DNA of 49,951 nt from the NCBI GenBank assembly GCA_007117735.1, contig SKGA01000028.1, positions 1 through 49,951 on the forward strand. The letters are read 5' to 3'. The notes under the pieces were generated by a model that was not told the origin of the DNA, did no database searches, and saw only the letters and a program-made list of their open reading frames with translations. Below, one piece after another: positions 1 to 49,951 of the stretch. The DNA comes from Candidatus Woesearchaeota archaeon. GTDB taxonomy: Archaea > Nanobdellota > Nanobdellia > Woesearchaeales > SKGA01. Within the stretch, counting starts at the first letter, position 1; each line of letters begins with the position of its first letter. The position numbers were made by a program, and so were the translations under genes.

Positions 1-154
1 ACATTGGATGAAAAAACGAGAATTCGCATGGCAAATAATAACTTATAACTTGGAAAAGTTAAGCCAAGCAACTAAAGCTTTGCTTTACTTGCTCAGGAAA
101 ATAATCATTCTGGACAGAGCCGTTAATAGACTAAATATAAACAACGAATAAAAG

Positions 155-168
155 AGTTTATAAATTAT
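155..168 (+). promoter_or_regulatory. TATA-box-like element upstream of the translin-like gene
   Basis: TTTATAAATT lies about 20-30 nt upstream of the ATG at 187. This fits an archaeal TATA box with a short or absent leader. Confidence 0.4.
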
Positions 169-186
169 AAAAAAATATCTGTATCG

Positions 187-768
187 ATGAAAACAATAAA
201 ACAAGAATTTGAAGAAATGGCGCAAGAATACCATGAAAAAGATAGTATTCGAGAACTAGTTATTCAAACATCACGTAACATGTTAAAGCTCGCTAAACAA
301 GCAATTTATGATACTCATAAGCAAAAATACGAAGATGCGAAGACAAAGTTGCAACAAGCTCGTCAAGAATGGGAAAATAGTTTACCAAAAAAACAAGAAC
401 TGAAAGATCAAGAAACAAATGCACTTCAACCTGCAATTGAAGAATACATTGAAGCATTACTTTTTCAAACGTATGTACAAGAACAAAAAATCCTTCTCAA
501 AGAAGAAATAAACGCTCCTGAAGACATCTCTTCGACAATATATTTACAAGCACTTTCTGATTTTACTGGCGAACTTGCTCGAGAAGCTCTTGAGCACGCC
601 ACTGAAAAAGAAACAAATGAGATTAAAAAAATAATTCAAACATGTGAAGATATTCAAGAAGGATTTCTCCTCTTTAATTTTAGAAATAGTGAATTAAGAA
701 GAAAAAATGACGCATTACAAAAAAATATTCAAAAAATAAAACAATTATACTATGAGGTGACTCGATGA
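187..768 (+). CDS. Translin-family protein
   Basis: 193 aa, all-helical. [17 protein letters not shown] and [24 protein letters not shown] resemble the translin/TRAX signatures YLxGLxDxxGEL and LRRKxD. The stop overlaps the next start (ATGA). Confidence 0.65.
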
Positions 769-1466
769 AAAAACAAAAAAAACAAGTTTCAAACAAAACA
801 GCAGGATTTATGATAGGTGGAGCAATTCTTGTTGCAATAATACTCTTTTTTAGCACAATACAAATAATAAACGAAACAAATATAGAAATAAACATAAATA
901 AAGAGTCAAATAATAAAGAAATAAATACTGATGAAAATATTATTTTAAATGGAACAGAATTAAATGGTGAAACAAAAATGGAAAATCAAGTAGAAATTAA
1001 AACAAACAAAGGAACAATTATTGTTCAATTAGATAAAGAAAATGCGCCGATCACGGTAGAAAACTTCCTAAATTATGTTGATAAACAGTTCTATGATGGA
1101 ACTATCTTACACAGAATTATCGAAGGATTTATGATTCAAGGAGGAGGATTTACTCCCGACGCTAGTGAAAAAGAAACCAACGAACCTATTGTTTTAGAAA
1201 GTCAAAACGGTTTAAGAAATGATAGAGGAACAATTGCAATGGCAAGAACCATGGTTCCTGATAGTGCAACAAGTCAATTCTTCATTAACGTTGTAGATAA
1301 TAATTTTCTAAATTACCAACCAGGTAACGAAGGATATGCTGTGTTTGGAAAAGTAATTGAAGGTATGGATGTTGTTGATAAAATTGTACAAGTACAAACA
1401 GGCTCAATTCCTATGCCTGACTGGCCTACAGAACCAGTTATTATTGAGAGTATTCGAAGAAAATGA
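765..1466 (+). CDS. Cyclophilin-type peptidyl-prolyl cis-trans isomerase with an N-terminal membrane anchor
   Basis: N-terminal TM segment [18 protein letters not shown]. The cyclophilin core motifs are present: [54 protein letters not shown]. Confidence 0.9.
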
Positions 1467-3145
1467 TGCGAACACATACGTGTGGAGAATTACGTAAAAG
1501 CGATGTTGGAAAAGAAGTGATGCTTTGTGGCTGGGTTCATAAGATAAGAACTCATGGCGCACTCACCTTTATTGACATTAAAGACCGATACGGCATCACA
1601 CAAGTTACCATTCAAGAAACGCCAAAAACACTTTCAAAAGAAAGTGTTATTCAAATTACTGGAACGGTAAAAGAAAAACCTGAAGAAAATAAAGCGCTAG
1701 AAACAGGAGCGATAGAACTTGAAGGAACTAACTTAAAAATTATTTCAGAAGCAAAACCTCTGCCTCTCGATGAGAATGCTACTGAAGAAACACGACTAAA
1801 GTATCGATATTTAGATATTCGAAATTCGATAATGAATAATCTTCTCTTTCGAAGTAAAGTAACTGCATTTCTTAAACAACATTTCATGAAGGAAGATTTT
1901 GTAGATATTGAAACTCCCCTCCTTATGAAATCAACTCCTGAAGGAGCAAGAGATTATGTTGTACCAAGCAGACTACATAAAGGATCATTTTATGCACTTC
2001 CTCAAAGTCCTCAACTCTACAAACAAATCCTCATGGTTGCAGGCGTAGATAAATACGTACAATTTGCAAAATGTCTTCGAGACGAAGATTTACGAGCAGA
2101 TCGTCAACCGGAACACACGCAAATAGACTTTGAGATGAGTTTTGTTACGCAAAAAGATGTTCAAACCTTTGTTGAAAGAACAATGAAACAATTGTTCAAA
2201 GAACTTCTTGATAAAGATCTTGAAGACTTTGAAGTATTTAGTTATGAAGAATCAATGAAACGATTCGGTACAGATAAACCAGATATTCGTTTTGGTTTAG
2301 AATTACAAGATGTTACTGAATTGGTAAAAGATCTTGATTTTAAAGTATTTTCAAAAGCACAAATGGTTAATTGCATCTATGTTGGAGAAGATTTTTCTCG
2401 AAAAAACATCGATGAATATACTTCTTTTGTAAAAACACATCATGCAAAAGGATTGGCATTTGTAAAAGTTGAAAGCCAAACGTTCCAAAGTGGAGTTGCA
2501 AAGTTCATTCCGCAAGAAACTGCAAAAAAGATTTTAGAACAATTACAAGTGCAAGGAGATGGAACAATCTTCTTTGTTGCAGATACAAAAAAAATATCCC
2601 AAAGCGCTCTAGGTCATTTGAGAAATAAGCTTGCAAAAGATCTTGATATTATTGATACTAATGAATTCAAATTTTGTTGGGTAAATGATTTTCCGCTCTT
2701 CGAATATGATGAAGAATTAAATCAATGGAAACCTGAACATCACATGTTTTCTATGCCAAAAGAAGAATTTGTCGATACGTTTGAAAAAGAACCTCAACAG
2801 GTTAAAGGGGATCTTTGGGATCTTGTCTTAAACGGTTGGGAAATGGGATCTGGTTCTATTCGAATTAGCGATCCTCACTTACAAGAACGTATTATGAACT
2901 TTGTTGGTTTTGATAAAGAACAAGCAAAAGAACAATTCGGATTCTTACTTGAAGCATATAACTATGGAGGACCTGTTCATGGTGGTATGGGTATCGGCTT
3001 AGATAGGTTAGTTGCTCTCATATTAGGTTTTGAAGATATTCGGCAAGTTATCGCATTTCCAAAAAATAAATCAGCACAATCACCGCTTGATAATTCTCCA
3101 TCTCCTATTAATGAGGAGCAGAAAAAAGAGCTTGGTTTACGCTAA
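1463..3145 (+). CDS. aspS: Aspartyl-tRNA synthetase, bacterial type (long form with insertion domain)
   Basis: 560 aa and collinear with bacterial AspRS. Matching segments: [126 protein letters not shown]. Confidence 0.95.
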
Positions 3146-3176
3146 ATTTATATAGCAAGAAAACGGAAAACAAATC

Positions 3177-5150
3177 ATGTCTAAAAAAATTCCTTTACGT
3201 ACAGTCTATTATCAATGGGAATCGCTACTCTATCGTAAACCGGAATTATTAGAACCTAAACAATTTTCTTCGGGAAAGTTTTCTCCAAGAATAGAAGAGC
3301 GAGATGCTAAAGGAAAAGCAATCAAAATTACGCTTCGTTGTTATGCTCCTAGTCAACAAGAAGATCTCTATCTTGTTGGTGAATGGAATAATTGGGGAGA
3401 AAAACTATCTGTAGCTGATAAGTTTCAAGAAGAGTATAATGGTTGGTGGTCGATAACGACAACAAATATACGGCATAAAACAGAATATTTATTTTTTCAA
3501 AAAAAAGAAAAAAAATATTTGCGAAATCCTGCAAGCCCACTTTTTTCAGAAGATGGAAACAGTATTTTTTGGGATTTTGAAGATCCTTCAACATACAAAC
3601 AAAAATATGCTGCTCCAAACACACTACATCGTCCAACAATTACTTTACAAACAGATCTTCCAGGTCTTGTAAGTCATTGGCATAAAATAAAAAAAGACAT
3701 CCACCCTTTTGATAAAACAAAAGAAGATTTGTTCACCTATATTACTCGATGCGGTGTTCTTGATTATGTGAAAGAGCTAGGTTTTAACACCCTTCAGTTT
3801 CTACCACTTCATCAGTCTATCGATGGAGATAATTGGAAATTTAGATATTTAGTAGTCTATCCTTTTGCATTGCAGAAAAACTGGGGAACTCCCGACACAT
3901 TTAGCAAACTTATTGATGAGTGTCATAAAAGAGATATCGCAATTATGTGCGATTTAGTAATTAGTCATTGTCCGCATAAAGATTTTTCTCTTTTTGCTCG
4001 AAAAGGTGAAGAAGTCGGTCTAGGTGCCTGGGAAGAAAAAGATGGGAAAAAAGTTTTTCTCAAAGAGTATACTCCTTGGGGAACGATGCGTTTTGATTAT
4101 GACAATCCGCATATACGAGAATATCTTATTGAAAGCGCACTCCTTTTTCTGGAAGAATATAAAATTGACGGCTATCGTATTGATAACATCGACGGTATAT
4201 TAAGATACGGGGATCATGGTCAAGGTGATGATCGACCAAACGGAAGAAGATTTCTTCGAGAATTACACAGCGCAATTTACGAATACAAACCAATGGCACT
4301 TATTCATTTAGAATCTCACTATTTCTTTGGAGATAATGCAAAAATGTTAGTAGCTCCACTTACAAGCGATCCTCGAGCGTTAGGAGCAACAGCATATAAT
4401 AGTTCTCGGTTAACATATTATTTTCATAAAGAATTCATGCCAAAAACGGTTGAAGAAATAAGTATTTGGAAATTTGAACATATTCGTGAAGAAAAAGAAT
4501 GGGGCAAATCAAATAGCACTATTGCAGATTTTCATAACCACGATGCCGCTGCAGGATTAATGGAAGGACGAGCGACTGGTTCATATGCATATGATTGTTT
4601 AATTTTAAACAAGCCAGAATTACACCAACACGCTGTTGGGAAAATAAAAGCAATGGAAGCAATTATTGCGTTTGGTTGCGAAGGTAGAATTCTTGATTTA
4701 GCACAAACATTTTTACTACAACTAGGAACATTTGAACACGATAGCAGTATTCACTGGAATCTTCTCTCTCAAGAAGAAAGTAAAAATACGCTTATGTATA
4801 AACAAGCCGTGAATCACTTACTACAAACTAATCCTGCTTTTTGGCCTGAAAATACATTATACCGTCAATACGTAAATATTGATGAGGTAACAAAAGTATT
4901 AATTATCAAACGAATTGATAAAACACAAGGTACAAACGATGAATTCTGGTGCGTTATTAATACATCTAATAAATATGTTTCAGAATATGCTATCGGGATT
5001 CCAAAACCATTTAAAGGAAAAATAGTGCTTTCTACCGAAGGAAAAAATCAAACGCTTCATGCTCAAAAAAGTTCAAGATTTGAAATGTATCCTTTCGAAT
5101 GGATTTCTGATCTTCGACCATATGAAGTGGTCGTTATTAAAAAACAATAA
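3177..5150 (+). CDS. GH13-family alpha-glucan enzyme, 1,4-alpha-glucan branching-enzyme-like, with an N-terminal CBM48-like module
   Basis: LYLVGEWNNWGE is CBM48-like. GH13 conserved regions: DIAIMCDLVISH (region I), DGYRIDNIDGI (region II), LESHYF (catalytic Glu region), DFHNHDAAA (region IV). Confidence 0.7.
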   Translation: MSKKIPLRTVYYQWESLLYRKPELLEPKQFSSGKFSPRIEERDAKGKAIKITLRCYAPSQQEDLYLVGEWNNWGEKLSVADKFQEEYNGWWSITTTNIRHKTEYLFFQKKEKKYLRNPASPLFSEDGNSIFWDFEDPSTYKQKYAAPNTLHRPTITLQTDLPGLVSHWHKIKKDIHPFDKTKEDLFTYITRCGVLDYVKELGFNTLQFLPLHQSIDGDNWKFRYLVVYPFALQKNWGTPDTFSKLIDECHKRDIAIMCDLVISHCPHKDFSLFARKGEEVGLGAWEEKDGKKVFLKEYTPWGTMRFDYDNPHIREYLIESALLFLEEYKIDGYRIDNIDGILRYGDHGQGDDRPNGRRFLRELHSAIYEYKPMALIHLESHYFFGDNAKMLVAPLTSDPRALGATAYNSSRLTYYFHKEFMPKTVEEISIWKFEHIREEKEWGKSNSTIADFHNHDAAAGLMEGRATGSYAYDCLILNKPELHQHAVGKIKAMEAIIAFGCEGRILDLAQTFLLQLGTFEHDSSIHWNLLSQEESKNTLMYKQAVNHLLQTNPAFWPENTLYRQYVNIDEVTKVLIIKRIDKTQGTNDEFWCVINTSNKYVSEYAIGIPKPFKGKIVLSTEGKNQTLHAQKSSRFEMYPFEWISDLRPYEVVVIKKQ

Positions 5151-5151
5151 A

Positions 5152-5625
5152 ATGTCTTCGTTTCAAAAAATTGTTGAACTTTTGTCCAAAGAACATATTA
5201 CTCATCGAGTTGTTGTCCATGAAACTATTCCTCGAGATAGTTTTGAAGCATCAAAGATTAGAAAAAGCGATGTCACGAAAGGTGCAAAAGCATTAATTTT
5301 AGAAAATGATCAAAAAGAGCTTCTTCAAGTTGTTGTTCCCGCTCATCAAAAAGTAAACATCAAAGAACTTCAAAGAATCGCTGGAAAAAAACGAATAAAG
5401 CTCGCCTCACCTGAAAAAGTGTTTGAAAGAACGAATTGTGTAGTTGGTAGCGTCCCACCATTAGGTATTTTATGGTCCCTTCCTGTTTTTATTGATACGT
5501 CATTTACAGAAGAGAAAGAAATTGTTTTCTCAGCAGGAACCCTAACAGATTCTATTTATCTTCAAGCTAAAAACTTAATCACGCTTAATAATGCGACAGT
5601 CGGTTCATTCGCTAAAGATCATTAA
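5152..5625 (+). CDS. YbaK/ProX-type aminoacyl-tRNA trans-editing (deacylase) domain protein
   Basis: GAKALIL, VVVPAHQKVNIKELQ, VGSVPPLG and IVFSAGT fit the YbaK/EbsC fold. I place the start at ATG 5152 (MSSFQKIV...) rather than 5059, because 5059 would overlap the GH13 gene by 92 nt. Confidence 0.65.
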   Translation: MSSFQKIVELLSKEHITHRVVVHETIPRDSFEASKIRKSDVTKGAKALILENDQKELLQVVVPAHQKVNIKELQRIAGKKRIKLASPEKVFERTNCVVGSVPPLGILWSLPVFIDTSFTEEKEIVFSAGTLTDSIYLQAKNLITLNNATVGSFAKDH

Positions 5626-5649
5626 AAAAAATCAAACTTCTAACATTAA

Positions 5650-6270
5650 TTAATTTCCAATACCTTTGAAAGGAACAAAATCACGAGGCCTTGTTTGAGG
5701 CGTGACTCCGGCAAATGACTGAATGAAAGAATACAAATCTCTTGAAAAAGCCATACCTTCGTCTTCAAATGCTTCAATAGCTTGTTGTCGTTCTTTTTTC
5801 CAGTTAGAATTGAAAGAAAATAATTTCATAATCCAATCATATTTTTCTGGTGAAGCTTCATTATTCTCATAATCAAGATAAAGATAAAAATTTGTTTTAA
5901 ACTCTCCACTATCTAATTTTACTTTATTACCTTCGACAATTTGTTCTACTTTTTTAAGAAAAAGTGTAGAAATATTAATTGCGATATAAAACTTTAAATT
6001 CTTTCGAGGACTGATGGTTGCAAGACGAGATGCTCTCCACCAAATTTTATGCTCTTTAGTGCCATCCTCTTTCTCTTTTTCATAATAATACGTTTCAAAA
6101 TTTTCCTTACCTTCATACAAATCAGTAAACCCTTCATCTACTAAAAAATCTATTAAACGAATATAAAAATTTTTCAAATGTAAGCTATCTTCAATTACTA
6201 ATTCCCAAGAATCATAAGGCCCTTTTTCAAGAACTGCATCAGGTATAGGATCATTCATAACGTTATTCAA
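5650..6270 (-). CDS. Hypothetical cytoplasmic protein
   Basis: Clean 206-aa ORF with composition typical of the housekeeping half. I recognise no family. Confidence 0.45.
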   Translation of the reverse strand: MNNVMNDPIPDAVLEKGPYDSWELVIEDSLHLKNFYIRLIDFLVDEGFTDLYEGKENFETYYYEKEKEDGTKEHKIWWRASRLATISPRKNLKFYIAINISTLFLKKVEQIVEGNKVKLDSGEFKTNFYLYLDYENNEASPEKYDWIMKLFSFNSNWKKERQQAIEAFEDEGMAFSRDLYSFIQSFAGVTPQTRPRDFVPFKGIGN

Positions 6271-6274
6271 ACGC

Positions 6275-7672
6275 TTATCGTTTATATTTTTTCCTATCTG
6301 AGAGCAAAACTAAAATAAAATAAATAGGTAAGACTCCAAAAATAAGAATACCTAATACAAGCTGTAAAAAGAAATCAAAACCATGTATAAACGTCAAATA
6401 AGCCCCTAACGGAACGAAAATAATAGTTGGGAGAAGTAACAAAAAGTCGACCGTCTTAAAAAATAACTTTCTTTGTTCAAAAGGAAGAATTTTTTTAATA
6501 AGAATAGATTGAGCCATACTAAGTGTTGATAGACCTGAAAGATAAAAAATAACTCCTAACCATAACGTGTGAAAATGTGGATTAAAATGAAGGATAAAGG
6601 GCAAAAATGCCATCAAAAGAGTTCCTAGAACAAAAAGAGGACGAATATCTAAATGTTTTTTTAATGAAAGAAGATATCTTTGTAGTAAAAAAGAGACAAA
6701 AATTGCCGAAGTAAAAAATAAAGCGATCCAAGTAAATTGAAAAGAAGTTAAATGAGTAAATATCAAATAACCATAATATGCACTACCAAGTATTTCTATT
6801 ACTACAAGAAGAATGGATCCTAAAAATAAGAAGAAAAGGTAAGAATGGGTAAAAAAATACTTTGTTTGATACCAAAAAGAGAAAAATTGTTTTTTTATTG
6901 AATGGAAATATGTTGAAGAAAAAGAATTTTTTCTTTGTAAAGGTAAATATTGGATAAAAAATCCTGAAATAAAGAAAAAAAGTGCAGCTACTTCAAAAGA
7001 AATAAAATAACCCGATAAGGGAAAAACAAAACCAAAAAGAGTTATTGAAGAATGAAAGCCAAAAAAATCAAAAAGTAAACCTGAAAGAATGAATGCAAAG
7101 CCAGTAATAAAAAGACCGTAGGAAAGAATTTTATCAAGGAAAAAATTCTTTCTTTCTTGACGAATATGACGCTGTACTAAAGGACCATATAATTCTCCAT
7201 ACGTGACAATACCTACACTCCCAGTAAGAAGGAATAAACTAAAAAGTAAAGTATCTTGAAATCTTGTTGCCAGAATAAGACCTATTAAGCTAAATGCGAA
7301 AATCATTCCTGCTAAAGAAATATTTTTTGAATGTATTGATTTTACTTTCACATAAAATTGCATAAAAAAAGAAATAAGTGAAGAAAGTACATGCTTAAAT
7401 GCAAAAATAATACCCACGAGGAAGGGCGTAGCTCCGATAAGAAAGAAAAGTATGGAAATAAATTGTTGAGGAGCAAAACCATAACCTAATCTATCAAAAA
7501 GTTCTTTAAAAGAGAATATTCGATGTAGGTAACGAGTACGTTTACTTCGAGAAGGAGCACGTCTATGTTGATGTAAAATGGCAGAATCTCTCGATTCAGA
7601 AGAGTCATCTAATTCTCTGGCAAAAGAGGAAAGCTTTGAAAAAGCAGAGAAATGAGAATATTTTTTGGACAT
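6275..7672 (-). CDS. Polytopic integral membrane protein (possible MFS-like transporter)
   Basis: 465 aa. A roughly 75-aa basic N-terminal tail is followed by about 10-12 hydrophobic segments. The family assignment is uncertain. Confidence 0.55.
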   Translation of the reverse strand: MSKKYSHFSAFSKLSSFARELDDSSESRDSAILHQHRRAPSRSKRTRYLHRIFSFKELFDRLGYGFAPQQFISILFFLIGATPFLVGIIFAFKHVLSSLISFFMQFYVKVKSIHSKNISLAGMIFAFSLIGLILATRFQDTLLFSLFLLTGSVGIVTYGELYGPLVQRHIRQERKNFFLDKILSYGLFITGFAFILSGLLFDFFGFHSSITLFGFVFPLSGYFISFEVAALFFFISGFFIQYLPLQRKNSFSSTYFHSIKKQFFSFWYQTKYFFTHSYLFFLFLGSILLVVIEILGSAYYGYLIFTHLTSFQFTWIALFFTSAIFVSFLLQRYLLSLKKHLDIRPLFVLGTLLMAFLPFILHFNPHFHTLWLGVIFYLSGLSTLSMAQSILIKKILPFEQRKLFFKTVDFLLLLPTIIFVPLGAYLTFIHGFDFFLQLVLGILIFGVLPIYFILVLLSDRKKYKR

Positions 7673-7727
7673 GCAGTCATTTTTTAAGAAAGATAATATT
7701 TAAAACTTCCCCCTGTATAAATAAGAT

Positions 7728-7739
7728 AAATTTATAAAA
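7728..7739 (+). promoter_or_regulatory. TATA-box-like element for the beta-propeller gene
   Basis: AAATTTATAAAA lies 23-34 nt upstream of the ATG at 7762. A second AT-rich TATA-like element (about 7697-7708, minus sense) could serve the divergent membrane-protein gene. Confidence 0.4.
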
Positions 7740-7761
7740 TTAAAAGCTTAAAAAAATAGTG

Positions 7762-8901
7762 ATGAAAGGGGTTGTAAAAGAACGGTGGAATAGTTTTCTT
7801 GGCGAGGAGTGTCCATTTCCATCAAAAACATTTCGAAAAATAAATTCTTATGAAGTGCAAACAGTTATTTGTACTGAGAAAAAAATATTTCTTCTTGATA
7901 ATCACGGCACTATCCTTCAAGAAAAATCTCTCAAAACAATTCTTAAAAAACAAGATAACATAACAACACCGCCTACAATAATAAAACAAAAAGAGACTAT
8001 CTCTTGTGTTTTTGGAACTAAAAAAGGACATATTGTTTCATTTAATCTTGAAACAGGAGAACAAGAATGGAATAATATGGTCGAACGCTCAATTCAAGGA
8101 ACCATCGAATATGATCCTAAAGATCAAGAACTCTTAGCGACAACAGAAAAAACAATCCATAGATTGACTCTTCAAGGCAAGATAAAAAAAACTGTCGAGC
8201 TTGAAGAAATAAATACTGCTAACGCAATTTTCTTTGATAATAAAATACTACTTTCAACCGATCAAGGAGCCTGTTTGCTGACAAAAAAAGGAGAAATATA
8301 CTGGAAATACCCAACGAAAAATAAGATAAGTGTACGTCCTCTAGTTATTAAAGAAAGAAAACCACATCTTCTTATCTGTTCCGATGAGGGAACCATACAT
8401 TATCTTGATCATAATGGGGAAAAGCAATGGGATTTTTCATTAGAAGGACCAACCCTTCATAAACCTTTATTATACATGAGTCTGGAGCAAGAAGAAAGGA
8501 TTCTTTGTACTTCAACGACAAACAAGCTTCACGCGATTGATAAAGAAACAGGAAGTGAATGTTGGAGTTTAATGACTGATTTCTGGATTAACACCCAACC
8601 AATTGTTGAGAAAAGAGACGAGATTTCCATCGCGATTGTTGGAACAGTCGATGGGAAGATATACTGTATAGATATTGATGAAAAATTAGAAACGACATTT
8701 TTTCCCGGACTACAAAACGTTCTTGATCAAGGAATAACATATAATTCTAGTTTAAGTAAAGATATTAGTAAAGAAAAGGCAGAAATAATATTTACTAAAG
8801 AAGTGGGTTCTCAAATTATCAATATTGAACATCTTAGCCATCAAAATAGTATTCTTTGCTTGACAAGAACAGGGCAAGTAATTAATTTCAAAATTAATTA
8901 A
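7762..8901 (+). CDS. PQQ-like beta-propeller repeat protein
   Basis: Repeated G-x-[IV]-x-x-[IFL]-[DN]-x-x-[TN]-G-E-x-x-W strands: VSFNLETGEQEWN, IHYLDHNGEKQWDF, HAIDKETGSECWS, GKIYCIDID. The track start at 7759 is GTG; the ATG at 7762 is more likely. Confidence 0.6.
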   Translation: MKGVVKERWNSFLGEECPFPSKTFRKINSYEVQTVICTEKKIFLLDNHGTILQEKSLKTILKKQDNITTPPTIIKQKETISCVFGTKKGHIVSFNLETGEQEWNNMVERSIQGTIEYDPKDQELLATTEKTIHRLTLQGKIKKTVELEEINTANAIFFDNKILLSTDQGACLLTKKGEIYWKYPTKNKISVRPLVIKERKPHLLICSDEGTIHYLDHNGEKQWDFSLEGPTLHKPLLYMSLEQEERILCTSTTNKLHAIDKETGSECWSLMTDFWINTQPIVEKRDEISIAIVGTVDGKIYCIDIDEKLETTFFPGLQNVLDQGITYNSSLSKDISKEKAEIIFTKEVGSQIINIEHLSHQNSILCLTRTGQVINFKIN

Positions 8902-8943
8902 ATAAATAAATACTATTAAATAAGTAAAGATATTTCTACGAGC

Positions 8944-10146
8944 ATGAGATTTATTCACCTTGCAGATTGTCATTTAGATGGTTTTCGTGAAGAAAAACTT
9001 GCTCTTTTAGGCGAAAAAAACTTCTCATACGTCATAGAACAAGCAATACAAAGAAAAGTTGATTTTGTTATTATTGCAGGAGATTTATTCAATACGGCAA
9101 TTCCTCGTATGAATGCTCTTAAGTTTGCTACAACAGAATTAAAAAAATTACAAGACGCAGACATTCCGGTGTATGCGATTGCAGGGAGTCATGATTATTC
9201 TCCACAAGGAAAAACAATTCTTGAAGTATTAGAATCAGCAGGTCTTCTTACTCTGGTGATGAAAGGTGAACAAACAGAATCAGGTTCGTTTAAAGTAAAA
9301 CCTATTCGAGATAAAAAAACAAACACGTTATTCACAGGTATTGATGGGAGAAAAGGTATGCTTGATAAGGGAACGTATCATCATTTGGACGTTTCAGAAT
9401 TCCATAGTGCAACAAAAAAGATTTTTCTCTTTCACACCACTATTGAAGAATTAAAAACTCCTTCCTTACAACACATTCCTGGTGAGAGTATTCTATTATT
9501 ACCTCAAGGATTTGATTACTATGCGGGCGGACACGTTCACATCACACAGCGATACAGTGATGATCAATACAAAAATGTAGTTTATCCTGGACCAACATTC
9601 CCTAATAGTTTTAGCGAACTTGAAGAGTTAGAACAAGGTTCATTTGTCTATGTTGAAGACGAAACTATCACTCATGAAAAAATTCCTGGAAAACCTGTTC
9701 TGGCAATTCATAGCATAGTCGAAAATAAGACTCCTTTAGAAATTCAAGAAGAGATTATTGAAAAAATTAAAGATTGTGATAATCATATCGTATTACTTCG
9801 TATTCAAGGTACAATAAAAGAAGGTTCTATTCAAGATATTTCTTTTCAAGATATTTTCTCTCATGCGTATCAACAAGGAGCTTTTGTCGTACTAAAAAAC
9901 ACTTCAAAATTACAAAGTGCTCAACTTGAAAGTGTCGAGGATCTTCCTGAAGAACATGGAGATATTGAGCAACAACTTATCAAGGAACAACTCAACACCG
10001 TTCCTTTAGAAGGAAAAGATCAAGAAAAATTAATCAAAGAAATTTTCTTACAATTAGATACGACGCAACAAGATGGAGAGACAAAATCAACATTCCAACA
10101 AAGAATTTTGGAAAAAAGTCGATCTATTTTTGAAGAAAAGAAATAA
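8944..10146 (+). CDS. mre11: Mre11/SbcD-type DNA double-strand-break repair nuclease
   Basis: Calcineurin-like phosphoesterase motifs appear in order: IHLADCHLD, IIAGDLFN, AIAGSHD, GGHVH. Confidence 0.85.
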   Translation: MRFIHLADCHLDGFREEKLALLGEKNFSYVIEQAIQRKVDFVIIAGDLFNTAIPRMNALKFATTELKKLQDADIPVYAIAGSHDYSPQGKTILEVLESAGLLTLVMKGEQTESGSFKVKPIRDKKTNTLFTGIDGRKGMLDKGTYHHLDVSEFHSATKKIFLFHTTIEELKTPSLQHIPGESILLLPQGFDYYAGGHVHITQRYSDDQYKNVVYPGPTFPNSFSELEELEQGSFVYVEDETITHEKIPGKPVLAIHSIVENKTPLEIQEEIIEKIKDCDNHIVLLRIQGTIKEGSIQDISFQDIFSHAYQQGAFVVLKNTSKLQSAQLESVEDLPEEHGDIEQQLIKEQLNTVPLEGKDQEKLIKEIFLQLDTTQQDGETKSTFQQRILEKSRSIFEEKK

Positions 10147-10155
10147 AAAAAATTC

Positions 10156-11448
10156 TTAAGGTTTCCATCGAAGCATAGTTCTTGGAAAGGCGATTGCATC
10201 TTTAACATTATCTAAGCCGCAAATCCAAGCAATTACTCGTTCAGTACCTACTCCGTATCCTGCATGAGGAACGCTACCGTATCTTCTCGAGTCAAAATAC
10301 CAATCGTACTGTTCTGGATCTTCACCATCTGCTTTAAGTCGTTCTTTCATATCTTCAATATCAAGACTTCGTTCACTTCCACCAATAATTTCTACCCCTG
10401 TTGGAGAGAGCATGTCAAAGCAGAGCGCCTCATCAGGTTGATTTGGATCTCGAGGTTTGTAAAAACCCATTGCTTCTACAGGATAATGAGTTACACAAAC
10501 AGGTGTCTGAAAATGATTCATTAAAGCACGCTCTTCCTCAGTTCGCAAATCTTTTCCAAAGGGAATATCAATGCAATCTTTTTCTTTAATAATAGCAAGT
10601 GCTTCTCGATATTTCATAGAAGGCCATTCTTGCTCACACATTCTTAAAAGAGCATCTGGATCTTGTTCTAGAAAAATAAACTCTTCTCTACAACGAGAAA
10701 CTGCTTGAGAAATACAATATTTTAATTCCTCTTGAGCAAAATCTGTGAGTTCTTGTAAATTCAACCAAGCACATTCCATTTCAGCCATCCAGAATTCGCT
10801 TAAATGTCTTGATGTCTTACTTTTTTCTGCTCGAAAAGTTGGACCAAAATTATAAATTTTTTCCAGAGAAAAAATTCCTGCCTCCCCATATAACTGCCAG
10901 GTTTGTGCAAGGTAAACATGAGTATCATAATACGATACTTCAAAAAGCGTACTTCCTCCTTCTGATTGTGTTGGTTGGAGAATGGGAGTATCAAATCGAT
11001 AAAACCCTTTATTTCGAAAAAATTCATCCCGAGCTTGAATATACGCGCTTCTTATTTTAAAAATCGCTGTTTGTCGTCGTGAACGAATAGCTAAATGTCG
11101 GTAATCAAGTAAATGTTCAGGACTCTGATCTTTTTGAATGGGAAATTCATGGCTTGCACCTACAAGAGCAAGAGAAGAAACAACAAGTTCGAATCCGTTT
11201 GGAGCTCGATCATCTGCTTTGAGAGTTCCTGTAAGAGTAATGCTTGCTTCTATTTGAAGATCTTTTGCTTGTTGGAATTGTTCTTCTCCAACGACGTCTT
11301 TTTCAACAACACATTGGATATGTGATGAATGATCCCGAAGAACAATAAACCGTAATTTGTTGTTTCCTCGTTCTCGATACACCCAACCTCGTAATTGTAC
11401 TTCGCCAGTTTGTTGTGTAATTGCTTCTTGAATAGATATAAATGTCAT
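10156..11448 (-). CDS. asnS: Asparaginyl-tRNA synthetase
   Basis: 430 aa with an N-terminal OB fold (LRGWVYRERGNNKLRFIVLRD) and class II motifs. The AsnRS-diagnostic C-terminus is GGSERS...YDWYFDSRRYGSVPHAGYGVGTERVIAWICGLDNVKDAIAFPR. Confidence 0.9.
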   Translation of the reverse strand: MTFISIQEAITQQTGEVQLRGWVYRERGNNKLRFIVLRDHSSHIQCVVEKDVVGEEQFQQAKDLQIEASITLTGTLKADDRAPNGFELVVSSLALVGASHEFPIQKDQSPEHLLDYRHLAIRSRRQTAIFKIRSAYIQARDEFFRNKGFYRFDTPILQPTQSEGGSTLFEVSYYDTHVYLAQTWQLYGEAGIFSLEKIYNFGPTFRAEKSKTSRHLSEFWMAEMECAWLNLQELTDFAQEELKYCISQAVSRCREEFIFLEQDPDALLRMCEQEWPSMKYREALAIIKEKDCIDIPFGKDLRTEEERALMNHFQTPVCVTHYPVEAMGFYKPRDPNQPDEALCFDMLSPTGVEIIGGSERSLDIEDMKERLKADGEDPEQYDWYFDSRRYGSVPHAGYGVGTERVIAWICGLDNVKDAIAFPRTMLRWKP

Positions 11449-11502
11449 AACAAGAACAAAACACTACTTATTTAAAAACTTACTTCTTGCACAAGGTTAA
11501 CC

Positions 11503-12642
11503 ATGAAAAAAACAGTCTTTATCACAGGTACAAATAGTGGATTTGGATATGAAACAGTTCTCTACTTCCATAAAAAAGGGTGGAATGTTATTGCCACGAT
11601 GAGAAAGAAAAAAAACATCTTTCCAAAGGAAGTGACCGTACTTGAAATGGACTTAGAAAATCACCAATCAATTACTCAAGCAGTAAAACAAGCAGTAAAA
11701 AAATACAAAACAATCGATGTACTCATTAATAATGCAGGTTATGGGATCAGTGGTGTTTTTGAAGAAACAGCATTAGATCACATACAAAAAAACATGGATG
11801 TGAACTATACTGGAACTATAAAAGTAACTCAAGAACTCTATTCAATTTTTCTTCAGCAAGGATTTGGAAGAATTATTACGGTGACGTCTGTGGCTGGAAG
11901 AATAGGTCTCTCCCTTATGAGTGCATATAATGCTTCAAAATTTGCTCTTGAAGGTTTTTTTGAAGGTTTAAGTTATGAAGCAAGGGAAAAAAACATTCAT
12001 ATAAAATTATTAGAACCAGGATATTTCAGAACAAAATTTGTAAAAAATGTAGATTGGGCTTCAGAAAAAGAACAATCAATATTTAATAAAAAAAATACGT
12101 CACTACACAAAGGAGGAAATCCAAAAATTGTTGCTAAGAAATTATTTGCGCTATCTACTAACACCTCTTTTAAATTACGATATAGCATCGGTATTGATGC
12201 GAAAGCAGGATTATTTTTAAAAAATATTCTCGGTGGAAAAGTATTTCAAGAGATAATGGGAATGTATTCTTTTCCTAAAAAAAATCTACGAAAAGAATTT
12301 AAAAGATCAAAAAATCTTACCTTTTTAGAGGGGGAGTATCAAGGAGTTTTTTCGTGGCGATGTTCCTTTCTTCAATTAATGTTAAGATTTTTCTCTTGGA
12401 AAGGAAAAAGGTTTTATGAGAATAAAACTGCAGATGCTCTTATTATGAAAAGAATGACATGGCGGATTGGAAAAGCAACAGTACAAGCGTCATCGTTTCG
12501 AGGTAGACCTACTATTGCGATGAAGTATAAGTTTTTACCTATTGTCGACCATTTTAGAAAAGTAAACGAACAAGAAATTATAGGAGTAATGACGATCTTT
12601 TCAATTCCCGTCTATTACTTTATGTTGCGAAAAGTAAGATAA
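11503..12642 (+). CDS. Short-chain dehydrogenase/reductase with a roughly 130-aa C-terminal extension
   Basis: SDR motifs: VFITGTNSGFGYE (TGxxxGxG), NNAG, YNASKFALEG (YxxxK). The final third has no recognised motif. Confidence 0.8.
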   Translation: MKKTVFITGTNSGFGYETVLYFHKKGWNVIATMRKKKNIFPKEVTVLEMDLENHQSITQAVKQAVKKYKTIDVLINNAGYGISGVFEETALDHIQKNMDVNYTGTIKVTQELYSIFLQQGFGRIITVTSVAGRIGLSLMSAYNASKFALEGFFEGLSYEAREKNIHIKLLEPGYFRTKFVKNVDWASEKEQSIFNKKNTSLHKGGNPKIVAKKLFALSTNTSFKLRYSIGIDAKAGLFLKNILGGKVFQEIMGMYSFPKKNLRKEFKRSKNLTFLEGEYQGVFSWRCSFLQLMLRFFSWKGKRFYENKTADALIMKRMTWRIGKATVQASSFRGRPTIAMKYKFLPIVDHFRKVNEQEIIGVMTIFSIPVYYFMLRKVR

Positions 12643-13854
12643 TTATTCTTGTTTCCAGTCAAGAAGAATCGTTGCCGCTTTTCGTTCCTCTTCTTCTTTG
12701 TATCGCATAGCAATATTACTTGAAAATTCTTTTTTCTCTTTTCCGGAAAAGTATTGTTCTAAAAAAGAGTTTGCAAATGAAGTATATTCTCCTTTTCGTA
12801 TTGCTTCTCGTAAGTCTTTCATTAATTGACTCATAAAATGAAGATTATGAATTGTTGCTAGACGATATCCTAATAACTCGTGCGTTCGTAATAAATGATG
12901 AAGATACGATCTTGAATAATGTTTACACGTGTGACATTCACAACCTTCAAAAATCGGACCTGAATCATTCTTAAACACTCTTTTCTTAATCATAATCCTT
13001 CCTGTTGGCGTGAATAAACTCCCGTGTCGAGCATTTGAAGTAGGATAAATACTATCAAAACAATCAACACCGTAGCCTACTGCTCGAACAATATCAGGAG
13101 GACTTCCAAGACCCATAAGATAACGAGGCTTTTCTCGAGGAAGATGTAAAACAGATTCATACACATTCTCAAAAAGTTCATCCCTACTCTCCCCGATAAC
13201 CAAGCCACCCAGAGCATATCCGTCAAAATCTAAAGAACCAATTTTATGAGTTGAAAATCGTCGATATTCTTTTGAAGTTCCTCCTTGTGCAATACCGAAG
13301 AGTAATTGTTTACTTCCTAATTCTTCTCGTCGCTTTTTATGATGTTCAAGACACCGTTCTGCCCAACGATGGGTTCGTTTAATAGCATCAACATATTCTT
13401 TTCCTGAGAGCCCGTAATGCGCCACATCATCAAAAGTCATTGCAACATCAGAACCTAGAGCAAGTTGATAATCCATAGATACTTCGGGAGTAAAAAAGTG
13501 TTTTTTCCCATGTCCATCTTTAAAGAAAACTCCACAATCTTCTTTTTTGAGAAGAAAATCTTTACTGAGAACTTGAAATCCTCCGCTGTCTGTAAAAATT
13601 GTTTTGGAGAAATGCATAAAAGAATGAATGCCTCCTTGATCTTGTACGATATCTATTCCTGGACTGAGTGAAAGAATAAAACTATTAGAAATAATACTTT
13701 CAAAACCTAATGCTTCAATATCTTTTCCTTCAAGAGCTTTTACACTTCCTTTTGAGGCTACAGGCATAAAAAAAGGCGTAGTTACTGTTCCAGAAGCAGT
13801 GTGTAACGATCCTACCCGGGCAAGACCGTCTTCGTAATGAATATCAAAAGACAT
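12643..13854 (-). CDS. tgt: tRNA-guanine transglycosylase, bacterial/eukaryotic (queuine/preQ1) type
   Basis: Collinear with bacterial Tgt: FMPVASKGSVKAL, TDSGGFQV, FDGYALGGLVIGE, KPRYLMGLGSP, PTSNARHG and the zinc motif CECHTCKHYSRSYLHHLLRTHELLGYRLATIHNLHF. Confidence 0.9.
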   Translation of the reverse strand: MSFDIHYEDGLARVGSLHTASGTVTTPFFMPVASKGSVKALEGKDIEALGFESIISNSFILSLSPGIDIVQDQGGIHSFMHFSKTIFTDSGGFQVLSKDFLLKKEDCGVFFKDGHGKKHFFTPEVSMDYQLALGSDVAMTFDDVAHYGLSGKEYVDAIKRTHRWAERCLEHHKKRREELGSKQLLFGIAQGGTSKEYRRFSTHKIGSLDFDGYALGGLVIGESRDELFENVYESVLHLPREKPRYLMGLGSPPDIVRAVGYGVDCFDSIYPTSNARHGSLFTPTGRIMIKKRVFKNDSGPIFEGCECHTCKHYSRSYLHHLLRTHELLGYRLATIHNLHFMSQLMKDLREAIRKGEYTSFANSFLEQYFSGKEKKEFSSNIAMRYKEEEERKAATILLDWKQE

Positions 13855-13898
13855 AAAAAAAAGAAAAGAAAAAGAATTTATATACTTACTGACAAGAG

Positions 13899-14687
13899 TT
13901 ACTTATTAATATGATGTAACACGTCTTGTACTTCTTTATTGTGAAATACTAGATCATTAAGTGCTTTACTTACACCGTGAGGATTTTCATCTTGCCAGAC
14001 GTTTCTTCCTACTGCAAATCCAGTAATTCCTGTACTCAACATTTCTTTTGAAGTATGAAGAAAGTCTTGTGGAGATTGTTTATCTCCCCCTGCAGCAAGT
14101 ACTCGTGCACGACCAGCATTTTTTACAACCCATTTAAATCCTTCAGGATCATGATTGTATTTTAGTTTAAGAAAATCAGCACCTAATTCTAGGCCTATTC
14201 GTGCTGCGTAAGCAAGAATATTTGTGTCAATATCGTTTTTGATTGCTTTTCCTCGAGGATACATCCATGCAATCACAGGAATCCCGTAATCGTGAGCTCG
14301 CTCAACTACTGAAGTAAAATTTTGAAAAATGTCTGCTTCTCGAGCGCTTCCAGGAAACAAAGTGTAACCTATAGCATCTGCACCAATTTTTATTGCTCTA
14401 TCAACACTACACAGTTGAGGAGAATAAGGTTCTCCTGAAAGAAGACTTGTTTTGCCATTAATTTTTGCAACTAAAGGAACGTCTTTGTACGCTTCATGAT
14501 AGTACTTCTCTGCCAATCCTGCTTGAAGAATAACTGCAGAATAACGCTGTTCTAAAGCAATATCTAAAATATATTGGGGATCCAAGTTTTTTAAGTTAAA
14601 ATCTTGTGGACCATGTTCTAAACCTTGATCGCATGCCAGCATAAGTGAGCGATCGCCTCGTAACAATTTATTGGTATTTATTTTCAT
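13899..14687 (-). CDS. Class I (DhnA/FbaB-type) fructose-bisphosphate aldolase family protein
   Basis: 262 aa TIM-barrel-like protein. CDQGLEHGP and DFLKLKY (Schiff-base Lys region) are typical of archaeal class IA aldolase. The related ADH synthase cannot be excluded. Confidence 0.75.
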   Translation of the reverse strand: MKINTNKLLRGDRSLMLACDQGLEHGPQDFNLKNLDPQYILDIALEQRYSAVILQAGLAEKYYHEAYKDVPLVAKINGKTSLLSGEPYSPQLCSVDRAIKIGADAIGYTLFPGSAREADIFQNFTSVVERAHDYGIPVIAWMYPRGKAIKNDIDTNILAYAARIGLELGADFLKLKYNHDPEGFKWVVKNAGRARVLAAGGDKQSPQDFLHTSKEMLSTGITGFAVGRNVWQDENPHGVSKALNDLVFHNKEVQDVLHHINK

Positions 14688-14694
14688 ACATTCA

Positions 14695-15951
14695 TCACCT
14701 TTTATGAGTATACTCTAATAGTCGTTTGCTTAACTCGTATTTATCAGTAATAAGCTGAATTTCTCGAGCAAGATCGGGAAGTTGACAAGCGTGTTCTATC
14801 CACGCTACAAAATGATTTTCTTGTTCATTAACATGATAAGAAAAGAGTTCTTGTGAAATAAATTTTAAGTAGTAAGCAAGTTCTTCTAGAGAAGTGATTT
14901 CTTTCCCATTTTTGAAAACGAAAGGATCGCTTGCCTCAAGAGAAAGGGAAGAAGACAATGCAGGATGTTGTGCTTTTTCCAAAGTAACGCTTCCTCCAAA
15001 TTTTCTTTCAGCTAGTTCTTCAAAAGAGCAGAGTCCTTCTTTTGCACCTGCAACAGAAATAACTGCTTCAGCTTGTTTCATACCTCGAATAAGATGTGCA
15101 GGAAGATCATCTTCTGCAAACTGAAGAAAACTAGCAACAAAAGTTGAAGCAAACGCATCTCCCGCTCCCGTACTCTCCACCACAACGTGATTAGGAGTAG
15201 AAGTGATAGTATAAACATTGCCATCATGATAACAACAAATACCATTCTTTCCATCAGTTACTACAACATAAGGTATTCCTTTCAAACCTAGTGATGTTGT
15301 TACTTCCTGCAAATTTCCTGTAACGGATAAAAGATTTTGAGCTTCTTCTTTATTTAAGACGAGCACTTCACAAATATCAAGAATTTCTTGTAAAGCAGCA
15401 TAGCCTTCTTGAGCTTGATAATTGGAAGGATTAAAAGCGATTTTTGTACCTTGAGAAAAAAGAATTTGTGCAAGTTGAATTGCTGTTTGATACGACTCCG
15501 CCATCATAGAAGAAATATATAGCCATTTTGAAGATAAACGAGAAATATCCAATTCATCAAAACGAAGATGATTATTTACTCCCTTGTATGTTAAAATTGT
15601 TCGATCATGTTCTAAAGAATCCAAAATAATAGAGTAACCTGTTTGTCCTTTCTGAGAACCCAAAAAATCAACTCCTTGTGAGGAGAGTAATTCAAGCACC
15701 TTAGATCCATTTTCATCAGATCCTATTTTTCCAATATACCCTGTTTTCAAACCAAGCTTTGCAAAAGAAGCGGCCGTATTTGTGCCACCTCCACCCACAG
15801 AAAATTGTAAAGACGAAACAAGAATCTTACTTCCGCTAGGATATGCAATTAAATCTTTTTCAGAAGTTGAAGTGATAAACTTTACAAGTTGAGAAGTAGT
15901 ATGTGCAAATACATCAACAGTCGCACTACCTAAACTTAATATATCGTACAC
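14695..15951 (-). CDS. PfkB/ribokinase-family sugar or nucleoside kinase with a roughly 100-aa C-terminal extra domain
   Basis: GGGGTNTAASFAKLG (N-terminal PfkB signature) and TGAGDAFASTF (anion hole/catalytic Asp). The extension after about aa 310 has no PfkB counterpart. Confidence 0.8.
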   Translation of the reverse strand: MYDILSLGSATVDVFAHTTSQLVKFITSTSEKDLIAYPSGSKILVSSLQFSVGGGGTNTAASFAKLGLKTGYIGKIGSDENGSKVLELLSSQGVDFLGSQKGQTGYSIILDSLEHDRTILTYKGVNNHLRFDELDISRLSSKWLYISSMMAESYQTAIQLAQILFSQGTKIAFNPSNYQAQEGYAALQEILDICEVLVLNKEEAQNLLSVTGNLQEVTTSLGLKGIPYVVVTDGKNGICCYHDGNVYTITSTPNHVVVESTGAGDAFASTFVASFLQFAEDDLPAHLIRGMKQAEAVISVAGAKEGLCSFEELAERKFGGSVTLEKAQHPALSSSLSLEASDPFVFKNGKEITSLEELAYYLKFISQELFSYHVNEQENHFVAWIEHACQLPDLAREIQLITDKYELSKRLLEYTHKR

Positions 15952-16026
15952 TTACAAACACCTCTTTATAAAAAACCAAGAAATAATTCTTTATAAACAT
16001 ATCTATTTTCAAAATAATGATAACGA

Positions 16027-16040
16027 TATATTTATAAGCT
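16027..16040 (+). promoter_or_regulatory. TATA-box-like element
   Basis: TATATTTATAAGC lies about 22-34 nt upstream of the ATG at 16061. Confidence 0.4.
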
Positions 16041-16060
16041 TAAAATAATTAAAATAATTG

Positions 16061-17170
16061 ATGATTATACAACTAAAAAAAGTAGAAAATGAGGATGCGA
16101 CTGAAGTTGGTACGTTAGCAAAACTAAAGTTTAAACTTATCGACATGATTGCTCAACCGTTTCAACTAATTCTCACTCATCAAACAATTGAAAAGTTATT
16201 TTCTGACGCAGATATTCTTCAAGAGAAAAGTCAAAAACCAGAAAGTGAAGAAGGACAAGTAGAGTTATTTAAACAAGTTACTGAAAAATTGCAAGCTGTG
16301 CAATTTGATCCTGAAACAACATCTCAATTAAGAGAATATTTCGAGTTATTAACATTAGATGCGAATAATCTAAGAAGTCTTTCGCAACTTTCAGAACAAA
16401 AATCTATTTTAGTAATAAGTCCAAGTTTAAGTTATGAGCGAAGCAATAAAGAACAACGAATATTTTTTGCAAATAATAATTTCTATCAGTTTATTGAAAC
16501 AATAAAATCTATTCTTGCAAGTATATTCACACCCCAAGCAATCAAAGAACGAAAAGAACAAAATATTACCTCCTGGAATGTTGCACTTCTCGCATATAAA
16601 CTTCCCGAATTACAAACATGTATTGAAGTAACAAGAAATAAAGAAGAATCAGTCATTAAAACATATGTTGGTTTCCCTGATATTAGAAAAGAAGTACAAA
16701 AAGACACCTTTAAAGTATCAGGACTAATACCTCAAATCACTCATCGAACAATTGTTCAACAAAAAGAAGTCTGTATTTTTAATATGGAGCAAAATCAAGT
16801 AATATCAAAAGCATATTACCAACAAAGTTCTCCAACACAAAATGTGACCGATCAAGATGTTCTTGAAGCTGTTCGGTTGACAAATAAAATTTCTAAATTA
16901 CACGAACAAGAAATTCTTTCTACACTATTTATTAAATCAAAACAAGGAAGTTTATTATTGCTTGATGTGAATCCTTATCAAGAACAAAAAGCTCAAGAAG
17001 AAGAGAAAAAAGAATCCTCTATTGAAGAAAAAAGAACTATTGTACAAACTATTGCTCAACTTGTTCAAGCTCTTGAACGAGATATTATTCTCGATAGTCC
17101 TCGAGGACAGATTGATCAAAAAATTACTACGCTTCATCTTCTTCTTGATGAACTTGATCAGCTCGATTGA
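16061..17170 (+). CDS. Hypothetical protein, possibly a degenerate PEP-utilising-enzyme N-terminal (ATP-grasp-like) domain
   Basis: Clean ORF. The track start at 16058 is TTG and an ATG follows at 16061. There is loose resemblance to the PPDK_N layout (VISPSLSYERS...IFTPQAIKERKEQ...VALLAYKL...). The tail is acidic and helical. Confidence 0.4.
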   Translation: MIIQLKKVENEDATEVGTLAKLKFKLIDMIAQPFQLILTHQTIEKLFSDADILQEKSQKPESEEGQVELFKQVTEKLQAVQFDPETTSQLREYFELLTLDANNLRSLSQLSEQKSILVISPSLSYERSNKEQRIFFANNNFYQFIETIKSILASIFTPQAIKERKEQNITSWNVALLAYKLPELQTCIEVTRNKEESVIKTYVGFPDIRKEVQKDTFKVSGLIPQITHRTIVQQKEVCIFNMEQNQVISKAYYQQSSPTQNVTDQDVLEAVRLTNKISKLHEQEILSTLFIKSKQGSLLLLDVNPYQEQKAQEEEKKESSIEEKRTIVQTIAQLVQALERDIILDSPRGQIDQKITTLHLLLDELDQLD

Positions 17171-18110
17171 GTAAAACTATTTTTCTACGCAGCGATTTAT
17201 GAACTGGAAAAGAATAACTAAATTCTTCAACCCATTCTGGTGAAGTAAGTTCTGTTTCTGCTTCCAAACCTAAAACTAAGCGTTGCGCAAAAAAAGCTAC
17301 TATGTGTAAAAAAGAGTGATAAAGAGAGTGTTTCTCCAAAGAAACAAGGCTATTTTTTCCGTAAGGTAAATCACTAATAAGAACCGGACAGGAAATTTCT
17401 AAAGCAAGAGCATCAGAGACAAAAAAGGACGTATCAACGACGTTTTCTTGTGCAAAAGAAATAAGTTTTGGAGAGATATCACTTCCTGAAACTGCTAAGC
17501 CTTGACGTTTTCCTTCAAGAACAATTCCTCCAACGCCACAAAAAGGATCGTGAAAGGTATCTGTTTGTGCTAAAGATATCATCGCTTTGGCAAACTTTGG
17601 ATGTATGGCCGTGGGATGAGGTTTTGCAAGTAAATGAGTTCTTCGAGAAGAAGGACTATCTTTGTTAATACTACATTCTTTTGTTAAGTAAACTTTGTTT
17701 TCAGTCCAAAAAATATAATAGTGATGTGTTGGATTAGTAAGATTTACCGATATAGTTTGTTTAGAAAAAAGTAAAGAGAGTGTTTCTCTGGTTGAAGGAT
17801 CGTCTGGAGAAGAAGAAAAAACACTTACTTTTGCATCATCTTCTAAGTGAGGGAGAAACGAAGTGATTGAATCTCGTGAAGCTGAAGCAATAAATTTACT
17901 GGTGGATTGTACAAACCCAAAAAGAGAAGTATCCAGAGGACCGAAAGTTGAAGATAAAGAGACAATTCTTGGTGAAAAAATAGTCAAATCAGAATCATAT
18001 CGTCGTCGAAGTTCTTCTTGACCTAAAACAGGATGATCTCCGTAAAGATAAAAGAAAAAAAGAGAATCAGTATTCCCAACCATTTTCCTCGACATGTTTT
18101 TTCTTAGCAT
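17127..18110 (-). CDS. Trm11/Trm14-like tRNA (guanine-N2)-methyltransferase
   Basis: SAM-methyltransferase motif I DPFCGVGGIVLEG and catalytic SDLPYG are present. The N-terminal FFFYLYGDHPVLGQEEL resembles the Trm11 N-terminus. The true start may be the internal ATG at 18083 (MVGNTDSLFFF...). Confidence 0.7.
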   Translation of the reverse strand: MLRKNMSRKMVGNTDSLFFFYLYGDHPVLGQEELRRRYDSDLTIFSPRIVSLSSTFGPLDTSLFGFVQSTSKFIASASRDSITSFLPHLEDDAKVSVFSSSPDDPSTRETLSLLFSKQTISVNLTNPTHHYYIFWTENKVYLTKECSINKDSPSSRRTHLLAKPHPTAIHPKFAKAMISLAQTDTFHDPFCGVGGIVLEGKRQGLAVSGSDISPKLISFAQENVVDTSFFVSDALALEISCPVLISDLPYGKNSLVSLEKHSLYHSFLHIVAFFAQRLVLGLEAETELTSPEWVEEFSYSFPVHKSLRRKIVLLNRADQVHQEEDEA

Positions 18111-18558
18111 GAGCTTTAAGCATATTAACTACAAATCCATAGAACGCTTTTTGAAATTCGAGATATTGTGTAATAATATTAATATTAACAACCTCTTCCC
18201 GACCATCAATTGCAGTTACTATAGCTACATGTCGACGATATTCTTGTTCTCGTTGATGTGGAGCTCGAAAGATTTTACGAAGTAAAAAATATAAATCAAT
18301 ATTATCTTGGACTTCCTGATGCGGATAAAGCTGTTTTACTAAGTTTCCTCGCTCAAGAGGTGACTTGGGAACGCGTTCTAAATCTTGCGTATCTTTTGCA
18401 TATTCAAGCAATGCCTCAATAAGAAGATCATAACAATCCATCATTCGAGATAAACAATTAAGAAGAACATCACCTGTTCGGGTATATTTTAAACTGACAT
18501 AAACTAAGTGATCTGCACGCTTTAATTCCTCGCCCGCTTCATCTAATAATTCAATCAA
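18067..18558 (-). CDS. Hypothetical helical protein
   Basis: 163-aa ORF in the same minus-strand run as NAC and Trm11. No family recognised. Confidence 0.45.
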   Translation of the reverse strand: MIELLDEAGEELKRADHLVYVSLKYTRTGDVLLNCLSRMMDCYDLLIEALLEYAKDTQDLERVPKSPLERGNLVKQLYPHQEVQDNIDLYFLLRKIFRAPHQREQEYRRHVAIVTAIDGREEVVNINIITQYLEFQKAFYGFVVNMLKAHAKKKHVEENGWEY

Positions 18559-18947
18559 TGTAAAAACCTCTTCGTGTGTAGAGTAAAAGCGAATGAAAGG
18601 ATAGTTTTAAGCTTTTCTGAAGAAAGCTCAGAAAAATCGTAAGAATCATCAGAAAATAGAAATTTTTCTTTTCGAGAAAAAGCAACTGAACTTTCCTCAT
18701 ATACTTCCTGTAAACGAATAATTTGTTCAATTTGAGCAATATCCTCAGGTAAGAACTCATCTTTGATCTGAATAAACTGTTCACGAAGAGATAATGAAGA
18801 TTCAAAAACGTGTAAAGAAGAAAAAAGATTAGAAAAATAATCAGTAATTTGATGAAAAATAACGAGCAACATTTTTGTATCATTCAGCACAGGATATATC
18901 TCTTCTAAAAGGTATTTTGCATGATATAAGGGTTTAGAGGATATCAT
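18555..18947 (-). CDS. Hypothetical helical protein
   Basis: 130-aa ORF. Its 4-nt overlap with the downstream gene and 1-nt overlap with the NAC stop suggest operon membership. I prefer it to the alternative-frame ORF 18551..18883, which is low-complexity and hydrophobic. Confidence 0.45.
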   Translation of the reverse strand: MISSKPLYHAKYLLEEIYPVLNDTKMLLVIFHQITDYFSNLFSSLHVFESSLSLREQFIQIKDEFLPEDIAQIEQIIRLQEVYEESSVAFSRKEKFLFSDDSYDFSELSSEKLKTILSFAFTLHTKRFLH

Positions 18948-19291
18948 TAGTCGTCTTCTTGCAAGGCCAATATTGCTTCTGCCAAATCACCTTTAGCATC
19001 TTCAATAGCTTGATAAGCAACTTCTTTTGAAACGCCTGTTTGATCTATAACAGTTTGTACATCATCATCAGAAATATCTACTTGCATAGAAAGAAGTTCT
19101 TCTCGAGGTTCGCCAACGATTTGATAAGTATTTTGGCCCATCATATTCACTTGGGCTACCTCAGGTTGATCAAAGATTAAATCTCTGTCAGGAAGTCGAA
19201 TAATAACTTGCGTTGCTTCAAGGGATTCTTGTCGAATACCCATTTTCTTCATAGCTTGCTGCATTTGTCGAGGATTCATTCCAGGAAACAT
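18947..19291 (-). CDS. nac: Nascent polypeptide-associated complex protein (archaeal NAC-alpha with C-terminal UBA domain)
   Basis: MFPGMNPRQMQQAMKKMGI, then a NAC beta-barrel segment, then the UBA-like tail VSKEVAYQAIEDAKGDLAEAILAL. Confidence 0.9.
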   Translation of the reverse strand: MFPGMNPRQMQQAMKKMGIRQESLEATQVIIRLPDRDLIFDQPEVAQVNMMGQNTYQIVGEPREELLSMQVDISDDDVQTVIDQTGVSKEVAYQAIEDAKGDLAEAILALQEDD

Positions 19292-19300
19292 ACCATCACC

Positions 19301-19453
19301 TTATAATACATTTAGAGCAATTGTAATAATTGCGATAATCAACGTAATAACAACCACTAATTGTGGAGAGAGAAGTACGATTGATGTCGATGCATCTGAA
19401 AAAGAAGTCAATCCTGCACTACTTTGAGGCATTCTTATTTTATTATCGGCCAT
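19301..19453 (-). CDS. secG: Preprotein translocase subunit Sec61-beta/SecG (archaeal); small ORF absent from the supplied track
   Basis: Hand translation of the minus strand gives MADNKIRMPQSSAGLTSFSDASTSIVLLSPQLVVVITLIIAIITIALNVL* (50 aa). The MPxSxAGL motif plus a single C-terminal TM is the Sec61-beta architecture. A TATA-like box sits upstream and the gene is immediately followed by nac. Confidence 0.7.
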   Translation of the reverse strand: MADNKIRMPQSSAGLTSFSDASTSIVLLSPQLVVVITLIIAIITIALNVL

Positions 19454-19474
19454 ACCTTAAACAAATCTAAAGAG

Positions 19475-19486
19475 ATTTATAAATTT
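19475..19486 (-). promoter_or_regulatory. TATA-box-like element for the secG-nac operon
   Basis: AAATTTATAAAT (minus sense) lies 22-33 nt upstream of the ATG at 19453. Confidence 0.4.
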
Positions 19487-19520
19487 TTGCTTAAGATTTT
19501 TTCGAAAAGAGAATAAGAAC

Positions 19521-19532
19521 GTTAATAAATAG
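19521..19532 (+). promoter_or_regulatory. TATA-box-like element for the RNase P RNA gene
   Basis: GTTAATAAATAG lies about 20-30 nt upstream of the predicted 5' end of the RNA at 19552. Confidence 0.35.
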
Positions 19533-19551
19533 AAAGAAAATATTAATGAAA

Positions 19552-19861
19552 GTAAGGTGATCATTTCGGTTTCGGCTTATGCTGAGGAAAGTCCACCCAT
19601 CAACAAAAGTAGCTTCGCGAGTGAAGAATCTGAATAAGATTGGCAACCGTACAGAAATAATACCGCTTAAGATTAATGGAATGATACTGGAAATTTCTTT
19701 GGTGACAAGGAAAAGAACCGTTGACGTCGTCTTAAGAATGGGTGAAATGCGCGTCCCTACCGATGCAAGTCTTTATGGCGCTTAGTAGAATCCGGAAACA
19801 AGATATCGTAAATCGTTAAGATTTATTTGGTCTTGACAAAAGGTGGCTTATGTCACCTTAC
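19552..19861 (+). ncRNA. rnpB: RNase P RNA (archaeal type A-like)
   Basis: CR-I GAGGAAAGTCC at 19584-19594. CR-V-like ACAAAAGGTGGCTTA at about 19836-19850. P4 can form between AAGUCCACC and GGUGGCUU, leaving the universally conserved bulged U. A 9-bp terminal P1 forms between GTAAGGTGA (19552-19560) and TCACCTTAC (19853-19861). A T6 run follows. Confidence 0.85.
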
Positions 19862-19863
19862 AC

Positions 19864-19869
19864 TTTTTT
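19864..19869 (+). terminator. Oligo-T tract after the RNase P RNA
   Basis: TTTTTT begins 3 nt after the P1 3' strand. Archaeal terminators are typically oligo-T tracts. Confidence 0.35.
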
Positions 19870-19875
19870 AACCAG

Positions 19876-19887
19876 TATATTTATAAA
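19876..19887 (+). promoter_or_regulatory. TATA-box-like element for the ABC transporter operon
   Basis: TATATTTATAAA lies about 35-45 nt upstream of the ATG at 19923, which is preceded by AGAGGAAGAGGT. Confidence 0.4.
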
Positions 19888-19922
19888 TGAGAACTTCTCA
19901 AATAGTAAAAAGAGGAAGAGGT

Positions 19923-20888
19923 ATGGATGATCCTATTTTTAAAGTAAGAAATGTTGAAAAACGCTTTGGCGACCATCAGGTTCTTCAAAATATAACTCTG
20001 GATATTCACAAAGGAGATATTCTTGGAATTATTGGAGGTAGTGGTTCTGGAAAAACAACTTTTCTGCACACTTTGATCGGATTCCTTAAACCTGACTCTG
20101 GAGATATTGAATTCAGACTTAATAAACTTCTTTCATATAAAAGTGCTTACACGTATCGTTCTGTATATGAAAAACAAAATCTTGTAAAAAAGATTTATGG
20201 ATTTGCTTCTCAAATACCTTCGTTTTACGAAGAACTTACTCCTGAAGAAAATCTTCAATATTTTGGAAAATTACATAATTTAGATAAAGACAGTATTGAA
20301 GGAAATAAAAAAACATTATTACACTTAATGGAATTAGATAAAGCTGCAAAATTACCATCAAAACACTTATCTGGAGGAATGGAACGAAGATTAGATATTG
20401 CTTGTGCACTCATGCATGATCCTGATGTATTAATTCTTGATGAACCAACCGCAGACCTAGATCCTTTACTTCGAAGTCATATTTGGGATTTAATAAGAAA
20501 AATAAACAAAAAAGGAACAACAATCATTCTTTCAAGCCACCACTTAGCAGAATTAGAAACCCTTTGTAATAGAATTGCAATAATTAAGGAAGGAAAAGTT
20601 CTTGCTCAAGGAAAACCTGCAGAGCTAAAGAAAAAATTCTTAGTAAATCAAGAAATAACTATTCAAACGAATCCAGGTAATTATCAAGAACTAAAAAAAA
20701 CATTAGAAAAAGAACAAATCAATCATACAAAAATAGAAAAAGATAGAATGAGAATATTCACCCCGAACCCAGAAAAAGACCTATTCAAAATAATATCTGT
20801 TTTGAAATCTTCAAAAGAAAAACTAACAAATATTAAACTAAGTGGAGCATCATTAGATGATGTGTTTATAGAGATTTGGAAAAAATGA
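19923..20888 (+). CDS. ABC transporter ATP-binding protein (ABC-2/DrrA-like)
   Basis: Walker A GGSGSGKTT, signature LSGGMERRL, Walker B VLILDEPTADLD, H-loop SSHHL. I prefer the start at ATG 19923 (MDDPIFKV...) because of its purine-rich SD. The track start at 19887 would lie inside the TATA element. Confidence 0.9.
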   Translation: MDDPIFKVRNVEKRFGDHQVLQNITLDIHKGDILGIIGGSGSGKTTFLHTLIGFLKPDSGDIEFRLNKLLSYKSAYTYRSVYEKQNLVKKIYGFASQIPSFYEELTPEENLQYFGKLHNLDKDSIEGNKKTLLHLMELDKAAKLPSKHLSGGMERRLDIACALMHDPDVLILDEPTADLDPLLRSHIWDLIRKINKKGTTIILSSHHLAELETLCNRIAIIKEGKVLAQGKPAELKKKFLVNQEITIQTNPGNYQELKKTLEKEQINHTKIEKDRMRIFTPNPEKDLFKIISVLKSSKEKLTNIKLSGASLDDVFIEIWKK

Positions 20889-22852
20889 GAAAATTTTTAT
20901 TAGCAATCAATAAAAACTTGAAAATCTTGTTTCGATTAAAAACAAGCCTTATTGCAATGATACTAGGCCCTCTTCTTGTTATTTTCCTTATCGGTTTTGC
21001 ATTTAATTCAACAGCACAGTTTCAAATAAATATTGGGTATAGCGCTGCAGATAATTCAGAATTAACTCAAGAATTTATTGAAAATTTAAATAAAGAATAT
21101 ACTACAAAATCATTCTCTTCAATAGAGGAATGTACTTTTGAACTTCAACAAGGAATTCAACATGTATGTATTGATTTTCCAGAAAATTTTGTCATACAAG
21201 AACAGAACACCATTGATTTTTTTGTAGATAATTCCCGAGTAAATATTGTTTATACAGTTCTTGCAAGTGTTTCAGAAAATATTGGTCTTCAAAGCGATCA
21301 AGTAAGCCAAAATCTTGCTCAAGCGTTGATTGACACATTAGATACTGCGGGAGAAGATATTGACGAAGTAATAGGAAATGTAGTATTATTAAAACAACAA
21401 ATCAGACAGACAGATTCTCAAACAGAAGAAATAGGTTCCTCTCTTGGTGAAATAAATTTAGGATCAATTACAATACCGACTGATTTTGAAAGTGATTTAC
21501 AAGAAATAATAACAAGATCAAATACTACGAAAAATAGCTTACAAGAAATAATAGATGAAGGGCTAAATTTAACTGAAGAAATAAAGGATCTATCATCTAA
21601 TCCAGGGGTTCTGATTGCTGCAGATAATCTGGAATTTGAATTAAATGCCATGAGCTCCGAAGTAAATTCAGGTGATTCGATAATTCGACAAGAAGTGAAT
21701 AATTTACGTTCAAGCTTACAACAAGTTGATACTGCAATAAGCCAACTAGAAAATTCATTACAAGAAACACAAACAAGAGTGAGTTCAAATGTAGACTCTT
21801 TACAAAATATTAGAGGAAACTTAGAAACAACAATTAATTCTTTAGATAATATACAAAACGATCTAGAAGAGATCTATACAAATATCAACTCTGTTGAAAT
21901 CAGATCAAGTGAACAAATAGTAAACCCTATTTCTACAAGAATAAATACTGTCTCTGCAGAGAATAACCAACTCTTTGTCCTCTTCCCATACGTGCTTCTC
22001 CTGATTATTATGTTCGGTGGATTAATGCTTTCTTCAACCCTTGTTGTTGTTGAAAAAAGAAGCAAAGCAAGTTTTAGAGTTTTTACTACACCAACCACTG
22101 ACCAGTTTTATATTTGGACCACATTCATGACAAGTTTTATCATCATACTAGTTCAACTTATCATTATTTATCTTTTAATGAATGCATTTTTTATTGATTT
22201 AATTGGAGCGAATATCGAAGTAACCATACCTTTACTTATTGTTGCTTCAAGTCTATTTATTATGCTTGGAATGGCACTAGGTTATCTTATGCCTAGTCAA
22301 CAAGGAGCAAACATGGCAAGCATTTCATTAGGAGCGATATTCTTATTTTTATCAAATATCATGCTTCCGCTAGAAACAGTTTCTTCTTACTTACAAACAA
22401 TAGCATATTATAATCCGTTCGTTATGTCTGCAGAAGTGCTTCGGCAAGGAATTATTTTTCAGACAGGATTCCAAGAAGTATGGGAAACAATAGCTTATTT
22501 ACTAGGGTACATTGTGATAATCTTTATCCTTATTGTAGTCTTCCAAAGATTGTCTAAAACAAAGTTTATGCATCGATTAACAAAAAAACAAAAGAAAGGT
22601 AAAAAAACAAAAGAATTGATAATCGGAGAAACAACTATTAAAACTGAAAAAGACTTCGTAAAAGCAGTTGCAAGTTTAACCGAAGAAGAGTTTAAGAAAA
22701 AAGTAATTAAGAATGCAAAAATAAGAACTTTTGTTCGTAAAGAAATTAGTGATGCAATTGGAAGAAGATTAAAGAAGCTTTCTAAAAAAGAATTATTACA
22801 AGCAATTACTGAAAAAAATAAAGAGTTAATTGAAACATCAACTAAAAAATAA
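20885..22852 (+). CDS. ABC-2-type permease with a large extracytoplasmic coiled-coil insert (YhgE/Pip-like architecture)
   Basis: An N-terminal TM is followed by about 330 aa of Q/S/N/E-rich helical repeats, then about 5 C-terminal TMs and a Lys-rich tail. The start ATG at 20885 overlaps the ATPase stop (ATGA). Confidence 0.7.
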   Translation: MRKFLLAINKNLKILFRLKTSLIAMILGPLLVIFLIGFAFNSTAQFQINIGYSAADNSELTQEFIENLNKEYTTKSFSSIEECTFELQQGIQHVCIDFPENFVIQEQNTIDFFVDNSRVNIVYTVLASVSENIGLQSDQVSQNLAQALIDTLDTAGEDIDEVIGNVVLLKQQIRQTDSQTEEIGSSLGEINLGSITIPTDFESDLQEIITRSNTTKNSLQEIIDEGLNLTEEIKDLSSNPGVLIAADNLEFELNAMSSEVNSGDSIIRQEVNNLRSSLQQVDTAISQLENSLQETQTRVSSNVDSLQNIRGNLETTINSLDNIQNDLEEIYTNINSVEIRSSEQIVNPISTRINTVSAENNQLFVLFPYVLLLIIMFGGLMLSSTLVVVEKRSKASFRVFTTPTTDQFYIWTTFMTSFIIILVQLIIIYLLMNAFFIDLIGANIEVTIPLLIVASSLFIMLGMALGYLMPSQQGANMASISLGAIFLFLSNIMLPLETVSSYLQTIAYYNPFVMSAEVLRQGIIFQTGFQEVWETIAYLLGYIVIIFILIVVFQRLSKTKFMHRLTKKQKKGKKTKELIIGETTIKTEKDFVKAVASLTEEEFKKKVIKNAKIRTFVRKEISDAIGRRLKKLSKKELLQAITEKNKELIETSTKK

Positions 22853-23276
22853 TTGGTATAAGAATTATACTTGCAAATAATAACAAAACAAGTAAGAAGA
22901 TAAAGAAAAGCTCTTCCCAAAAAGATCCTGTTCTCAAAAAACCTCTTATTCTACCTATAAAAGGAATACATATACCTTGATAAGTCATACCATCTAGTAG
23001 AAGATGAGTAAACATTCCTAAAATAAAAACGAGTGCATAAAGAGAAGAAGAAAATAATAATCCTATCACTAATAAAAACCAAAACGAATGAAAGATTCCT
23101 CGATGAGAGAAAAATGCTGAAAAGAAAGGAACATATCTTCCAAGAAAACTTTTAGGATGGTCCATGTCTGGAAAAACAGATCCAAAAACTGCAAGAAAAA
23201 TGCCAAAAAAATGAGTGAGGGGAAAGAAAAGAACGCCAACAAGAGCTCCTGCCAGCATATGTGTTTTTGCTTTCAC
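22842..23276 (-). CDS. YdjM-family membrane-bound metal-dependent hydrolase
   Basis: 144 aa with 4 TMs. Motifs: THMLAGALVG, FPDMDHPKS, HRGIFHS, HLLLDGMTYQGI. Confidence 0.65.
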   Translation of the reverse strand: MKAKTHMLAGALVGVLFFPLTHFFGIFLAVFGSVFPDMDHPKSFLGRYVPFFSAFFSHRGIFHSFWFLLVIGLLFSSSLYALVFILGMFTHLLLDGMTYQGICIPFIGRIRGFLRTGSFWEELFFIFLLVLLLFASIILIPIIF

Positions 23277-23277
23277 C

Positions 23278-24375
23278 TTATAATTCTTCTTCTAGATCAT
23301 CTAAGGATAAGAGATCTTCATCATCCTCATCAAAAACTTCTTCAGATACTAAAGAATCTTGAACTGGTTCTTCTTTTTTTACTGGCTTTTTCTCTTCAGA
23401 CGTAGGCAATTCTTGTGAAGAAGAAAGATCTGGATGAGGTTGTACATCTATTTCATACAAAACAATTTCCTTTGTATCGTATTGTTCATTAATTTTAATT
23501 TTACCACGTGCTTTAATAATCTGACCAAGGACATCTGTTTTCAAATCTTCTAAAGCTGCAGTATTTTCTCGTAGAGAAATAATATCTTCATTTGACTTAG
23601 AAAATAATTTTTGAATTTGTTCTTTCCAAAGAGTACCTCGAATAGTGTCAGTCCCATCATCTAAAAACGCATTAAGAACATAATTATAAGTTGGTTCTTG
23701 AGGTCCGTGTTCTGCACAAACAAATGAACCATTTTCTTCTCGAAGTCGTTTATTACAAACAGGGCAGCTTTCAAAGAATCGAGGATCATACACTTGAACA
23801 ATGGTTGCAGTGATTGAAACTACAGAATCTTCTGCAGTAATATCGACTAATTTTTTTTCTTGAGCAGTCATTGATCCCGACCGTTCTTTCACTTCAATAG
23901 TTTTCCCTTCAGGATTAATTACACAATTACTTGCGTTACCCATATGAACTTCAATTCGACCATTGTTTTCCTTTGTATAAGCATTTTGAACCTGAATAAC
24001 ATCACCTTCTTTCAAATTCTCAAAAAAAGTCGTTTTCTCATTCCAAAAAGTTACTCGAGTAAAACCTGAAGCGTCACCTACAAAAATATTCCCTACTTTC
24101 CCACCTTCGCCAAAGGTTCTCATCTCATATTTTTGAAGAACTTTTGCAAAAAAAGTAACATTTCGTAATTGCGGCGTTAATTCTGAAATAGTGAGTTCTG
24201 AAGAAACATCTTCATGAAGAGAAACACCTAATTCATTTGCAATAATGTGAAGAGCTCCTTCTTCAGAAATAAGATTTCCTAAAGAATTCATTTTCTCTTT
24301 GATTTTATTTTGAATGTCTTCAACAGAAAGATTTTTTTGTTTTGCTATAGTTTGAATTTGTTCTTGTAACGTCAT
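23278..24375 (-). CDS. rpa: Replication protein A (archaeal single-stranded DNA-binding protein, OB folds plus zinc finger)
   Basis: N-terminal helical domain (ISEEGALHIIANELGV), OB-fold segments, the zinc ribbon CPVCNKRLREENGSFVCAEHG, and an acidic C-terminal tail DEDDEDLLSLDDLEEEL. Confidence 0.85.
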   Translation of the reverse strand: MTLQEQIQTIAKQKNLSVEDIQNKIKEKMNSLGNLISEEGALHIIANELGVSLHEDVSSELTISELTPQLRNVTFFAKVLQKYEMRTFGEGGKVGNIFVGDASGFTRVTFWNEKTTFFENLKEGDVIQVQNAYTKENNGRIEVHMGNASNCVINPEGKTIEVKERSGSMTAQEKKLVDITAEDSVVSITATIVQVYDPRFFESCPVCNKRLREENGSFVCAEHGPQEPTYNYVLNAFLDDGTDTIRGTLWKEQIQKLFSKSNEDIISLRENTAALEDLKTDVLGQIIKARGKIKINEQYDTKEIVLYEIDVQPHPDLSSSQELPTSEEKKPVKKEEPVQDSLVSEEVFDEDDEDLLSLDDLEEEL

Positions 24376-24424
24376 TGTATATACCTGTCTATTAAGAATA
24401 AGAACTCATTTTTAAGCATTTTGT

Positions 24425-24997
24425 CTATTCGTCTAGTGACTTGAAGACTTTTTGAATAAACTGCTCAGAATACTTCTGCTCTCGAAGAGTATACGCTATT
24501 TGTATATCACTATATCCTTGTTGTCGATAGTACATAATATACTGTTTTAATTGAGAAAAATTTCTTTTTCGGGTATGGAGTAAAACAAGAATAATAATCA
24601 CTAAAAAAGTCAAACCGCTAAAAAGATAGATAAATTGAAAAGACGAAGTAGAAGCAGTAGTTTGCTCAAGAGGAGGCTGTACTGGTCGAGGTCTTTGAGG
24701 ATCGGGATCGACAGGAGAAGATTGTTCAGAAGCATTAACAACAGAATCTCCATCTCTAAAAACTTCGTCTTCAAATAATTCAGGATTTAAAAAAACAAGG
24801 TCCTCATAAAATAAAACTTCTATATCTGCAAAAGAAACCTCGTGCTGACAAAAAAAAGGATAATCTTCACCAAATCGAGCAAGCGCTAAATCAACATCAA
24901 AACATTCTTCAGGTAGTTGAAAAGAAGAAACTGGAGAAACAACTACAAGTAATAATGCAAGAAAGAGTAACAGTTTACCTACAGACACGAGCACCAC
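24425..24997 (-). CDS. Secreted, single-pass membrane protein (last gene of the surface locus)
   Basis: Sec-like signal KLLLFLALLLVVVSPVSSF, then an acidic ectodomain, a P/Q-rich linker, a TM (FIYLFSGLTFLVIIILVLL) and a small cytoplasmic helical domain (YYRQQGYSDIQIAYTLREQKYSEQFIQKV). The likely true start is GTG at 24988, preceded by GAAGGTG plus a 6-nt spacer. It overlaps the 3' end of the upstream gene. Confidence 0.5.
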   Translation of the reverse strand: MVLVSVGKLLLFLALLLVVVSPVSSFQLPEECFDVDLALARFGEDYPFFCQHEVSFADIEVLFYEDLVFLNPELFEDEVFRDGDSVVNASEQSSPVDPDPQRPRPVQPPLEQTTASTSSFQFIYLFSGLTFLVIIILVLLHTRKRNFSQLKQYIMYYRQQGYSDIQIAYTLREQKYSEQFIQKVFKSLDE

Positions 24998-27900
24998 CTT
25001 CTCTTCTTTGTTCTGCTAGTTGCCAACGTCGAGTTCCATATTCAAAATGCCAAGAAGTATAGCTTGGTGAAGTAAAGCGAACAAAACCATAATCACAAAA
25101 AGCGTTTTCCCACGTGTTTGTATTGGTGGTTCTTCCTGTATTTGCATCTCGAAGAGTTACATCAATAGCGCCTGAAACCATATGAGGACAATGACGAGGA
25201 TTACTTCTTGTTCCAGGATTACAAGCAAGATTTCCTCCTCCTCGCAGATGATTTTGATATAACCTATTTTGAATCTCCCATGTTCGATACGCTTGCAAGA
25301 TTACTAATTCAATATCATTTGGAACGAAATATTCTCTACTCATTCTGATTAATTGTCGAGCCATCAATTCGTTAACAGCACAAATTCTTCCAACAGAAGA
25401 TGTTTCTTCATTACAAATAATATTAGGTATATTTCGTATATCATATAAAGGAGCGTTATCTAAATCTCCTCTGAGATGAGTTCCACCAGGTAAAATATAA
25501 GGGACAAGAGTAAAACTCGGCGTGAGATCAGGGAAAGGAACTCTTGTCGAAGGTAATTCAAATATCTCTTGATCAAGAAAATCAACCGGCTGATCTAATC
25601 GATCTAAGACTAATTCTTGTAATCGAGACTCAGGACGATTAGCTATTTGAAAGGTTAAGGATTCATCATCAAAATTGATTCTTCCTTTAAAGATCTGATC
25701 TGACGGCATACAAAGGTTTGAGTTGGAAAAATAATTCTGGAAAAAAGAAAAATCTTCATCAAAAAAAGAAGGCTCTAAAACTTCTTGGAATAAAAATGAA
25801 GAAATATCTTTTGATTCAACATTAAGATAATGATCAAAAACGTGTACTGAAAGATTATATGATCGTCCAGGAATAAAGAAACCACCATCAGGAGTGCTTG
25901 AAAGAAGAACTGAGTATGTATCTTCAGTTGATCCTCGAGAAACATATAATTGTTCTATAGTTGGTTCTAGTTGATTAATTAAAGATAATTCAGTTACTGA
26001 TTGTTCATAAAAGAAAAATGAATCAGTATTTCCTTCAAAAGATATTCCAAACATATAAGGATTATCCGTTTGAGAATCTACTGTCCACGTAACATAGAGT
26101 AGTTCTTGTGCTAAACAGCTTGTTTGTTCTAGAGATAAACTCTTTATTTCCGGAGCTTGACGATCGTCTAAATAAAGTGAAAAGAGAAAAGGTTCTTCGC
26201 TAAAAGAAAAATCTGCGTGTAAAGGAAAATAGTTTTTATTTGATCTGCACAGTAAAGAAGGATCAGTAATGCGCTCGTCAGGAAGGAGCCATTGTAAGTC
26301 ATCTCCATCCTTTAAAATTTGAAGAGAAGGAGAATCAAAAATAAACATATTACGTTCTGAAGGGTTTGGGAAAAAGTGAACTTTTTCATCCGCAATAGTG
26401 AAGAGTAAAGATGAAGAAGGATTCTGAAAGGGGGCATTACGAGTAAAATCAATAGCTGTCGAATGAAGAAGCTGAGAGGTTTGTAATGATCTTGATTCTG
26501 GTAAGTTGGTCAATCCTTCAATAATATCTCCTCGAGAAGTGAGTTGAAAACCATATACTGAAGAATCAATTTCAGGAACTAAAGAATGATTAATATGAAT
26601 ATCGCAAACACAAAGATCTTGATTATTTGTTAAACAATCAAGGTATTGCTCGGCAACAGATAAAGCAAGAGAAGATGTTGTCGGCAGACTAAAAGTATCT
26701 GGTAAATTTTCTGTTAAGCAAGATGCTGTATTATCATCGCACTCTCGATACAGTAAAGAGATCTTTTCTGAAAAAGAAGCAAATTCAGAAAAATTCATTG
26801 GATGATGAGTGACCATCCGCGGTAAAAATTCAATAGCGCTTGATAATAACGAACCTTGAATCGGAGATGAAGAATCTATACTTATCCCTATTTCGTCATA
26901 GTAGGATCGTGCTTGGCAATAAAATGTTTCAATATCACGAGCATAAGGGCAAGTTCGATCTTTAAGGAAAAACTCGCCGCTAGAACCTAAATCTCTATCA
27001 AAATTTCCTTGATAAATACAGAGAATACATTTCCACATTTCTTCAGGATTATTAGCATACTCATTACACCTGAAGTATTGTCCTTGCGAGATAGAGCTAT
27101 CTCCCGTTGTTGCTTCGGTAAACGCGTTAAAAAAAGTAGTTGCTGAACAACGAAGTTGTGCTTTATCAGAAATAACTGCAGGATGATCACAAGATAAATC
27201 ACTTGAGCATGTAGGGAACCATCCACAGCCTGTAAGAAAAGATTTATCTAACTCGTTTGCCCTTTGATTTGAAGAAGCTGCACCCATAGATGATTCTTTC
27301 ATCGCAATAGCCGTAAGTAAAGCAGGATCTATTCCTCGCTCCACACTTGATTGTATAAATGATTCTTCTAAAGACTGTTGAGAGCCAAATGCAGAGTTCT
27401 GTATTCTTGTTCGATAAGTATTTGACAATCGTTGATCCGGACTACAAGCAAAAGAAGGAGCAATCATATTTGTTGATAGCTGTGGAACTGCATTTTTAAA
27501 AAAAGAATCTAAAGAGTCATAACCTTGATCTTGATAAGATAAGCGAATTGCAGTAATATCATACTCTTTAAACCAAACAGTTTGTAATCTTTCTTGCACG
27601 AGGCCTCGCTCAGGAAGACTCGCACTGAACTGATAATCACCATGATATAATAATAATTGAGGAGAAGAAAATAAAGAGCTATTGAAAATAAGAATATCTC
27701 CTGGTTCAAACATGCTTACTTGATCAAAATTGCAAGTTCGACAAACAGCAGGCTTATCTAGTAATCGAGAAATATAAACAGTGGTTGTGTTTCGTTCTTG
27801 GAAAAAAGAAACGTTTGCATGAGTTCCAACCCACCATAACCAACCAGCGGAGTCAAATCCTGCTTCGGTTAAACGAGTAGTTCCTGGTTTAACAGGATAA

Positions 27901-28640
27901 AGAGGGAGATCATATAATAAAGAGTTTTCATCCTGTACAAGAAGAAATGCATCGCTAAAAGAATAAGGTGTTGAACCGTTTCGAACATAGGGTAGATGAA
28001 TACTTAAAGAGTGAAATCCGTCAATAAAATGTTGTGCTATTTCTGCAAAACAAGAACCCGCAGCACAATTTATTTGTCGTTCATAACCGTATGAAGAAAG
28101 TGCTGAAGAAAAGTATTTTGCCGTTGTTGCAGGCTGTATTTTTGATTGTGGAATAGTTTGAGAACTTGTTGGTTGAGAAAGAGGTTGTCGTAAATTTCTT
28201 GTTGCCTGCATATCAACAGTGGATCCCTCTTGAAAAAAGGATAATTGGGAAGGAAAAGTACCAATGGTTTGAAGGTTGTTGAATGTTTTTCGAATAAGTT
28301 CTTCATAGTTTTTTTCAAAAGAGGGAGGATTGTCAGGATACAAAGCCAAGAAAAGATGAGGGGTTGTTTGAAAAGAGGAAGGCGAAACATGGCCTGCTTG
28401 TTGAAGAAGAAGGGTTCTTGCTTCCTGTACAGAAAAACGAAGTGAATGTCTTAGTTCTTGTTCTTGAAGAAAAATATCTTGTGTTGAAGAAAGTAAGGAG
28501 TATTGTTGCGAGCCAATTATTAAACGATCGTCAGAAACAGTAAAGAGATTAAAAGGAGTAAAAACAATATCTACTACAATAATAAAAAAAACCACTGCTA
28601 AGAAAAGCATTCCAAAACCTTTTTTATGTAATCGTTTCAT
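24975..28640 (-). CDS. Pilin-like-anchored multidomain peptidoglycan hydrolase (SLT-like lytic transglycosylase motif plus C-terminal M15/VanY-type D-Ala-D-Ala peptidase; possible papain-like module)
   Basis: The N-terminus MKRLHKKG/FGMLFLAVVFFIIVVDIVF looks like a class III signal. IDPALLTAIAMKESSMG (nt about 26961-27368) matches the SLT catalytic Glu-Ser region. The C-terminal 136 aa (nt 24978-25385) carry QAYRTWEIQNRLY, NPG...HCPHMVSGAIDV and WHFEYG, which are the M15 zinc-ligand motifs. GSCFAEIAQHF, GFDSAGWLWWV, EPGDILIF and LYHGD (nt about 27531-28088) are weakly NlpC/P60- or transglutaminase-like. Confidence 0.75.
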   Translation of the reverse strand: MKRLHKKGFGMLFLAVVFFIIVVDIVFTPFNLFTVSDDRLIIGSQQYSLLSSTQDIFLQEQELRHSLRFSVQEARTLLLQQAGHVSPSSFQTTPHLFLALYPDNPPSFEKNYEELIRKTFNNLQTIGTFPSQLSFFQEGSTVDMQATRNLRQPLSQPTSSQTIPQSKIQPATTAKYFSSALSSYGYERQINCAAGSCFAEIAQHFIDGFHSLSIHLPYVRNGSTPYSFSDAFLLVQDENSLLYDLPLYPVKPGTTRLTEAGFDSAGWLWWVGTHANVSFFQERNTTTVYISRLLDKPAVCRTCNFDQVSMFEPGDILIFNSSLFSSPQLLLYHGDYQFSASLPERGLVQERLQTVWFKEYDITAIRLSYQDQGYDSLDSFFKNAVPQLSTNMIAPSFACSPDQRLSNTYRTRIQNSAFGSQQSLEESFIQSSVERGIDPALLTAIAMKESSMGAASSNQRANELDKSFLTGCGWFPTCSSDLSCDHPAVISDKAQLRCSATTFFNAFTEATTGDSSISQGQYFRCNEYANNPEEMWKCILCIYQGNFDRDLGSSGEFFLKDRTCPYARDIETFYCQARSYYDEIGISIDSSSPIQGSLLSSAIEFLPRMVTHHPMNFSEFASFSEKISLLYRECDDNTASCLTENLPDTFSLPTTSSLALSVAEQYLDCLTNNQDLCVCDIHINHSLVPEIDSSVYGFQLTSRGDIIEGLTNLPESRSLQTSQLLHSTAIDFTRNAPFQNPSSSLLFTIADEKVHFFPNPSERNMFIFDSPSLQILKDGDDLQWLLPDERITDPSLLCRSNKNYFPLHADFSFSEEPFLFSLYLDDRQAPEIKSLSLEQTSCLAQELLYVTWTVDSQTDNPYMFGISFEGNTDSFFFYEQSVTELSLINQLEPTIEQLYVSRGSTEDTYSVLLSSTPDGGFFIPGRSYNLSVHVFDHYLNVESKDISSFLFQEVLEPSFFDEDFSFFQNYFSNSNLCMPSDQIFKGRINFDDESLTFQIANRPESRLQELVLDRLDQPVDFLDQEIFELPSTRVPFPDLTPSFTLVPYILPGGTHLRGDLDNAPLYDIRNIPNIICNEETSSVGRICAVNELMARQLIRMSREYFVPNDIELVILQAYRTWEIQNRLYQNHLRGGGNLACNPGTRSNPRHCPHMVSGAIDVTLRDANTGRTTNTNTWENAFCDYGFVRFTSPSYTSWHFEYGTRRWQLAEQRREGGARVCR

Positions 28641-29188
28641 AAAGTACCTCCTGAAACTAAAGAAAGTAATGTTCGTTGTAAAAAATTAAATCCAGGATAT
28701 TCGAAGCGATAAACAATAAATTTTTGTTGACTTGAAGATGAAGGGATTGGTAGACTAAATCCTTCTTGATAATTTCTACTTCTAGAAGTTCGCAACGGAA
28801 AATATTCCCGAGTACCTTCTATTAAAGCAATTTCAACTTCAGAAACATAAGAATATTCTTTGAAAAGGTTAAGCGATCGTAATAAACGTTCTTGATACGT
28901 TAACATGTTCTCAGTTTCTTCTCTTGTTCTTTCTTCTTTCATTCTTAATGTATAATAGCTAAAGGCGAGGTCTTGGAAATTTTTATCTTCAGAAACAGAC
29001 ATGTCGGGAAGCAAACGCAGTGAAGATTTTGCTAAAAATTCTTGCCTCGCTTCACGTATTTCATTTCTTGCTTGAGATTCTTGAGATTCTATAAAAATAA
29101 AGAAAATGAGAATTGCTAAAAGGAAAAAAACTACTGCAATTATTTTGATATAGATGTTCAGAAAAACAATTCCTTTCTTCATGACCAT
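28637..29188 (-). CDS. Pilin-like (class III signal-like) protein
   Basis: MVMKKG/IVFLNIYIKIIAVVFFLLAILIFFIFI. It overlaps both neighbouring genes. Confidence 0.5.
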   Translation of the reverse strand: MVMKKGIVFLNIYIKIIAVVFFLLAILIFFIFIESQESQARNEIREARQEFLAKSSLRLLPDMSVSEDKNFQDLAFSYYTLRMKEERTREETENMLTYQERLLRSLNLFKEYSYVSEVEIALIEGTREYFPLRTSRSRNYQEGFSLPIPSSSSQQKFIVYRFEYPGFNFLQRTLLSLVSGGTL

Positions 29189-29646
29189 AACCTCATTCTT
29201 GCTGGTAAAAATATCCCTTCATCATAAAGAAGGATTGAAAAGCTCCCATCATGTCTTGCTCTTGAAGGAGTGTGAATCAATAATTCTTTTGTTCTTGAGG
29301 TGGAGGAAGTTAAAGATTGTGGATGATCAATAGACACTTTTGAAAAAGGTACGTCTTGCGCACTTAAACCAAAACAACTAATAAGTTGATCTTCAGTAAA
29401 TAATTGCATATCAACAACACCATACTGTTCAACCCCATCTATTCTGGCTACAAAACAATAATTTGTTAATTGTGAAAATGTCAAATCCATAAACAAGCTT
29501 TCAGGAACTGGACTTCTTGCATCAATGGACACACTCAAACCAATTATCGAAATAAAAAGAATCGCTCCTATGAGAAAGAATAAGAAAATATAGTGAAAGA
29601 CTTCTGCAATGGTTAATCCAGCATCTCCAGAATGATCATCTTCCAT
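29179..29646 (-). CDS. Pilin-like protein with a bacterial-style prepilin motif
   Basis: MEDDHSGDAG/LTIAEVFHYIFLFFLIGAILFISIIGL has G at -1, E at +5 and a hydrophobic helix. Confidence 0.5.
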   Translation of the reverse strand: MEDDHSGDAGLTIAEVFHYIFLFFLIGAILFISIIGLSVSIDARSPVPESLFMDLTFSQLTNYCFVARIDGVEQYGVVDMQLFTEDQLISCFGLSAQDVPFSKVSIDHPQSLTSSTSRTKELLIHTPSRARHDGSFSILLYDEGIFLPARMRLWS

Positions 29647-30515
29647 TATGAATACACCCCATGTAATACCGCTATAATTGAATCAATAAAAGCTCTTTGA
29701 ATTGAAGATTGCTCTAGACGTGAAGATAAGTCTCCTGAAAAAACGATGTTTACTGTTTTTGAAGAAGTAGAAAGTGGTGTTGAAGAAAATAAAACACGAT
29801 CTTCGAGTAGTGCAAAAATTATTTCAAAAGAAGGACGAAGAGATGCAAGACCTTCATGATTAGAAAAAGAAATAACTGTTTCTTCATCAAGACCAAAAGA
29901 GATATCTAAAAATAGAGGTGCTTGAGATGGCTCGACCAATTCAAAACCTTCTTGTCGTAATTGTTGATGAAGCGCAGATTCAAACCTTCGTGAGAAAGGA
30001 GTTTGATCTTGTAATGAAATAGCTACACCTTGTGATTTGAAAAAAGAAAGTTCATTCCCAGGTATTGATCGTAAAGGAGATTGTAGTGTTGAAGAAACAG
30101 TAATGTTTCTGTCTCTTTTAATAAAATGAAATCGTTGTGAAGTAATAGGATTTTGAGGTAAAACAGTATAAAATATATTTGGTTGATAAGGAAATCTAGT
30201 AAGTGAAAACGAAAGATATTCTGAACCGAGAAGGGTCGAAACAATATGATTTTCTGTATCGATTTCCAAAATTCTGTCAGGAAAACTAAGAGGATAAACA
30301 TACGTCACTTCATAAGGAATAGTATTGATTGTTGAAAGAAGCAGCGCACTATCTCGAGTTACATAAACACTTGCAGTAAGATCAGGATTGACAAATTCTT
30401 GTCGAATACCTAAAAGAATAAGAATAAACAACGCTGCAGCTATTAATGAAAAGGCAATTTTTAGCATCAGGGCCGCTGCTTTCTTTCTTAATGGTTTTTG
30501 AAATATCATTTTCAA
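29646..30515 (-). CDS. Pilin-like or signal-anchored surface protein
   Basis: (M)KMIFQKPLRKKAA/ALMLKIAFSLIAAALFILILLGI. The start is either TTG at 30515 (overlapping the upstream stop) or ATG at 30509. Confidence 0.5.
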   Translation of the reverse strand: MKMIFQKPLRKKAAALMLKIAFSLIAAALFILILLGIRQEFVNPDLTASVYVTRDSALLLSTINTIPYEVTYVYPLSFPDRILEIDTENHIVSTLLGSEYLSFSLTRFPYQPNIFYTVLPQNPITSQRFHFIKRDRNITVSSTLQSPLRSIPGNELSFFKSQGVAISLQDQTPFSRRFESALHQQLRQEGFELVEPSQAPLFLDISFGLDEETVISFSNHEGLASLRPSFEIIFALLEDRVLFSSTPLSTSSKTVNIVFSGDLSSRLEQSSIQRAFIDSIIAVLHGVYS

Positions 30516-31729
30516 TTGGGAGTAAAAACCATCGTCCTACCACCAAAAGAAAGACGATGTGGTTGCTCTCGAATAAAAAGAGAATTATCTGTTGCATTTG
30601 TTATCATAATATTAGCTTCAGGAAAAGAAGAAGTTTGTTCAAGACGGAAAGAAATTGATGTGGAAATGCTATCAACACGTGTTGAACCGAGATAAACAGA
30701 AAAAGTTGTTTGAGGTAAAAATCCTGGTTGTACTGGTTCTTCTACAAGCCGAACAGTTGGCGGAGGGATTCCTTCGGGAAAAGAAACGTCTGAGAAATTA
30801 AAAAAACGTTCAAAAAGAACAAGAAGAGTATCTGCTTGGATGTTTTGAGAAGAAAATTCTCTTTCTAAGGAAGATAACAATGATTGAGATCGTGGTTGAA
30901 TAGTTTGTTGAAGAAATTCTTGTCGAATACGCTGATCAAAGATACCATCTTGTAATTCTTTAGCTTGCTGCGGAGTAGTACATGGTTCTTGCACACAAAT
31001 ACTTATAATTTCAGAAGCTTCCTGAAACCGTTGAAATCGTAAAGGGAGACGTTGAGCTTCAAGACTAAAAACTCCTAGAGCAACTCCACCACTCCAATTA
31101 AAATAAGGAGAAGAACTTGGAATGAGTAAAGGATTATACGAACGAGTTTCTGGATCGAGAGATAATAAATTTTGATTCAAGAAAGATGAAAAGCTTCTAT
31201 TTAGATGATGAACTTCTCGATATTCAGTAAATAAAACATTACTAGCTAATTGTTCACAACGAGGTTGTTGGCAAGTAAAACTCTCTTCACCGTCTTTTTG
31301 TAAAGAAAAATGGTTAAATGTTCGTTCATGAGGATCTGTTGAAGTATCAACAATAATAGGATTCAGTGTTGTTTGACAACGACAAACACAGGCAGCATCT
31401 CCACAAAGATCTGGACGTTCTATTTGTATTGCTTTATCTTGCCAAGAAGAAAAGCCATCATATTCAAAACGAATAGGACTTGTTCCCGAAGAAAAGAAAA
31501 AGACATATTCATTCGGTTGAAGAGCGATTGTTCGCGAAGTGAGAACGATCTCATCAGTTATTTCTCTATCTAGAAAACTTTCCAAAACAGTTGCTAAAGA
31601 AGTATGAAGATTTGAGTTTGAAGAAGAAACAGAAAAAGATCGTAAAGCACCTAAAGCAGCAACAGTAATAAGCGCTATTAAGACAAGAGTAACTGTTGTT
31701 GTTAACATTAAAGATGCTTTTCGATTCAT
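30512..31729 (-). CDS. Pilin-like surface protein
   Basis: MNRKAS/LMLTTTVTLVLIALITVAALGAL. The ectodomain contains cysteines. ATGA overlaps on both sides. Confidence 0.55.
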   Translation of the reverse strand: MNRKASLMLTTTVTLVLIALITVAALGALRSFSVSSSNSNLHTSLATVLESFLDREITDEIVLTSRTIALQPNEYVFFFSSGTSPIRFEYDGFSSWQDKAIQIERPDLCGDAACVCRCQTTLNPIIVDTSTDPHERTFNHFSLQKDGEESFTCQQPRCEQLASNVLFTEYREVHHLNRSFSSFLNQNLLSLDPETRSYNPLLIPSSSPYFNWSGGVALGVFSLEAQRLPLRFQRFQEASEIISICVQEPCTTPQQAKELQDGIFDQRIRQEFLQQTIQPRSQSLLSSLEREFSSQNIQADTLLVLFERFFNFSDVSFPEGIPPPTVRLVEEPVQPGFLPQTTFSVYLGSTRVDSISTSISFRLEQTSSFPEANIMITNATDNSLFIREQPHRLSFGGRTMVFTPN

Positions 31730-32433
31730 CTTAACGTACTTCCCTCTCTATTTTGCATTGTTTCACAATGAGCTAAAACCAGAGAGTTACACTCATTAAA
31801 AGGGGTGAGACATTGTAATTGTGGTTCTTCGTTTTCAATAACAAACCATTCATTAAGAAATGTCCGTTCATCGCAACAATCCCAATCTCCTTGTGAGCAT
31901 GTTTCAGGACAGAAAAAGCCAACGGGCAAGTCTTCAAAACGACCGCTTCGAGAAAAAGAGGTTAATTGATCACTAAAAAATATTCCTTGTGCATCGCCAT
32001 CTGATCGTTGTTGTCTCAGATGTCTTTGTAAATTAATAACATCTTGATACGTCATAACTCGAACAGATTGTTTTTCAAGATTAGTTTCTAGAGAGTTTAT
32101 GTTCTCATGGACAACATTGACATCTATAATTCGGTAAAAATCAGGATTATTTGTGCCCCACAAGGATGCTCGAATAACCGGTGAACGAGCAGAAGGTCGA
32201 ATAATTGAAGTGTCAATATTATCTGGATCACAAGGACACTCATCCCGTCCATTAGGAATACCATCGCCATCATAATCATAATTAAGACAAACTTGAAATT
32301 CAAAAAAGGTTGCAGTTGAAGAAAAAGTTTCTGATGTAAAAGACGTAAAAAAAACTAAAATAAGAAGACCAAGCACTATAGCTATAATAATTTTAAAAGA
32401 ACCCGATGCTGCTTTTTTTGAAATGTATTTCAT
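31726..32433 (-). CDS. Pilin-like protein with a thrombospondin type 3-like calcium-binding motif
   Basis: MKYISKKAA/SGSFKIIIAIVLGLLILVFF. DYDGDGIPNGRDECPCDPDN lies at nt 32218-32283. Confidence 0.55.
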   Translation of the reverse strand: MKYISKKAASGSFKIIIAIVLGLLILVFFTSFTSETFSSTATFFEFQVCLNYDYDGDGIPNGRDECPCDPDNIDTSIIRPSARSPVIRASLWGTNNPDFYRIIDVNVVHENINSLETNLEKQSVRVMTYQDVINLQRHLRQQRSDGDAQGIFFSDQLTSFSRSGRFEDLPVGFFCPETCSQGDWDCCDERTFLNEWFVIENEEPQLQCLTPFNECNSLVLAHCETMQNREGSTLR

Positions 32434-33290
32434 GATGATAAACCTCCTTGGTAAAATTGTTGTGAAGTACTTCCCGCGAGATTATTGATAAAAGAAGATG
32501 AAAGGACAGAACCTCGGGTTACTTCATTGTTTTGAACATTAATAGATAAAGAAAAAGGATTTATGTTCGCCCTTCTTCTTTGTTGAGCGATACAAAGTGT
32601 TGGATCGTCTTCAAATTTAGCGAATGCTAACACATTACTTGATGAACGAAGAGAAGTACTAAAAGTTCCTTCTGCCGCCCGATATCGTAGCGTTAAATCT
32701 CTAAGATTTAATTGGAATGTATCAACTGATGATTTACTTAAAACTGAAGAGAGGGAAGCGGCTGATGAAGAAGTAGGTAAACTTGTTGATTGCGCCACAG
32801 CAAAAGTAAACTCTGAAGAAGAAATAATATTTTCATGTAACAAGCAAAGATTAAAAGAACCTAATAATTCTTGACGTTCAGAACCATCTAAAACAGTTCC
32901 TGTGAATGAACGAGTTCCTCTTGCATCAACAGTGAATAAATAAATATGAAGTTCTTCTCCTGATCGTATAAATTCTAAGAACCAGTCTTCTGTTGTTGAA
33001 AGAGATGGTGGTTGGGGAAAAGAGAAAAAACCTTGAGGCTTATTGGGATCAAACAAAAATCGAAGAAGTTGTTCACTATACTCGATATATTCTAGAGGTG
33101 CTAAAGTATTTGAACGTGCAGGTAACGGTTGTTCATTTCTTTGTATAAGTTCAACAAAAGGATCTGAAAAAGAAATAATATAATCGACTTGGGTTACGGT
33201 TGTTGAGAAAGCTCCTTCTGAAAAAGAAAGAAAGAAAAGAGACACAAAAACGACCAAAACTAATCCAAAAATTACTTTCCAAGAGACCAT
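32430..33290 (-). CDS. Signal-anchored surface protein
   Basis: MVSWKVIFGLVLVVFVSLFFLSF followed by an S/T-rich ectodomain. GAGGGAGGGG lies upstream of the ATG. Confidence 0.5.
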   Translation of the reverse strand: MVSWKVIFGLVLVVFVSLFFLSFSEGAFSTTVTQVDYIISFSDPFVELIQRNEQPLPARSNTLAPLEYIEYSEQLLRFLFDPNKPQGFFSFPQPPSLSTTEDWFLEFIRSGEELHIYLFTVDARGTRSFTGTVLDGSERQELLGSFNLCLLHENIISSSEFTFAVAQSTSLPTSSSAASLSSVLSKSSVDTFQLNLRDLTLRYRAAEGTFSTSLRSSSNVLAFAKFEDDPTLCIAQQRRRANINPFSLSINVQNNEVTRGSVLSSSFINNLAGSTSQQFYQGGLSS

Positions 33291-33461
33291 TTAACTTCCC
33301 CTCCCTCTAAAAATGGTGAAAATATTTGAGAAACTATCAACTAAGCCTGAAGAAGAAGAATAAAAAGTATTAATAAGCATAAGAGCAATAGCAACAACAA
33401 TAATAAAAAGAATTGCATAGAGTAACATATTAGTTGATGCTTTTTTATGGAAGTAAAACAC
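33291..33461 (-). CDS. Small pilin-like protein (56 aa from the GTG start)
   Basis: GAGGTG plus a 6-nt spacer precedes the GTG at 33461, giving (M)FYFHKKA/STNMLLYAILFIIVVAIALMLINTF. The track start at 33482 lacks an SD. Confidence 0.45.
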   Translation of the reverse strand: MFYFHKKASTNMLLYAILFIIVVAIALMLINTFYSSSSGLVDSFSNIFTIFRGRGS

Positions 33462-34287
33462 TACATTCACCTCGTTCTTCAAATAAGTCTAATGGTCCGA
33501 ATAATAAACTAGTACGAAGATTATATCCTGAGTCCATATGCGCATTAATAGACCAAAAATGTTCTCGAGAAAAAATATCTCGTGAGAAAAGAATTCGCAG
33601 ACGGTCTTGTTCAAAATCTAATTGTTGACGTAGCCAACCTCCTTCTTCAAAATCACTTATGGCAATAGCATAAGACCTTCCAGGAATAATATATCTATCT
33701 TCCGTATAAATAGATTGAAAAGCAGACTCAACAGATGGAAAAAGGGGAATAAACATTCCTTGTTCTCCTGAAGGAGGGGTCAAAAAATATTCCATATATG
33801 AATAAGGAATATCGTCAATAACAAAAGCAGTTGTTTCCTGTAAATAAGTTAAAAACCGTTCTAAAGAAACCGCGTCAACTCGTGAAGAATCTGCAATATT
33901 AATTACTGCTAAAATACCGCATTTTTCTCCTCTATGTTTAATAAATTGATAGCCTCCTTCTTCATTAAATAAATTAGGTACTGAACCTTCTCGAATAGCG
34001 TACCAAACCCTCTCTGAAGTTTTTGCAGAAACATGTAGAATTTGTTCTTCTGTTGTTATTGATCCTCGTGAAGGAAAATCAATAAACTCCGTAACACACG
34101 TATCTGTAACAAATCGGGTTCGTGAAGAGATTCGTTCATCAACATCTCGAACACCTGTAAGTAATCGACAATAATCTAAGGGCGTTAATCCATCTGAAGA
34201 AGTAAATTGATTAAATAAAAGAAGAATAGCTAAAAAACTAGTAATCCCTACAATAATCGACACGAGAGCTCCTTTTTTATCCAACAA
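33445..34287 (-). CDS. Pilin-like surface protein (about 280 aa from the TTG start)
   Basis: GAGGTG plus a 6-nt spacer precedes the TTG at 34287, giving (M)LDKKG/ALVSIIVGITSFLAILLLF. The track start at 34371 is also TTG but has no SD and adds an odd extra hydrophobic stretch. Confidence 0.5.
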   Translation of the reverse strand: MLDKKGALVSIIVGITSFLAILLLFNQFTSSDGLTPLDYCRLLTGVRDVDERISSRTRFVTDTCVTEFIDFPSRGSITTEEQILHVSAKTSERVWYAIREGSVPNLFNEEGGYQFIKHRGEKCGILAVINIADSSRVDAVSLERFLTYLQETTAFVIDDIPYSYMEYFLTPPSGEQGMFIPLFPSVESAFQSIYTEDRYIIPGRSYAIAISDFEEGGWLRQQLDFEQDRLRILFSRDIFSREHFWSINAHMDSGYNLRTSLLFGPLDLFEERGECSVLLP

Positions 34288-34399
34288 GAGAAACACCTCT
34301 AAATCTTGATACGAAAAAAAGAAAAGCAAGAAAAAGTAGAACAAAGAGACAAATAATGATAATAAGTTCAAAGCTCATACCTTTTTTCCAGAACACCAT
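34277..34399 (-). CDS. Candidate mini-pilin (40 aa), alternative frame to the 5' extension of the previous gene
   Basis: ATG at 34399 gives MVFWKKG/MSFELIIIICLFVLLFLAFLFFVSRFRGVSLVG*. The stop overlaps the TTG start region of the next gene. No clear SD, so this is tentative. Confidence 0.3.
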   Translation of the reverse strand: MVFWKKGMSFELIIIICLFVLLFLAFLFFVSRFRGVSLVG

Positions 34400-34434
34400 A
34401 CTAGAAAAGGAGGTTTTAATGTTTTTAAATATTG

Positions 34435-42803: not shown

Positions 42804-45800
42804 TTAGGGAATGAAAAAAATAGTTGGTTCTTCAAACACAATATTTCTTACTTTTGGATTAATTTGTAACCAGTCTCCTTGATTTCCTCCCCGATCAACA
42901 GCTCTAAAATAAAGATGACTTCTCGCGTGTGTTTCTACAGATAGCAATAAATCTACCTCTGAAGAAGTAGTTCTTGAAACTCCTCCTTGACAATGAGTAA
43001 GAGGATCAAACGTTGCAAGATCAACCGCTGGTCCAAAGCAGTACTCTATCTCTTGACAACCAAACTGTTGAATGGGAATTTGCGAATCAAAATCATCACA
43101 GACTAAACGTAGTTCTCGTTCGAGTACCCAATCAAACAGCGTTGGGAAATAAGGAGTAAATGGTTCTTGTAATGTATCTCGTGCAAGTACTGAAACAGTT
43201 GGCGCGAGTCTATCAATCGTGAAGGTTGCATAATCTCCTGGTTCTTGCTCAGTAATTTCATTAGAGAATTCGCATGAGAAATAGAAAATATAAGGTCTGC
43301 TTTCTTGTGCTTGAATCCCTAATGATGAAGGAAATGAATCTAGACGATGAATATGTGTCGTTCCTCCTGTTTGAGAAAAGGTTCCTCTTGCTTGTGCATG
43401 AGGTCTTTGTTCTGTATCAAACTTACACGTAGCATCATTTACTGTTTGTAATTCTAAAACAACGCTAGAGAGATTTCGATACACTCCTCCTCGTGGAAGA
43501 ATATTAAAGATTGAAGGATTTGCTTCTATAGTAATATCTTCTTGGTATACAAGATCATTCCCAAAATCATCATAACAAGTGAGATTAAAATAATAATAGC
43601 CATCTTGTAAAAATAAGTAGGTGGCGTTAAAGTCTGTTCCAAAGGAAGCAACGTGTTGTCCTCCAATAACTTGTCCTGTTAAATGATCATGTAATCTTCC
43701 TTCACAGAATGAAGACTTGTCTATTTCAAAAGAGACGGTGAGGTTTGTTCGATAGATTCGAGGAGCAACATCAAAAGAATCTTCTTTCGTTTCAAATGAG
43801 ACCAATTCAGGACTCGTTTTATCTATAAAAATAAAACTATGATTAACTACTTCTAAATTTCTAGCTGGATCCATTGAATAATAGAGTAATACATATTCTT
43901 GACTATCATCTGAAAGGTTAGTATATCCATCTCCTCCCGGTAAATAATCATCTAAAGTATAAACAGGGTATGTCGGACAACCTTGATCTAAACAAGCGAG
44001 AGCTACAGATGAGTCAGTAGTGCAATCATCACAATCATCTGGCATATAACATTGTATTTGTGCACAGCTTGCGGGCGCAAGTGCTACATAAGTTAAAAGT
44101 CGTTCACTTTCCCAGGTTGAGTCTTCTACTGTGAAAAGGATTTCTGATAATTGGCTTTTTCCATATACGGGCAAATAAGAACCATCTGTTCGTTGATATC
44201 GAGTTTCTTGAACTGGTGAACGTAGTTGTAAAGTTGTTTCCGGAGCTTCATTATCTAAAATACAATCAAGTCGTTCTGAATTTCGAACTCCTGTACTTAA
44301 CGATCCTGTTCCTCGTTCAAAGCAATCGTCATAAAAAGGATTTATTGAAGAGACATATCCATCACGATTACTAAAGCAACCTTGAACACCTCCTTGATCA
44401 ACCCATTGACAAGTTCCTCTCCCAAAAAGATCATTACTTAACTGCCTTGGTTCATTTGTTCCAGCAATTCGTTGATTTCCGTCGTAAAAAACATTTATTT
44501 CAAACGCTTGATTATTCGTTCCTACACATTGTTCTTCAGTTTCATAAAAGAAACAACCAATAGTTTCTTGTGCTAAACATGCTGGAAGGAAAGGATCAGA
44601 GTGTCGAACAGGAAGAGAGATATCTGCGTTTCTAAAAACGGTTTGTTCTACTCTAGGAGGTGAAGCTGATTGATTGTGGTTTTGTGTTTCTTTAAAGAAA
44701 CAATCACCGTATAATCCGCAAAAATTTTCGTTACAAGTTCCAATCGGACTATCCGTATCACAAAGTGTACAATTTTGATCTTGTACCTCTACTGGTTGAC
44801 AAACTCCAAGACCTAATTCATCACTATAACTTTGCCAAGAACAACCATTTACTGCTTGATTATCATCTAAATCAGTAAACCTAAAACAAGGGTCTTGAGA
44901 ACAAGCTCCTTCTGTCTGATAATCATAACAACTTCGTACTTCATCACAAGAATCATACGTTTCAAAAAATCCTCCTCTCATATCTAAATAACAAAGACCA
45001 ATTTGTGAACCTTCTGGTTCTGGTGTTGCGAGAGGTTGGCTAGGGTCATATTCAAAATCTTCACAAAATAAAAGGGTTGAACCTGTCGAAAAAGACATTT
45101 GTACTTCAAAATTGTAAGGTGAGAATTGGTCAAATAACCCGTTACATAACTCACAAGGTCCTGATTGTACACAAGCAGCTCCTGTTGCTAAAGGATTGTT
45201 TGGTTGAAATGGCGTGTGAACACAGGTTTCACTTGCAGAACAAAATTCTACTGTTTGAAACGTGTTATTCGTATACACGTTATCTCGAATAGTTTCCACA
45301 TAACATCCTGTCGGACTTTCTCCGCCAAAAGAATCCGTTGCACAAATTAAACCAAAAGCTCGTGGTTGATGGCAATACAAATCCCCTGAATTAAAACAAG
45401 GAAGGGTTCCATCCGCATCTACCGCACAGTGTTCTTGACCATCCGCGGTCAAAGTACAAACATTGTAACAATAGTTAGTATTCTCTTGAAGTGCTGAAGC
45501 GAATATTGCTTCCTGTAACGTCTGTTGAACAATTTTTGAATTTTTTGTCCCCTGTGCGCAAGTATTCGGACTTACCCCGCTTTCTTCACACATAATAATA
45601 CGATGACCAACAATATTTTGTTGACAAGATGCTGAAAGATTAGTTCTCCATCGCAATTTTACATCGCTTGTACCTTGGGTATAATATACCCCTGTTGGAA
45701 ATTCTAAATTAGCATAAGAATCAAGAATGTTTCGAGTGTTTTGTCGTTGAGAATCAGTAAATTCATCTAAGAAAGAAGGTGCTTGTTCATCACAAGTATT

Positions 45801-47000
45801 TTGACATAAGGGACTATTTTGACAACTTGGACACGTATCACATTTTGCGACATCATCACAAACCGCGCAAAAATCTTGACATTGCGAATAATCAAAACCA
45901 CAATCAGCAGTACAACCTAAATTACCTCCAGTTAACCCAACTGTTGAACACGCGGGCGCATCTGTTGAAATCGTTCCGTCAGGAAAATGTCGATAATAAG
46001 TGATTCCCGTATCTCTATCAATATCGCATTGTTCAAAACCAGTTACTTCCCCATCACCACAAAGACTCCCTAATTGAGTAGAAGTAGGACAATCAAAATC
46101 TTGACCTTCAGGATCGGGAGTGTTTTGAGTAAGTACAGAGATAGGTCGATCTGTTAAAATACCGCAAGCATTTTGATCAGTTACTGTTCGAAGTTTTACA
46201 TATTCAGTTCCATAAGGAACACATTGACCCCAAGGACCCACATCCCAATCAGGAACACAAGGAGAAGTTATTTCCTGACAATCAAGAACAAAATCAATAG
46301 TTTTTGTTGTGTAAGGTCCTGAAAATTGTTGAGAAATTGTTTGTGGTTGACAGTCAAGAAAAACAGCGTCACCATTTCGAGTAATTTGATAATTTTGCGG
46401 GGCTGTCGCGCTAAATTGGTTAAGAGCATTATCAACTCCAGGAATATCTCCTAAATTATAATGTCCTGTACCATTTGTTGTTGCAGAAATAAACAAGCCA
46501 TTTTCTGCTTGCACCGTAATTCCTGGTAAAGGAATTCCTGAAGCATTATTCATTCGTACAGTCCCAATAACTTCATGCATAATAGTTGGTTGCGCACTAG
46601 GATCACAATCACAAACGCCGTTTGTGGGCGCTACAGGAGTATAAGCACCTCCTTGAACAGTCTCACAGTAAGATTTTTGAATTTCTGAAGGTAATAAATT
46701 AACAGATGAAGCTCCAAAGTCCAACACATTACCAAAACCATCACAACAACAAGCCGTTTCAGTAACATCAGGTAAAATATTCCCGGAAGCGTCAAGACAA
46801 TTGTCGACAAAAACAGAGTTAGGATTCCAAGCTACACAGTCAGCAGCACTGGGAGAAGAGGATGAAGGTATATAAACACCCGTTCCAGGTAGAGAAGGGT
46901 TTGCGTAAGGCATAACGCAACAAGCTTGAGAATTAGCTTGCACTAATGGAAGAAACAGTAATACTGCAATGAATAAAAATAAATACGCTTTCACAACCAA
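42804..47000 (-). CDS. Giant secreted cysteine-rich surface protein (about 1396-1398 aa) with no C-terminal anchor
   Basis: Signal YLFLFIAVLLFLPLVQANS. Several dozen Cys; I counted 29 in the first roughly 410 aa. CarboxypepD_reg-like segment VIGTVRMNNASGIPLPGITVQAENG...TNGTGHYNLGDIPG. TSP1-like CVPDWDVGPWGQCVPYGTEYVKLRTVTDQNACG at nt 46161-46259. CGDGEVTGFEQCD Cys-rich repeat. C-x2-Y-x5-C-x4-C module at nt about 44830-44935. The likely start is GTG at 46994 (AGGGTG plus a 7-nt spacer) rather than TTG at 47000. Confidence 0.8.
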   Translation of the reverse strand: MVVKAYLFLFIAVLLFLPLVQANSQACCVMPYANPSLPGTGVYIPSSSSPSAADCVAWNPNSVFVDNCLDASGNILPDVTETACCCDGFGNVLDFGASSVNLLPSEIQKSYCETVQGGAYTPVAPTNGVCDCDPSAQPTIMHEVIGTVRMNNASGIPLPGITVQAENGLFISATTNGTGHYNLGDIPGVDNALNQFSATAPQNYQITRNGDAVFLDCQPQTISQQFSGPYTTKTIDFVLDCQEITSPCVPDWDVGPWGQCVPYGTEYVKLRTVTDQNACGILTDRPISVLTQNTPDPEGQDFDCPTSTQLGSLCGDGEVTGFEQCDIDRDTGITYYRHFPDGTISTDAPACSTVGLTGGNLGCTADCGFDYSQCQDFCAVCDDVAKCDTCPSCQNSPLCQNTCDEQAPSFLDEFTDSQRQNTRNILDSYANLEFPTGVYYTQGTSDVKLRWRTNLSASCQQNIVGHRIIMCEESGVSPNTCAQGTKNSKIVQQTLQEAIFASALQENTNYCYNVCTLTADGQEHCAVDADGTLPCFNSGDLYCHQPRAFGLICATDSFGGESPTGCYVETIRDNVYTNNTFQTVEFCSASETCVHTPFQPNNPLATGAACVQSGPCELCNGLFDQFSPYNFEVQMSFSTGSTLLFCEDFEYDPSQPLATPEPEGSQIGLCYLDMRGGFFETYDSCDEVRSCYDYQTEGACSQDPCFRFTDLDDNQAVNGCSWQSYSDELGLGVCQPVEVQDQNCTLCDTDSPIGTCNENFCGLYGDCFFKETQNHNQSASPPRVEQTVFRNADISLPVRHSDPFLPACLAQETIGCFFYETEEQCVGTNNQAFEINVFYDGNQRIAGTNEPRQLSNDLFGRGTCQWVDQGGVQGCFSNRDGYVSSINPFYDDCFERGTGSLSTGVRNSERLDCILDNEAPETTLQLRSPVQETRYQRTDGSYLPVYGKSQLSEILFTVEDSTWESERLLTYVALAPASCAQIQCYMPDDCDDCTTDSSVALACLDQGCPTYPVYTLDDYLPGGDGYTNLSDDSQEYVLLYYSMDPARNLEVVNHSFIFIDKTSPELVSFETKEDSFDVAPRIYRTNLTVSFEIDKSSFCEGRLHDHLTGQVIGGQHVASFGTDFNATYLFLQDGYYYFNLTCYDDFGNDLVYQEDITIEANPSIFNILPRGGVYRNLSSVVLELQTVNDATCKFDTEQRPHAQARGTFSQTGGTTHIHRLDSFPSSLGIQAQESRPYIFYFSCEFSNEITEQEPGDYATFTIDRLAPTVSVLARDTLQEPFTPYFPTLFDWVLERELRLVCDDFDSQIPIQQFGCQEIEYCFGPAVDLATFDPLTHCQGGVSRTTSSEVDLLLSVETHARSHLYFRAVDRGGNQGDWLQINPKVRNIVFEEPTIFFIP

Positions 47001-47077
47001 ACACCCTTATATACCATTCTTCAAAAAATAGTCATATATAAATGTTATGGGAAGAAGAAGATCTCTAACTATAAAAA

Positions 47078-49951
47078 TCATGTCCAACTCCCTGACGCTT
47101 GACAGGTGAAACCACATTCTTGAGCGTTTAATGGGCGGGAAAGAACAGGTGATGAAACACTGGTAGGATTATTTCCTTGACAGAAATGAAGTTGTCCGTC
47201 ACAACTAAGCATTCGTGGTTGTAATTGAGAACCAACTGTTGAAAATCTTGTACCTGAAGACCTTACAGTTCCTTGATAACAAGTCGCTTCCCCTAAAAGA
47301 GGGTTCTGAGCAGTAATAGTTCTTTGACCAGTACAACACATCGCGTTAGGATTTTGTCCTGTTGCCTGAAAACCTTGAGACTGATCGAAGAAAGGAACTG
47401 AGGTTCCTGGGAAGTCATCATAAGACACAAAAGAAGGATCTAAGGATGATTTTGTTTGACAATAACATGCTTCTCGTGAAGTTAATGTCGGTGTTATTTG
47501 ACAATTTTCAGTACAAGCTGCCGTTCCTTGACAAAGAAAACCCACTTCTCCTTGCGGAGTTACAAAATCGCTAGCAAGTAATCCTTGGCAAGTTGAATCT
47601 CCTTGCGTACACATACAAAGATCAAGATTATGATATGCACAATCACCTTCACCATCACAGGTTGCTTGACACGTAAATACTTCTGTAGGAAGGGTTTGTT
47701 GGACATTCCCATAATTCATTTCTACAAATTGATTTGCTGAGGTTATTAATTGAGCAGTAGCCTCCGGGGCGCAGTAGCCTTGATTAATTTCTGCGGCATT
47801 CGGATGTAGAGTGAGTTGTTGTGAAGAAAGCACTTGTTGTTCAAAAGATGTACCTTCATAATATATACAAACAAGATCCCTCGAATCTAAGGATAATGGG
47901 GAAGTTCCTAGATTTGTTCCTGCATGTACAGTTGTAAAAGGAATGGTCTGTTGAAAGATTGATTCATATCCTGGTCCTGAACAGGTTGCAAATTGCCAAG
48001 CGCTAGCCCCACTAAAACTTGTCGGTGTCGCATCACACGCTAGTTCCGTAAACCAGGTCGTTGCCAATCTCCCTCCACAAACGTTTCCTCGCTCTCCTGA
48101 ACAATATTGATTATGAGTAACTCTAAACACGTTATTAATAGATGGTTGTTGTAGATTAAAAGGATTTAATCCTCCAAAGACATCTTGAATAAAAGTTCCA
48201 CCACCAAATTGTTCTTCATAGGTTTGTTGAGTAACAGGGCCAATAGTTCCGTTTACGTATTCAAGCACTGCTCGATCAAGAAAAAGAAACGATCCTGTTG
48301 TTGCAGGGTGAAGTGCAAACACTTCTTCAGAAAAATCATTTGTTGTAAAACAAAGTTCTGCTGCACTTCGAAACGATCCTCCTGTCAATGGTTGGATAGT
48401 ACGATCTAGAGGTTCACAACAACTATGAGGAGGGTTTCCTTGCCAGTACGAGGATAATTGTATGTTTGAGTTAACACCAGCAGGATAATCAGTACTTGTC
48501 CCTAACGAAGTATTAAATTGATGAGGGAGACACTCTGCTACAAAAACTTCTGCAACATCTGGTTGACTGAATATCATTGAAGAAGAGGATTGGTTTTGTC
48601 CGACAATAAGTTCAATTTCGTGTCTTGTGGGATTGTTAACTAAATTATCTCGTTGAAAATAGTCAAAAACAATAGTGCTTATTGTTGAATCGTTTCCGAG
48701 AATATGAACAGGGTTTAATTGTGTGATAAAAAATCCTTCAAGAATATCTAGAAAAATAAACTGAGAAAGAGTTGTTCCTAATAATCTACTTGCAGTGCTG
48801 TTCGTCGCGTCAAGAATATATTTATCTTCAATACTTGCATACCTATTATCAATATCTGGAAATTCATTTCTTGTTTCTAAAACTGCTAACGGCAGATCAA
48901 AAACTAAGAATCGAACAATTTGAAAATCTTTTGCTCCGTGTTCATCTTCAACAACAACAGTTATTTCTCGAAAGCCAATATCTGATTCGTTGGTTTGAAA
49001 TTCAGCAATTCTTTTTGTATCTCGAAAGGCTTGGCTTGATGTTAGGATGTTTGTTACCATATAATCTCGTTCTAAACATTGTTGATGATTTTCTAAAGTA
49101 CAACCTCCCATATCATCACAACAAGCCAAATTAAGATATTCATCATAATCTTCTTTCCATCCAAAAAAAGCGTAGGTAATAGTATCTTCATCCGGATCAA
49201 CTGCAAAAGGCTCTAATCGGACAGTGTCGTTAGTATAAACTAAAATATCTATAGGTATATCATTAAAGAAGTTAGTATTCCCGTCAGTAATGTAATCGAG
49301 AATTGGTTTTCGTTGTTTACTTGCGACAATAAATCGAAAAGGATCTCCTTGTAAGAGAGAACTTTCATCTTGAAAAATCAAGACGTCATCGGCAAGATTT
49401 TGTACCTGTGTACAATTTGCACAAGCGCTCCGCACCCGTTCTACTGAAAGAATAGGTTGAAATCCTGCAGTCGTAGAGTAATCTCTAGAAATAACGAAAA
49501 AAGGATCCCGAAGTGATCGGAAAATTGTTTCAAAAGCGAAATTGTATAATCGTTTGATATTAATATCTGTTCGTGATTGAAAATCAACAGTTCTTGCAAT
49601 ACTTCGAGAACCATCTACCGTGATATCAAAAGGAAATTCTGCTCGAGTAATAATTCCTCGTGGTGATTGAAACGTTGAAACAACGTGAACGTTTTCTTCT
49701 TGTAAAGAAATATCAAACGCGACTAACTCTTCTGTAAATAAAGAAAAATTAACACAAGAGCTCAATTGATTTTGAACAAAACTTTCAAGCTGTCGCTGTA
49801 TAGCGTAGGGTTCTCGAGGAGTGTCATATTGGTGTGCTGCACAACTAAAGATCCCTTCATCAAGGTTGAATGCGTTTGAACCATTATATGAGCAGAGTTT
49901 TGGAAACTCATTCGCTCCTAAATAACCACTCATCGTACTTACTCGTTCACC
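47078..49951 (-). CDS. Giant cysteine-rich surface protein, 5'-truncated by the window edge (more than 957 aa)
   Basis: The reading frame stays open from the track Met (49933) to the last base of the window (GGT GAA CGA GTA AGT ACG ATG). MSGYLGANEF... has no signal peptide, so the true N-terminus probably lies outside the window. VDPDEDTITYAF is an Ig/cadherin-like motif. The C-terminal third is very Cys-rich. Confidence 0.7.
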   Translation of the reverse strand, partial: GERVSTMSGYLGANEFPKLCSYNGSNAFNLDEGIFSCAAHQYDTPREPYAIQRQLESFVQNQLSSCVNFSLFTEELVAFDISLQEENVHVVSTFQSPRGIITRAEFPFDITVDGSRSIARTVDFQSRTDINIKRLYNFAFETIFRSLRDPFFVISRDYSTTAGFQPILSVERVRSACANCTQVQNLADDVLIFQDESSLLQGDPFRFIVASKQRKPILDYITDGNTNFFNDIPIDILVYTNDTVRLEPFAVDPDEDTITYAFFGWKEDYDEYLNLACCDDMGGCTLENHQQCLERDYMVTNILTSSQAFRDTKRIAEFQTNESDIGFREITVVVEDEHGAKDFQIVRFLVFDLPLAVLETRNEFPDIDNRYASIEDKYILDATNSTASRLLGTTLSQFIFLDILEGFFITQLNPVHILGNDSTISTIVFDYFQRDNLVNNPTRHEIELIVGQNQSSSSMIFSQPDVAEVFVAECLPHQFNTSLGTSTDYPAGVNSNIQLSSYWQGNPPHSCCEPLDRTIQPLTGGSFRSAAELCFTTNDFSEEVFALHPATTGSFLFLDRAVLEYVNGTIGPVTQQTYEEQFGGGTFIQDVFGGLNPFNLQQPSINNVFRVTHNQYCSGERGNVCGGRLATTWFTELACDATPTSFSGASAWQFATCSGPGYESIFQQTIPFTTVHAGTNLGTSPLSLDSRDLVCIYYEGTSFEQQVLSSQQLTLHPNAAEINQGYCAPEATAQLITSANQFVEMNYGNVQQTLPTEVFTCQATCDGEGDCAYHNLDLCMCTQGDSTCQGLLASDFVTPQGEVGFLCQGTAACTENCQITPTLTSREACYCQTKSSLDPSFVSYDDFPGTSVPFFDQSQGFQATGQNPNAMCCTGQRTITAQNPLLGEATCYQGTVRSSGTRFSTVGSQLQPRMLSCDGQLHFCQGNNPTSVSSPVLSRPLNAQECGFTCQASGSWT

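What the first reader, a model, noticed from the sequence alone, without database searches (positions are those of the whole stretch)
24425..49951. 25.5-kb single-strand array of about 20 exported proteins: giant Cys-rich adhesin-like proteins, about 15 prepilin-like proteins and a murein hydrolase, a candidate undescribed archaeal cell-contact apparatus
Seen directly:
- From 49951 down to 24425 every gene is on the minus strand.
- Genes are separated by 0-80 nt or overlap by 1-23 nt. ATGA/TTGA overlaps occur at 38502, 38005, 36414, 32430, 31726, 30512 and 28637.
- Every product begins with a signal peptide or a class III-like signal ([KR][KR][GA], then a roughly 20-aa hydrophobic helix).
- The order is three giant proteins (more than 957, about 1398 and 1428 aa), then four M[KS][RK]AQ paralogues, then about 11 further pilin-like or anchored proteins of 40-405 aa, then a 1221-aa peptidoglycan-hydrolase-like protein and a small single-pass protein.

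Established knowledge: archaeal and bacterial type IV filament subunits share this N-terminal design, and minor pilins commonly present adhesins or effectors at filament tips.

Inference: the locus encodes a pilus-like or pseudopilus-like surface structure decorated with disulfide-rich adhesins, carrying a cell-wall-degrading enzyme. A host-dependent, small-genome archaeon could use it to attach to and breach a bacterial partner. No ATPase (PilB/FlaI-like), platform (PilC/FlaJ-like) or prepilin peptidase gene is in the window. I recognise no characterised system with this gene content.
Basis: partly seen in the sequence, partly recalled or inferred. Interest (0 to 1): 0.92.

Follow-up and report, generated by a model that had tools for sequence, protein, structure and literature searches.

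The report
Pilin-like surface operon of DPANN archaea
A roughly 31-kb operon found in many small-genome Woesearchaeota-type archaea encodes giant surface proteins, about 15 proteins with pilus-subunit-type signal peptides, and a bacterial-cell-wall-cutting enzyme with the same signal; it is an uncharacterised candidate for how these archaea grip and open bacterial partners.

Summary
From 24425 to the window end, 19 tightly packed minus-strand genes all encode proteins with an N-terminal export signal. The operon runs 5.8 kb past the window and adds a Memo gene and one more giant protein.

Fourteen products fit a strict class III (prepilin) pattern, against 0 of 23 flank genes. Two more fit a relaxed pattern. 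The same gene order recurs at 21-41% identity in Woesearchaeota/Nanobdellota genomes, and the marker protein g07 has at least 221 relatives in JGI metagenomes. In related loci 49% of ORFs carry the signal (3.4% in controls), half with Gln at +1, as in Methanococcus EppA-type pilins.

The 1221-aa protein belongs to a family whose members hit NlpC/P60, SLT, VanY and Amidase_2. Distant versions of the operon end in Amidase_2 or M23 enzymes with the same signal.

Best reading: a type IV filament-like surface system with an 81-aa candidate major subunit, four conserved core minor pilins, and modular pilins carrying adhesin arrays and murein hydrolases.

Not shown: filament assembly, signal cleavage, or the host. 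No ATPase, platform or peptidase gene lies near any copy.

The hydrolase family and the co-occurring "Module 98" families were already noted (Castelle 2021). I found no description of the operon or its pilin character. It is a new variant of a known kind.

The parts
47078..49951 (-). g03: giant modular pilin-like protein. 1125 aa in full; the start codon and class III signal NRKG|QLTLLVIAGL lie about 500 nt beyond the window end. Cys 3.6%.
   Evidence: - The full-length protein P0003 is 100% identical, and the full ORF sits on the contig.
- Seventeen homologues at 26-39% identity, all about 1100-1200 aa.
- The [KR][GA]Q[ILVA]T signal is conserved in six orthologues.
- AF2: helix 4-74, then beta-rich domains (pLDDT 69).
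- Foldseek: only generic Ig/cadherin/FN3 arrays and S-layer proteins, TM about 0.1.
42804..47000 (-). g04: 1396-1398 aa secreted giant. Sec-type signal, 78 Cys (5.6%).
   Evidence: -.
- Weak Pfam CarboxypepD_reg hit, 24 bits against a cut-off of 32.
- Colinear orthologues at 25-41% identity.
- About 60 invariant Cys in a six-sequence alignment.
- No sequence relative in the PDB.
38502..42788 (-). g05: 1428 aa giant. Sec signal, Ig/cadherin-like repeats, two GVDCGGPC Cys modules, a C-terminal TM helix (residues about 1196-1214) and a 200-aa coiled-coil-like cytoplasmic tail.
   Evidence: -.
- Faint Big_13/Y_Y_Y Pfam hits.
- Profile against the PDB: weak protocadherin EC matches, E 0.003.
- Orthologues at 29-35% identity.
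38005..38505 (-). g06: core pilin-like protein 1 (166 aa; MKRA|QMSNMFTMIM). ATGA overlap with g05.
   Evidence: - Found in 66 related loci, one copy each.
- The motif [KR][GA]Q..[QK]VF[IT][FY] is conserved.
- Overlap verified.
36905..38008 (-). g07: core pilin-like protein 2 (367 aa; MSKA|QIEIQFNWIFVLVIGA). Its invariant QFNWIFV motif is the best marker of the operon.
   Evidence: - Nine homologues and alignment A3.
- At least 221 relatives in JGI metagenomes; found in 90 fetched loci.
- AF2: pLDDT 83, pTM 0.80; helix 2-57, then a beta-sheet, then an alpha/beta and helical domain.
- No PDB fold match: best E 0.016, TM 0.17.
36414..36902 (-). g08: core pilin-like protein 3 (162 aa; MKRA|QIQLGETIFTVII).
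   Evidence: - Found in 67 related loci.
- The motif Q[IVL].[LM]GE[ST]I is conserved.
- hhalign relates it to g06, g07 and g09 only over the N-terminal roughly 40 residues.
35917..36417 (-). g09: core pilin-like protein 4 (166 aa; MKRA|QIEIIGLVFIVLIL).
   Evidence: - Found in 55 related loci.
- The motif Q.EI.GL is conserved.
35863..35916 (-). 54-nt intergenic region before g10. It holds an archaeal TATA-like TTTAAATA (35901-35908) and a GAGGTG ribosome-binding-like motif ahead of the GTG start; a candidate internal promoter.
   Evidence: Read directly from the sequence. This is inference only: no archaeal promoter model was available, and the bacterial promoter scan was at chance level.
35617..35862 (-). 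g10: 81-aa candidate major filament subunit. M RKKA|ELSMNIIIMAIIGLIILAIV helix followed by a 6-Cys knot (C..GG.C...C...C...CC).
   Evidence: - 39 unique family members in related loci, often in 2-3 tandem copies.
- Ser5 and Asn7, Leu19 and two of the Cys are invariant; four helix positions, a Gly and two further Cys are conserved in at least 90% of members.
- The size is comparable to the 74-aa M. maripaludis major pilin (PMC3875500).
- The Cys knot resembles beta-defensin/tick carboxypeptidase inhibitor only weakly, E 0.008.
34435..35601 (-). g11: 388 aa, 24 Cys. Relaxed class III-like N-terminus (SSQG|LQFIFVTIML).
   Evidence: -.
- Positional orthologues of 391-510 aa with 20-25 Cys in L003, L092 and L013.
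33445..34287 (-). g12: about 280 aa pilin-like protein (M LDKKG|ALVSIIVGITSF). The start is reassigned to the TTG after a GAGGTG.
   Evidence: -.
- Positional orthologues with NKKG|F.. and DSKG|V...
33291..33482 (-). g13: very short pilin-like protein (about 48-63 aa; HKKA|STNMLLYAILFIIVVAIALML) with no globular domain, so Flp/Epd-like in size. The gene caller missed it.
   Evidence: -.
- ORFs of 53 and 64 aa at the same position in L003 and L092 carry KKG|.. signals.
32430..33290 (-). g14: 286 aa with an N-terminal signal or anchor (no [KR][GA] in this genome).
   Evidence: -.
- Orthologues in L092 (SKKG|YGPY) and L003 (STTA|QLST) look more class III-like.
31726..32433 (-). g15: 235 aa pilin-like protein (SKKA|ASGSFKIIIAIVLGLL) with 10 Cys and an Asp-rich, thrombospondin-type-3-like stretch.
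   Evidence: -.
- Orthologues in L003 and L015.
30512..31729 (-). g16: 405 aa pilin-like protein (MNRKA|SLMLTTTVTLVLIAL).
   Evidence: -.
- Orthologues of 506-642 aa.
29646..30509 (-). g17: 287 aa pilin-like protein (MIFQKPLRKKA|AALMLKIAFSLIAAAL). The start is reassigned to the ATG at 30509.
   Evidence: -.
- L003 and L092 orthologues carry NKKG|SIEW and NKKG|QIEI.
29179..29646 (-). g18: 155 aa with a relaxed signal here (GDAG|LTIAEVF). Its orthologues have NKKG|QEIT.
28637..29188 (-). g19: 181-183 aa pilin-like protein (MKKG|IVFLNIYIKIIAVVFF).
24975..28640 (-). g20: 1221 aa modular pilin-like murein hydrolase (HKKG|FGMLFLAVVFFIIVV) with three modules.
- A degenerate NlpC/P60-like module (about nt 27501-28193) with Cys to Ser in GFDSAGW.
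- An SLT-like module (about nt 26826-27485) with Glu449 in AMKESSMG.
- A VanY/M15-like module (about nt 24981-25463) with His1153, Asp1160 and His1198.
   Evidence: - P0001 is identical; P0002 is annotated by NCBI as a D-Ala-D-Ala carboxypeptidase family protein.
- Exhaustive HMMER search: 128 relatives, matching in three separate regions.
- Pfam on 34 members: NLPC_P60 18, SLT 9, VanY 5, Amidase_2 4, Muramidase 2, PG_binding_1 2, CHAP 2.
- Motif columns inspected.
- The window protein alone: VanY 23 bits against a cut-off of 25; vanXY E 0.0015.
24425..24997 (-). g21: 187-190 aa secreted protein (Sec signal), overlapping the g20 stop by 14-23 nt. Last gene of the operon.
   Evidence: -.
- Orthologue in L003: 179 aa, 29% identity.

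Best explanation
**What it is.** The locus is the larger part of a roughly 31-kb, vertically inherited operon specific to Woesearchaeota/Pacearchaeota-type DPANN archaea (GTDB Nanobdellota). It encodes the extracellular parts of a type IV filament-like surface system.

**What is shown**
- About 16 of 21 products start with a class III (prepilin-type) signal: a 4-15-residue basic leader ending in Gly or Ala, very often Gln at +1, then a hydrophobic helix of about 20 residues.
- The signal, the gene order and the gene number are conserved across very divergent genomes.
- The last large gene is a multi-module peptidoglycan hydrolase carrying the same signal.

**What is inferred**
- An EppA/PibD-like prepilin peptidase and an ATPase/platform encoded elsewhere in the genome process these proteins and assemble them through their N-terminal helices.
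- The 81-aa g10 has the most conserved helix and is often duplicated. It, or the 48-aa g13, forms the filament body.
- The four conserved, translationally coupled proteins g06-g09 form an initiating or tip complex, like the four core minor pilins of bacterial type IV pili and type II secretion pseudopili.
- The large pilin-like proteins are 'modular pilins'. g03 carries beta-sandwich arrays and g20 carries murein hydrolase modules, and both are displayed on the filament or at its tip.
- The Sec-exported Cys-rich giants g01, g04 and g05 act as associated adhesins or anchors. g05 spans the membrane and has a cytoplasmic coiled-coil tail.
- Archaea of this group have no murein. The hydrolase is therefore most likely aimed at a bacterial cell: the apparatus binds a bacterial partner and locally opens its wall.
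For: **1. Class III signals**
- 14 strict and 2 relaxed matches in the locus, against 0 of 23 flank genes.
- In 90 related loci, 385 of 792 ORFs match, against 30 of 889 in control loci. The +1 residue is Gln in 198 of 385, against 2 of 30.
- The cleavage-site motif is conserved in orthologues at 21-40% identity.

**2. Parallels with the Methanococcus Epd pilus**
- EppA-dependent pilins of M. maripaludis have leaders of 5-13 residues ending in Gly, Gln at +1 and a 74-aa major pilin.
- Their pilin genes lie apart from the ATPase locus (PMC3875500; bioRxiv 10.64898/2026.04.22.720090).

**3. Conservation**
- Colinear orthologues of nearly every gene occur in L003, L007, L010-L015 and L092.
- Upstream neighbours differ between genomes, so the operon is kept together as a unit.
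- g06-g09 are each single-copy in 55-90 loci. The g07 family has at least 221 metagenome relatives.

**4. g10**
- The helix is nearly invariant and tandem copies are common.
- A TATA-like element lies upstream.

**5. g07 structure**
- The AF2 model (pLDDT 83) has a 56-residue N-terminal helix followed by a beta-sheet, the general pilin layout.

**6. Murein hydrolase**
- Family members hit NlpC/P60, SLT, VanY, Amidase_2, Muramidase, CHAP and PG_binding_1.
- The window protein keeps the SLT Glu-Ser and the VanY His/Asp/His residues.
- In distant clusters the terminal class III protein instead carries Amidase_2 (86 bits) or Peptidase_M23 (55 bits). The theme 'pilin signal plus wall hydrolase' is therefore maintained through domain swapping.

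**7. Precedent**
- Modular pilins, and a four-minor-pilin tip complex that presents an adhesin, are established in bacteria (PMC8179133).
- Castelle et al. independently proposed that these large lytic-transglycosylase proteins target bacterial hosts (PMC8204110).
Against: - No Pfam, NCBIfam or PDB pilin family matches any product.
- The pilin fold of g07 is architectural only. Foldseek found nothing.
- No secretion ATPase, platform protein or A24 peptidase lies in the window, the rest of the contig, or 1.02 Mb of related loci. The last of these scans used a crude motif.
- One paper states that type IV pilus components are missing from DPANN genomes (bioRxiv 10.1101/2020.05.14.094862). Others report them in some DPANN (PMC6393860; the 2026 TFF census).
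- The +5 Glu typical of Epd and bacterial pilins is not at a fixed position: it sits at +3 in g07 and g09, at +6 in g08, and is absent in g06.
- The NlpC/P60 module of this genome's g20 has lost its catalytic Cys and a conserved His.
- The SLT and VanY assignments for this one protein are below the curated thresholds.
- In archaea, class III signals also occur on proteins that are not filament subunits.
- There are no expression, processing, imaging or host data.
Confidence: 0.55

Rival explanations
1. **Surface coat or 'bindosome'-type assembly, not a filament.** The class III-like N-termini serve, cleaved or not, mainly as single-helix membrane anchors or for short-range oligomerisation. The operon then encodes the cell envelope of these archaea: giant Cys-rich wall or S-layer-like proteins plus anchored accessory proteins. 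The hydrolase digests environmental murein for nutrition.
For: - The g03 model's best Foldseek hits include the S-layer proteins Sap, EA1 and SbsB.
- The operon is single-copy and vertically inherited. In one lineage it sits next to SecY, YidC and ribosomal protein genes, a housekeeping-like context.
- No assembly ATPase is nearby.
- From established knowledge: in Sulfolobus, sugar-binding proteins with class III signals form a surface 'bindosome' rather than a pilus.
- These organisms have minimal metabolism and could scavenge wall fragments.
Against: - The Foldseek matches have TM about 0.1 and are generic beta-sandwich arrays.
- A simple anchor does not explain the near-invariant helix of the tiny g10, its tandem duplication, or a fixed set of four small single-copy proteins.
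- The strong Gln preference at +1 points to recognition by a dedicated peptidase.
- The known bindosome itself depends on a type IV-like assembly system.
Confidence: 0.25
2. **Antibacterial or predatory enzyme display without stable symbiosis.** The hydrolases, and possibly the defensin-like g10 knot, are weapons against competing bacteria or tools for lysing prey. They are not part of a host-attachment organelle.
For: - The family carries a diverse, swapped set of lytic domains: NlpC/P60, SLT, VanY, Amidase_2, M23, Muramidase and CHAP. Such swapping is typical of lysins and effectors under an arms race.
- The downstream genes g11-g19 evolve very fast.
- The g10 Cys pattern weakly resembles beta-defensins.
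Against: - This reading does not explain the 15 co-conserved pilin-like genes or the giant adhesin-like proteins.
- The enzymes carry a membrane or filament-anchoring signal rather than a free-secretion signal.
- The defensin resemblance is weak: E 0.008, with Cys-biased composition.
Confidence: 0.1
3. **Type II secretion-like pseudopilus.** g06-g10 form a short piston that exports the giant proteins and the hydrolase across the envelope, rather than forming an exposed adhesive pilus.
For: - Four conserved minor-pilin-like genes plus one small major subunit resemble the GspH-K plus GspG layout (established knowledge; PMC8179133).
- The cargo-like giants are encoded in the same operon.
Against: - The giants have ordinary Sec signals, and the archaeon has a single membrane, so no second translocation step is obviously needed.
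- The hydrolase and g03 themselves carry the pilin signal, which fits display better than cargo.
- No secretin-like or ATPase genes are present.
Confidence: 0.07
4. **Mobile element, virus-derived island or annotation artefact.**
For: The locus is a long same-strand block of unannotated genes. G+C is slightly higher (0.36-0.40) than in the flank (0.30-0.36).
Against: - Orthologues are colinear across genomes whose housekeeping proteins are only 42-57% identical.
- The downstream RPA-YdjM neighbours are conserved in a second genome.
- There are no integrase, capsid or terminase hits.
- No relatives were found in 2.9 million viral contigs.
- No tRNA gene borders the locus.
Confidence: 0.01

Closest known systems
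Epd (EppA-dependent) type IV-like pili of Methanococcus maripaludis, archaeal TFF 'system 1'
   Same: - Short basic leader ending in Gly or Ala, with Gln at +1.
- Many different pilin-like genes in one constitutive operon.
- A very short major subunit: 74 aa there, 81 aa (g10) or about 48 aa (g13) here.
- Large minor pilins with adhesin-like domains.
- Pilin genes located apart from the ATPase and platform locus (PMC3875500; bioRxiv 10.64898/2026.04.22.720090).
   Different: - No detectable sequence similarity, and no DUF361/Class_IIIsignal hit.
- The +5 Glu is not fixed.
- No eppA in the operon.
- Five giant Cys-rich proteins and a murein hydrolase have no counterpart in the epd locus.
- Different phylum.
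Bacterial modular pilins and the four-minor-pilin tip complex (PilB/PilC of Streptococcus sanguinis; FimU-PilVWX with PilY1; GspH-K)
   Same: - A functional module grafted behind a pilin N-terminus: g03 carries adhesin-like arrays and g20 carries enzymes.
- Four conserved, adjacent small pilin-like genes lie next to large adhesin genes (PMC8179133).
   Different: - This is an archaeal signal type.
- No homology is detectable.
- Among the 15 most frequent bacterial modular-pilin architectures that the survey discusses (Fig. 8), the only enzymatic module named is a peptidase; I did not examine the full dataset of 264 architectures. A three-module enzyme of 1221 aa is much larger than typical modular pilins.
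- The tip-complex role of g06-g09 is inference only.
[quoted passage not shown] 2021, PMC8204110; also noted in Rinke 2013 and Castelle 2015)
   Same: - Same kind of organism, and the same kind of large protein with a lytic-transglycosylase-like domain.
- Same proposal that it binds or degrades bacterial walls.
- A set of 51 co-occurring lineage-specific unknown families, many predicted to be membrane-bound or extracellular.
   Different: - That work did not describe an operon, class III signals, pilin-like proteins or the additional NlpC/P60, VanY, Amidase_2 and M23 modules.
- I could not check that g20 is formally a member of fam00969.
Type IV pili of episymbiotic Saccharibacteria (CPR bacteria)
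   Same: Ultra-small, host-dependent cells use type IV pili to find and bind a bacterial host (PMC9894109 and PMC12206443, listed). This is the functional analogy behind the proposed role.
   Different: - Those are bacterial systems with recognisable PilA/B/C/D/T genes.
- No murein hydrolase is fused to a pilin there.
- They have been tested experimentally.
Pilin-rich 'dark matter' islands of DPANN genomes (Makarova, Wolf and Koonin 2019, PMC6393860, Fig. 2A)
   Same: Runs of unannotated DPANN genes with signal peptides, interpreted as highly diverged pilins.
   Different: - Those islands were recognised because they contain FlaI-type ATPase and TadC genes. This operon contains neither.
- It adds giant proteins and wall hydrolases.
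- I could not check whether the same locus was among their examples.

Membership tests
Type IV pilins / type IV filament (TFF) subunits | Class III signal peptide: a short basic leader ending in Gly or Ala, followed directly by a hydrophobic helix of about 20 residues | tested here: met
   - 14 strict and 2 relaxed matches among 21 operon products, against 0 of 23 flank genes.
- Conserved in orthologues.
- 49% of ORFs in related loci match, against 3.4% in control loci.
Type IV pilins / type IV filament (TFF) subunits | Leader removed by an A24-family prepilin peptidase (PibD, FlaK or EppA) | not testable with these tools
   - No peptidase gene lies in the window, the contig or 99 related loci.
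- Whole genomes could not be scanned, and there are no proteomic data.
Type IV pilins / type IV filament (TFF) subunits | Dedicated assembly ATPase (FlaI/PilB family) and polytopic platform protein (TadC/FlaJ/PilC) in the same genome | tested here: inconclusive
   - Absent from the window, from the remaining 5.8 kb of the contig, and from 1.02 Mb around related operons by a Walker A motif scan.
- The rest of the genomes could not be searched.
- In M. maripaludis these genes are also at a separate locus (PMC3875500).
Type IV pilins / type IV filament (TFF) subunits | Pilin fold: a long N-terminal alpha-helix packed on an antiparallel beta-sheet | tested here: inconclusive
   - The AF2 model of g07 (pLDDT 83) has helix 2-57 followed by seven strands.
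- Foldseek against the PDB found no pilin: best E 0.016, TM 0.17.
Type IV pilins / type IV filament (TFF) subunits | Match to a curated pilin family model (Pfam Class_IIIsignal/DUF361, Flp, archaellin or NCBIfam equivalents) | tested here: not met
   - No such hit for any product.
- For 27 g10-family members there were only insignificant Flp1_like and Tad hits, E at least 0.05.
Epd / EppA-type pilins (archaeal TFF system 1) | Gln at +1 and Glu at +5 of the mature protein | tested here: inconclusive
   - +1 Gln is present in g03 and g06-g09, and in 51% of class III ORFs in related loci.
- Glu is present but at +3 (g07, g09) or +6 (g08), and it is absent in g06.
Epd / EppA-type pilins (archaeal TFF system 1) | Operon contains the dedicated peptidase EppA, and the system has two platform genes and an ATPase | tested here: not met
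   - No polytopic protein is encoded in the operon: each product has a single N-terminal hydrophobic segment, with one extra C-terminal helix in g05 and a weak internal segment in g21.
- No ATPase was found.
Lytic transglycosylase, SLT domain (GH23) | SLT fold with the catalytic Glu in the E-S motif | tested here: inconclusive
   - The window g20 gives no Pfam SLT hit.
- 9 of 34 family members do, best E 4e-8.
- g20 aligns with them and keeps Glu449-Ser450 in DPALLTAIAMKESSMG.
VanY / peptidase M15 (LAS metallopeptidases) | H-x6-D and a downstream His as zinc ligands; match to the family model | tested here: inconclusive
   - Pfam VanY 23.1 bits against a cut-off of 25; NCBIfam vanXY E 0.0015; PDB LdcB/DacB E 0.17.
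- His1153, Asp1160 and His1198 are conserved across the family.
- The orthologue P0002 is named a D-Ala-D-Ala carboxypeptidase family protein by NCBI.
NlpC/P60 cysteine peptidases | Catalytic Cys in the D-C-S-G motif and catalytic His residues | tested here: not met
   - 18 of 34 family members match Pfam NLPC_P60.
- The window protein has GFDSAGW (Cys to Ser) and lacks both conserved His. The module is present but probably non-catalytic here.
S-layer proteins | Lattice-forming major envelope protein; homology to a known S-layer family | tested here: inconclusive
   - Only generic Foldseek matches of the g03 model to Sap, EA1 and SbsB, at TM about 0.1.
- No Pfam S-layer domain and no sequence match in the PDB.
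fam00969 / Module 98 of Castelle et al. 2021 | Membership of the published protein clusters | not testable with these tools
   - The description fits: large, extracellular, LT-like domain, specific to Woese-/Pacearchaeota.

The most novel reading that the evidence does not exclude
Woese-/Pacearchaeota-type DPANN archaea build a previously unseen contact organelle: a type IV-like filament whose subunits include wall-degrading enzymes and giant disulfide-rich adhesins. They use it to latch onto bacteria and perforate their peptidoglycan. This would be a dedicated cross-domain (archaeon-on-bacterium) parasitic or episymbiotic apparatus. It might be assembled by a machinery too diverged to recognise, or different from the canonical ATPase/platform pair.
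Probability: 0.3. Interest if true: 0.85.

Novelty: new variant of a known kind. Interest (0 to 1): 0.62.

Why it matters
**The open question.** The hosts and attachment mechanisms of the very abundant Woesearchaeota/Pacearchaeota are unknown. Every cultivated DPANN archaeon lives on another archaeon.

**What this operon offers**
- It is conserved, easy to recognise through the QFNWIFV marker in g07 and the LSMNVIIIAAIALLVLV helix in g10, and physically links pilin-type proteins with murein hydrolases.
- It therefore gives a specific, testable molecular candidate for contact with bacterial hosts.
- Its parts can be used as FISH or antibody targets, as proteomic markers (mature N-termini starting at Gln), and as enzymes to assay on peptidoglycan.
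- It would extend the 'modular pilin' idea to archaea and to enzymatic cargo.
- It suggests that part of the 'Module 98' dark matter of these lineages belongs to one apparatus.

Tried and rejected
- **Exact-sequence look-ups.** My own translations of g04, g05 and g06 failed, because of start-codon differences from the public gene calls. The contig was reached instead through identical hits from homology searches.
- **Curated family scans.** Pfam and NCBIfam scans of all products were almost blank.
- **Sequence searches against the PDB.**
  - g20 alone: nothing significant.
  - g03 and g04 profiles: nothing.
  - g05 profile: only weak protocadherin repeats.
  - g10 profile: only a weak beta-defensin/TCI-like Cys pattern.
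- **Foldseek.** The g07 model (pLDDT 83) found no relative. The g03 model gave only generic beta-sandwich arrays.
- **GTDB genome scan.** The g05 scan was swamped by the GVDCGGPC module, which is widespread in DPANN, Saprospiraceae and Polyangia surface proteins. Only six of the 80 loci (four nearly full-length, two partial) were true orthologues, so taxonomic breadth from named genomes stays poorly sampled.
- **Motif scan for machinery.** A search for a secretion-ATPase Walker A and an A24 GxGD motif in 99 loci found only the flanking ABC transporter. This is a crude negative.
- **Viral contigs.** No relatives, so a viral or mobile origin is rejected.
- **Promoter and terminator scan.** The bacterial-type scan was at chance level and is not applicable to archaea.
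- **Literature.** Eight searches found no description of this operon.
- **The 465-aa polytopic protein at 6275-7672.** I considered whether it could be a diverged platform protein. It has about 10 evenly spaced helices and no soluble domains, and it lies 17 kb from the operon, so I rejected the idea without further testing.

Full report
**1. Observation**

The window is archaeal. The flank encodes NAC, an RPA-like OB-fold protein, translin, Sec61-beta and a TGT. Rfam finds an archaeal RNase P RNA at 19552-19861. G+C is 30-40%.

From 24425 to the window end, the ORF list shows an unbroken series of long minus-strand ORFs, with only short spurious ORFs on the other strand. Public gene calls for the same contig (ENA ERZ27301260 k141_1194546, 55,731 nt; window position = record position minus 21) agree.

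I number the genes g01-g21 from the top of the operon.
- Gaps run from -14 to +83 nt. One called gap of 171 nt shrinks to about 147 nt when the g12 start is moved to a TTG preceded by GAGGTG.
- Every product has one N-terminal hydrophobic segment; g05 has an additional C-terminal one and g21 a weak internal one.

**2. The locus is larger than the window**

The homology search with the truncated first gene returned the identical full-length protein (P0003, 1125 aa). It begins (V/M)NRKG|QLTLLVIAGLGILIAIALIIF, so the first 'giant' is itself pilin-like.

Upstream on the contig lie a Memo-family gene (285 aa) and another giant, cut by the contig end at 1424 aa. Relatives have 1757-1820 aa at that position with a Sec signal. 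The whole unit is about 31 kb and 21 genes.

**3. Class III signals**

I applied a FlaFind-like rule: [KR][GA] within the first 50-60 residues, followed by a 16-residue window with mean Kyte-Doolittle hydropathy above the cut-off.
- It picks g03, g06-g10, g12, g13, g15-g17, g19 and g20.
- It picks none of the 23 flank genes.
- g04 also triggers the rule, but it has a classical Sec signal (…LVQANS|Q).
- g11 and g18 fit if the -2 residue is relaxed. The g18 orthologue has NKKG|QEIT.

The motif is conserved in orthologues that are otherwise 21-40% identical:
- g03: [KR][GA]Q[ILVA]T
- g06: Q..[QK]VF
- g07: Q[IL].[IVLM][QS]F[NA]WIF
- g08: Q[IL]Q[LMI]GE[ST]I
- g09: Q.EIIGLV

Across 90 related loci, 385 of 792 ORFs (49%) satisfy the rule, against 30 of 889 (3.4%) in unrelated control loci. 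Gln occupies +1 in 198 of 385, against 2 of 30. This is far beyond chance, and it is the strongest single argument that a dedicated prepilin-type peptidase recognises these proteins.

**4. Conservation and distribution**

Colinear orthologues of nearly every gene were found in these sources:
- a Candidatus Woesearchaeota MAG (GCA_021734105.1, L003)
- a 369-kb JGI contig (L007)
- two Logan contigs (L010, L011)
- four GTDB representatives (L012-L015), titled Nanobdellota or, implausibly, 'Methanosarcinales binchicken' MAGs
- a 1.07-Mb ENA contig (L092)

In L092 the 15 genes from g06 to g20 are present in the same order and with similar sizes, including the 64-aa g13.

Operon proteins are 21-41% identical between genomes, while Memo, RPA and YdjM are 41-57% identical. 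The operon is therefore old, vertically inherited and fast-evolving.

The upstream neighbours differ: SecY/YidC/L34e in L007, and ThiF/ThiS/pseudouridine synthase in L010 and L011. This places the 5' boundary at g01.

A scan of JGI metagenomes with the g07 family (invariant QFNWIFV) found 221 confirmed relatives. The long loci (L108, L113, L116, L119, L153) repeat the plan: giant Cys-rich proteins, then g06, g07, g08, g09, then one to three g10-like genes and a further series of class III proteins.

With the N-terminal 30 residues masked, g06-g09 form four non-overlapping families, each single-copy in 55-90 loci. Profile-profile comparison relates them only over the N-terminal 40-85 residues. 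They share a pilin-like N-terminal module but are not simple paralogues. g11-g19 diverge too fast for BLAST to follow.

No relative occurs in 2.9 million viral contigs.

**5. Individual components**

*g10 (81 aa)*
- It has the most conserved helix in the operon. The helix motif is LSMNVIIIAAIALLVLV, with Ser5, Asn7, Leu19 and two Cys invariant; four helix positions, a Gly and two further Cys are conserved in at least 90% of 27 sequences. A 6-Cys knot follows.
- It is often tandemly duplicated.
- It is preceded by a 54-nt spacer with TTTAAATA and GAGGTG.
- These are the properties expected of a major filament subunit. The M. maripaludis major pilin is 74 aa (PMC3875500).
- g13 (mature about 48 aa, no globular part) is an alternative candidate.

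*g07*
- It was modelled with nine homologues (pLDDT 83, pTM 0.80). The model shows helix 2-57, then a beta-sheet, then further domains.
- Foldseek finds no solved relative.

*g03*
- It was modelled with 16 sequences (pLDDT 69). The model shows helix 4-74 followed by beta-rich domains.
- These resemble Ig/cadherin/FN3 arrays and S-layer proteins only generically.

*g05*
- It has weak protocadherin-like repeats and two GVDCGGPC modules.
- It also has a membrane-spanning helix and a conserved coiled-coil-like cytoplasmic tail.

**6. The hydrolase**

g20 alone gives only VanY at 23 bits (cut-off 25), vanXY at E 0.0015 and LdcB/DacB at E 0.17.

An exhaustive HMMER search of 1.84 billion representatives found 128 relatives. 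They match three separate regions: residues about 41-380, 386-605 and 1060-1220.

Pfam on 34 members gives these counts:

| Pfam family | Members matching (of 34) |
|---|---|
| NLPC_P60 | 18 |
| SLT | 9 |
| VanY | 5 |
| Amidase_2 | 4 |
| GDSL lipase (Lipase_GDSL_2) | 4 |
| Muramidase | 2 |
| PG_binding_1 | 2 |
| CHAP | 2 |
| Glucosaminidase | 2 |

In the window protein:
- The SLT Glu-Ser is kept (Glu449).
- The LAS ligands His1153, Asp1160 and His1198 are kept.
- The NlpC/P60 Cys is Ser (GFDSAGW) and the conserved His residues are lost. That module is probably a binding module here.

The family consensus begins with KKG plus a hydrophobic stretch.

In two distant operons the terminal class III protein instead carries a domain well above the Pfam cut-off: Amidase_2 (86 bits) in L153 and Peptidase_M23 (55 bits) in L131. 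The combination 'pilin signal plus murein hydrolase at the end of this operon' is thus preserved while the catalytic domains are exchanged. That argues for selection on the function. No murein is known from archaea of this group, so the target is most likely bacterial.

**7. What is missing**
- No secretion ATPase, platform protein or prepilin peptidase is in the window or in the remaining 5.8 kb of the contig.
- A crude motif scan found none in 1.02 Mb around related operons either.
- The literature is split. He et al. state that type IV pilus components are missing in DPANN. Makarova et al. 2019 and a 2026 census report them in some DPANN.
- In M. maripaludis, the pilin operon, the major pilin gene and the ATPase/platform genes are at separate loci. 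Absence from the operon is therefore not decisive.

**8. Interpretation**

The best-supported model (confidence 0.55) is a type IV filament-like surface system.
- g10, or g13, forms the shaft.
- g06-g09 form an initiator or tip complex.
- g03 and g20 are modular pilins that display adhesin arrays and wall hydrolases.
- The Sec-dependent giants g01, g04 and g05 are associated adhesins or anchors.

The steps that are shown are the signal type, the conservation, the domain content of the hydrolase family and the linkage between them. Assembly, cleavage, roles of individual genes and the bacterial target are inferred.

The main rival (0.25) is a non-filamentous envelope or bindosome-like assembly that uses the same signals as anchors. 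Lesser rivals are an antibacterial or predatory enzyme display (0.10) and a secretion pseudopilus (0.07). A mobile or viral origin is essentially excluded.

**9. Comparison with what is known, and novelty**

The system works like an Epd-type archaeal pilus combined with the bacterial 'modular pilin' strategy. It fails sequence-based membership of any curated pilin family and lacks the operon-encoded EppA of the Epd system.

Two elements were already noted by Castelle et al. 2021 and earlier papers: the large lytic-transglycosylase proteins, and a module of 51 co-occurring unknown families in Woese-/Pacearchaeota. Pilin-like dark-matter islands in DPANN were noted by Makarova et al. 2019.

Eight full-text searches found no description of:
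- this operon
- its class III signals
- the four-gene core
- the g10 family
- the hydrolase as a pilin-signal protein

I therefore rate it a new variant of a known kind, with interest 0.62. It is a solid, widely conserved and testable lead on DPANN-bacterium contact. It is not a categorically new machine, and it still lacks evidence of assembly.

Noticed in passing
Beyond the window end (contig record about 50,500-51,400; L005 4353-5210): A cytoplasmic Memo-family gene (285 aa, PF01875, no signal peptide) sits between giants g01 and g03 in all six lineages examined. It is 41-57% identical between them, far better conserved than its neighbours. Its role in an otherwise fully exported gene set is unexplained.
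   Followed up: partly
window 35617-35862 (g10) and 39 relatives in L093-L169: The C-terminal 6-Cys pattern of the small pilin-like protein (C..GG.C...C...C...CC) resembles the beta-defensin / tick carboxypeptidase inhibitor / big-defensin pattern. The best profile hit against the PDB is E 0.008. The match is weak and Cys-biased, but a hydrophobic helix plus a defensin-like knot also recalls big defensins.
   Followed up: partly
window 39,300-39,500 (g05 residues about 1100-1150); L018-L091: The Cys-rich module ...QC[FY]NGIEDPxEEGVDCGGPC... of g05 occurs in surface proteins of many DPANN archaea. It also occurs in Saprospiraceae, other Bacteroidota and Polyangia MAGs (309 confirmed matches in GTDB representatives). 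It is either a shared or exchanged extracellular module across domains, or convergent.
   Followed up: no
window 1463-3145 (+) and 10156-11448 (-): There are two class II Asp/Asn/Lys-type tRNA synthetase genes. One is 560 aa with a GAD insertion domain, the architecture usual for bacterial-type AspRS. The other is 430 aa without it. This may be a bacterial-type acquisition alongside the archaeal enzyme.
   Followed up: no
window 12643-13854 (-): The TGT gene encodes only 403 aa, the catalytic domain alone (Pfam TGT 430 bits), without the C-terminal domains of archaeosine TGT. Castelle et al. 2021 reported bacterial-type queuosine genes in some DPANN; this may be one.
   Followed up: no
window 19552-19861 (+): Archaeal RNase P RNA (Rfam RF00373, 126.7 bits), in the 600-nt gap between the NAC gene and the ABC transporter. 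In relatives, a gene of about 188 aa with a weak RNase P p30 hit precedes g01.
   Followed up: partly
window 5650-7672 (-): Two adjacent genes have no family match. One is a 465-aa protein with about 10 predicted transmembrane helices; the other is a 206-aa soluble protein.
   Followed up: partly
window 22842-24375 (-); L003 14415-16015: The RPA-like and YdjM-like genes directly downstream of the operon are in the same order in a Woesearchaeota MAG whose proteins are only about 42% identical. The 3' neighbourhood is conserved, unlike the 5' side.
   Followed up: partly
L113 2927-9983: In one distant lineage the giant protein and the g06-like gene are inverted relative to g07 onward, giving divergent transcription. 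The association survives rearrangement.
   Followed up: no
L012, L014, L015 and others: Several GTDB representative MAGs that carry this DPANN operon are titled 'uncultured Methanosarcinales archaeon (binchicken ...)'. This looks like a mislabelled taxonomy in the public records.
   Followed up: no

What the first reader, a model, noticed from the sequence alone, without database searches (positions are those of the whole stretch)
24975..28640. Peptidoglycan-degrading domains on a pilin-like N-terminus in an organism that should have no peptidoglycan
Seen:
- The N-terminus MKRLHKKG/FGMLFLAVVFFIIVV matches the prepilin-like pattern of the neighbouring genes.
- LLTAIAMKESSMG resembles the catalytic Glu-Ser motif of SLT-family lytic transglycosylases.
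- The C-terminal 136 aa carry QAYRTWEIQNRLY, PG...HCPHMVSGAIDV and WHFEYG. These match the His/Asp/His zinc motifs of M15 (VanY / D-Ala-D-Ala carboxypeptidase-like) peptidases.
- A further region (GSCFAEIAQHF, GFDSAGWLWWV, EPGDILIF, LYHGD) weakly resembles a papain-like NlpC/P60 or transglutaminase fold.

Established: SLT enzymes cleave MurNAc-GlcNAc bonds and M15 enzymes cleave D-Ala-containing stem peptides. Both substrates are specific to bacterial murein. Archaea lack murein, and pseudomurein has different chemistry.

Inference: this is an offensive or host-access enzyme aimed at a bacterial wall, possibly delivered on a filament. I recall that murein-transglycosylase-like genes have been remarked on in some DPANN genomes. 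A pilin-anchored glycosidase-plus-peptidase fusion inside a pilin operon is not something I know to be characterised.
Basis: partly seen in the sequence, partly recalled or inferred. Interest (0 to 1): 0.88.

Follow-up and report, generated by a model that had tools for sequence, protein, structure and literature searches.

The report
Archaeal surface protein targeting bacterial walls
A tiny symbiotic (DPANN) archaeon encodes a large surface protein, with a pilin-type start, built from three bacterial-cell-wall-cutting modules, but in this copy only the sugar-cutting module still looks active; proteins of this general kind are already reported in these archaea.

Summary
Domain order: a class-III-signal-like N-terminus (KKG + hydrophobic helix), a family-specific N-domain, NlpC/P60, a very divergent lysozyme-like domain, a family-specific middle region, and a C-terminal M15B (VanY/LdcB) domain. 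The contig is archaeal, and named relatives are Woesearchaeota/Nanoarchaeia/Nanobdellota.

Three corrections:
1. The glycosidase module is lysozyme-like (GH23/GH73-like). It is not demonstrably SLT.
2. The NlpC/P60 module is a true homolog but has lost all three catalytic residues (S264/Q328/A340).
3. The M15 module keeps its zinc ligands (H1153, D1160, H1198) and Arg1119. It has Thr1195 where 9 of 10 relatives, and LdcB, have the catalytic Glu.

Only the lysozyme-like Glu449, invariant in 37/37 relatives, is intact.

"Pilin-like" rests on a conserved [KR][GA]+helix motif (46/48 relatives) and on a prepilin-like gene cluster syntenic in six genomes. No pilin HMM hit and no filament ATPase or platform gene were found nearby.

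Large extracellular murein-hydrolase proteins in these archaea, archaeal peptidoglycan hydrolases, and modular pilins are all already published. Verdict: a new variant of a known kind, of moderate interest.

The parts
24975..28640 (-). Whole ORF, 1221 aa: a modular extracellular protein aimed at the bacterial cell wall
   Evidence: One 27%-identical full-length homolog came from the word-indexed search. The exhaustive profile search found 98 family representatives.
28551..28640 (-). aa 1-30: class-III-signal-like N-terminus (MKRLHKK-G8 | FGMLFLAVVFFIIVV...), the only hydrophobic helix in the protein
   Evidence: 46/48 relatives have [KR][GAS] directly before the helix (position -2: K 42, R 4; position -1: G 26, A 18). 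Cleavage is not tested.
28137..28550 (-). aa 31-168: family-specific N-domain with the conserved IGxxQY motif (I42-Y47) and two conserved Cys; fold unknown
   Evidence: No PDB-sequence or NCBIfam match.
27471..28136 (-). aa 169-390: NlpC/P60 homolog with all three catalytic positions substituted (Cys->S264, His->Q328, His/Glu->A340); probably a pseudo-enzyme or binding module
   Evidence: Alignment A3. 30/32 relatives hit PF00877. Profile vs LytE/CwlO/MepS E=3e-10. Triad table. Residue numbers.
26820..27470 (-). aa 391-607: divergent, Cys-rich lysozyme-like (GH23/GH73-like) domain with invariant catalytic-type Glu449 (KESS); the one module that looks catalytically intact
   Evidence: Alignment A2. 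Pfam on members. PDB profile. AF2 pLDDT 92.5. Foldseek PDB and BFVD hit lists.
25461..26819 (-). aa 608-1060: family-specific middle region, function unknown
   Evidence: Conserved only within the family by BLASTP. No Pfam hit.
24978..25460 (-). aa 1061-1221: M15B (VanY/LdcB-type) zinc-peptidase domain. R1119, H1153, D1160 and H1198 are kept. The catalytic Glu of the E-x-W-H motif is replaced by T1195, with a 3-residue insertion just upstream
28637..38505 (-). Upstream run of about 14 co-oriented genes. Each encodes a protein with a short basic N-terminus ending in KK[GA] or [KR]AQ plus one hydrophobic helix (prepilin-like). Gene order is collinear with Woesearchaeota GCA_021734105.1
   Evidence: ordered ortholog pairs; the same arrangement in L005, L007, L009, L013. 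No Pfam pilin family hit.
24425..24997 (-). Downstream 190-aa gene that overlaps the target's 3' end by 23 nt. It has a signal peptide and a C-terminal TM helix and is conserved in every syntenic locus; a possible partner protein
38502..49933 (-). Three giant Cys-rich secreted or surface proteins (1428, 1398 and 951 aa) at the head of the same gene string
   Evidence: 36, 78 and 37 Cys. Only faint Ig-like / CarboxypepD_reg hits.

Best explanation
The gene encodes a large extracellular protein of a family so far seen only in DPANN archaea (Woesearchaeota/Nanoarchaeia/Nanobdellota) among named relatives. The protein is exported and held at the cell surface by a class-III-signal-type (prepilin-like) N-terminal helix.

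It presents three modules derived from bacterial peptidoglycan hydrolases: NlpC/P60, a divergent lysozyme-like glycosidase, and an M15B LD/DD-carboxypeptidase-type domain. Its most likely job is to bind the murein of a neighbouring bacterium (host, prey or debris) and locally cut its glycan strands.

In this ortholog the lysozyme-like module (Glu449) is probably the only working enzyme. The NlpC/P60 module is catalytically dead. The M15 module still binds zinc but lacks its general base. Both more likely act as stem-peptide recognition or holding modules.

The gene is the last large gene of a conserved cluster of prepilin-like proteins. It may therefore be assembled with them into a surface structure, in the way of a 'modular pilin' or an archaeal bindosome protein.

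Shown: the domain identities, the residue states, the family-wide N-terminal motif and the synteny. Inferred: export, the peptidoglycan substrate, binding versus catalysis, and any filament.
For: - Archaeal context.
- M15B.
- NlpC/P60 homology.
- Lysozyme-like module. Glu is invariant in 37/37.
- Catalytic losses. T1195 is identical in two independent public assemblies.
- Extracellular features: a single N-terminal helix and 28 Cys.
- Conserved [KR][GA]+helix motif in 46/48 relatives.
- Collinear prepilin-like cluster in six genomes.
- Precedents: Castelle 2021, Vigneron 2022, Strock 2025, modular pilins, archaeal class-III-signal binding proteins.
Against: - No biochemical data of any kind.
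- The lysozyme-like assignment rests on many concordant but individually weak matches (Foldseek E>=0.015, TM 0.3-0.47; the target's own Pfam SLT hit has E~0.1).
- GH23-type folds can also cut chitin, so murein is inferred from domain company, not shown.
- No recognised cell-wall-binding domain is present.
- No pilin HMM or fold match.
- No filament ATPase, platform or prepilin peptidase gene in the window or in +-10 kb of the syntenic loci.
- Loss of catalytic residues in two of three modules could also mean functional decay.
Confidence: 0.6

Rival explanations
1. Nutrient scavenging. The protein is a surface-tethered digestive enzyme that breaks down peptidoglycan from dead bacteria. It supplies amino sugars and amino acids to a metabolically reduced archaeon, with no specific host attachment and no filament.
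For: A peptidoglycan-as-food model has been proposed for Pacearchaeota (PMC11537232). The window also encodes an alpha-amylase-family enzyme and sugar kinases. No filament machinery lies nearby.
Against: Two of the three hydrolytic modules are inactivated in this copy, which is odd for a digestive enzyme. The tight, conserved linkage to about 14 prepilin-like genes and three giant surface proteins suggests a structural apparatus.
Confidence: 0.2
2. Pure adhesin or pseudo-enzyme. All three modules serve only to bind murein, the protein has no catalytic activity, and it works as the host-recognition subunit of the surface complex.
For: NlpC/P60 reads S/Q/A and the M15 catalytic position reads Thr1195. 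Castelle 2021 proposed attachment to bacterial walls.
Against: The lysozyme-like Glu is invariant in 37/37 relatives, including this protein. Close relatives (P0004-P0006) keep all catalytic residues in all three modules, so catalysis is ancestral and under selection in the family.
Confidence: 0.12
3. Self-directed envelope remodelling. The enzyme opens the archaeon's own envelope, or that of an archaeal host, to let the co-encoded surface structure through. This would parallel the specialised lytic transglycosylases of bacterial secretion and pilus systems.
For: Its position inside a cluster of surface-structure genes. Lysozyme-like folds can act on other GlcNAc polymers; the GH23 chitinase 3w6e is among the Foldseek hits.
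Against: DPANN archaea are not known to have murein or pseudomurein (established knowledge). NlpC/P60 and M15B act on D-amino-acid stem peptides. No wall-synthesis genes are in the window.
Confidence: 0.05
4. Mis-binned bacterial or phage DNA. The gene would really belong to a bacterium or a virus, so nothing is unusual.
For: Several window genes look bacterial in type: an AspRS with a GAD domain and a short TGT.
Against: The gene is flanked on one contig by RPA, NAC, Sec61-beta and translin. The same synteny with RPA recurs in six archaeal assemblies. There are no phage tblastn hits.
Confidence: 0.02

Closest known systems
[quoted passage not shown] 2021, PMC8204110; earlier Rinke 2013 and Castelle 2015 as cited there; GH23 genes in Vigneron et al. 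2022, PMC9723730)
   Same: The same archaeal lineages. Large secreted proteins carrying a lysozyme-like murein-cleaving domain. The same proposed role of binding or degrading bacterial walls of hosts or prey.
   Different: The glycosidase module here is too divergent to reach Pfam SLT thresholds. It is fused to NlpC/P60 and M15B modules and to a prepilin-like N-terminus, and it sits in a prepilin-like gene cluster. Membership of fam00969 could not be checked: the family id and the word 'transglycosylase' do not occur in the two supplementary files held as text.
Archaeal modular peptidoglycan hydrolases that kill bacteria (Strock et al. 2025, PMC12352652)
   Same: Archaeal proteins built from bacterial PG-hydrolase catalytic domains, prominent in Nanoarchaeota, and interpreted as acting on bacteria.
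   Different: That survey required a Pfam cell-wall-binding domain as well as a catalytic domain, and it counted Sec/Tat signals. This protein has no recognised binding domain and a class-III-type signal, so it falls outside that definition. Two of its catalytic modules are degenerate.
LdcB / VanY (M15B LD- and DD-carboxypeptidases; PDB 4ox5, 4d0y, 4mph, 4mur, 5hnm)
   Same: The fold family, the Arg, the H-x6-D and final His zinc ligands, and the overall motif order.
   Different: The Glu of the E-x-x-H motif is Thr1195 in the target. That this Glu is the general base of VanX/LdcB-type enzymes comes from my own knowledge of those families. The domain is also the C-terminal module of a 1221-aa protein rather than a small stand-alone enzyme.
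NlpC/P60 DL-endopeptidases (LytE, CwlO, MepS/Spr)
   Same: Homologous domain. The GFD-x-x-G-W and GD-hydrophobic motifs are retained.
   Different: The Cys-His-His/Glu triad is replaced by Ser264-Gln328-Ala340, so it cannot work as a cysteine peptidase.
Modular type IV pilins (e.g. S. sanguinis PilB; Raynaud et al. 2021, PMC8179133) and archaeal class-III-signal binding proteins of the bindosome (bioRxiv 10.64898/2026.04.22.720090)
   Same: A class-III-type N-terminus and hydrophobic helix carrying bulky functional modules. In bacteria these modules include peptidase domains. Co-encoded with other pilin-like proteins.
   Different: No pilin fold or HMM was detected. No processing or assembly evidence exists. 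No adjacent ATPase or platform genes. At 1221 aa with five further modules, it is far larger than typical modular pilins.

Membership tests
Peptidase M15B (VanY/LdcB, PF02557) | Significant match to the family HMM or profile | tested here: met
   Isolated domain: 27.4 bits against GA 25. Whole protein: 23.1 bits. Family profile vs LdcB/VanXY/VanY structures: E=4e-8. 228 database-wide hits; 119 of the 120 listed carry PF02557 and one carries PF01427.
Peptidase M15B (VanY/LdcB, PF02557) | Zinc ligands His-x6-Asp plus the C-terminal His, and the conserved Arg | tested here: met
   R1119, H1153, D1160 and H1198 are invariant columns in A4.
Peptidase M15B (VanY/LdcB, PF02557) | Catalytic general-base Glu in the E-x-x-H motif | tested here: not met
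   Thr1195 in the target. Glu in 9/10 family members and in LdcB (EEWH).
NlpC/P60 (PF00877) | Homology to the family | tested here: met
   30/32 relatives hit PF00877 (best E=1e-16). The profile matches LytE at E=3e-10. The target's own sequence gives no Pfam hit; its membership follows from the family alignment.
NlpC/P60 (PF00877) | Catalytic Cys-His-His/Glu triad | tested here: not met
   S264/Q328/A340 in the target. 21/32 relatives have C-H-H or C-H-E.
SLT lytic transglycosylase (PF01464, GH23) | Match to the SLT HMM at the gathering score | tested here: not met
   12.6 bits against GA 21.3, covering model positions 3-30 only. Only 5/37 relatives hit SLT or SLT_2, whereas 19/37 hit Glucosaminidase.
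SLT lytic transglycosylase (PF01464, GH23) | Catalytic Glu in an E-S motif at the end of a helix | tested here: met
   E449-S450. Glu is invariant in 37/37 and aligns with the catalytic Glu of goose-type lysozymes.
SLT lytic transglycosylase (PF01464, GH23) | Formation of 1,6-anhydro-MurNAc products (lytic rather than hydrolytic cleavage) | not testable with these tools
   Needs muropeptide analysis.
Lysozyme-like superfamily (GH23/GH73 fold) | Lysozyme-like three-dimensional fold | tested here: inconclusive
   The model is confident (pLDDT 92.5). Nearly all of the top 50 PDB hits and most named BFVD hits are lysozyme-like PG glycosidases. But E>=0.015, TM is 0.3-0.47, and no hit reaches E<=1e-3.
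Archaeal type IV pilin / class III signal peptide protein | Short basic leader ending in [KR]-[GA], followed by a ~20-residue hydrophobic helix | tested here: met
   HKK-G8 followed by FGMLFLAVVFFIIVV. The motif is conserved in 46/48 relatives and in most cluster genes.
Archaeal type IV pilin / class III signal peptide protein | Match to a pilin or class-III-signal HMM, or to a solved pilin | tested here: not met
   No Pfam, NCBIfam or PDB-profile hit for the N-module or the neighbours.
Archaeal type IV pilin / class III signal peptide protein | [quoted passage not shown] | not testable with these tools
   Needs N-terminal proteomics and imaging. The rest of the genome is not available.
Type IV filament (TFF) gene locus | Secretion ATPase, platform protein and class III signal peptidase encoded with the pilins (definition in bioRxiv 10.64898/2026.04.22.720090) | tested here: not met
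   None appear among the Pfam hits of the window ORFs scanned. In +-10 kb of L005, L007, L009 and L013 the only Walker-A matches to the pattern used are ABC transporter ATPases. The genes could lie elsewhere in the genome.
Modular PGH as defined by Strock et al. 2025 | [quoted passage not shown] | tested here: not met
   No binding domain (LysM, PG_binding, SH3 or similar) was detected at E<=1.
fam00969 of Castelle et al. 2021 | Membership of that protein cluster | not testable with these tools
   The family id and the word 'transglycosylase' do not occur in the two supplementary files held as text.

The most novel reading that the evidence does not exclude
The conserved gene string encodes a previously undescribed type-IV-filament-like surface appendage of Woesearchaeota/Nanobdellota. 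The string comprises three giant surface proteins, about 14 prepilin-like proteins, this modular protein and a small membrane partner. In this reading the 1221-aa protein is a tip-located 'modular pilin' that recognises murein stem peptides with its two degenerate peptidase modules and nicks the glycan with its lysozyme-like module. It would be a cross-domain attachment or penetration device by which an archaeon parasitises bacteria.
Probability: 0.2. Interest if true: 0.8.

Novelty: new variant of a known kind. Interest (0 to 1): 0.5.

Why it matters
Whether Woesearchaeota and their relatives live on bacterial rather than archaeal hosts, and how they attach, remains open. Every cultivated DPANN archaeon so far has an archaeal host.

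This locus gives a concrete, conserved candidate apparatus, found in six syntenic genomes. It yields defined constructs to test: a lysozyme-like domain with one invariant Glu, and natural active and inactive variants of the NlpC/P60 and M15 modules among close relatives. It also shows that a Pfam-level 'peptidoglycan hydrolase' annotation can hide the loss of catalytic residues. Finally, it defines a Cys-rich lysozyme-like family that Pfam does not capture at its thresholds.

Tried and rejected
- First AF2 run on aa 160-640 with a two-sequence alignment: pLDDT 33, unusable.
- phmmer of the whole protein against PDB: only marginal hits; the MAPK hits are noise.
- Word-indexed homolog search with the full protein: only one homolog. 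The same search with the module-B profile: nothing, although the family exists.
It worked with six closer sequences.
- Exact-sequence look-up of the 951-aa upstream protein: not on record. The 5.7 kb of contig beyond the window and the far upstream part of the Woesearchaeota contig were therefore not inspected.
- Pfam at E<=10 on ten cluster proteins: no pilin family.
- N-module profile against PDB and NCBIfam: noise only.
- tblastn of the M15 and lysozyme-like domains against 50,697 phage records: no match. A recent phage origin is not supported, and the donor lineage stays unresolved.
- Rinke 2013 could not be read.
- fam00969 does not occur in the two Castelle 2021 supplementary files held as text.
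- Considered and rejected: bacterial or phage contamination (the archaeal synteny is conserved), and the target as a pseudogene (intact 1221-aa ORF, identical at the key residues in independent assemblies).

Full report
OBSERVATION. The ORF at 24975..28640 on the minus strand exists as described: ATG start, 1221 aa. The window has about 34% G+C. It carries archaeal/eukaryal-type markers: NAC, replication factor A, translin and, on the matching public contig, Sec61-beta. It also carries some bacterial-type genes, which is usual for DPANN archaea. The protein occurs in two public assemblies (ENA ERZ27301260, Logan SRR7083930). Those copies differ from the window at 5 residues, none of them in a motif discussed here.

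FAMILY AND CONTEXT. The word-indexed search found a single homolog, P0002. It is 1276 aa, NCBI calls it a 'D-alanyl-D-alanine carboxypeptidase family protein [Candidatus Woesearchaeota archaeon]', and it is 27% identical over 940 aa and 43% over the C-terminal 148 aa. An exhaustive profile search with aa 160-640 found 98 cluster representatives (88 at E<=1e-10). It showed that the region consists of two modules that also occur separately. Named relatives are Woesearchaeota, Nanoarchaeia and Nanobdellota MAGs. IMG names one full-length ortholog 'cell wall-associated NlpC family hydrolase/D-alanyl-D-alanine dipeptidase'.

The gene order is conserved in six assemblies: the window, L001, L005, L007, L009 and L013. 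The order is: a run of small prepilin-like genes, then the 1.2-1.55 kaa modular protein, a ~185-aa membrane protein, RPA, YdjM, and an ABC-2 transporter on the opposite strand.

DOMAIN BY DOMAIN.

(i) aa 1061-1221, M15B.
- Pfam VanY scores 27.4 bits on the isolated domain (GA 25) and 23.1 bits on the whole protein.
- The ten-member family profile matches LdcB/DacB, VanXY, VanY, Ply500 and VanX structures, with best E=4e-8.
- The same profile retrieves 228 proteins at database-wide significance. 119 of the 120 best listed carry PF02557, and the other carries PF01427.
- R1119, H1153-x6-D1160 and H1198 are invariant.
- The Glu of the E-x-W-H motif aligns with LdcB 'EEWH' and is present in 9 of 10 family members. 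In the target it is Thr1195, just after a 3-residue insertion, and there is no acidic residue nearby. That this Glu is the general base in VanX/LdcB-type enzymes is established knowledge that I recall, not something tested here.

(ii) aa 169-390, NlpC/P60.
- The target's own sequence gives no Pfam hit.
- 30 of 32 aligned relatives hit PF00877 (best E=1e-16), and the profile matches LytE, CwlO and MepS/Spr (E=3e-10).
- At the catalytic columns, 21 of 32 relatives have C-H-H or C-H-E. The target has S264, Q328 and A340. The module is a true homolog but cannot be a cysteine peptidase.

(iii) aa 391-607, lysozyme-like.
- 19 of 37 members hit Pfam Glucosaminidase (GH73; best E=3e-5), 3 hit SLT_2 and 2 hit SLT. 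The target itself reaches only SLT at 12.6 bits against GA 21.3. PHROGs gives faint endolysin and transglycosylase hits at the same residues.
- The profile's five best PDB sequence hits are a phage cell-wall hydrolase and four goose-type lysozymes (E=0.06-0.14). In the three alignments printed, the catalytic Glu aligns with the invariant Glu.
- An AF2 model from the 37-sequence alignment is confident: pLDDT 92.5, pTM 0.87, all-alpha.
- Foldseek finds no strong match. The best are E=0.075 in PDB and 0.015 in BFVD, with TM 0.3-0.47. The hit lists are nevertheless almost exclusively MltF, Slt, MltE, goose-type lysozymes, GH73 autolysins and phage endolysins or LT_GEWL proteins.
- I conclude that this is a very divergent lysozyme-like (GH23/GH73-like) domain. 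The bond it cleaves and the chemistry (lytic or hydrolytic) are unresolved, and 'SLT family' is not established.

(iv) aa 31-168 and aa 608-1060 are conserved only within the family and match nothing known.

THE PILIN QUESTION. The target begins MKRLHKK-G followed by a 20-residue hydrophobic helix, its only one. Among 48 relatives that share the N-terminal architecture, 46 have [KR]-[G/A/S] directly before the helix (K 42 and R 4 at position -2; G 26 and A 18 at position -1). In 42 of them a conserved [IVLF]GxxQ motif follows about 30 residues later. The roughly 14 upstream genes, and their orthologs in other genomes, start the same way. Four of them carry the classic [KR]AQ motif. This matches the archaeal class III signal consensus.

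Three tests came back negative. No Pfam, NCBIfam or PDB-profile match to pilins was found for the N-module or the neighbours. No secretion ATPase, platform protein or class III peptidase gene appears among the Pfam hits of the window ORFs scanned. None was found within 10 kb of four syntenic loci either. 'Prepilin-like' is therefore a well-supported motif-level description. Filament delivery is an inference.

MECHANISM. The best-supported reading (confidence about 0.6) is a surface-exposed protein that engages bacterial murein. The evidence for a surface location is the N-terminal signal/anchor and the 28 Cys. The evidence for murein as the target is that three unrelated domain families, all typical of peptidoglycan hydrolases, are combined in one polypeptide in an organism without murein. 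In this copy the lysozyme-like module is the plausible catalyst. The NlpC/P60 and M15 modules more likely hold stem peptides than cut them.

Close relatives (P0004-P0006) keep all catalytic residues, and P0002/P0003 keep the M15 Glu. The family is therefore ancestrally enzymatic, and this ortholog is the most degenerate member.

Rival readings are:
- nutritional digestion of bacterial necromass (supported by PMC11537232);
- a purely adhesive pseudo-enzyme;
- self-envelope remodelling for assembly of the co-encoded structure;
- contamination, which the conserved archaeal synteny effectively excludes.

COMPARISON AND NOVELTY. Several related things are already published:
- large extracellular murein-transglycosylase-domain proteins specific to Woesearchaeota/Pacearchaeota (Castelle 2021, which cites Rinke 2013 and Castelle 2015);
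- GH23 genes and a 'vampiristic' lifestyle in Woesearchaeota (Vigneron 2022);
- experimentally validated archaeal peptidoglycan hydrolases, with such genes prominent in Nanoarchaeota (Strock 2025);
- modular pilins that carry functional modules, including peptidase domains, in bacteria, and archaeal class-III-signal binding proteins.

What I did not find described is the following combination: this three-module architecture behind a family-wide class-III-type N-terminus; its fixed place at the end of a conserved prepilin-like cluster next to RPA; the Cys-rich lysozyme-like family that escapes Pfam thresholds; and the pattern of catalytic-residue loss. I rate it a new variant of a known kind, with interest 0.5.

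Noticed in passing
window 35617-35883 (-): 88-aa prepilin-like protein (…RKKA|ELSMNIIIMAIIGLIILAIV…) with a 6-Cys C-terminal knot that gives faint defensin-like Pfam hits (E=0.05 and 0.24). L001 has an ortholog (1774-2031, BLASTP E=1e-12). ORFs with the same KKG/RKG-[SV]ELS/EIS-type start occur in L010, L012 and L013 (2612-2887, 8855-9202, 779-1081). Its small size and conservation make it a candidate major subunit of whatever the cluster builds.
   Followed up: partly
window 38502-49933 (-): Three giant secreted proteins (1428, 1398 and 951 aa) with 36, 78 and 37 cysteines head the same gene string. Only faint Ig-like (Big_13, Y_Y_Y) and CarboxypepD_reg hits. The 1428-aa protein has a C-terminal TM helix and a long Glu/Gln-rich tail.
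   Followed up: partly
window 24425-24997 (-): 190-aa gene overlapping the target's stop region by 23 nt, with a signal peptide and a C-terminal TM helix. It is present directly downstream of the modular protein in the syntenic loci (179-240 aa ORFs). A possible partner, anchor or immunity-like protein; no family match.
   Followed up: partly
window 31726-32433 (-): Prepilin-like 235-aa protein containing a thrombospondin-type-3-like calcium-binding motif (DYDGDGIPNGRDECPCDPDN; Pfam TSP_3 E=0.024) and 10 Cys.
   Followed up: no
window 1463-3145 (+) and 10156-11448 (-): Two class IIb aminoacyl-tRNA synthetase genes in one window. One is a bacterial-type AspRS with a GAD insertion domain (560 aa). 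The other is a shorter Asp/Asn-type enzyme (430 aa). A 403-aa TGT at 12643-13854 also looks bacterial in length. These may be examples of bacterial-type genes in a DPANN genome.
   Followed up: no
window 14975-38640 vs L003/L004: The window differs from the two public assemblies at 20 of 23,666 positions. Five of these are in the target gene and all five are nonsynonymous (aa 309, 387, 463, 465, 477). Three cluster just after the catalytic Glu449 of the lysozyme-like module. The number is too small for any inference about selection.
   Followed up: partly
L005-L008, L010, L011, L013, L014 (record titles): Eight loci carrying this family come from ENA TPA MAGs titled 'uncultured Methanosarcinales archaeon'. 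At least three of them (L005, L007, L013) share the Woesearchaeota/Nanobdellota-type synteny, so that taxonomic label is probably wrong or generic.
   Followed up: no
one search hit list (M15 profile): Many of the best named matches to the archaeal M15 profile are bdelloid rotifer proteins (Rotaria, Adineta) annotated as D-alanyl-D-alanine carboxypeptidase-like. They look like another case of this bacterial domain in organisms without murein.
   Followed up: no
window 3177-5150 (+) and 5059-5625 (+): A 657-aa alpha-amylase-family gene overlaps the following YbaK/tRNA-editing-domain ORF by 92 nt as listed. The start of the second gene is probably further downstream.
   Followed up: no

What the first reader, a model, noticed from the sequence alone, without database searches (positions are those of the whole stretch)
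42804..47000. About 1398-aa secreted protein packed with cysteines and eukaryote-like extracellular-matrix motifs (TSP1-like, Cys-rich CGDGE repeat)
Seen:
- A signal peptide and no C-terminal anchor.
- 29 Cys in the first roughly 410 aa, and many more after that.
- CVPDWDVGPWGQCVPYGTEYVKLRTVTDQNACG (nt 46161-46259) follows the W-x2-W-x2-C...R...C layout of thrombospondin type 1-like repeats.
- SLCGDGEVTGFEQCD matches the CG(D/N)G-x-x-E-x-x-E-x-CD Cys-rich repeat known from Myxococcales-type and disintegrin-like proteins.
- A carboxypeptidase-regulatory-like beta-sandwich lies near the N-terminus.
- The C-terminal half has beta-sandwich repeats ending in D-x-x-G-N motifs (YDDFGNDLV, VDRGGNQGD).

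Inference: this is a disulfide-stabilised, non-anchored adhesin or tip component that must associate with the anchored or pilin-like partners encoded downstream. Such a density of extracellular disulfides also implies an oxidative-folding capability that small-genome archaea are not generally assumed to have.
Basis: partly seen in the sequence, partly recalled or inferred. Interest (0 to 1): 0.65.

Follow-up and report, generated by a model that had tools for sequence, protein, structure and literature searches.

The report
Disulfide-packed secreted protein beside archaeal pilin genes
A tiny symbiotic-type (DPANN/Woesearchaeota-like) archaeon encodes a 1398-residue secreted, unanchored surface protein held together by about 39 disulfide bonds; it always sits in the same gene cluster as pilin-like genes, so it is most likely an adhesin-like accessory part of a pilus-type surface apparatus, in a protein family nobody has described.

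Summary
Window 42804-47000 (minus strand) encodes a 1398-aa protein with a Sec-type signal peptide, no anchor and 78 Cys, and the quoted motifs are at the stated coordinates. In 27 full-length orthologues (26-48% identity), 68/78 Cys are conserved at >=90%, against 72/1320 other residues. All 26 complete orthologues have an even mature Cys count (70-88), and variable Cys appear or vanish in local pairs. This is strong evidence for about 39 intramolecular disulfides.

Domain claims are only partly supported. CarboxypepD_reg-like, FN3-like and Ig-like (Big_13-type) sandwiches have family-level support. The "TSP1-like" stretch is one copy of a prokaryotic W..W..C..R module that occurs in tandem in bacterial proteins. 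Its profile hits only the THSD7A thrombospondin repeat in PDB (E 1.6e-5), but Pfam TSP_1 never matches. CGDG..EQCD is a single motif, not a repeat, and not significant.

The gene lies in a conserved locus: giant class-III-signal protein, this protein, membrane-anchored giant, four pilin-like ORFs, then tiny Cys-rich pilin-like ORFs.

Best reading: an adhesin-like, non-pilin accessory subunit of a DPANN type-IV-filament-like apparatus. This is inferred, not shown. No oxidoreductase is in the window, so the oxidative-folding inference is untested.

The parts
42804..47000 (-). Whole gene: 1398-aa secreted, non-anchored, Cys-rich protein (mature about 151 kDa, pI 4.1, 78 Cys)
46935..47000 (-). aa 1-22: Sec-type signal peptide (MVVK + hydrophobic core + VQA|N). 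It is not a class III/prepilin signal.
   Evidence: Sequence inspection; hydropathy; A-x-A-type ends in all orthologues
46581..46934 (-). aa 23-140: N-terminal Cys-rich region (10 Cys) that opens with a conserved CC doublet a few residues after the cleavage site
   Evidence: 79/82 superfamily members also start with CC.
46281..46580 (-). aa 141-240: CarboxypepD_reg-like (prealbumin-like) beta-sandwich
   Evidence: Pfam PF13620 E 5e-5, 24 bits, below the cutoff of 32.3; hit in 11/27 orthologues; AF2 pLDDT 60-87 here; Foldseek prealbumin-like hits
46125..46280 (-). aa 241-292: single W-x4-W-x2-C...R-x-V-T-D-x-N-x-C-G module (4 invariant Cys: 241, 248, 260, 279); TSR-like at motif level
45771..46124 (-). 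aa 293-410: densest Cys region (14 Cys, 11.9%), containing the single CGDG..EQCD motif followed by CxxC-rich knots
45411..45698 (-). aa 435-530: FN3-like beta-sandwich with a variable Cys pair at 515/525
   Evidence: AF2 pLDDT 55-68; Foldseek FN3 hits with TM up to 0.75; pair covariation
44256..45410 (-). aa 531-915: central Cys-rich core (29 Cys). It has no Pfam or PDB relative and is the part shared with most of the ~430 superfamily clusters.
42807..44255 (-). aa 916-1398: about four Ig-like beta-sandwich modules with invariant D..N motifs (D1044/N1048, D1144/N1148, D1369/N1373) and a conserved C-terminal N-x-K-[IV]-R-[DN]-x-x-F-x-x-P end
   Evidence: Big_13, Y_Y_Y and Big_3_3 are hit in orthologues.
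47078..49951 (-). Upstream neighbour: C-terminal part of an 1125-aa Cys-rich protein. Its N-terminus lies outside the window and reads VNRKGQ|LTLLVIAGLG..., a class III (prepilin-like) signal, so this is a giant modular pilin-like protein.
   Evidence: weak Tad (TadE/G-like) Pfam hit E 0.003
38502..42788 (-). Downstream neighbour: 1428-aa protein with a Sec signal, Ig-like repeats, GVDCGGPC modules, a TM helix at aa 1196-1214 and a ~210-aa charged coiled-coil cytoplasmic tail. It is a candidate membrane anchor partner.
35917..38505 (-). Four pilin-like ORFs (166, 367, 162 and 166 aa), each starting M(K/S)(R/K)AQ followed by about 20 hydrophobic residues
   Evidence: The same four occur in L001-L004, L006, L009, L012 and L013. 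No Pfam/NCBIfam pilin model hits them, so this is a motif-level inference.
35617..35883 (-). Tiny (81-88 aa) pilin-like ORF, RKKAE|LSMNIIIMAIIGL..., with a 6-Cys C-terminal knot; candidate filament subunit
34435..35601 (-). 388-aa protein with an N-terminal TM or pilin-like segment and 24 Cys. It shares a short Cys module with the target (aa 691-726 against 354-384, E 0.011).

Best explanation
The gene encodes a Sec-exported, about 151-kDa acidic extracellular protein of a DPANN (Woesearchaeota/Nanoarchaeota-type) archaeon. Its non-Cys sequence evolves fast, while a scaffold of about 39 intramolecular disulfides is strictly kept.

The architecture, from N- to C-terminus, is:
1. signal peptide
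2. CC-initiated Cys-rich region
3. prealbumin-like sandwich
4. one TSR-like W..W..C module
5. Cys knots
6. FN3-like sandwich
7. a roughly 385-aa Cys-rich core with no known relative
8. about four Ig-like sandwiches

It has no anchor of its own. It is a fixed component of a conserved cluster of class-III-signal (type IV pilin-like) genes. Most likely it works as a non-pilin, adhesin-like accessory subunit. After export and oxidative folding it would be held non-covalently by the neighbouring giant pilin-like protein (at the filament tip or priming complex) and/or by the membrane-anchored 1428-aa neighbour, and would present its variable surface for attachment to a host cell or substrate.

Shown here: secretion signal, lack of anchor, disulfide scaffold, domain types, conserved synteny. 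Inferred: association with the filament, adhesin function, host attachment.
For: - Anatomy and Cys statistics.
- Cys conservation: 63/78 invariant in 5 sequences; 68/78 at >=90% in 27 orthologues against 5.5% for other residues.
- Even Cys count in 26/26 orthologues, and paired gain or loss of variable Cys; 70/79 even in the wider superfamily, none of which has a C-terminal hydrophobic anchor.
- Adhesin-type domains: CarboxypepD_reg, Big_13, Y_Y_Y, SdrD_B and Big_3_3 across orthologues and relatives; FN3 and prealbumin folds.
- Conserved gene order with a giant class-III-signal protein, a TM-anchored giant and four or more pilin-like ORFs in L001-L006, L009, L012 and L013.
- Tight spacing (77-bp and 15-bp gaps) on one strand.
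- Fast divergence. For the same genome pair, AsnRS is 70% identical while this protein is 29% identical. The pairing rests on P0173 and L003 sharing a contig length of 89,601 bp.
- Literature: large adhesin-like, Ig-rich or PilY-like proteins are recurrent accessory genes of archaeal type IV filament loci, and system 1 (Epd-like) occurs in DPANN (bioRxiv 10.64898/2026.04.22.720090).
- The organism is DPANN-type.
Against: - No experimental or structural evidence links the protein to a filament.
- No assembly ATPase, platform protein or prepilin peptidase is in the cluster.
- The pilin-like ORFs match no Pfam or NCBIfam pilin model. Only the [KR][KR][GA]Q + hydrophobic motif and a weak Tad hit support that reading.
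- AF2 models were unusable (mean pLDDT 45 and 37), so no binding surface or disulfide map could be read.
- About 70% of the protein has no recognisable domain, so an enzymatic or other function cannot be excluded.
- No disulfide-forming enzyme was seen in the 50-kb window.
Confidence: 0.55

Rival explanations
1. It is a general cell-envelope or S-layer-like structural protein of the DPANN cell. It happens to be encoded next to pilin-like genes and has no role in a filament or in adhesion.
For: - It is large, acidic (pI 4.1), secreted and rich in beta-sandwiches, like many archaeal envelope proteins.
- No assembly machinery is in the cluster.
- The TFF preprint notes that some Ig-rich accessory proteins resemble S-layer proteins.
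Against: - It has no membrane anchor, PGF-CTERM-like tail or lipobox.
- N-glycosylation sequons are not enriched: 12 observed against 11 expected.
- Synteny with pilin-like genes is strictly conserved even at 26-29% identity and in distant superfamily members, which is unusual for a mere neighbour.
- Very fast sequence divergence fits an interaction surface better than a lattice.
Confidence: 0.2
2. It is a released cargo or effector: a soluble protein exported with the help of the pilus-like machine (as TcpF and CofJ are with bacterial type IVb pili, from my own knowledge). It would act on the host envelope together with the cluster's peptidoglycan-hydrolase-like protein.
For: - It is non-anchored and has a Sec signal.
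- The same cluster encodes a 1221-aa protein with a VanY-like D,D-carboxypeptidase domain.
- The TSR-like module is shared with bacterial proteins that carry PG_binding_1.
Against: - No catalytic or toxin domain is detected in the protein or in 27 orthologues.
- The architecture is that of stalk or adhesin proteins (repeated sandwiches).
Confidence: 0.12
3. The conserved cysteines bind metals (Zn, Fe-S) or stay reduced in an anoxic habitat, and do not form disulfides.
For: - Many Woesearchaeota live in anoxic settings (general knowledge).
- Several CxxC motifs are present: 6 C..C.
- No oxidoreductase is in the window.
Against: - Variable Cys are gained and lost in units of two neighbouring residues, not in fours.
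- Cys counts range from 50 to 153 and are almost always even.
- The location is extracellular.
- There are no CxxCH motifs.
- CC doublets and irregular spacings are typical of disulfide knots.
Confidence: 0.06
4. It is a eukaryote-derived extracellular-matrix protein (true thrombospondin or disintegrin homologue) acquired by horizontal transfer.
For: - The module profile hits THSD7A only in PDB.
- The CGDG..EQCD motif resembles the ADAM disintegrin start.
Against: - Pfam TSP_1 and disintegrin models never match.
- The ADAM17 match has E 0.17.
- The module is abundant in tandem in bacterial proteins.
- The rest of the protein has no eukaryotic relative.
- GC content and context are native to the archaeon.
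Confidence: 0.02

Closest known systems
Large adhesin-like accessory proteins of archaeal type IV filament (TFF) loci (Ig-fold-rich or PilY-like proteins; Epd-type 'system 1' of methanogens and DPANN), as surveyed in bioRxiv 10.64898/2026.04.22.720090
   Same: - Large secreted multi-sandwich protein encoded among class-III-signal pilin-like genes in an archaeon.
- Presumed adhesion or recognition role.
   Different: - No sequence relation was shown to any of those arCOG families.
- Extreme disulfide content (about 39).
- A roughly 385-aa Cys-rich core with no known relative.
- The cluster lacks ATPase and platform genes.
- It is flanked by a giant modular pilin-like protein and a TM-anchored giant.
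Bacterial PilY1/PilC tip-associated adhesins of type IVa pili (own knowledge of the family)
   Same: - Roughly 1000-1400-aa non-pilin protein with a Sec signal and no anchor.
- Encoded within a minor-pilin gene cluster.
- Expected to ride on a minor-pilin complex.
   Different: - No PilY1/Neisseria_PilC beta-propeller domain detected.
- Archaeal, not bacterial.
- Cys-rich.
- The association with pilins is only inferred from synteny.
Thrombospondin type 1 repeat (TSR; Pfam TSP_1), specifically the THSD7A-type W-x-x-G-x-W-x-x-C variant (PDB 8oxr)
   Same: - Short Cys-rich module with two Trp, then Cys, then a Q-T-R strand.
- It is the only PDB hit of the module profile (E 1.6e-5).
- In 5-Cys variants an extra Cys pair links the Trp segment and the Arg segment, as expected if these strands are adjacent.
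   Different: - Pfam TSP_1 never matches.
- 4 (or 6 in variants) Cys arranged differently.
- One conserved Arg instead of R-x-R.
- A conserved T-D-x-N-x-C-G tail not found in TSRs.
- The module is widespread in bacteria.
DUF4215 / Myxococcus cysteine-rich repeat (PF13948, TIGR02232) and the N-terminal CGNG..E..GEECD motif of disintegrin domains
   Same: The C-G-[DN]-G-x-x-x-x-x-E-x-C-[DE] motif (family consensus CGDGxLxxGEQCD).
   Different: - Single copy, not tandem.
- HMM support in only 1/27 orthologues at E 0.006.
- No NCBIfam hit.
- ADAM17 E 0.17.
MdbA/VKOR-dependent disulfide-bonded pilins of Gram-positive bacteria and CPR (10.1101/335083)
   Same: Extracytoplasmic disulfide bonding of pilus-related proteins in monoderm and ultra-small episymbiont cells.
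   Different: - No MdbA/DsbA/VKOR homologue was found in the window.
- The disulfide load per protein here is far higher.
- The lineage is archaeal.

Membership tests
Thrombospondin type 1 repeat (Pfam PF00090 TSP_1) | Match to the family HMM | tested here: not met
   No TSP_1 hit at E<=1 for the protein, at E<=10 for the isolated aa 226-411 fragment, in any of 27 orthologues, or in proteins with 9-10 tandem modules.
Thrombospondin type 1 repeat (Pfam PF00090 TSP_1) | Trp ladder (W-x2-W-x2-W) stacked with an R-x-R strand | tested here: inconclusive
   Two invariant Trp with W-x4-W spacing, and one near-invariant Arg in a Q-T-R-T-V-T strand. A profile of the module hits only the THSD7A TSR in PDB, at E 1.6e-5.
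Thrombospondin type 1 repeat (Pfam PF00090 TSP_1) | Six Cys forming three disulfides in about 55 residues | tested here: not met
   Four invariant Cys (241, 248, 260, 279) in the target's module. The tandem forms have 4 or 6 in a different arrangement.
Thrombospondin type 1 repeat (Pfam PF00090 TSP_1) | Three-stranded elongated fold | tested here: inconclusive
   The AF2 model shows three short strands at aa 252-275, but pLDDT is only 58-64. Foldseek gave no TSR hit.
DUF4215 / Myxococcus Cys-rich repeat (PF13948, TIGR02232) | HMM match and tandem repetition of the CGNG..E..EECD unit | tested here: not met
   Target: no hit in Pfam or NCBIfam. Orthologues: 1/27 at E 0.006. One copy per protein.
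Disintegrin domain | Sequence similarity beyond the CGNG..GEECD start | tested here: not met
   The region profile against PDB matches ADAM17 at E 0.17, over 29 residues only.
CarboxypepD_reg (PF13620) prealbumin-like sandwich | HMM score above the gathering cutoff | tested here: inconclusive
   Target 24 bits against a cutoff of 32.3. L004 orthologue 31.8 bits. 11/27 orthologues at E<=0.01. Relatives P0037 (35.4 bits) and P0052 (161.8 bits) are above the cutoff. The moderately confident AF2 sandwich and Foldseek prealbumin-like hits agree.
Bacterial Ig-like domains (Big_13 PF19077, Big_3_3, Y_Y_Y) | HMM match in the C-terminal half | tested here: inconclusive
   None in the target. Big_13 in 3/27 (best 5.4e-11), Y_Y_Y in 4/27, Big_3_3 in 2/27 orthologues. 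The D..N motif residues are invariant. Internal repeat support is weak, hhalign probability 42-47%.
Type IV pilin / archaeal class III signal peptide protein | N-terminal [KR]-[GA]-cleavage motif directly followed by about 20 hydrophobic residues | tested here: not met
   The target has a classical n-h-c Sec signal ending VQA|N, as do all orthologues. The neighbours do have the class III motif.
PilY1/PilC-type pilus tip adhesin | Encoded in a (minor) pilin gene cluster; Sec signal; no pilin N-terminus | tested here: met
PilY1/PilC-type pilus tip adhesin | C-terminal PilY1/Neisseria_PilC beta-propeller domain | tested here: not met
   No such Pfam hit in the target or in 27 orthologues.
PilY1/PilC-type pilus tip adhesin | Physical location at the pilus tip or priming complex | not testable with these tools
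   Needs microscopy, biochemistry or confident complex modelling.
Anchored archaeal surface proteins (PGF-CTERM/archaeosortase, lipobox, C-terminal TM) | C-terminal TM or sorting signal, or Cys at +1 of a lipobox | tested here: not met
   There is no hydrophobic segment after aa 19. The orthologue C-termini are hydrophilic beta-strand-like. 0/79 superfamily members have a C-terminal hydrophobic stretch. The CC doublet lies 1-10 residues after the A-x-A site, not at +1.

The most novel reading that the evidence does not exclude
This family, with its conserved about 25-kb locus, would define a DPANN-specific host-attachment organelle. The locus comprises a giant modular pilin, the 39-disulfide secreted protein, a transmembrane giant with a cytoplasmic tail, four minor-pilin-like proteins, a tiny knotted pilin, and a peptidoglycan-hydrolase-like protein. 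In this reading the disulfide-knotted protein is the fast-evolving host-recognition tip. Its existence (50-153 paired Cys per protein across about 430 sequence clusters) would mean that these reduced-genome archaea possess a still unidentified extracytoplasmic disulfide-forming system. Sharing of the TSR-like module with bacterial (CPR-like) surface proteins would point to a common episymbiont toolkit.
Probability: 0.3. Interest if true: 0.75.

Novelty: new variant of a known kind. Interest (0 to 1): 0.5.

Why it matters
How DPANN archaea recognise and hold on to their hosts is largely unknown, and most lineages, Woesearchaeota included, are uncultured.

- A conserved, fast-evolving secreted protein fixed in a pilin-like gene cluster is a concrete candidate for the host-recognition determinant. 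It could be used to predict host range, as bait for host capture, or as a marker in cryo-ET.
- The disulfide evidence (even counts, paired covariation) also makes a biochemical question testable: where does a genome-reduced archaeon get extracytoplasmic oxidative folding for about 39 disulfides per molecule?
- If the family turns out to be just another surface protein, the result still supplies annotation for about 430 unannotated sequence clusters, and a named prokaryotic TSR-like module.

Tried and rejected
- **Structure prediction.** AF2 on two halves with the only admissible alignment (3 sequences) gave mean pLDDT 45.1 and 37.1. That is unusable except for the aa 143-278 and 463-533 sandwiches. 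The Foldseek output is therefore only domain-level and weak.
- **Word-index homology searches.** These found only two relatives, which wrongly suggested a near-orphan. The exhaustive HMMER search corrected this to 430 clusters.
- **JGI metagenome scan.** Nothing found.
- **PDB sequence searches.** Searches with the 3-sequence and 27-sequence family profiles gave nothing significant.
- **NCBIfam.** Nothing for the target or the pilin-like ORFs.
- **Bacterial promoter/terminator scan.** Uninformative for an archaeon.
- **Paralogy with neighbours.** The 1428-aa neighbour shows only weak Ig-like similarity (E 0.013). The giant ORF upstream of Memo shows none.
- **Multihaem cytochrome.** Rejected, because there is no CxxCH motif.
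- **Lipoprotein anchoring through the CC doublet.** Rejected, because its distance from the signal cleavage site varies.
- **A PSI-domain-like reading of the C-x-x-Y...C...C-x-F/W...C-x-W module.** Considered, but there is no HMM or PDB support.
- **Literature.** Searches found no description of this family or of DPANN extracellular disulfide machinery.

Full report
**1. What is in the sequence**

The finding's coordinates hold an ORF on the minus strand, 42804..47000, with a TTG start, 1398 aa long.
- It has 78 cysteines (5.6%), 29 of them in the first 410 residues.
- All four quoted peptides are at the stated positions.
- The N-terminus (MVVK, hydrophobic core, VQA|N) is a classical Sec/signal-peptidase-I signal.
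- No other hydrophobic segment exists, so there is no membrane anchor.
- The mature protein is about 151 kDa, with pI 4.1, no CxxCH motifs and no excess of N-glycosylation sequons.

The window is archaeal: it carries an archaeal RNase P RNA at 19552-19861. GC content is about 34%. The closest named relatives of its AsnRS, at 65-71% identity, are 'Candidatus Woesearchaeota', 'Nanoarchaeota' and 'Nanoarchaeia'. The 'small-genome archaeon' premise is therefore reasonable.

**2. Size of the family**

The word-index searches found only two relatives, at 46% and 43% identity. A genome scan found two more at 32% and 28%. The exhaustive HMMER search with a profile of aa 239-1199 changed this picture:

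| E-value threshold | Representative clusters (50% identity) |
|---|---|
| <= 1e-3 | 430 |
| <= 1e-10 | 300 |
| <= 1e-30 | 81 |

About 27 of these are full-length orthologues of 1330-1570 aa. Many longer or shorter proteins share only the central Cys-rich core or the C-terminal sandwiches. None carries a name, and there is no significant hit in PDB sequences.

**3. The cysteines**

Conservation:
- In the 5-sequence alignment, 63/78 Cys are invariant, against 13.8% of all positions.
- In 27 orthologues at 26-48% identity, 68/78 Cys are >=90% conserved and 50 are invariant. Only 72/1320 other residues reach 90%.

Two further tests speak specifically for disulfides.
- *Parity.* The number of Cys after the signal peptide is even in 26 of 26 complete orthologues, although it ranges from 70 to 88 (binomial p = 3e-8). 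In the wider superfamily 70 of 79 proteins are even, with 50-153 Cys (p = 8e-13). Relatedness inflates these p-values, but the counts differ between sequences, so many independent changes all happened in twos.
- *Paired covariation.* The few variable Cys co-occur in neighbouring pairs: 515/525 (p = 2e-5), 979/984 (p = 2e-5), 86/132 (p = 1e-3), 990/993, and an extra pair near 1358/1361 in four orthologues.

The disulfide-scaffold reading is strongly supported, with about 39 disulfides in this protein.

**4. Domains**

Pfam on the target gives only CarboxypepD_reg at aa 145-192, E 5e-5, 24 bits, below the cutoff of 32.3. NCBIfam gives nothing. Scanning all 27 orthologues gives the following:

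| Pfam family | Orthologues hit (of 27) | Best E-value |
|---|---|---|
| CarboxypepD_reg | 11 | 9.6e-07 |
| CarbopepD_reg_2 | 5 | 8e-07 |
| Y_Y_Y | 4 | 0.0012 |
| Big_13 | 3 | 5.4e-11 |
| SdrD_B | 3 | 0.00011 |
| Big_3_3 | 2 | 0.00048 |
| DUF4215 | 1 | 0.0061 |
| TSP_1 | 0 | none |

More distant relatives show the same design: N-terminal CarboxypepD_reg domain(s), a Cys-rich core, then Big_13/Big_3_3 domains.

AF2 on two halves was poor, with mean pLDDT 45 and 37. Only the aa 143-278 sandwich and an aa 463-533 sandwich were moderately confident. Foldseek matched these to prealbumin-like and FN3 folds.

They are typical last-strand motifs of Big_13/HYR-type Ig-like domains (own knowledge). Internal repeat detection is weak, with hhalign probability 42-47%.

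**5. The 'TSP1-like' stretch**

Residues 241-292 are one copy of a module with invariant C-x-P-x-W, W-x-x-C, R-x-V-T-D-x-N-x-C-G.
- The same module occurs in 3-10 tandem copies in other proteins: P0004, P0079, P0085, P0087.
- P0079 sits on a contig with F-type ATP synthase genes, so that contig is bacterial. The tandem-module proteins also carry PG_binding_1.
- A 5-Cys variant of the module adds one Cys between the two Trp and one in the Arg strand. This suggests the two segments are adjacent.
- A profile of 32 modules has exactly one hit among 177,635 PDB sequences: the thrombospondin-repeat protein THSD7A (E 1.6e-5, two repeats, W-x-x-G-x-W-x-x-C...Q-T-R).
- Pfam TSP_1 never matches, even on proteins with ten copies. 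The Cys number and arrangement also differ from those of TSRs.

I therefore call it a prokaryotic TSR-like module: a motif-level and possibly fold-level resemblance, with membership in TSP_1 not established. It is not evidence of eukaryotic origin.

**6. The CGDG..EQCD motif**

It occurs once per protein. Support is one DUF4215 hit in 27 orthologues, and a non-significant match to the start of the ADAM17 disintegrin domain (E 0.17). 'Repeat' is wrong, and family membership is not supported.

**7. Genomic context**

The gene lies in a long minus-strand cluster, from 24425 to beyond the window end. Contig L006, from the same organism (1 mismatch in 4000 nt), shows that the upstream neighbour is an 1125-aa Cys-rich protein starting VNRKGQ|LTLLVIAGLG... 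That is a class III (prepilin-like) signal, and the window's '951-aa ORF' is this protein's C-terminal part.

Downstream of the target come, in order:
1. a 1428-aa protein with a Sec signal, Ig-like repeats, a TM helix and a ~210-aa charged cytoplasmic tail
2. four ORFs beginning M(K/S)(R/K)AQ plus a hydrophobic stretch
3. a tiny 81-88-aa pilin-like ORF with a 6-Cys knot (35617-35883)
4. a 388-aa Cys-rich protein
5. several N-terminally anchored proteins
6. a 1221-aa protein with a VanY-like domain

The same order recurs in every homologous locus with enough flank: giant class-III protein, target family, TM-anchored giant, four K(K/R)(A/G/S)Q ORFs, tiny Cys-rich pilin-like ORFs. This includes an orthologue at 29% identity (L009) and distant superfamily members (L012, L013).

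A Memo-like gene and another giant Cys-rich ORF lie upstream in L003-L006. In L005 the cluster is bounded by RNase P p30. No ATPase, platform or prepilin peptidase gene is in the cluster.

The pilin reading of the neighbours rests on the conserved motif and on a weak Tad (TadE/G-like) hit for the giant (E 0.003). No Pfam or NCBIfam pilin model matches the short ORFs.

**8. Interpretation**

Shown:
- a secreted, unanchored protein
- a disulfide scaffold
- multiple sandwich domains
- fast divergence (29% identity where AsnRS of the same genome pair is 70% identical)
- obligate linkage to a pilin-like cluster

Inferred: it is an adhesin-like, non-pilin accessory subunit. It would be retained by the giant pilin-like neighbour and/or the anchored neighbour of a type-IV-filament-like apparatus used for attachment.

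This works like bacterial PilY1/PilC, or like the secreted partners of type IVb minor pilins (own knowledge). It also fits the recurrent 'large adhesin-like proteins' of archaeal TFF loci. It is not a sequence member of any of those families.

Rivals:
- an envelope or S-layer-like protein
- a released effector acting with the peptidoglycan-hydrolase-like protein
- metal-binding Cys (disfavoured by the pairwise covariation)
- eukaryotic HGT (disfavoured)

**9. The oxidative-folding inference**

It is logical, but not tested. No thioredoxin-fold, DsbA, DsbB, VKOR or DsbD hit occurs in any window ORF of >=100 aa. I found no paper on extracytoplasmic disulfide formation in DPANN. For CPR bacteria, an MdbA-like/VKOR pair has been proposed for pilin folding.

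**10. Verdict**

The thing is an unannotated, fairly large family: a new variant of a known kind, namely large adhesin-like accessory proteins of archaeal pilus-type loci. Its distinguishing features are its extreme, strictly paired cysteine content and a Cys-rich core with no known relative. Interest is moderate (0.5). It would be higher if the locus proves to be a DPANN host-attachment organelle with an unknown oxidative-folding system.

Noticed in passing
window 24975-28640 (-): A 1221-aa N-terminally anchored protein at the end of the same cluster has a C-terminal VanY-like D,D-carboxypeptidase domain (Pfam E 7e-5, below cutoff; NCBIfam vanXY E 0.0015). By eye it also has an SLT-like '...AIAMKESS...' motif, which Pfam does not support. 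This looks like a peptidoglycan-hydrolase-like enzyme in an archaeon and hints at a bacterial host. Murein-like lytic transglycosylases in DPANN are mentioned in PMC10936187.
   Followed up: partly
L006 3672-4529; also L003 4666-5541, L004 1102-1968, L005 5421-6299 (just outside the window's right end): A cytoplasmic Memo-like gene (PF01875, E down to 5.5e-33, 0 Cys, no signal peptide) is conserved inside the cluster, between two giant Cys-rich secreted proteins, in at least four genomes. Its role there is unexplained.
   Followed up: partly
window 35617-35883 (-): A tiny 81-88-aa ORF, missed at the 100-aa cutoff: RKKAE|LSMNIIIMAIIGLIILAIV plus a 6-Cys C-terminal knot. It has faint defensin-like Pfam hits (E 0.05-0.2). 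One or two copies are conserved in L006 and L009. It could be the actual filament subunit.
   Followed up: partly
window 38502-42788 (-), aa ~1085-1135: The 1428-aa neighbour has two tandem 'C-x-N-G-x-x-D-P-x-E-E-G-V-D-C-G-G-P-C' modules just outside its TM helix. It also has a ~210-aa Q/E/K-rich coiled-coil cytoplasmic tail, an unusual transmembrane design for an archaeal surface protein.
   Followed up: no
window 47078-49951 (-): The ORF listed as 951 aa is truncated by the window edge. In the same organism (L006) it is 1125 aa, with a class III signal peptide (VNRKGQ|L...) and 40 Cys, i.e. a giant modular pilin-like protein.
   Followed up: yes
window aa 691-726 of the target (nt ~44823-44930) and window 34435-35601 (-) aa 304-384: A short Cys module, C-x-x-Y-x-T-E-x-x-C-x-x-D-x-C-x-F...C-x-W, is shared between the target's core and the C-terminus of the 388-aa pilin-like protein, where it occurs twice (BLASTP E 0.011). 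It also appears at the C-terminus of L009's 574-aa protein. The cluster proteins seem to exchange Cys-rich modules.
   Followed up: partly
L003, L004 (GTDB genome records CAZSZY010000001.1, CAZFEG010000008.1): Both MAGs are titled 'uncultured Methanosarcinales archaeon'. However, the AsnRS cluster whose longest contig has L003's exact length (89,601 bp; P0173) is 70% identical to the window's, and the named relatives are Woesearchaeota/Nanoarchaeota. The database label is probably wrong.
   Followed up: partly
window 1463-3145 (+) and 10156-11448 (-): The window encodes a bacterial-type AspRS with a GAD domain, and also a separate class II AsnRS. It also has a bacterial-size queuine-type TGT (12643-13854) and a cyclophilin with an N-terminal TM segment (765-1466). 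This is a mix of bacterial-like housekeeping genes typical of DPANN.
   Followed up: no
P0079, P0085, P0087, P0004 (not in window); L014: These bacterial (F-type ATPase context) secreted proteins have an N-terminal coiled coil, PG_binding_1 and 3-10 tandem copies of the W..W..C..QTRTVTD.N.CG module, in 4-Cys and 6-Cys variants. The module appears to have no Pfam model and deserves one.
   Followed up: partly
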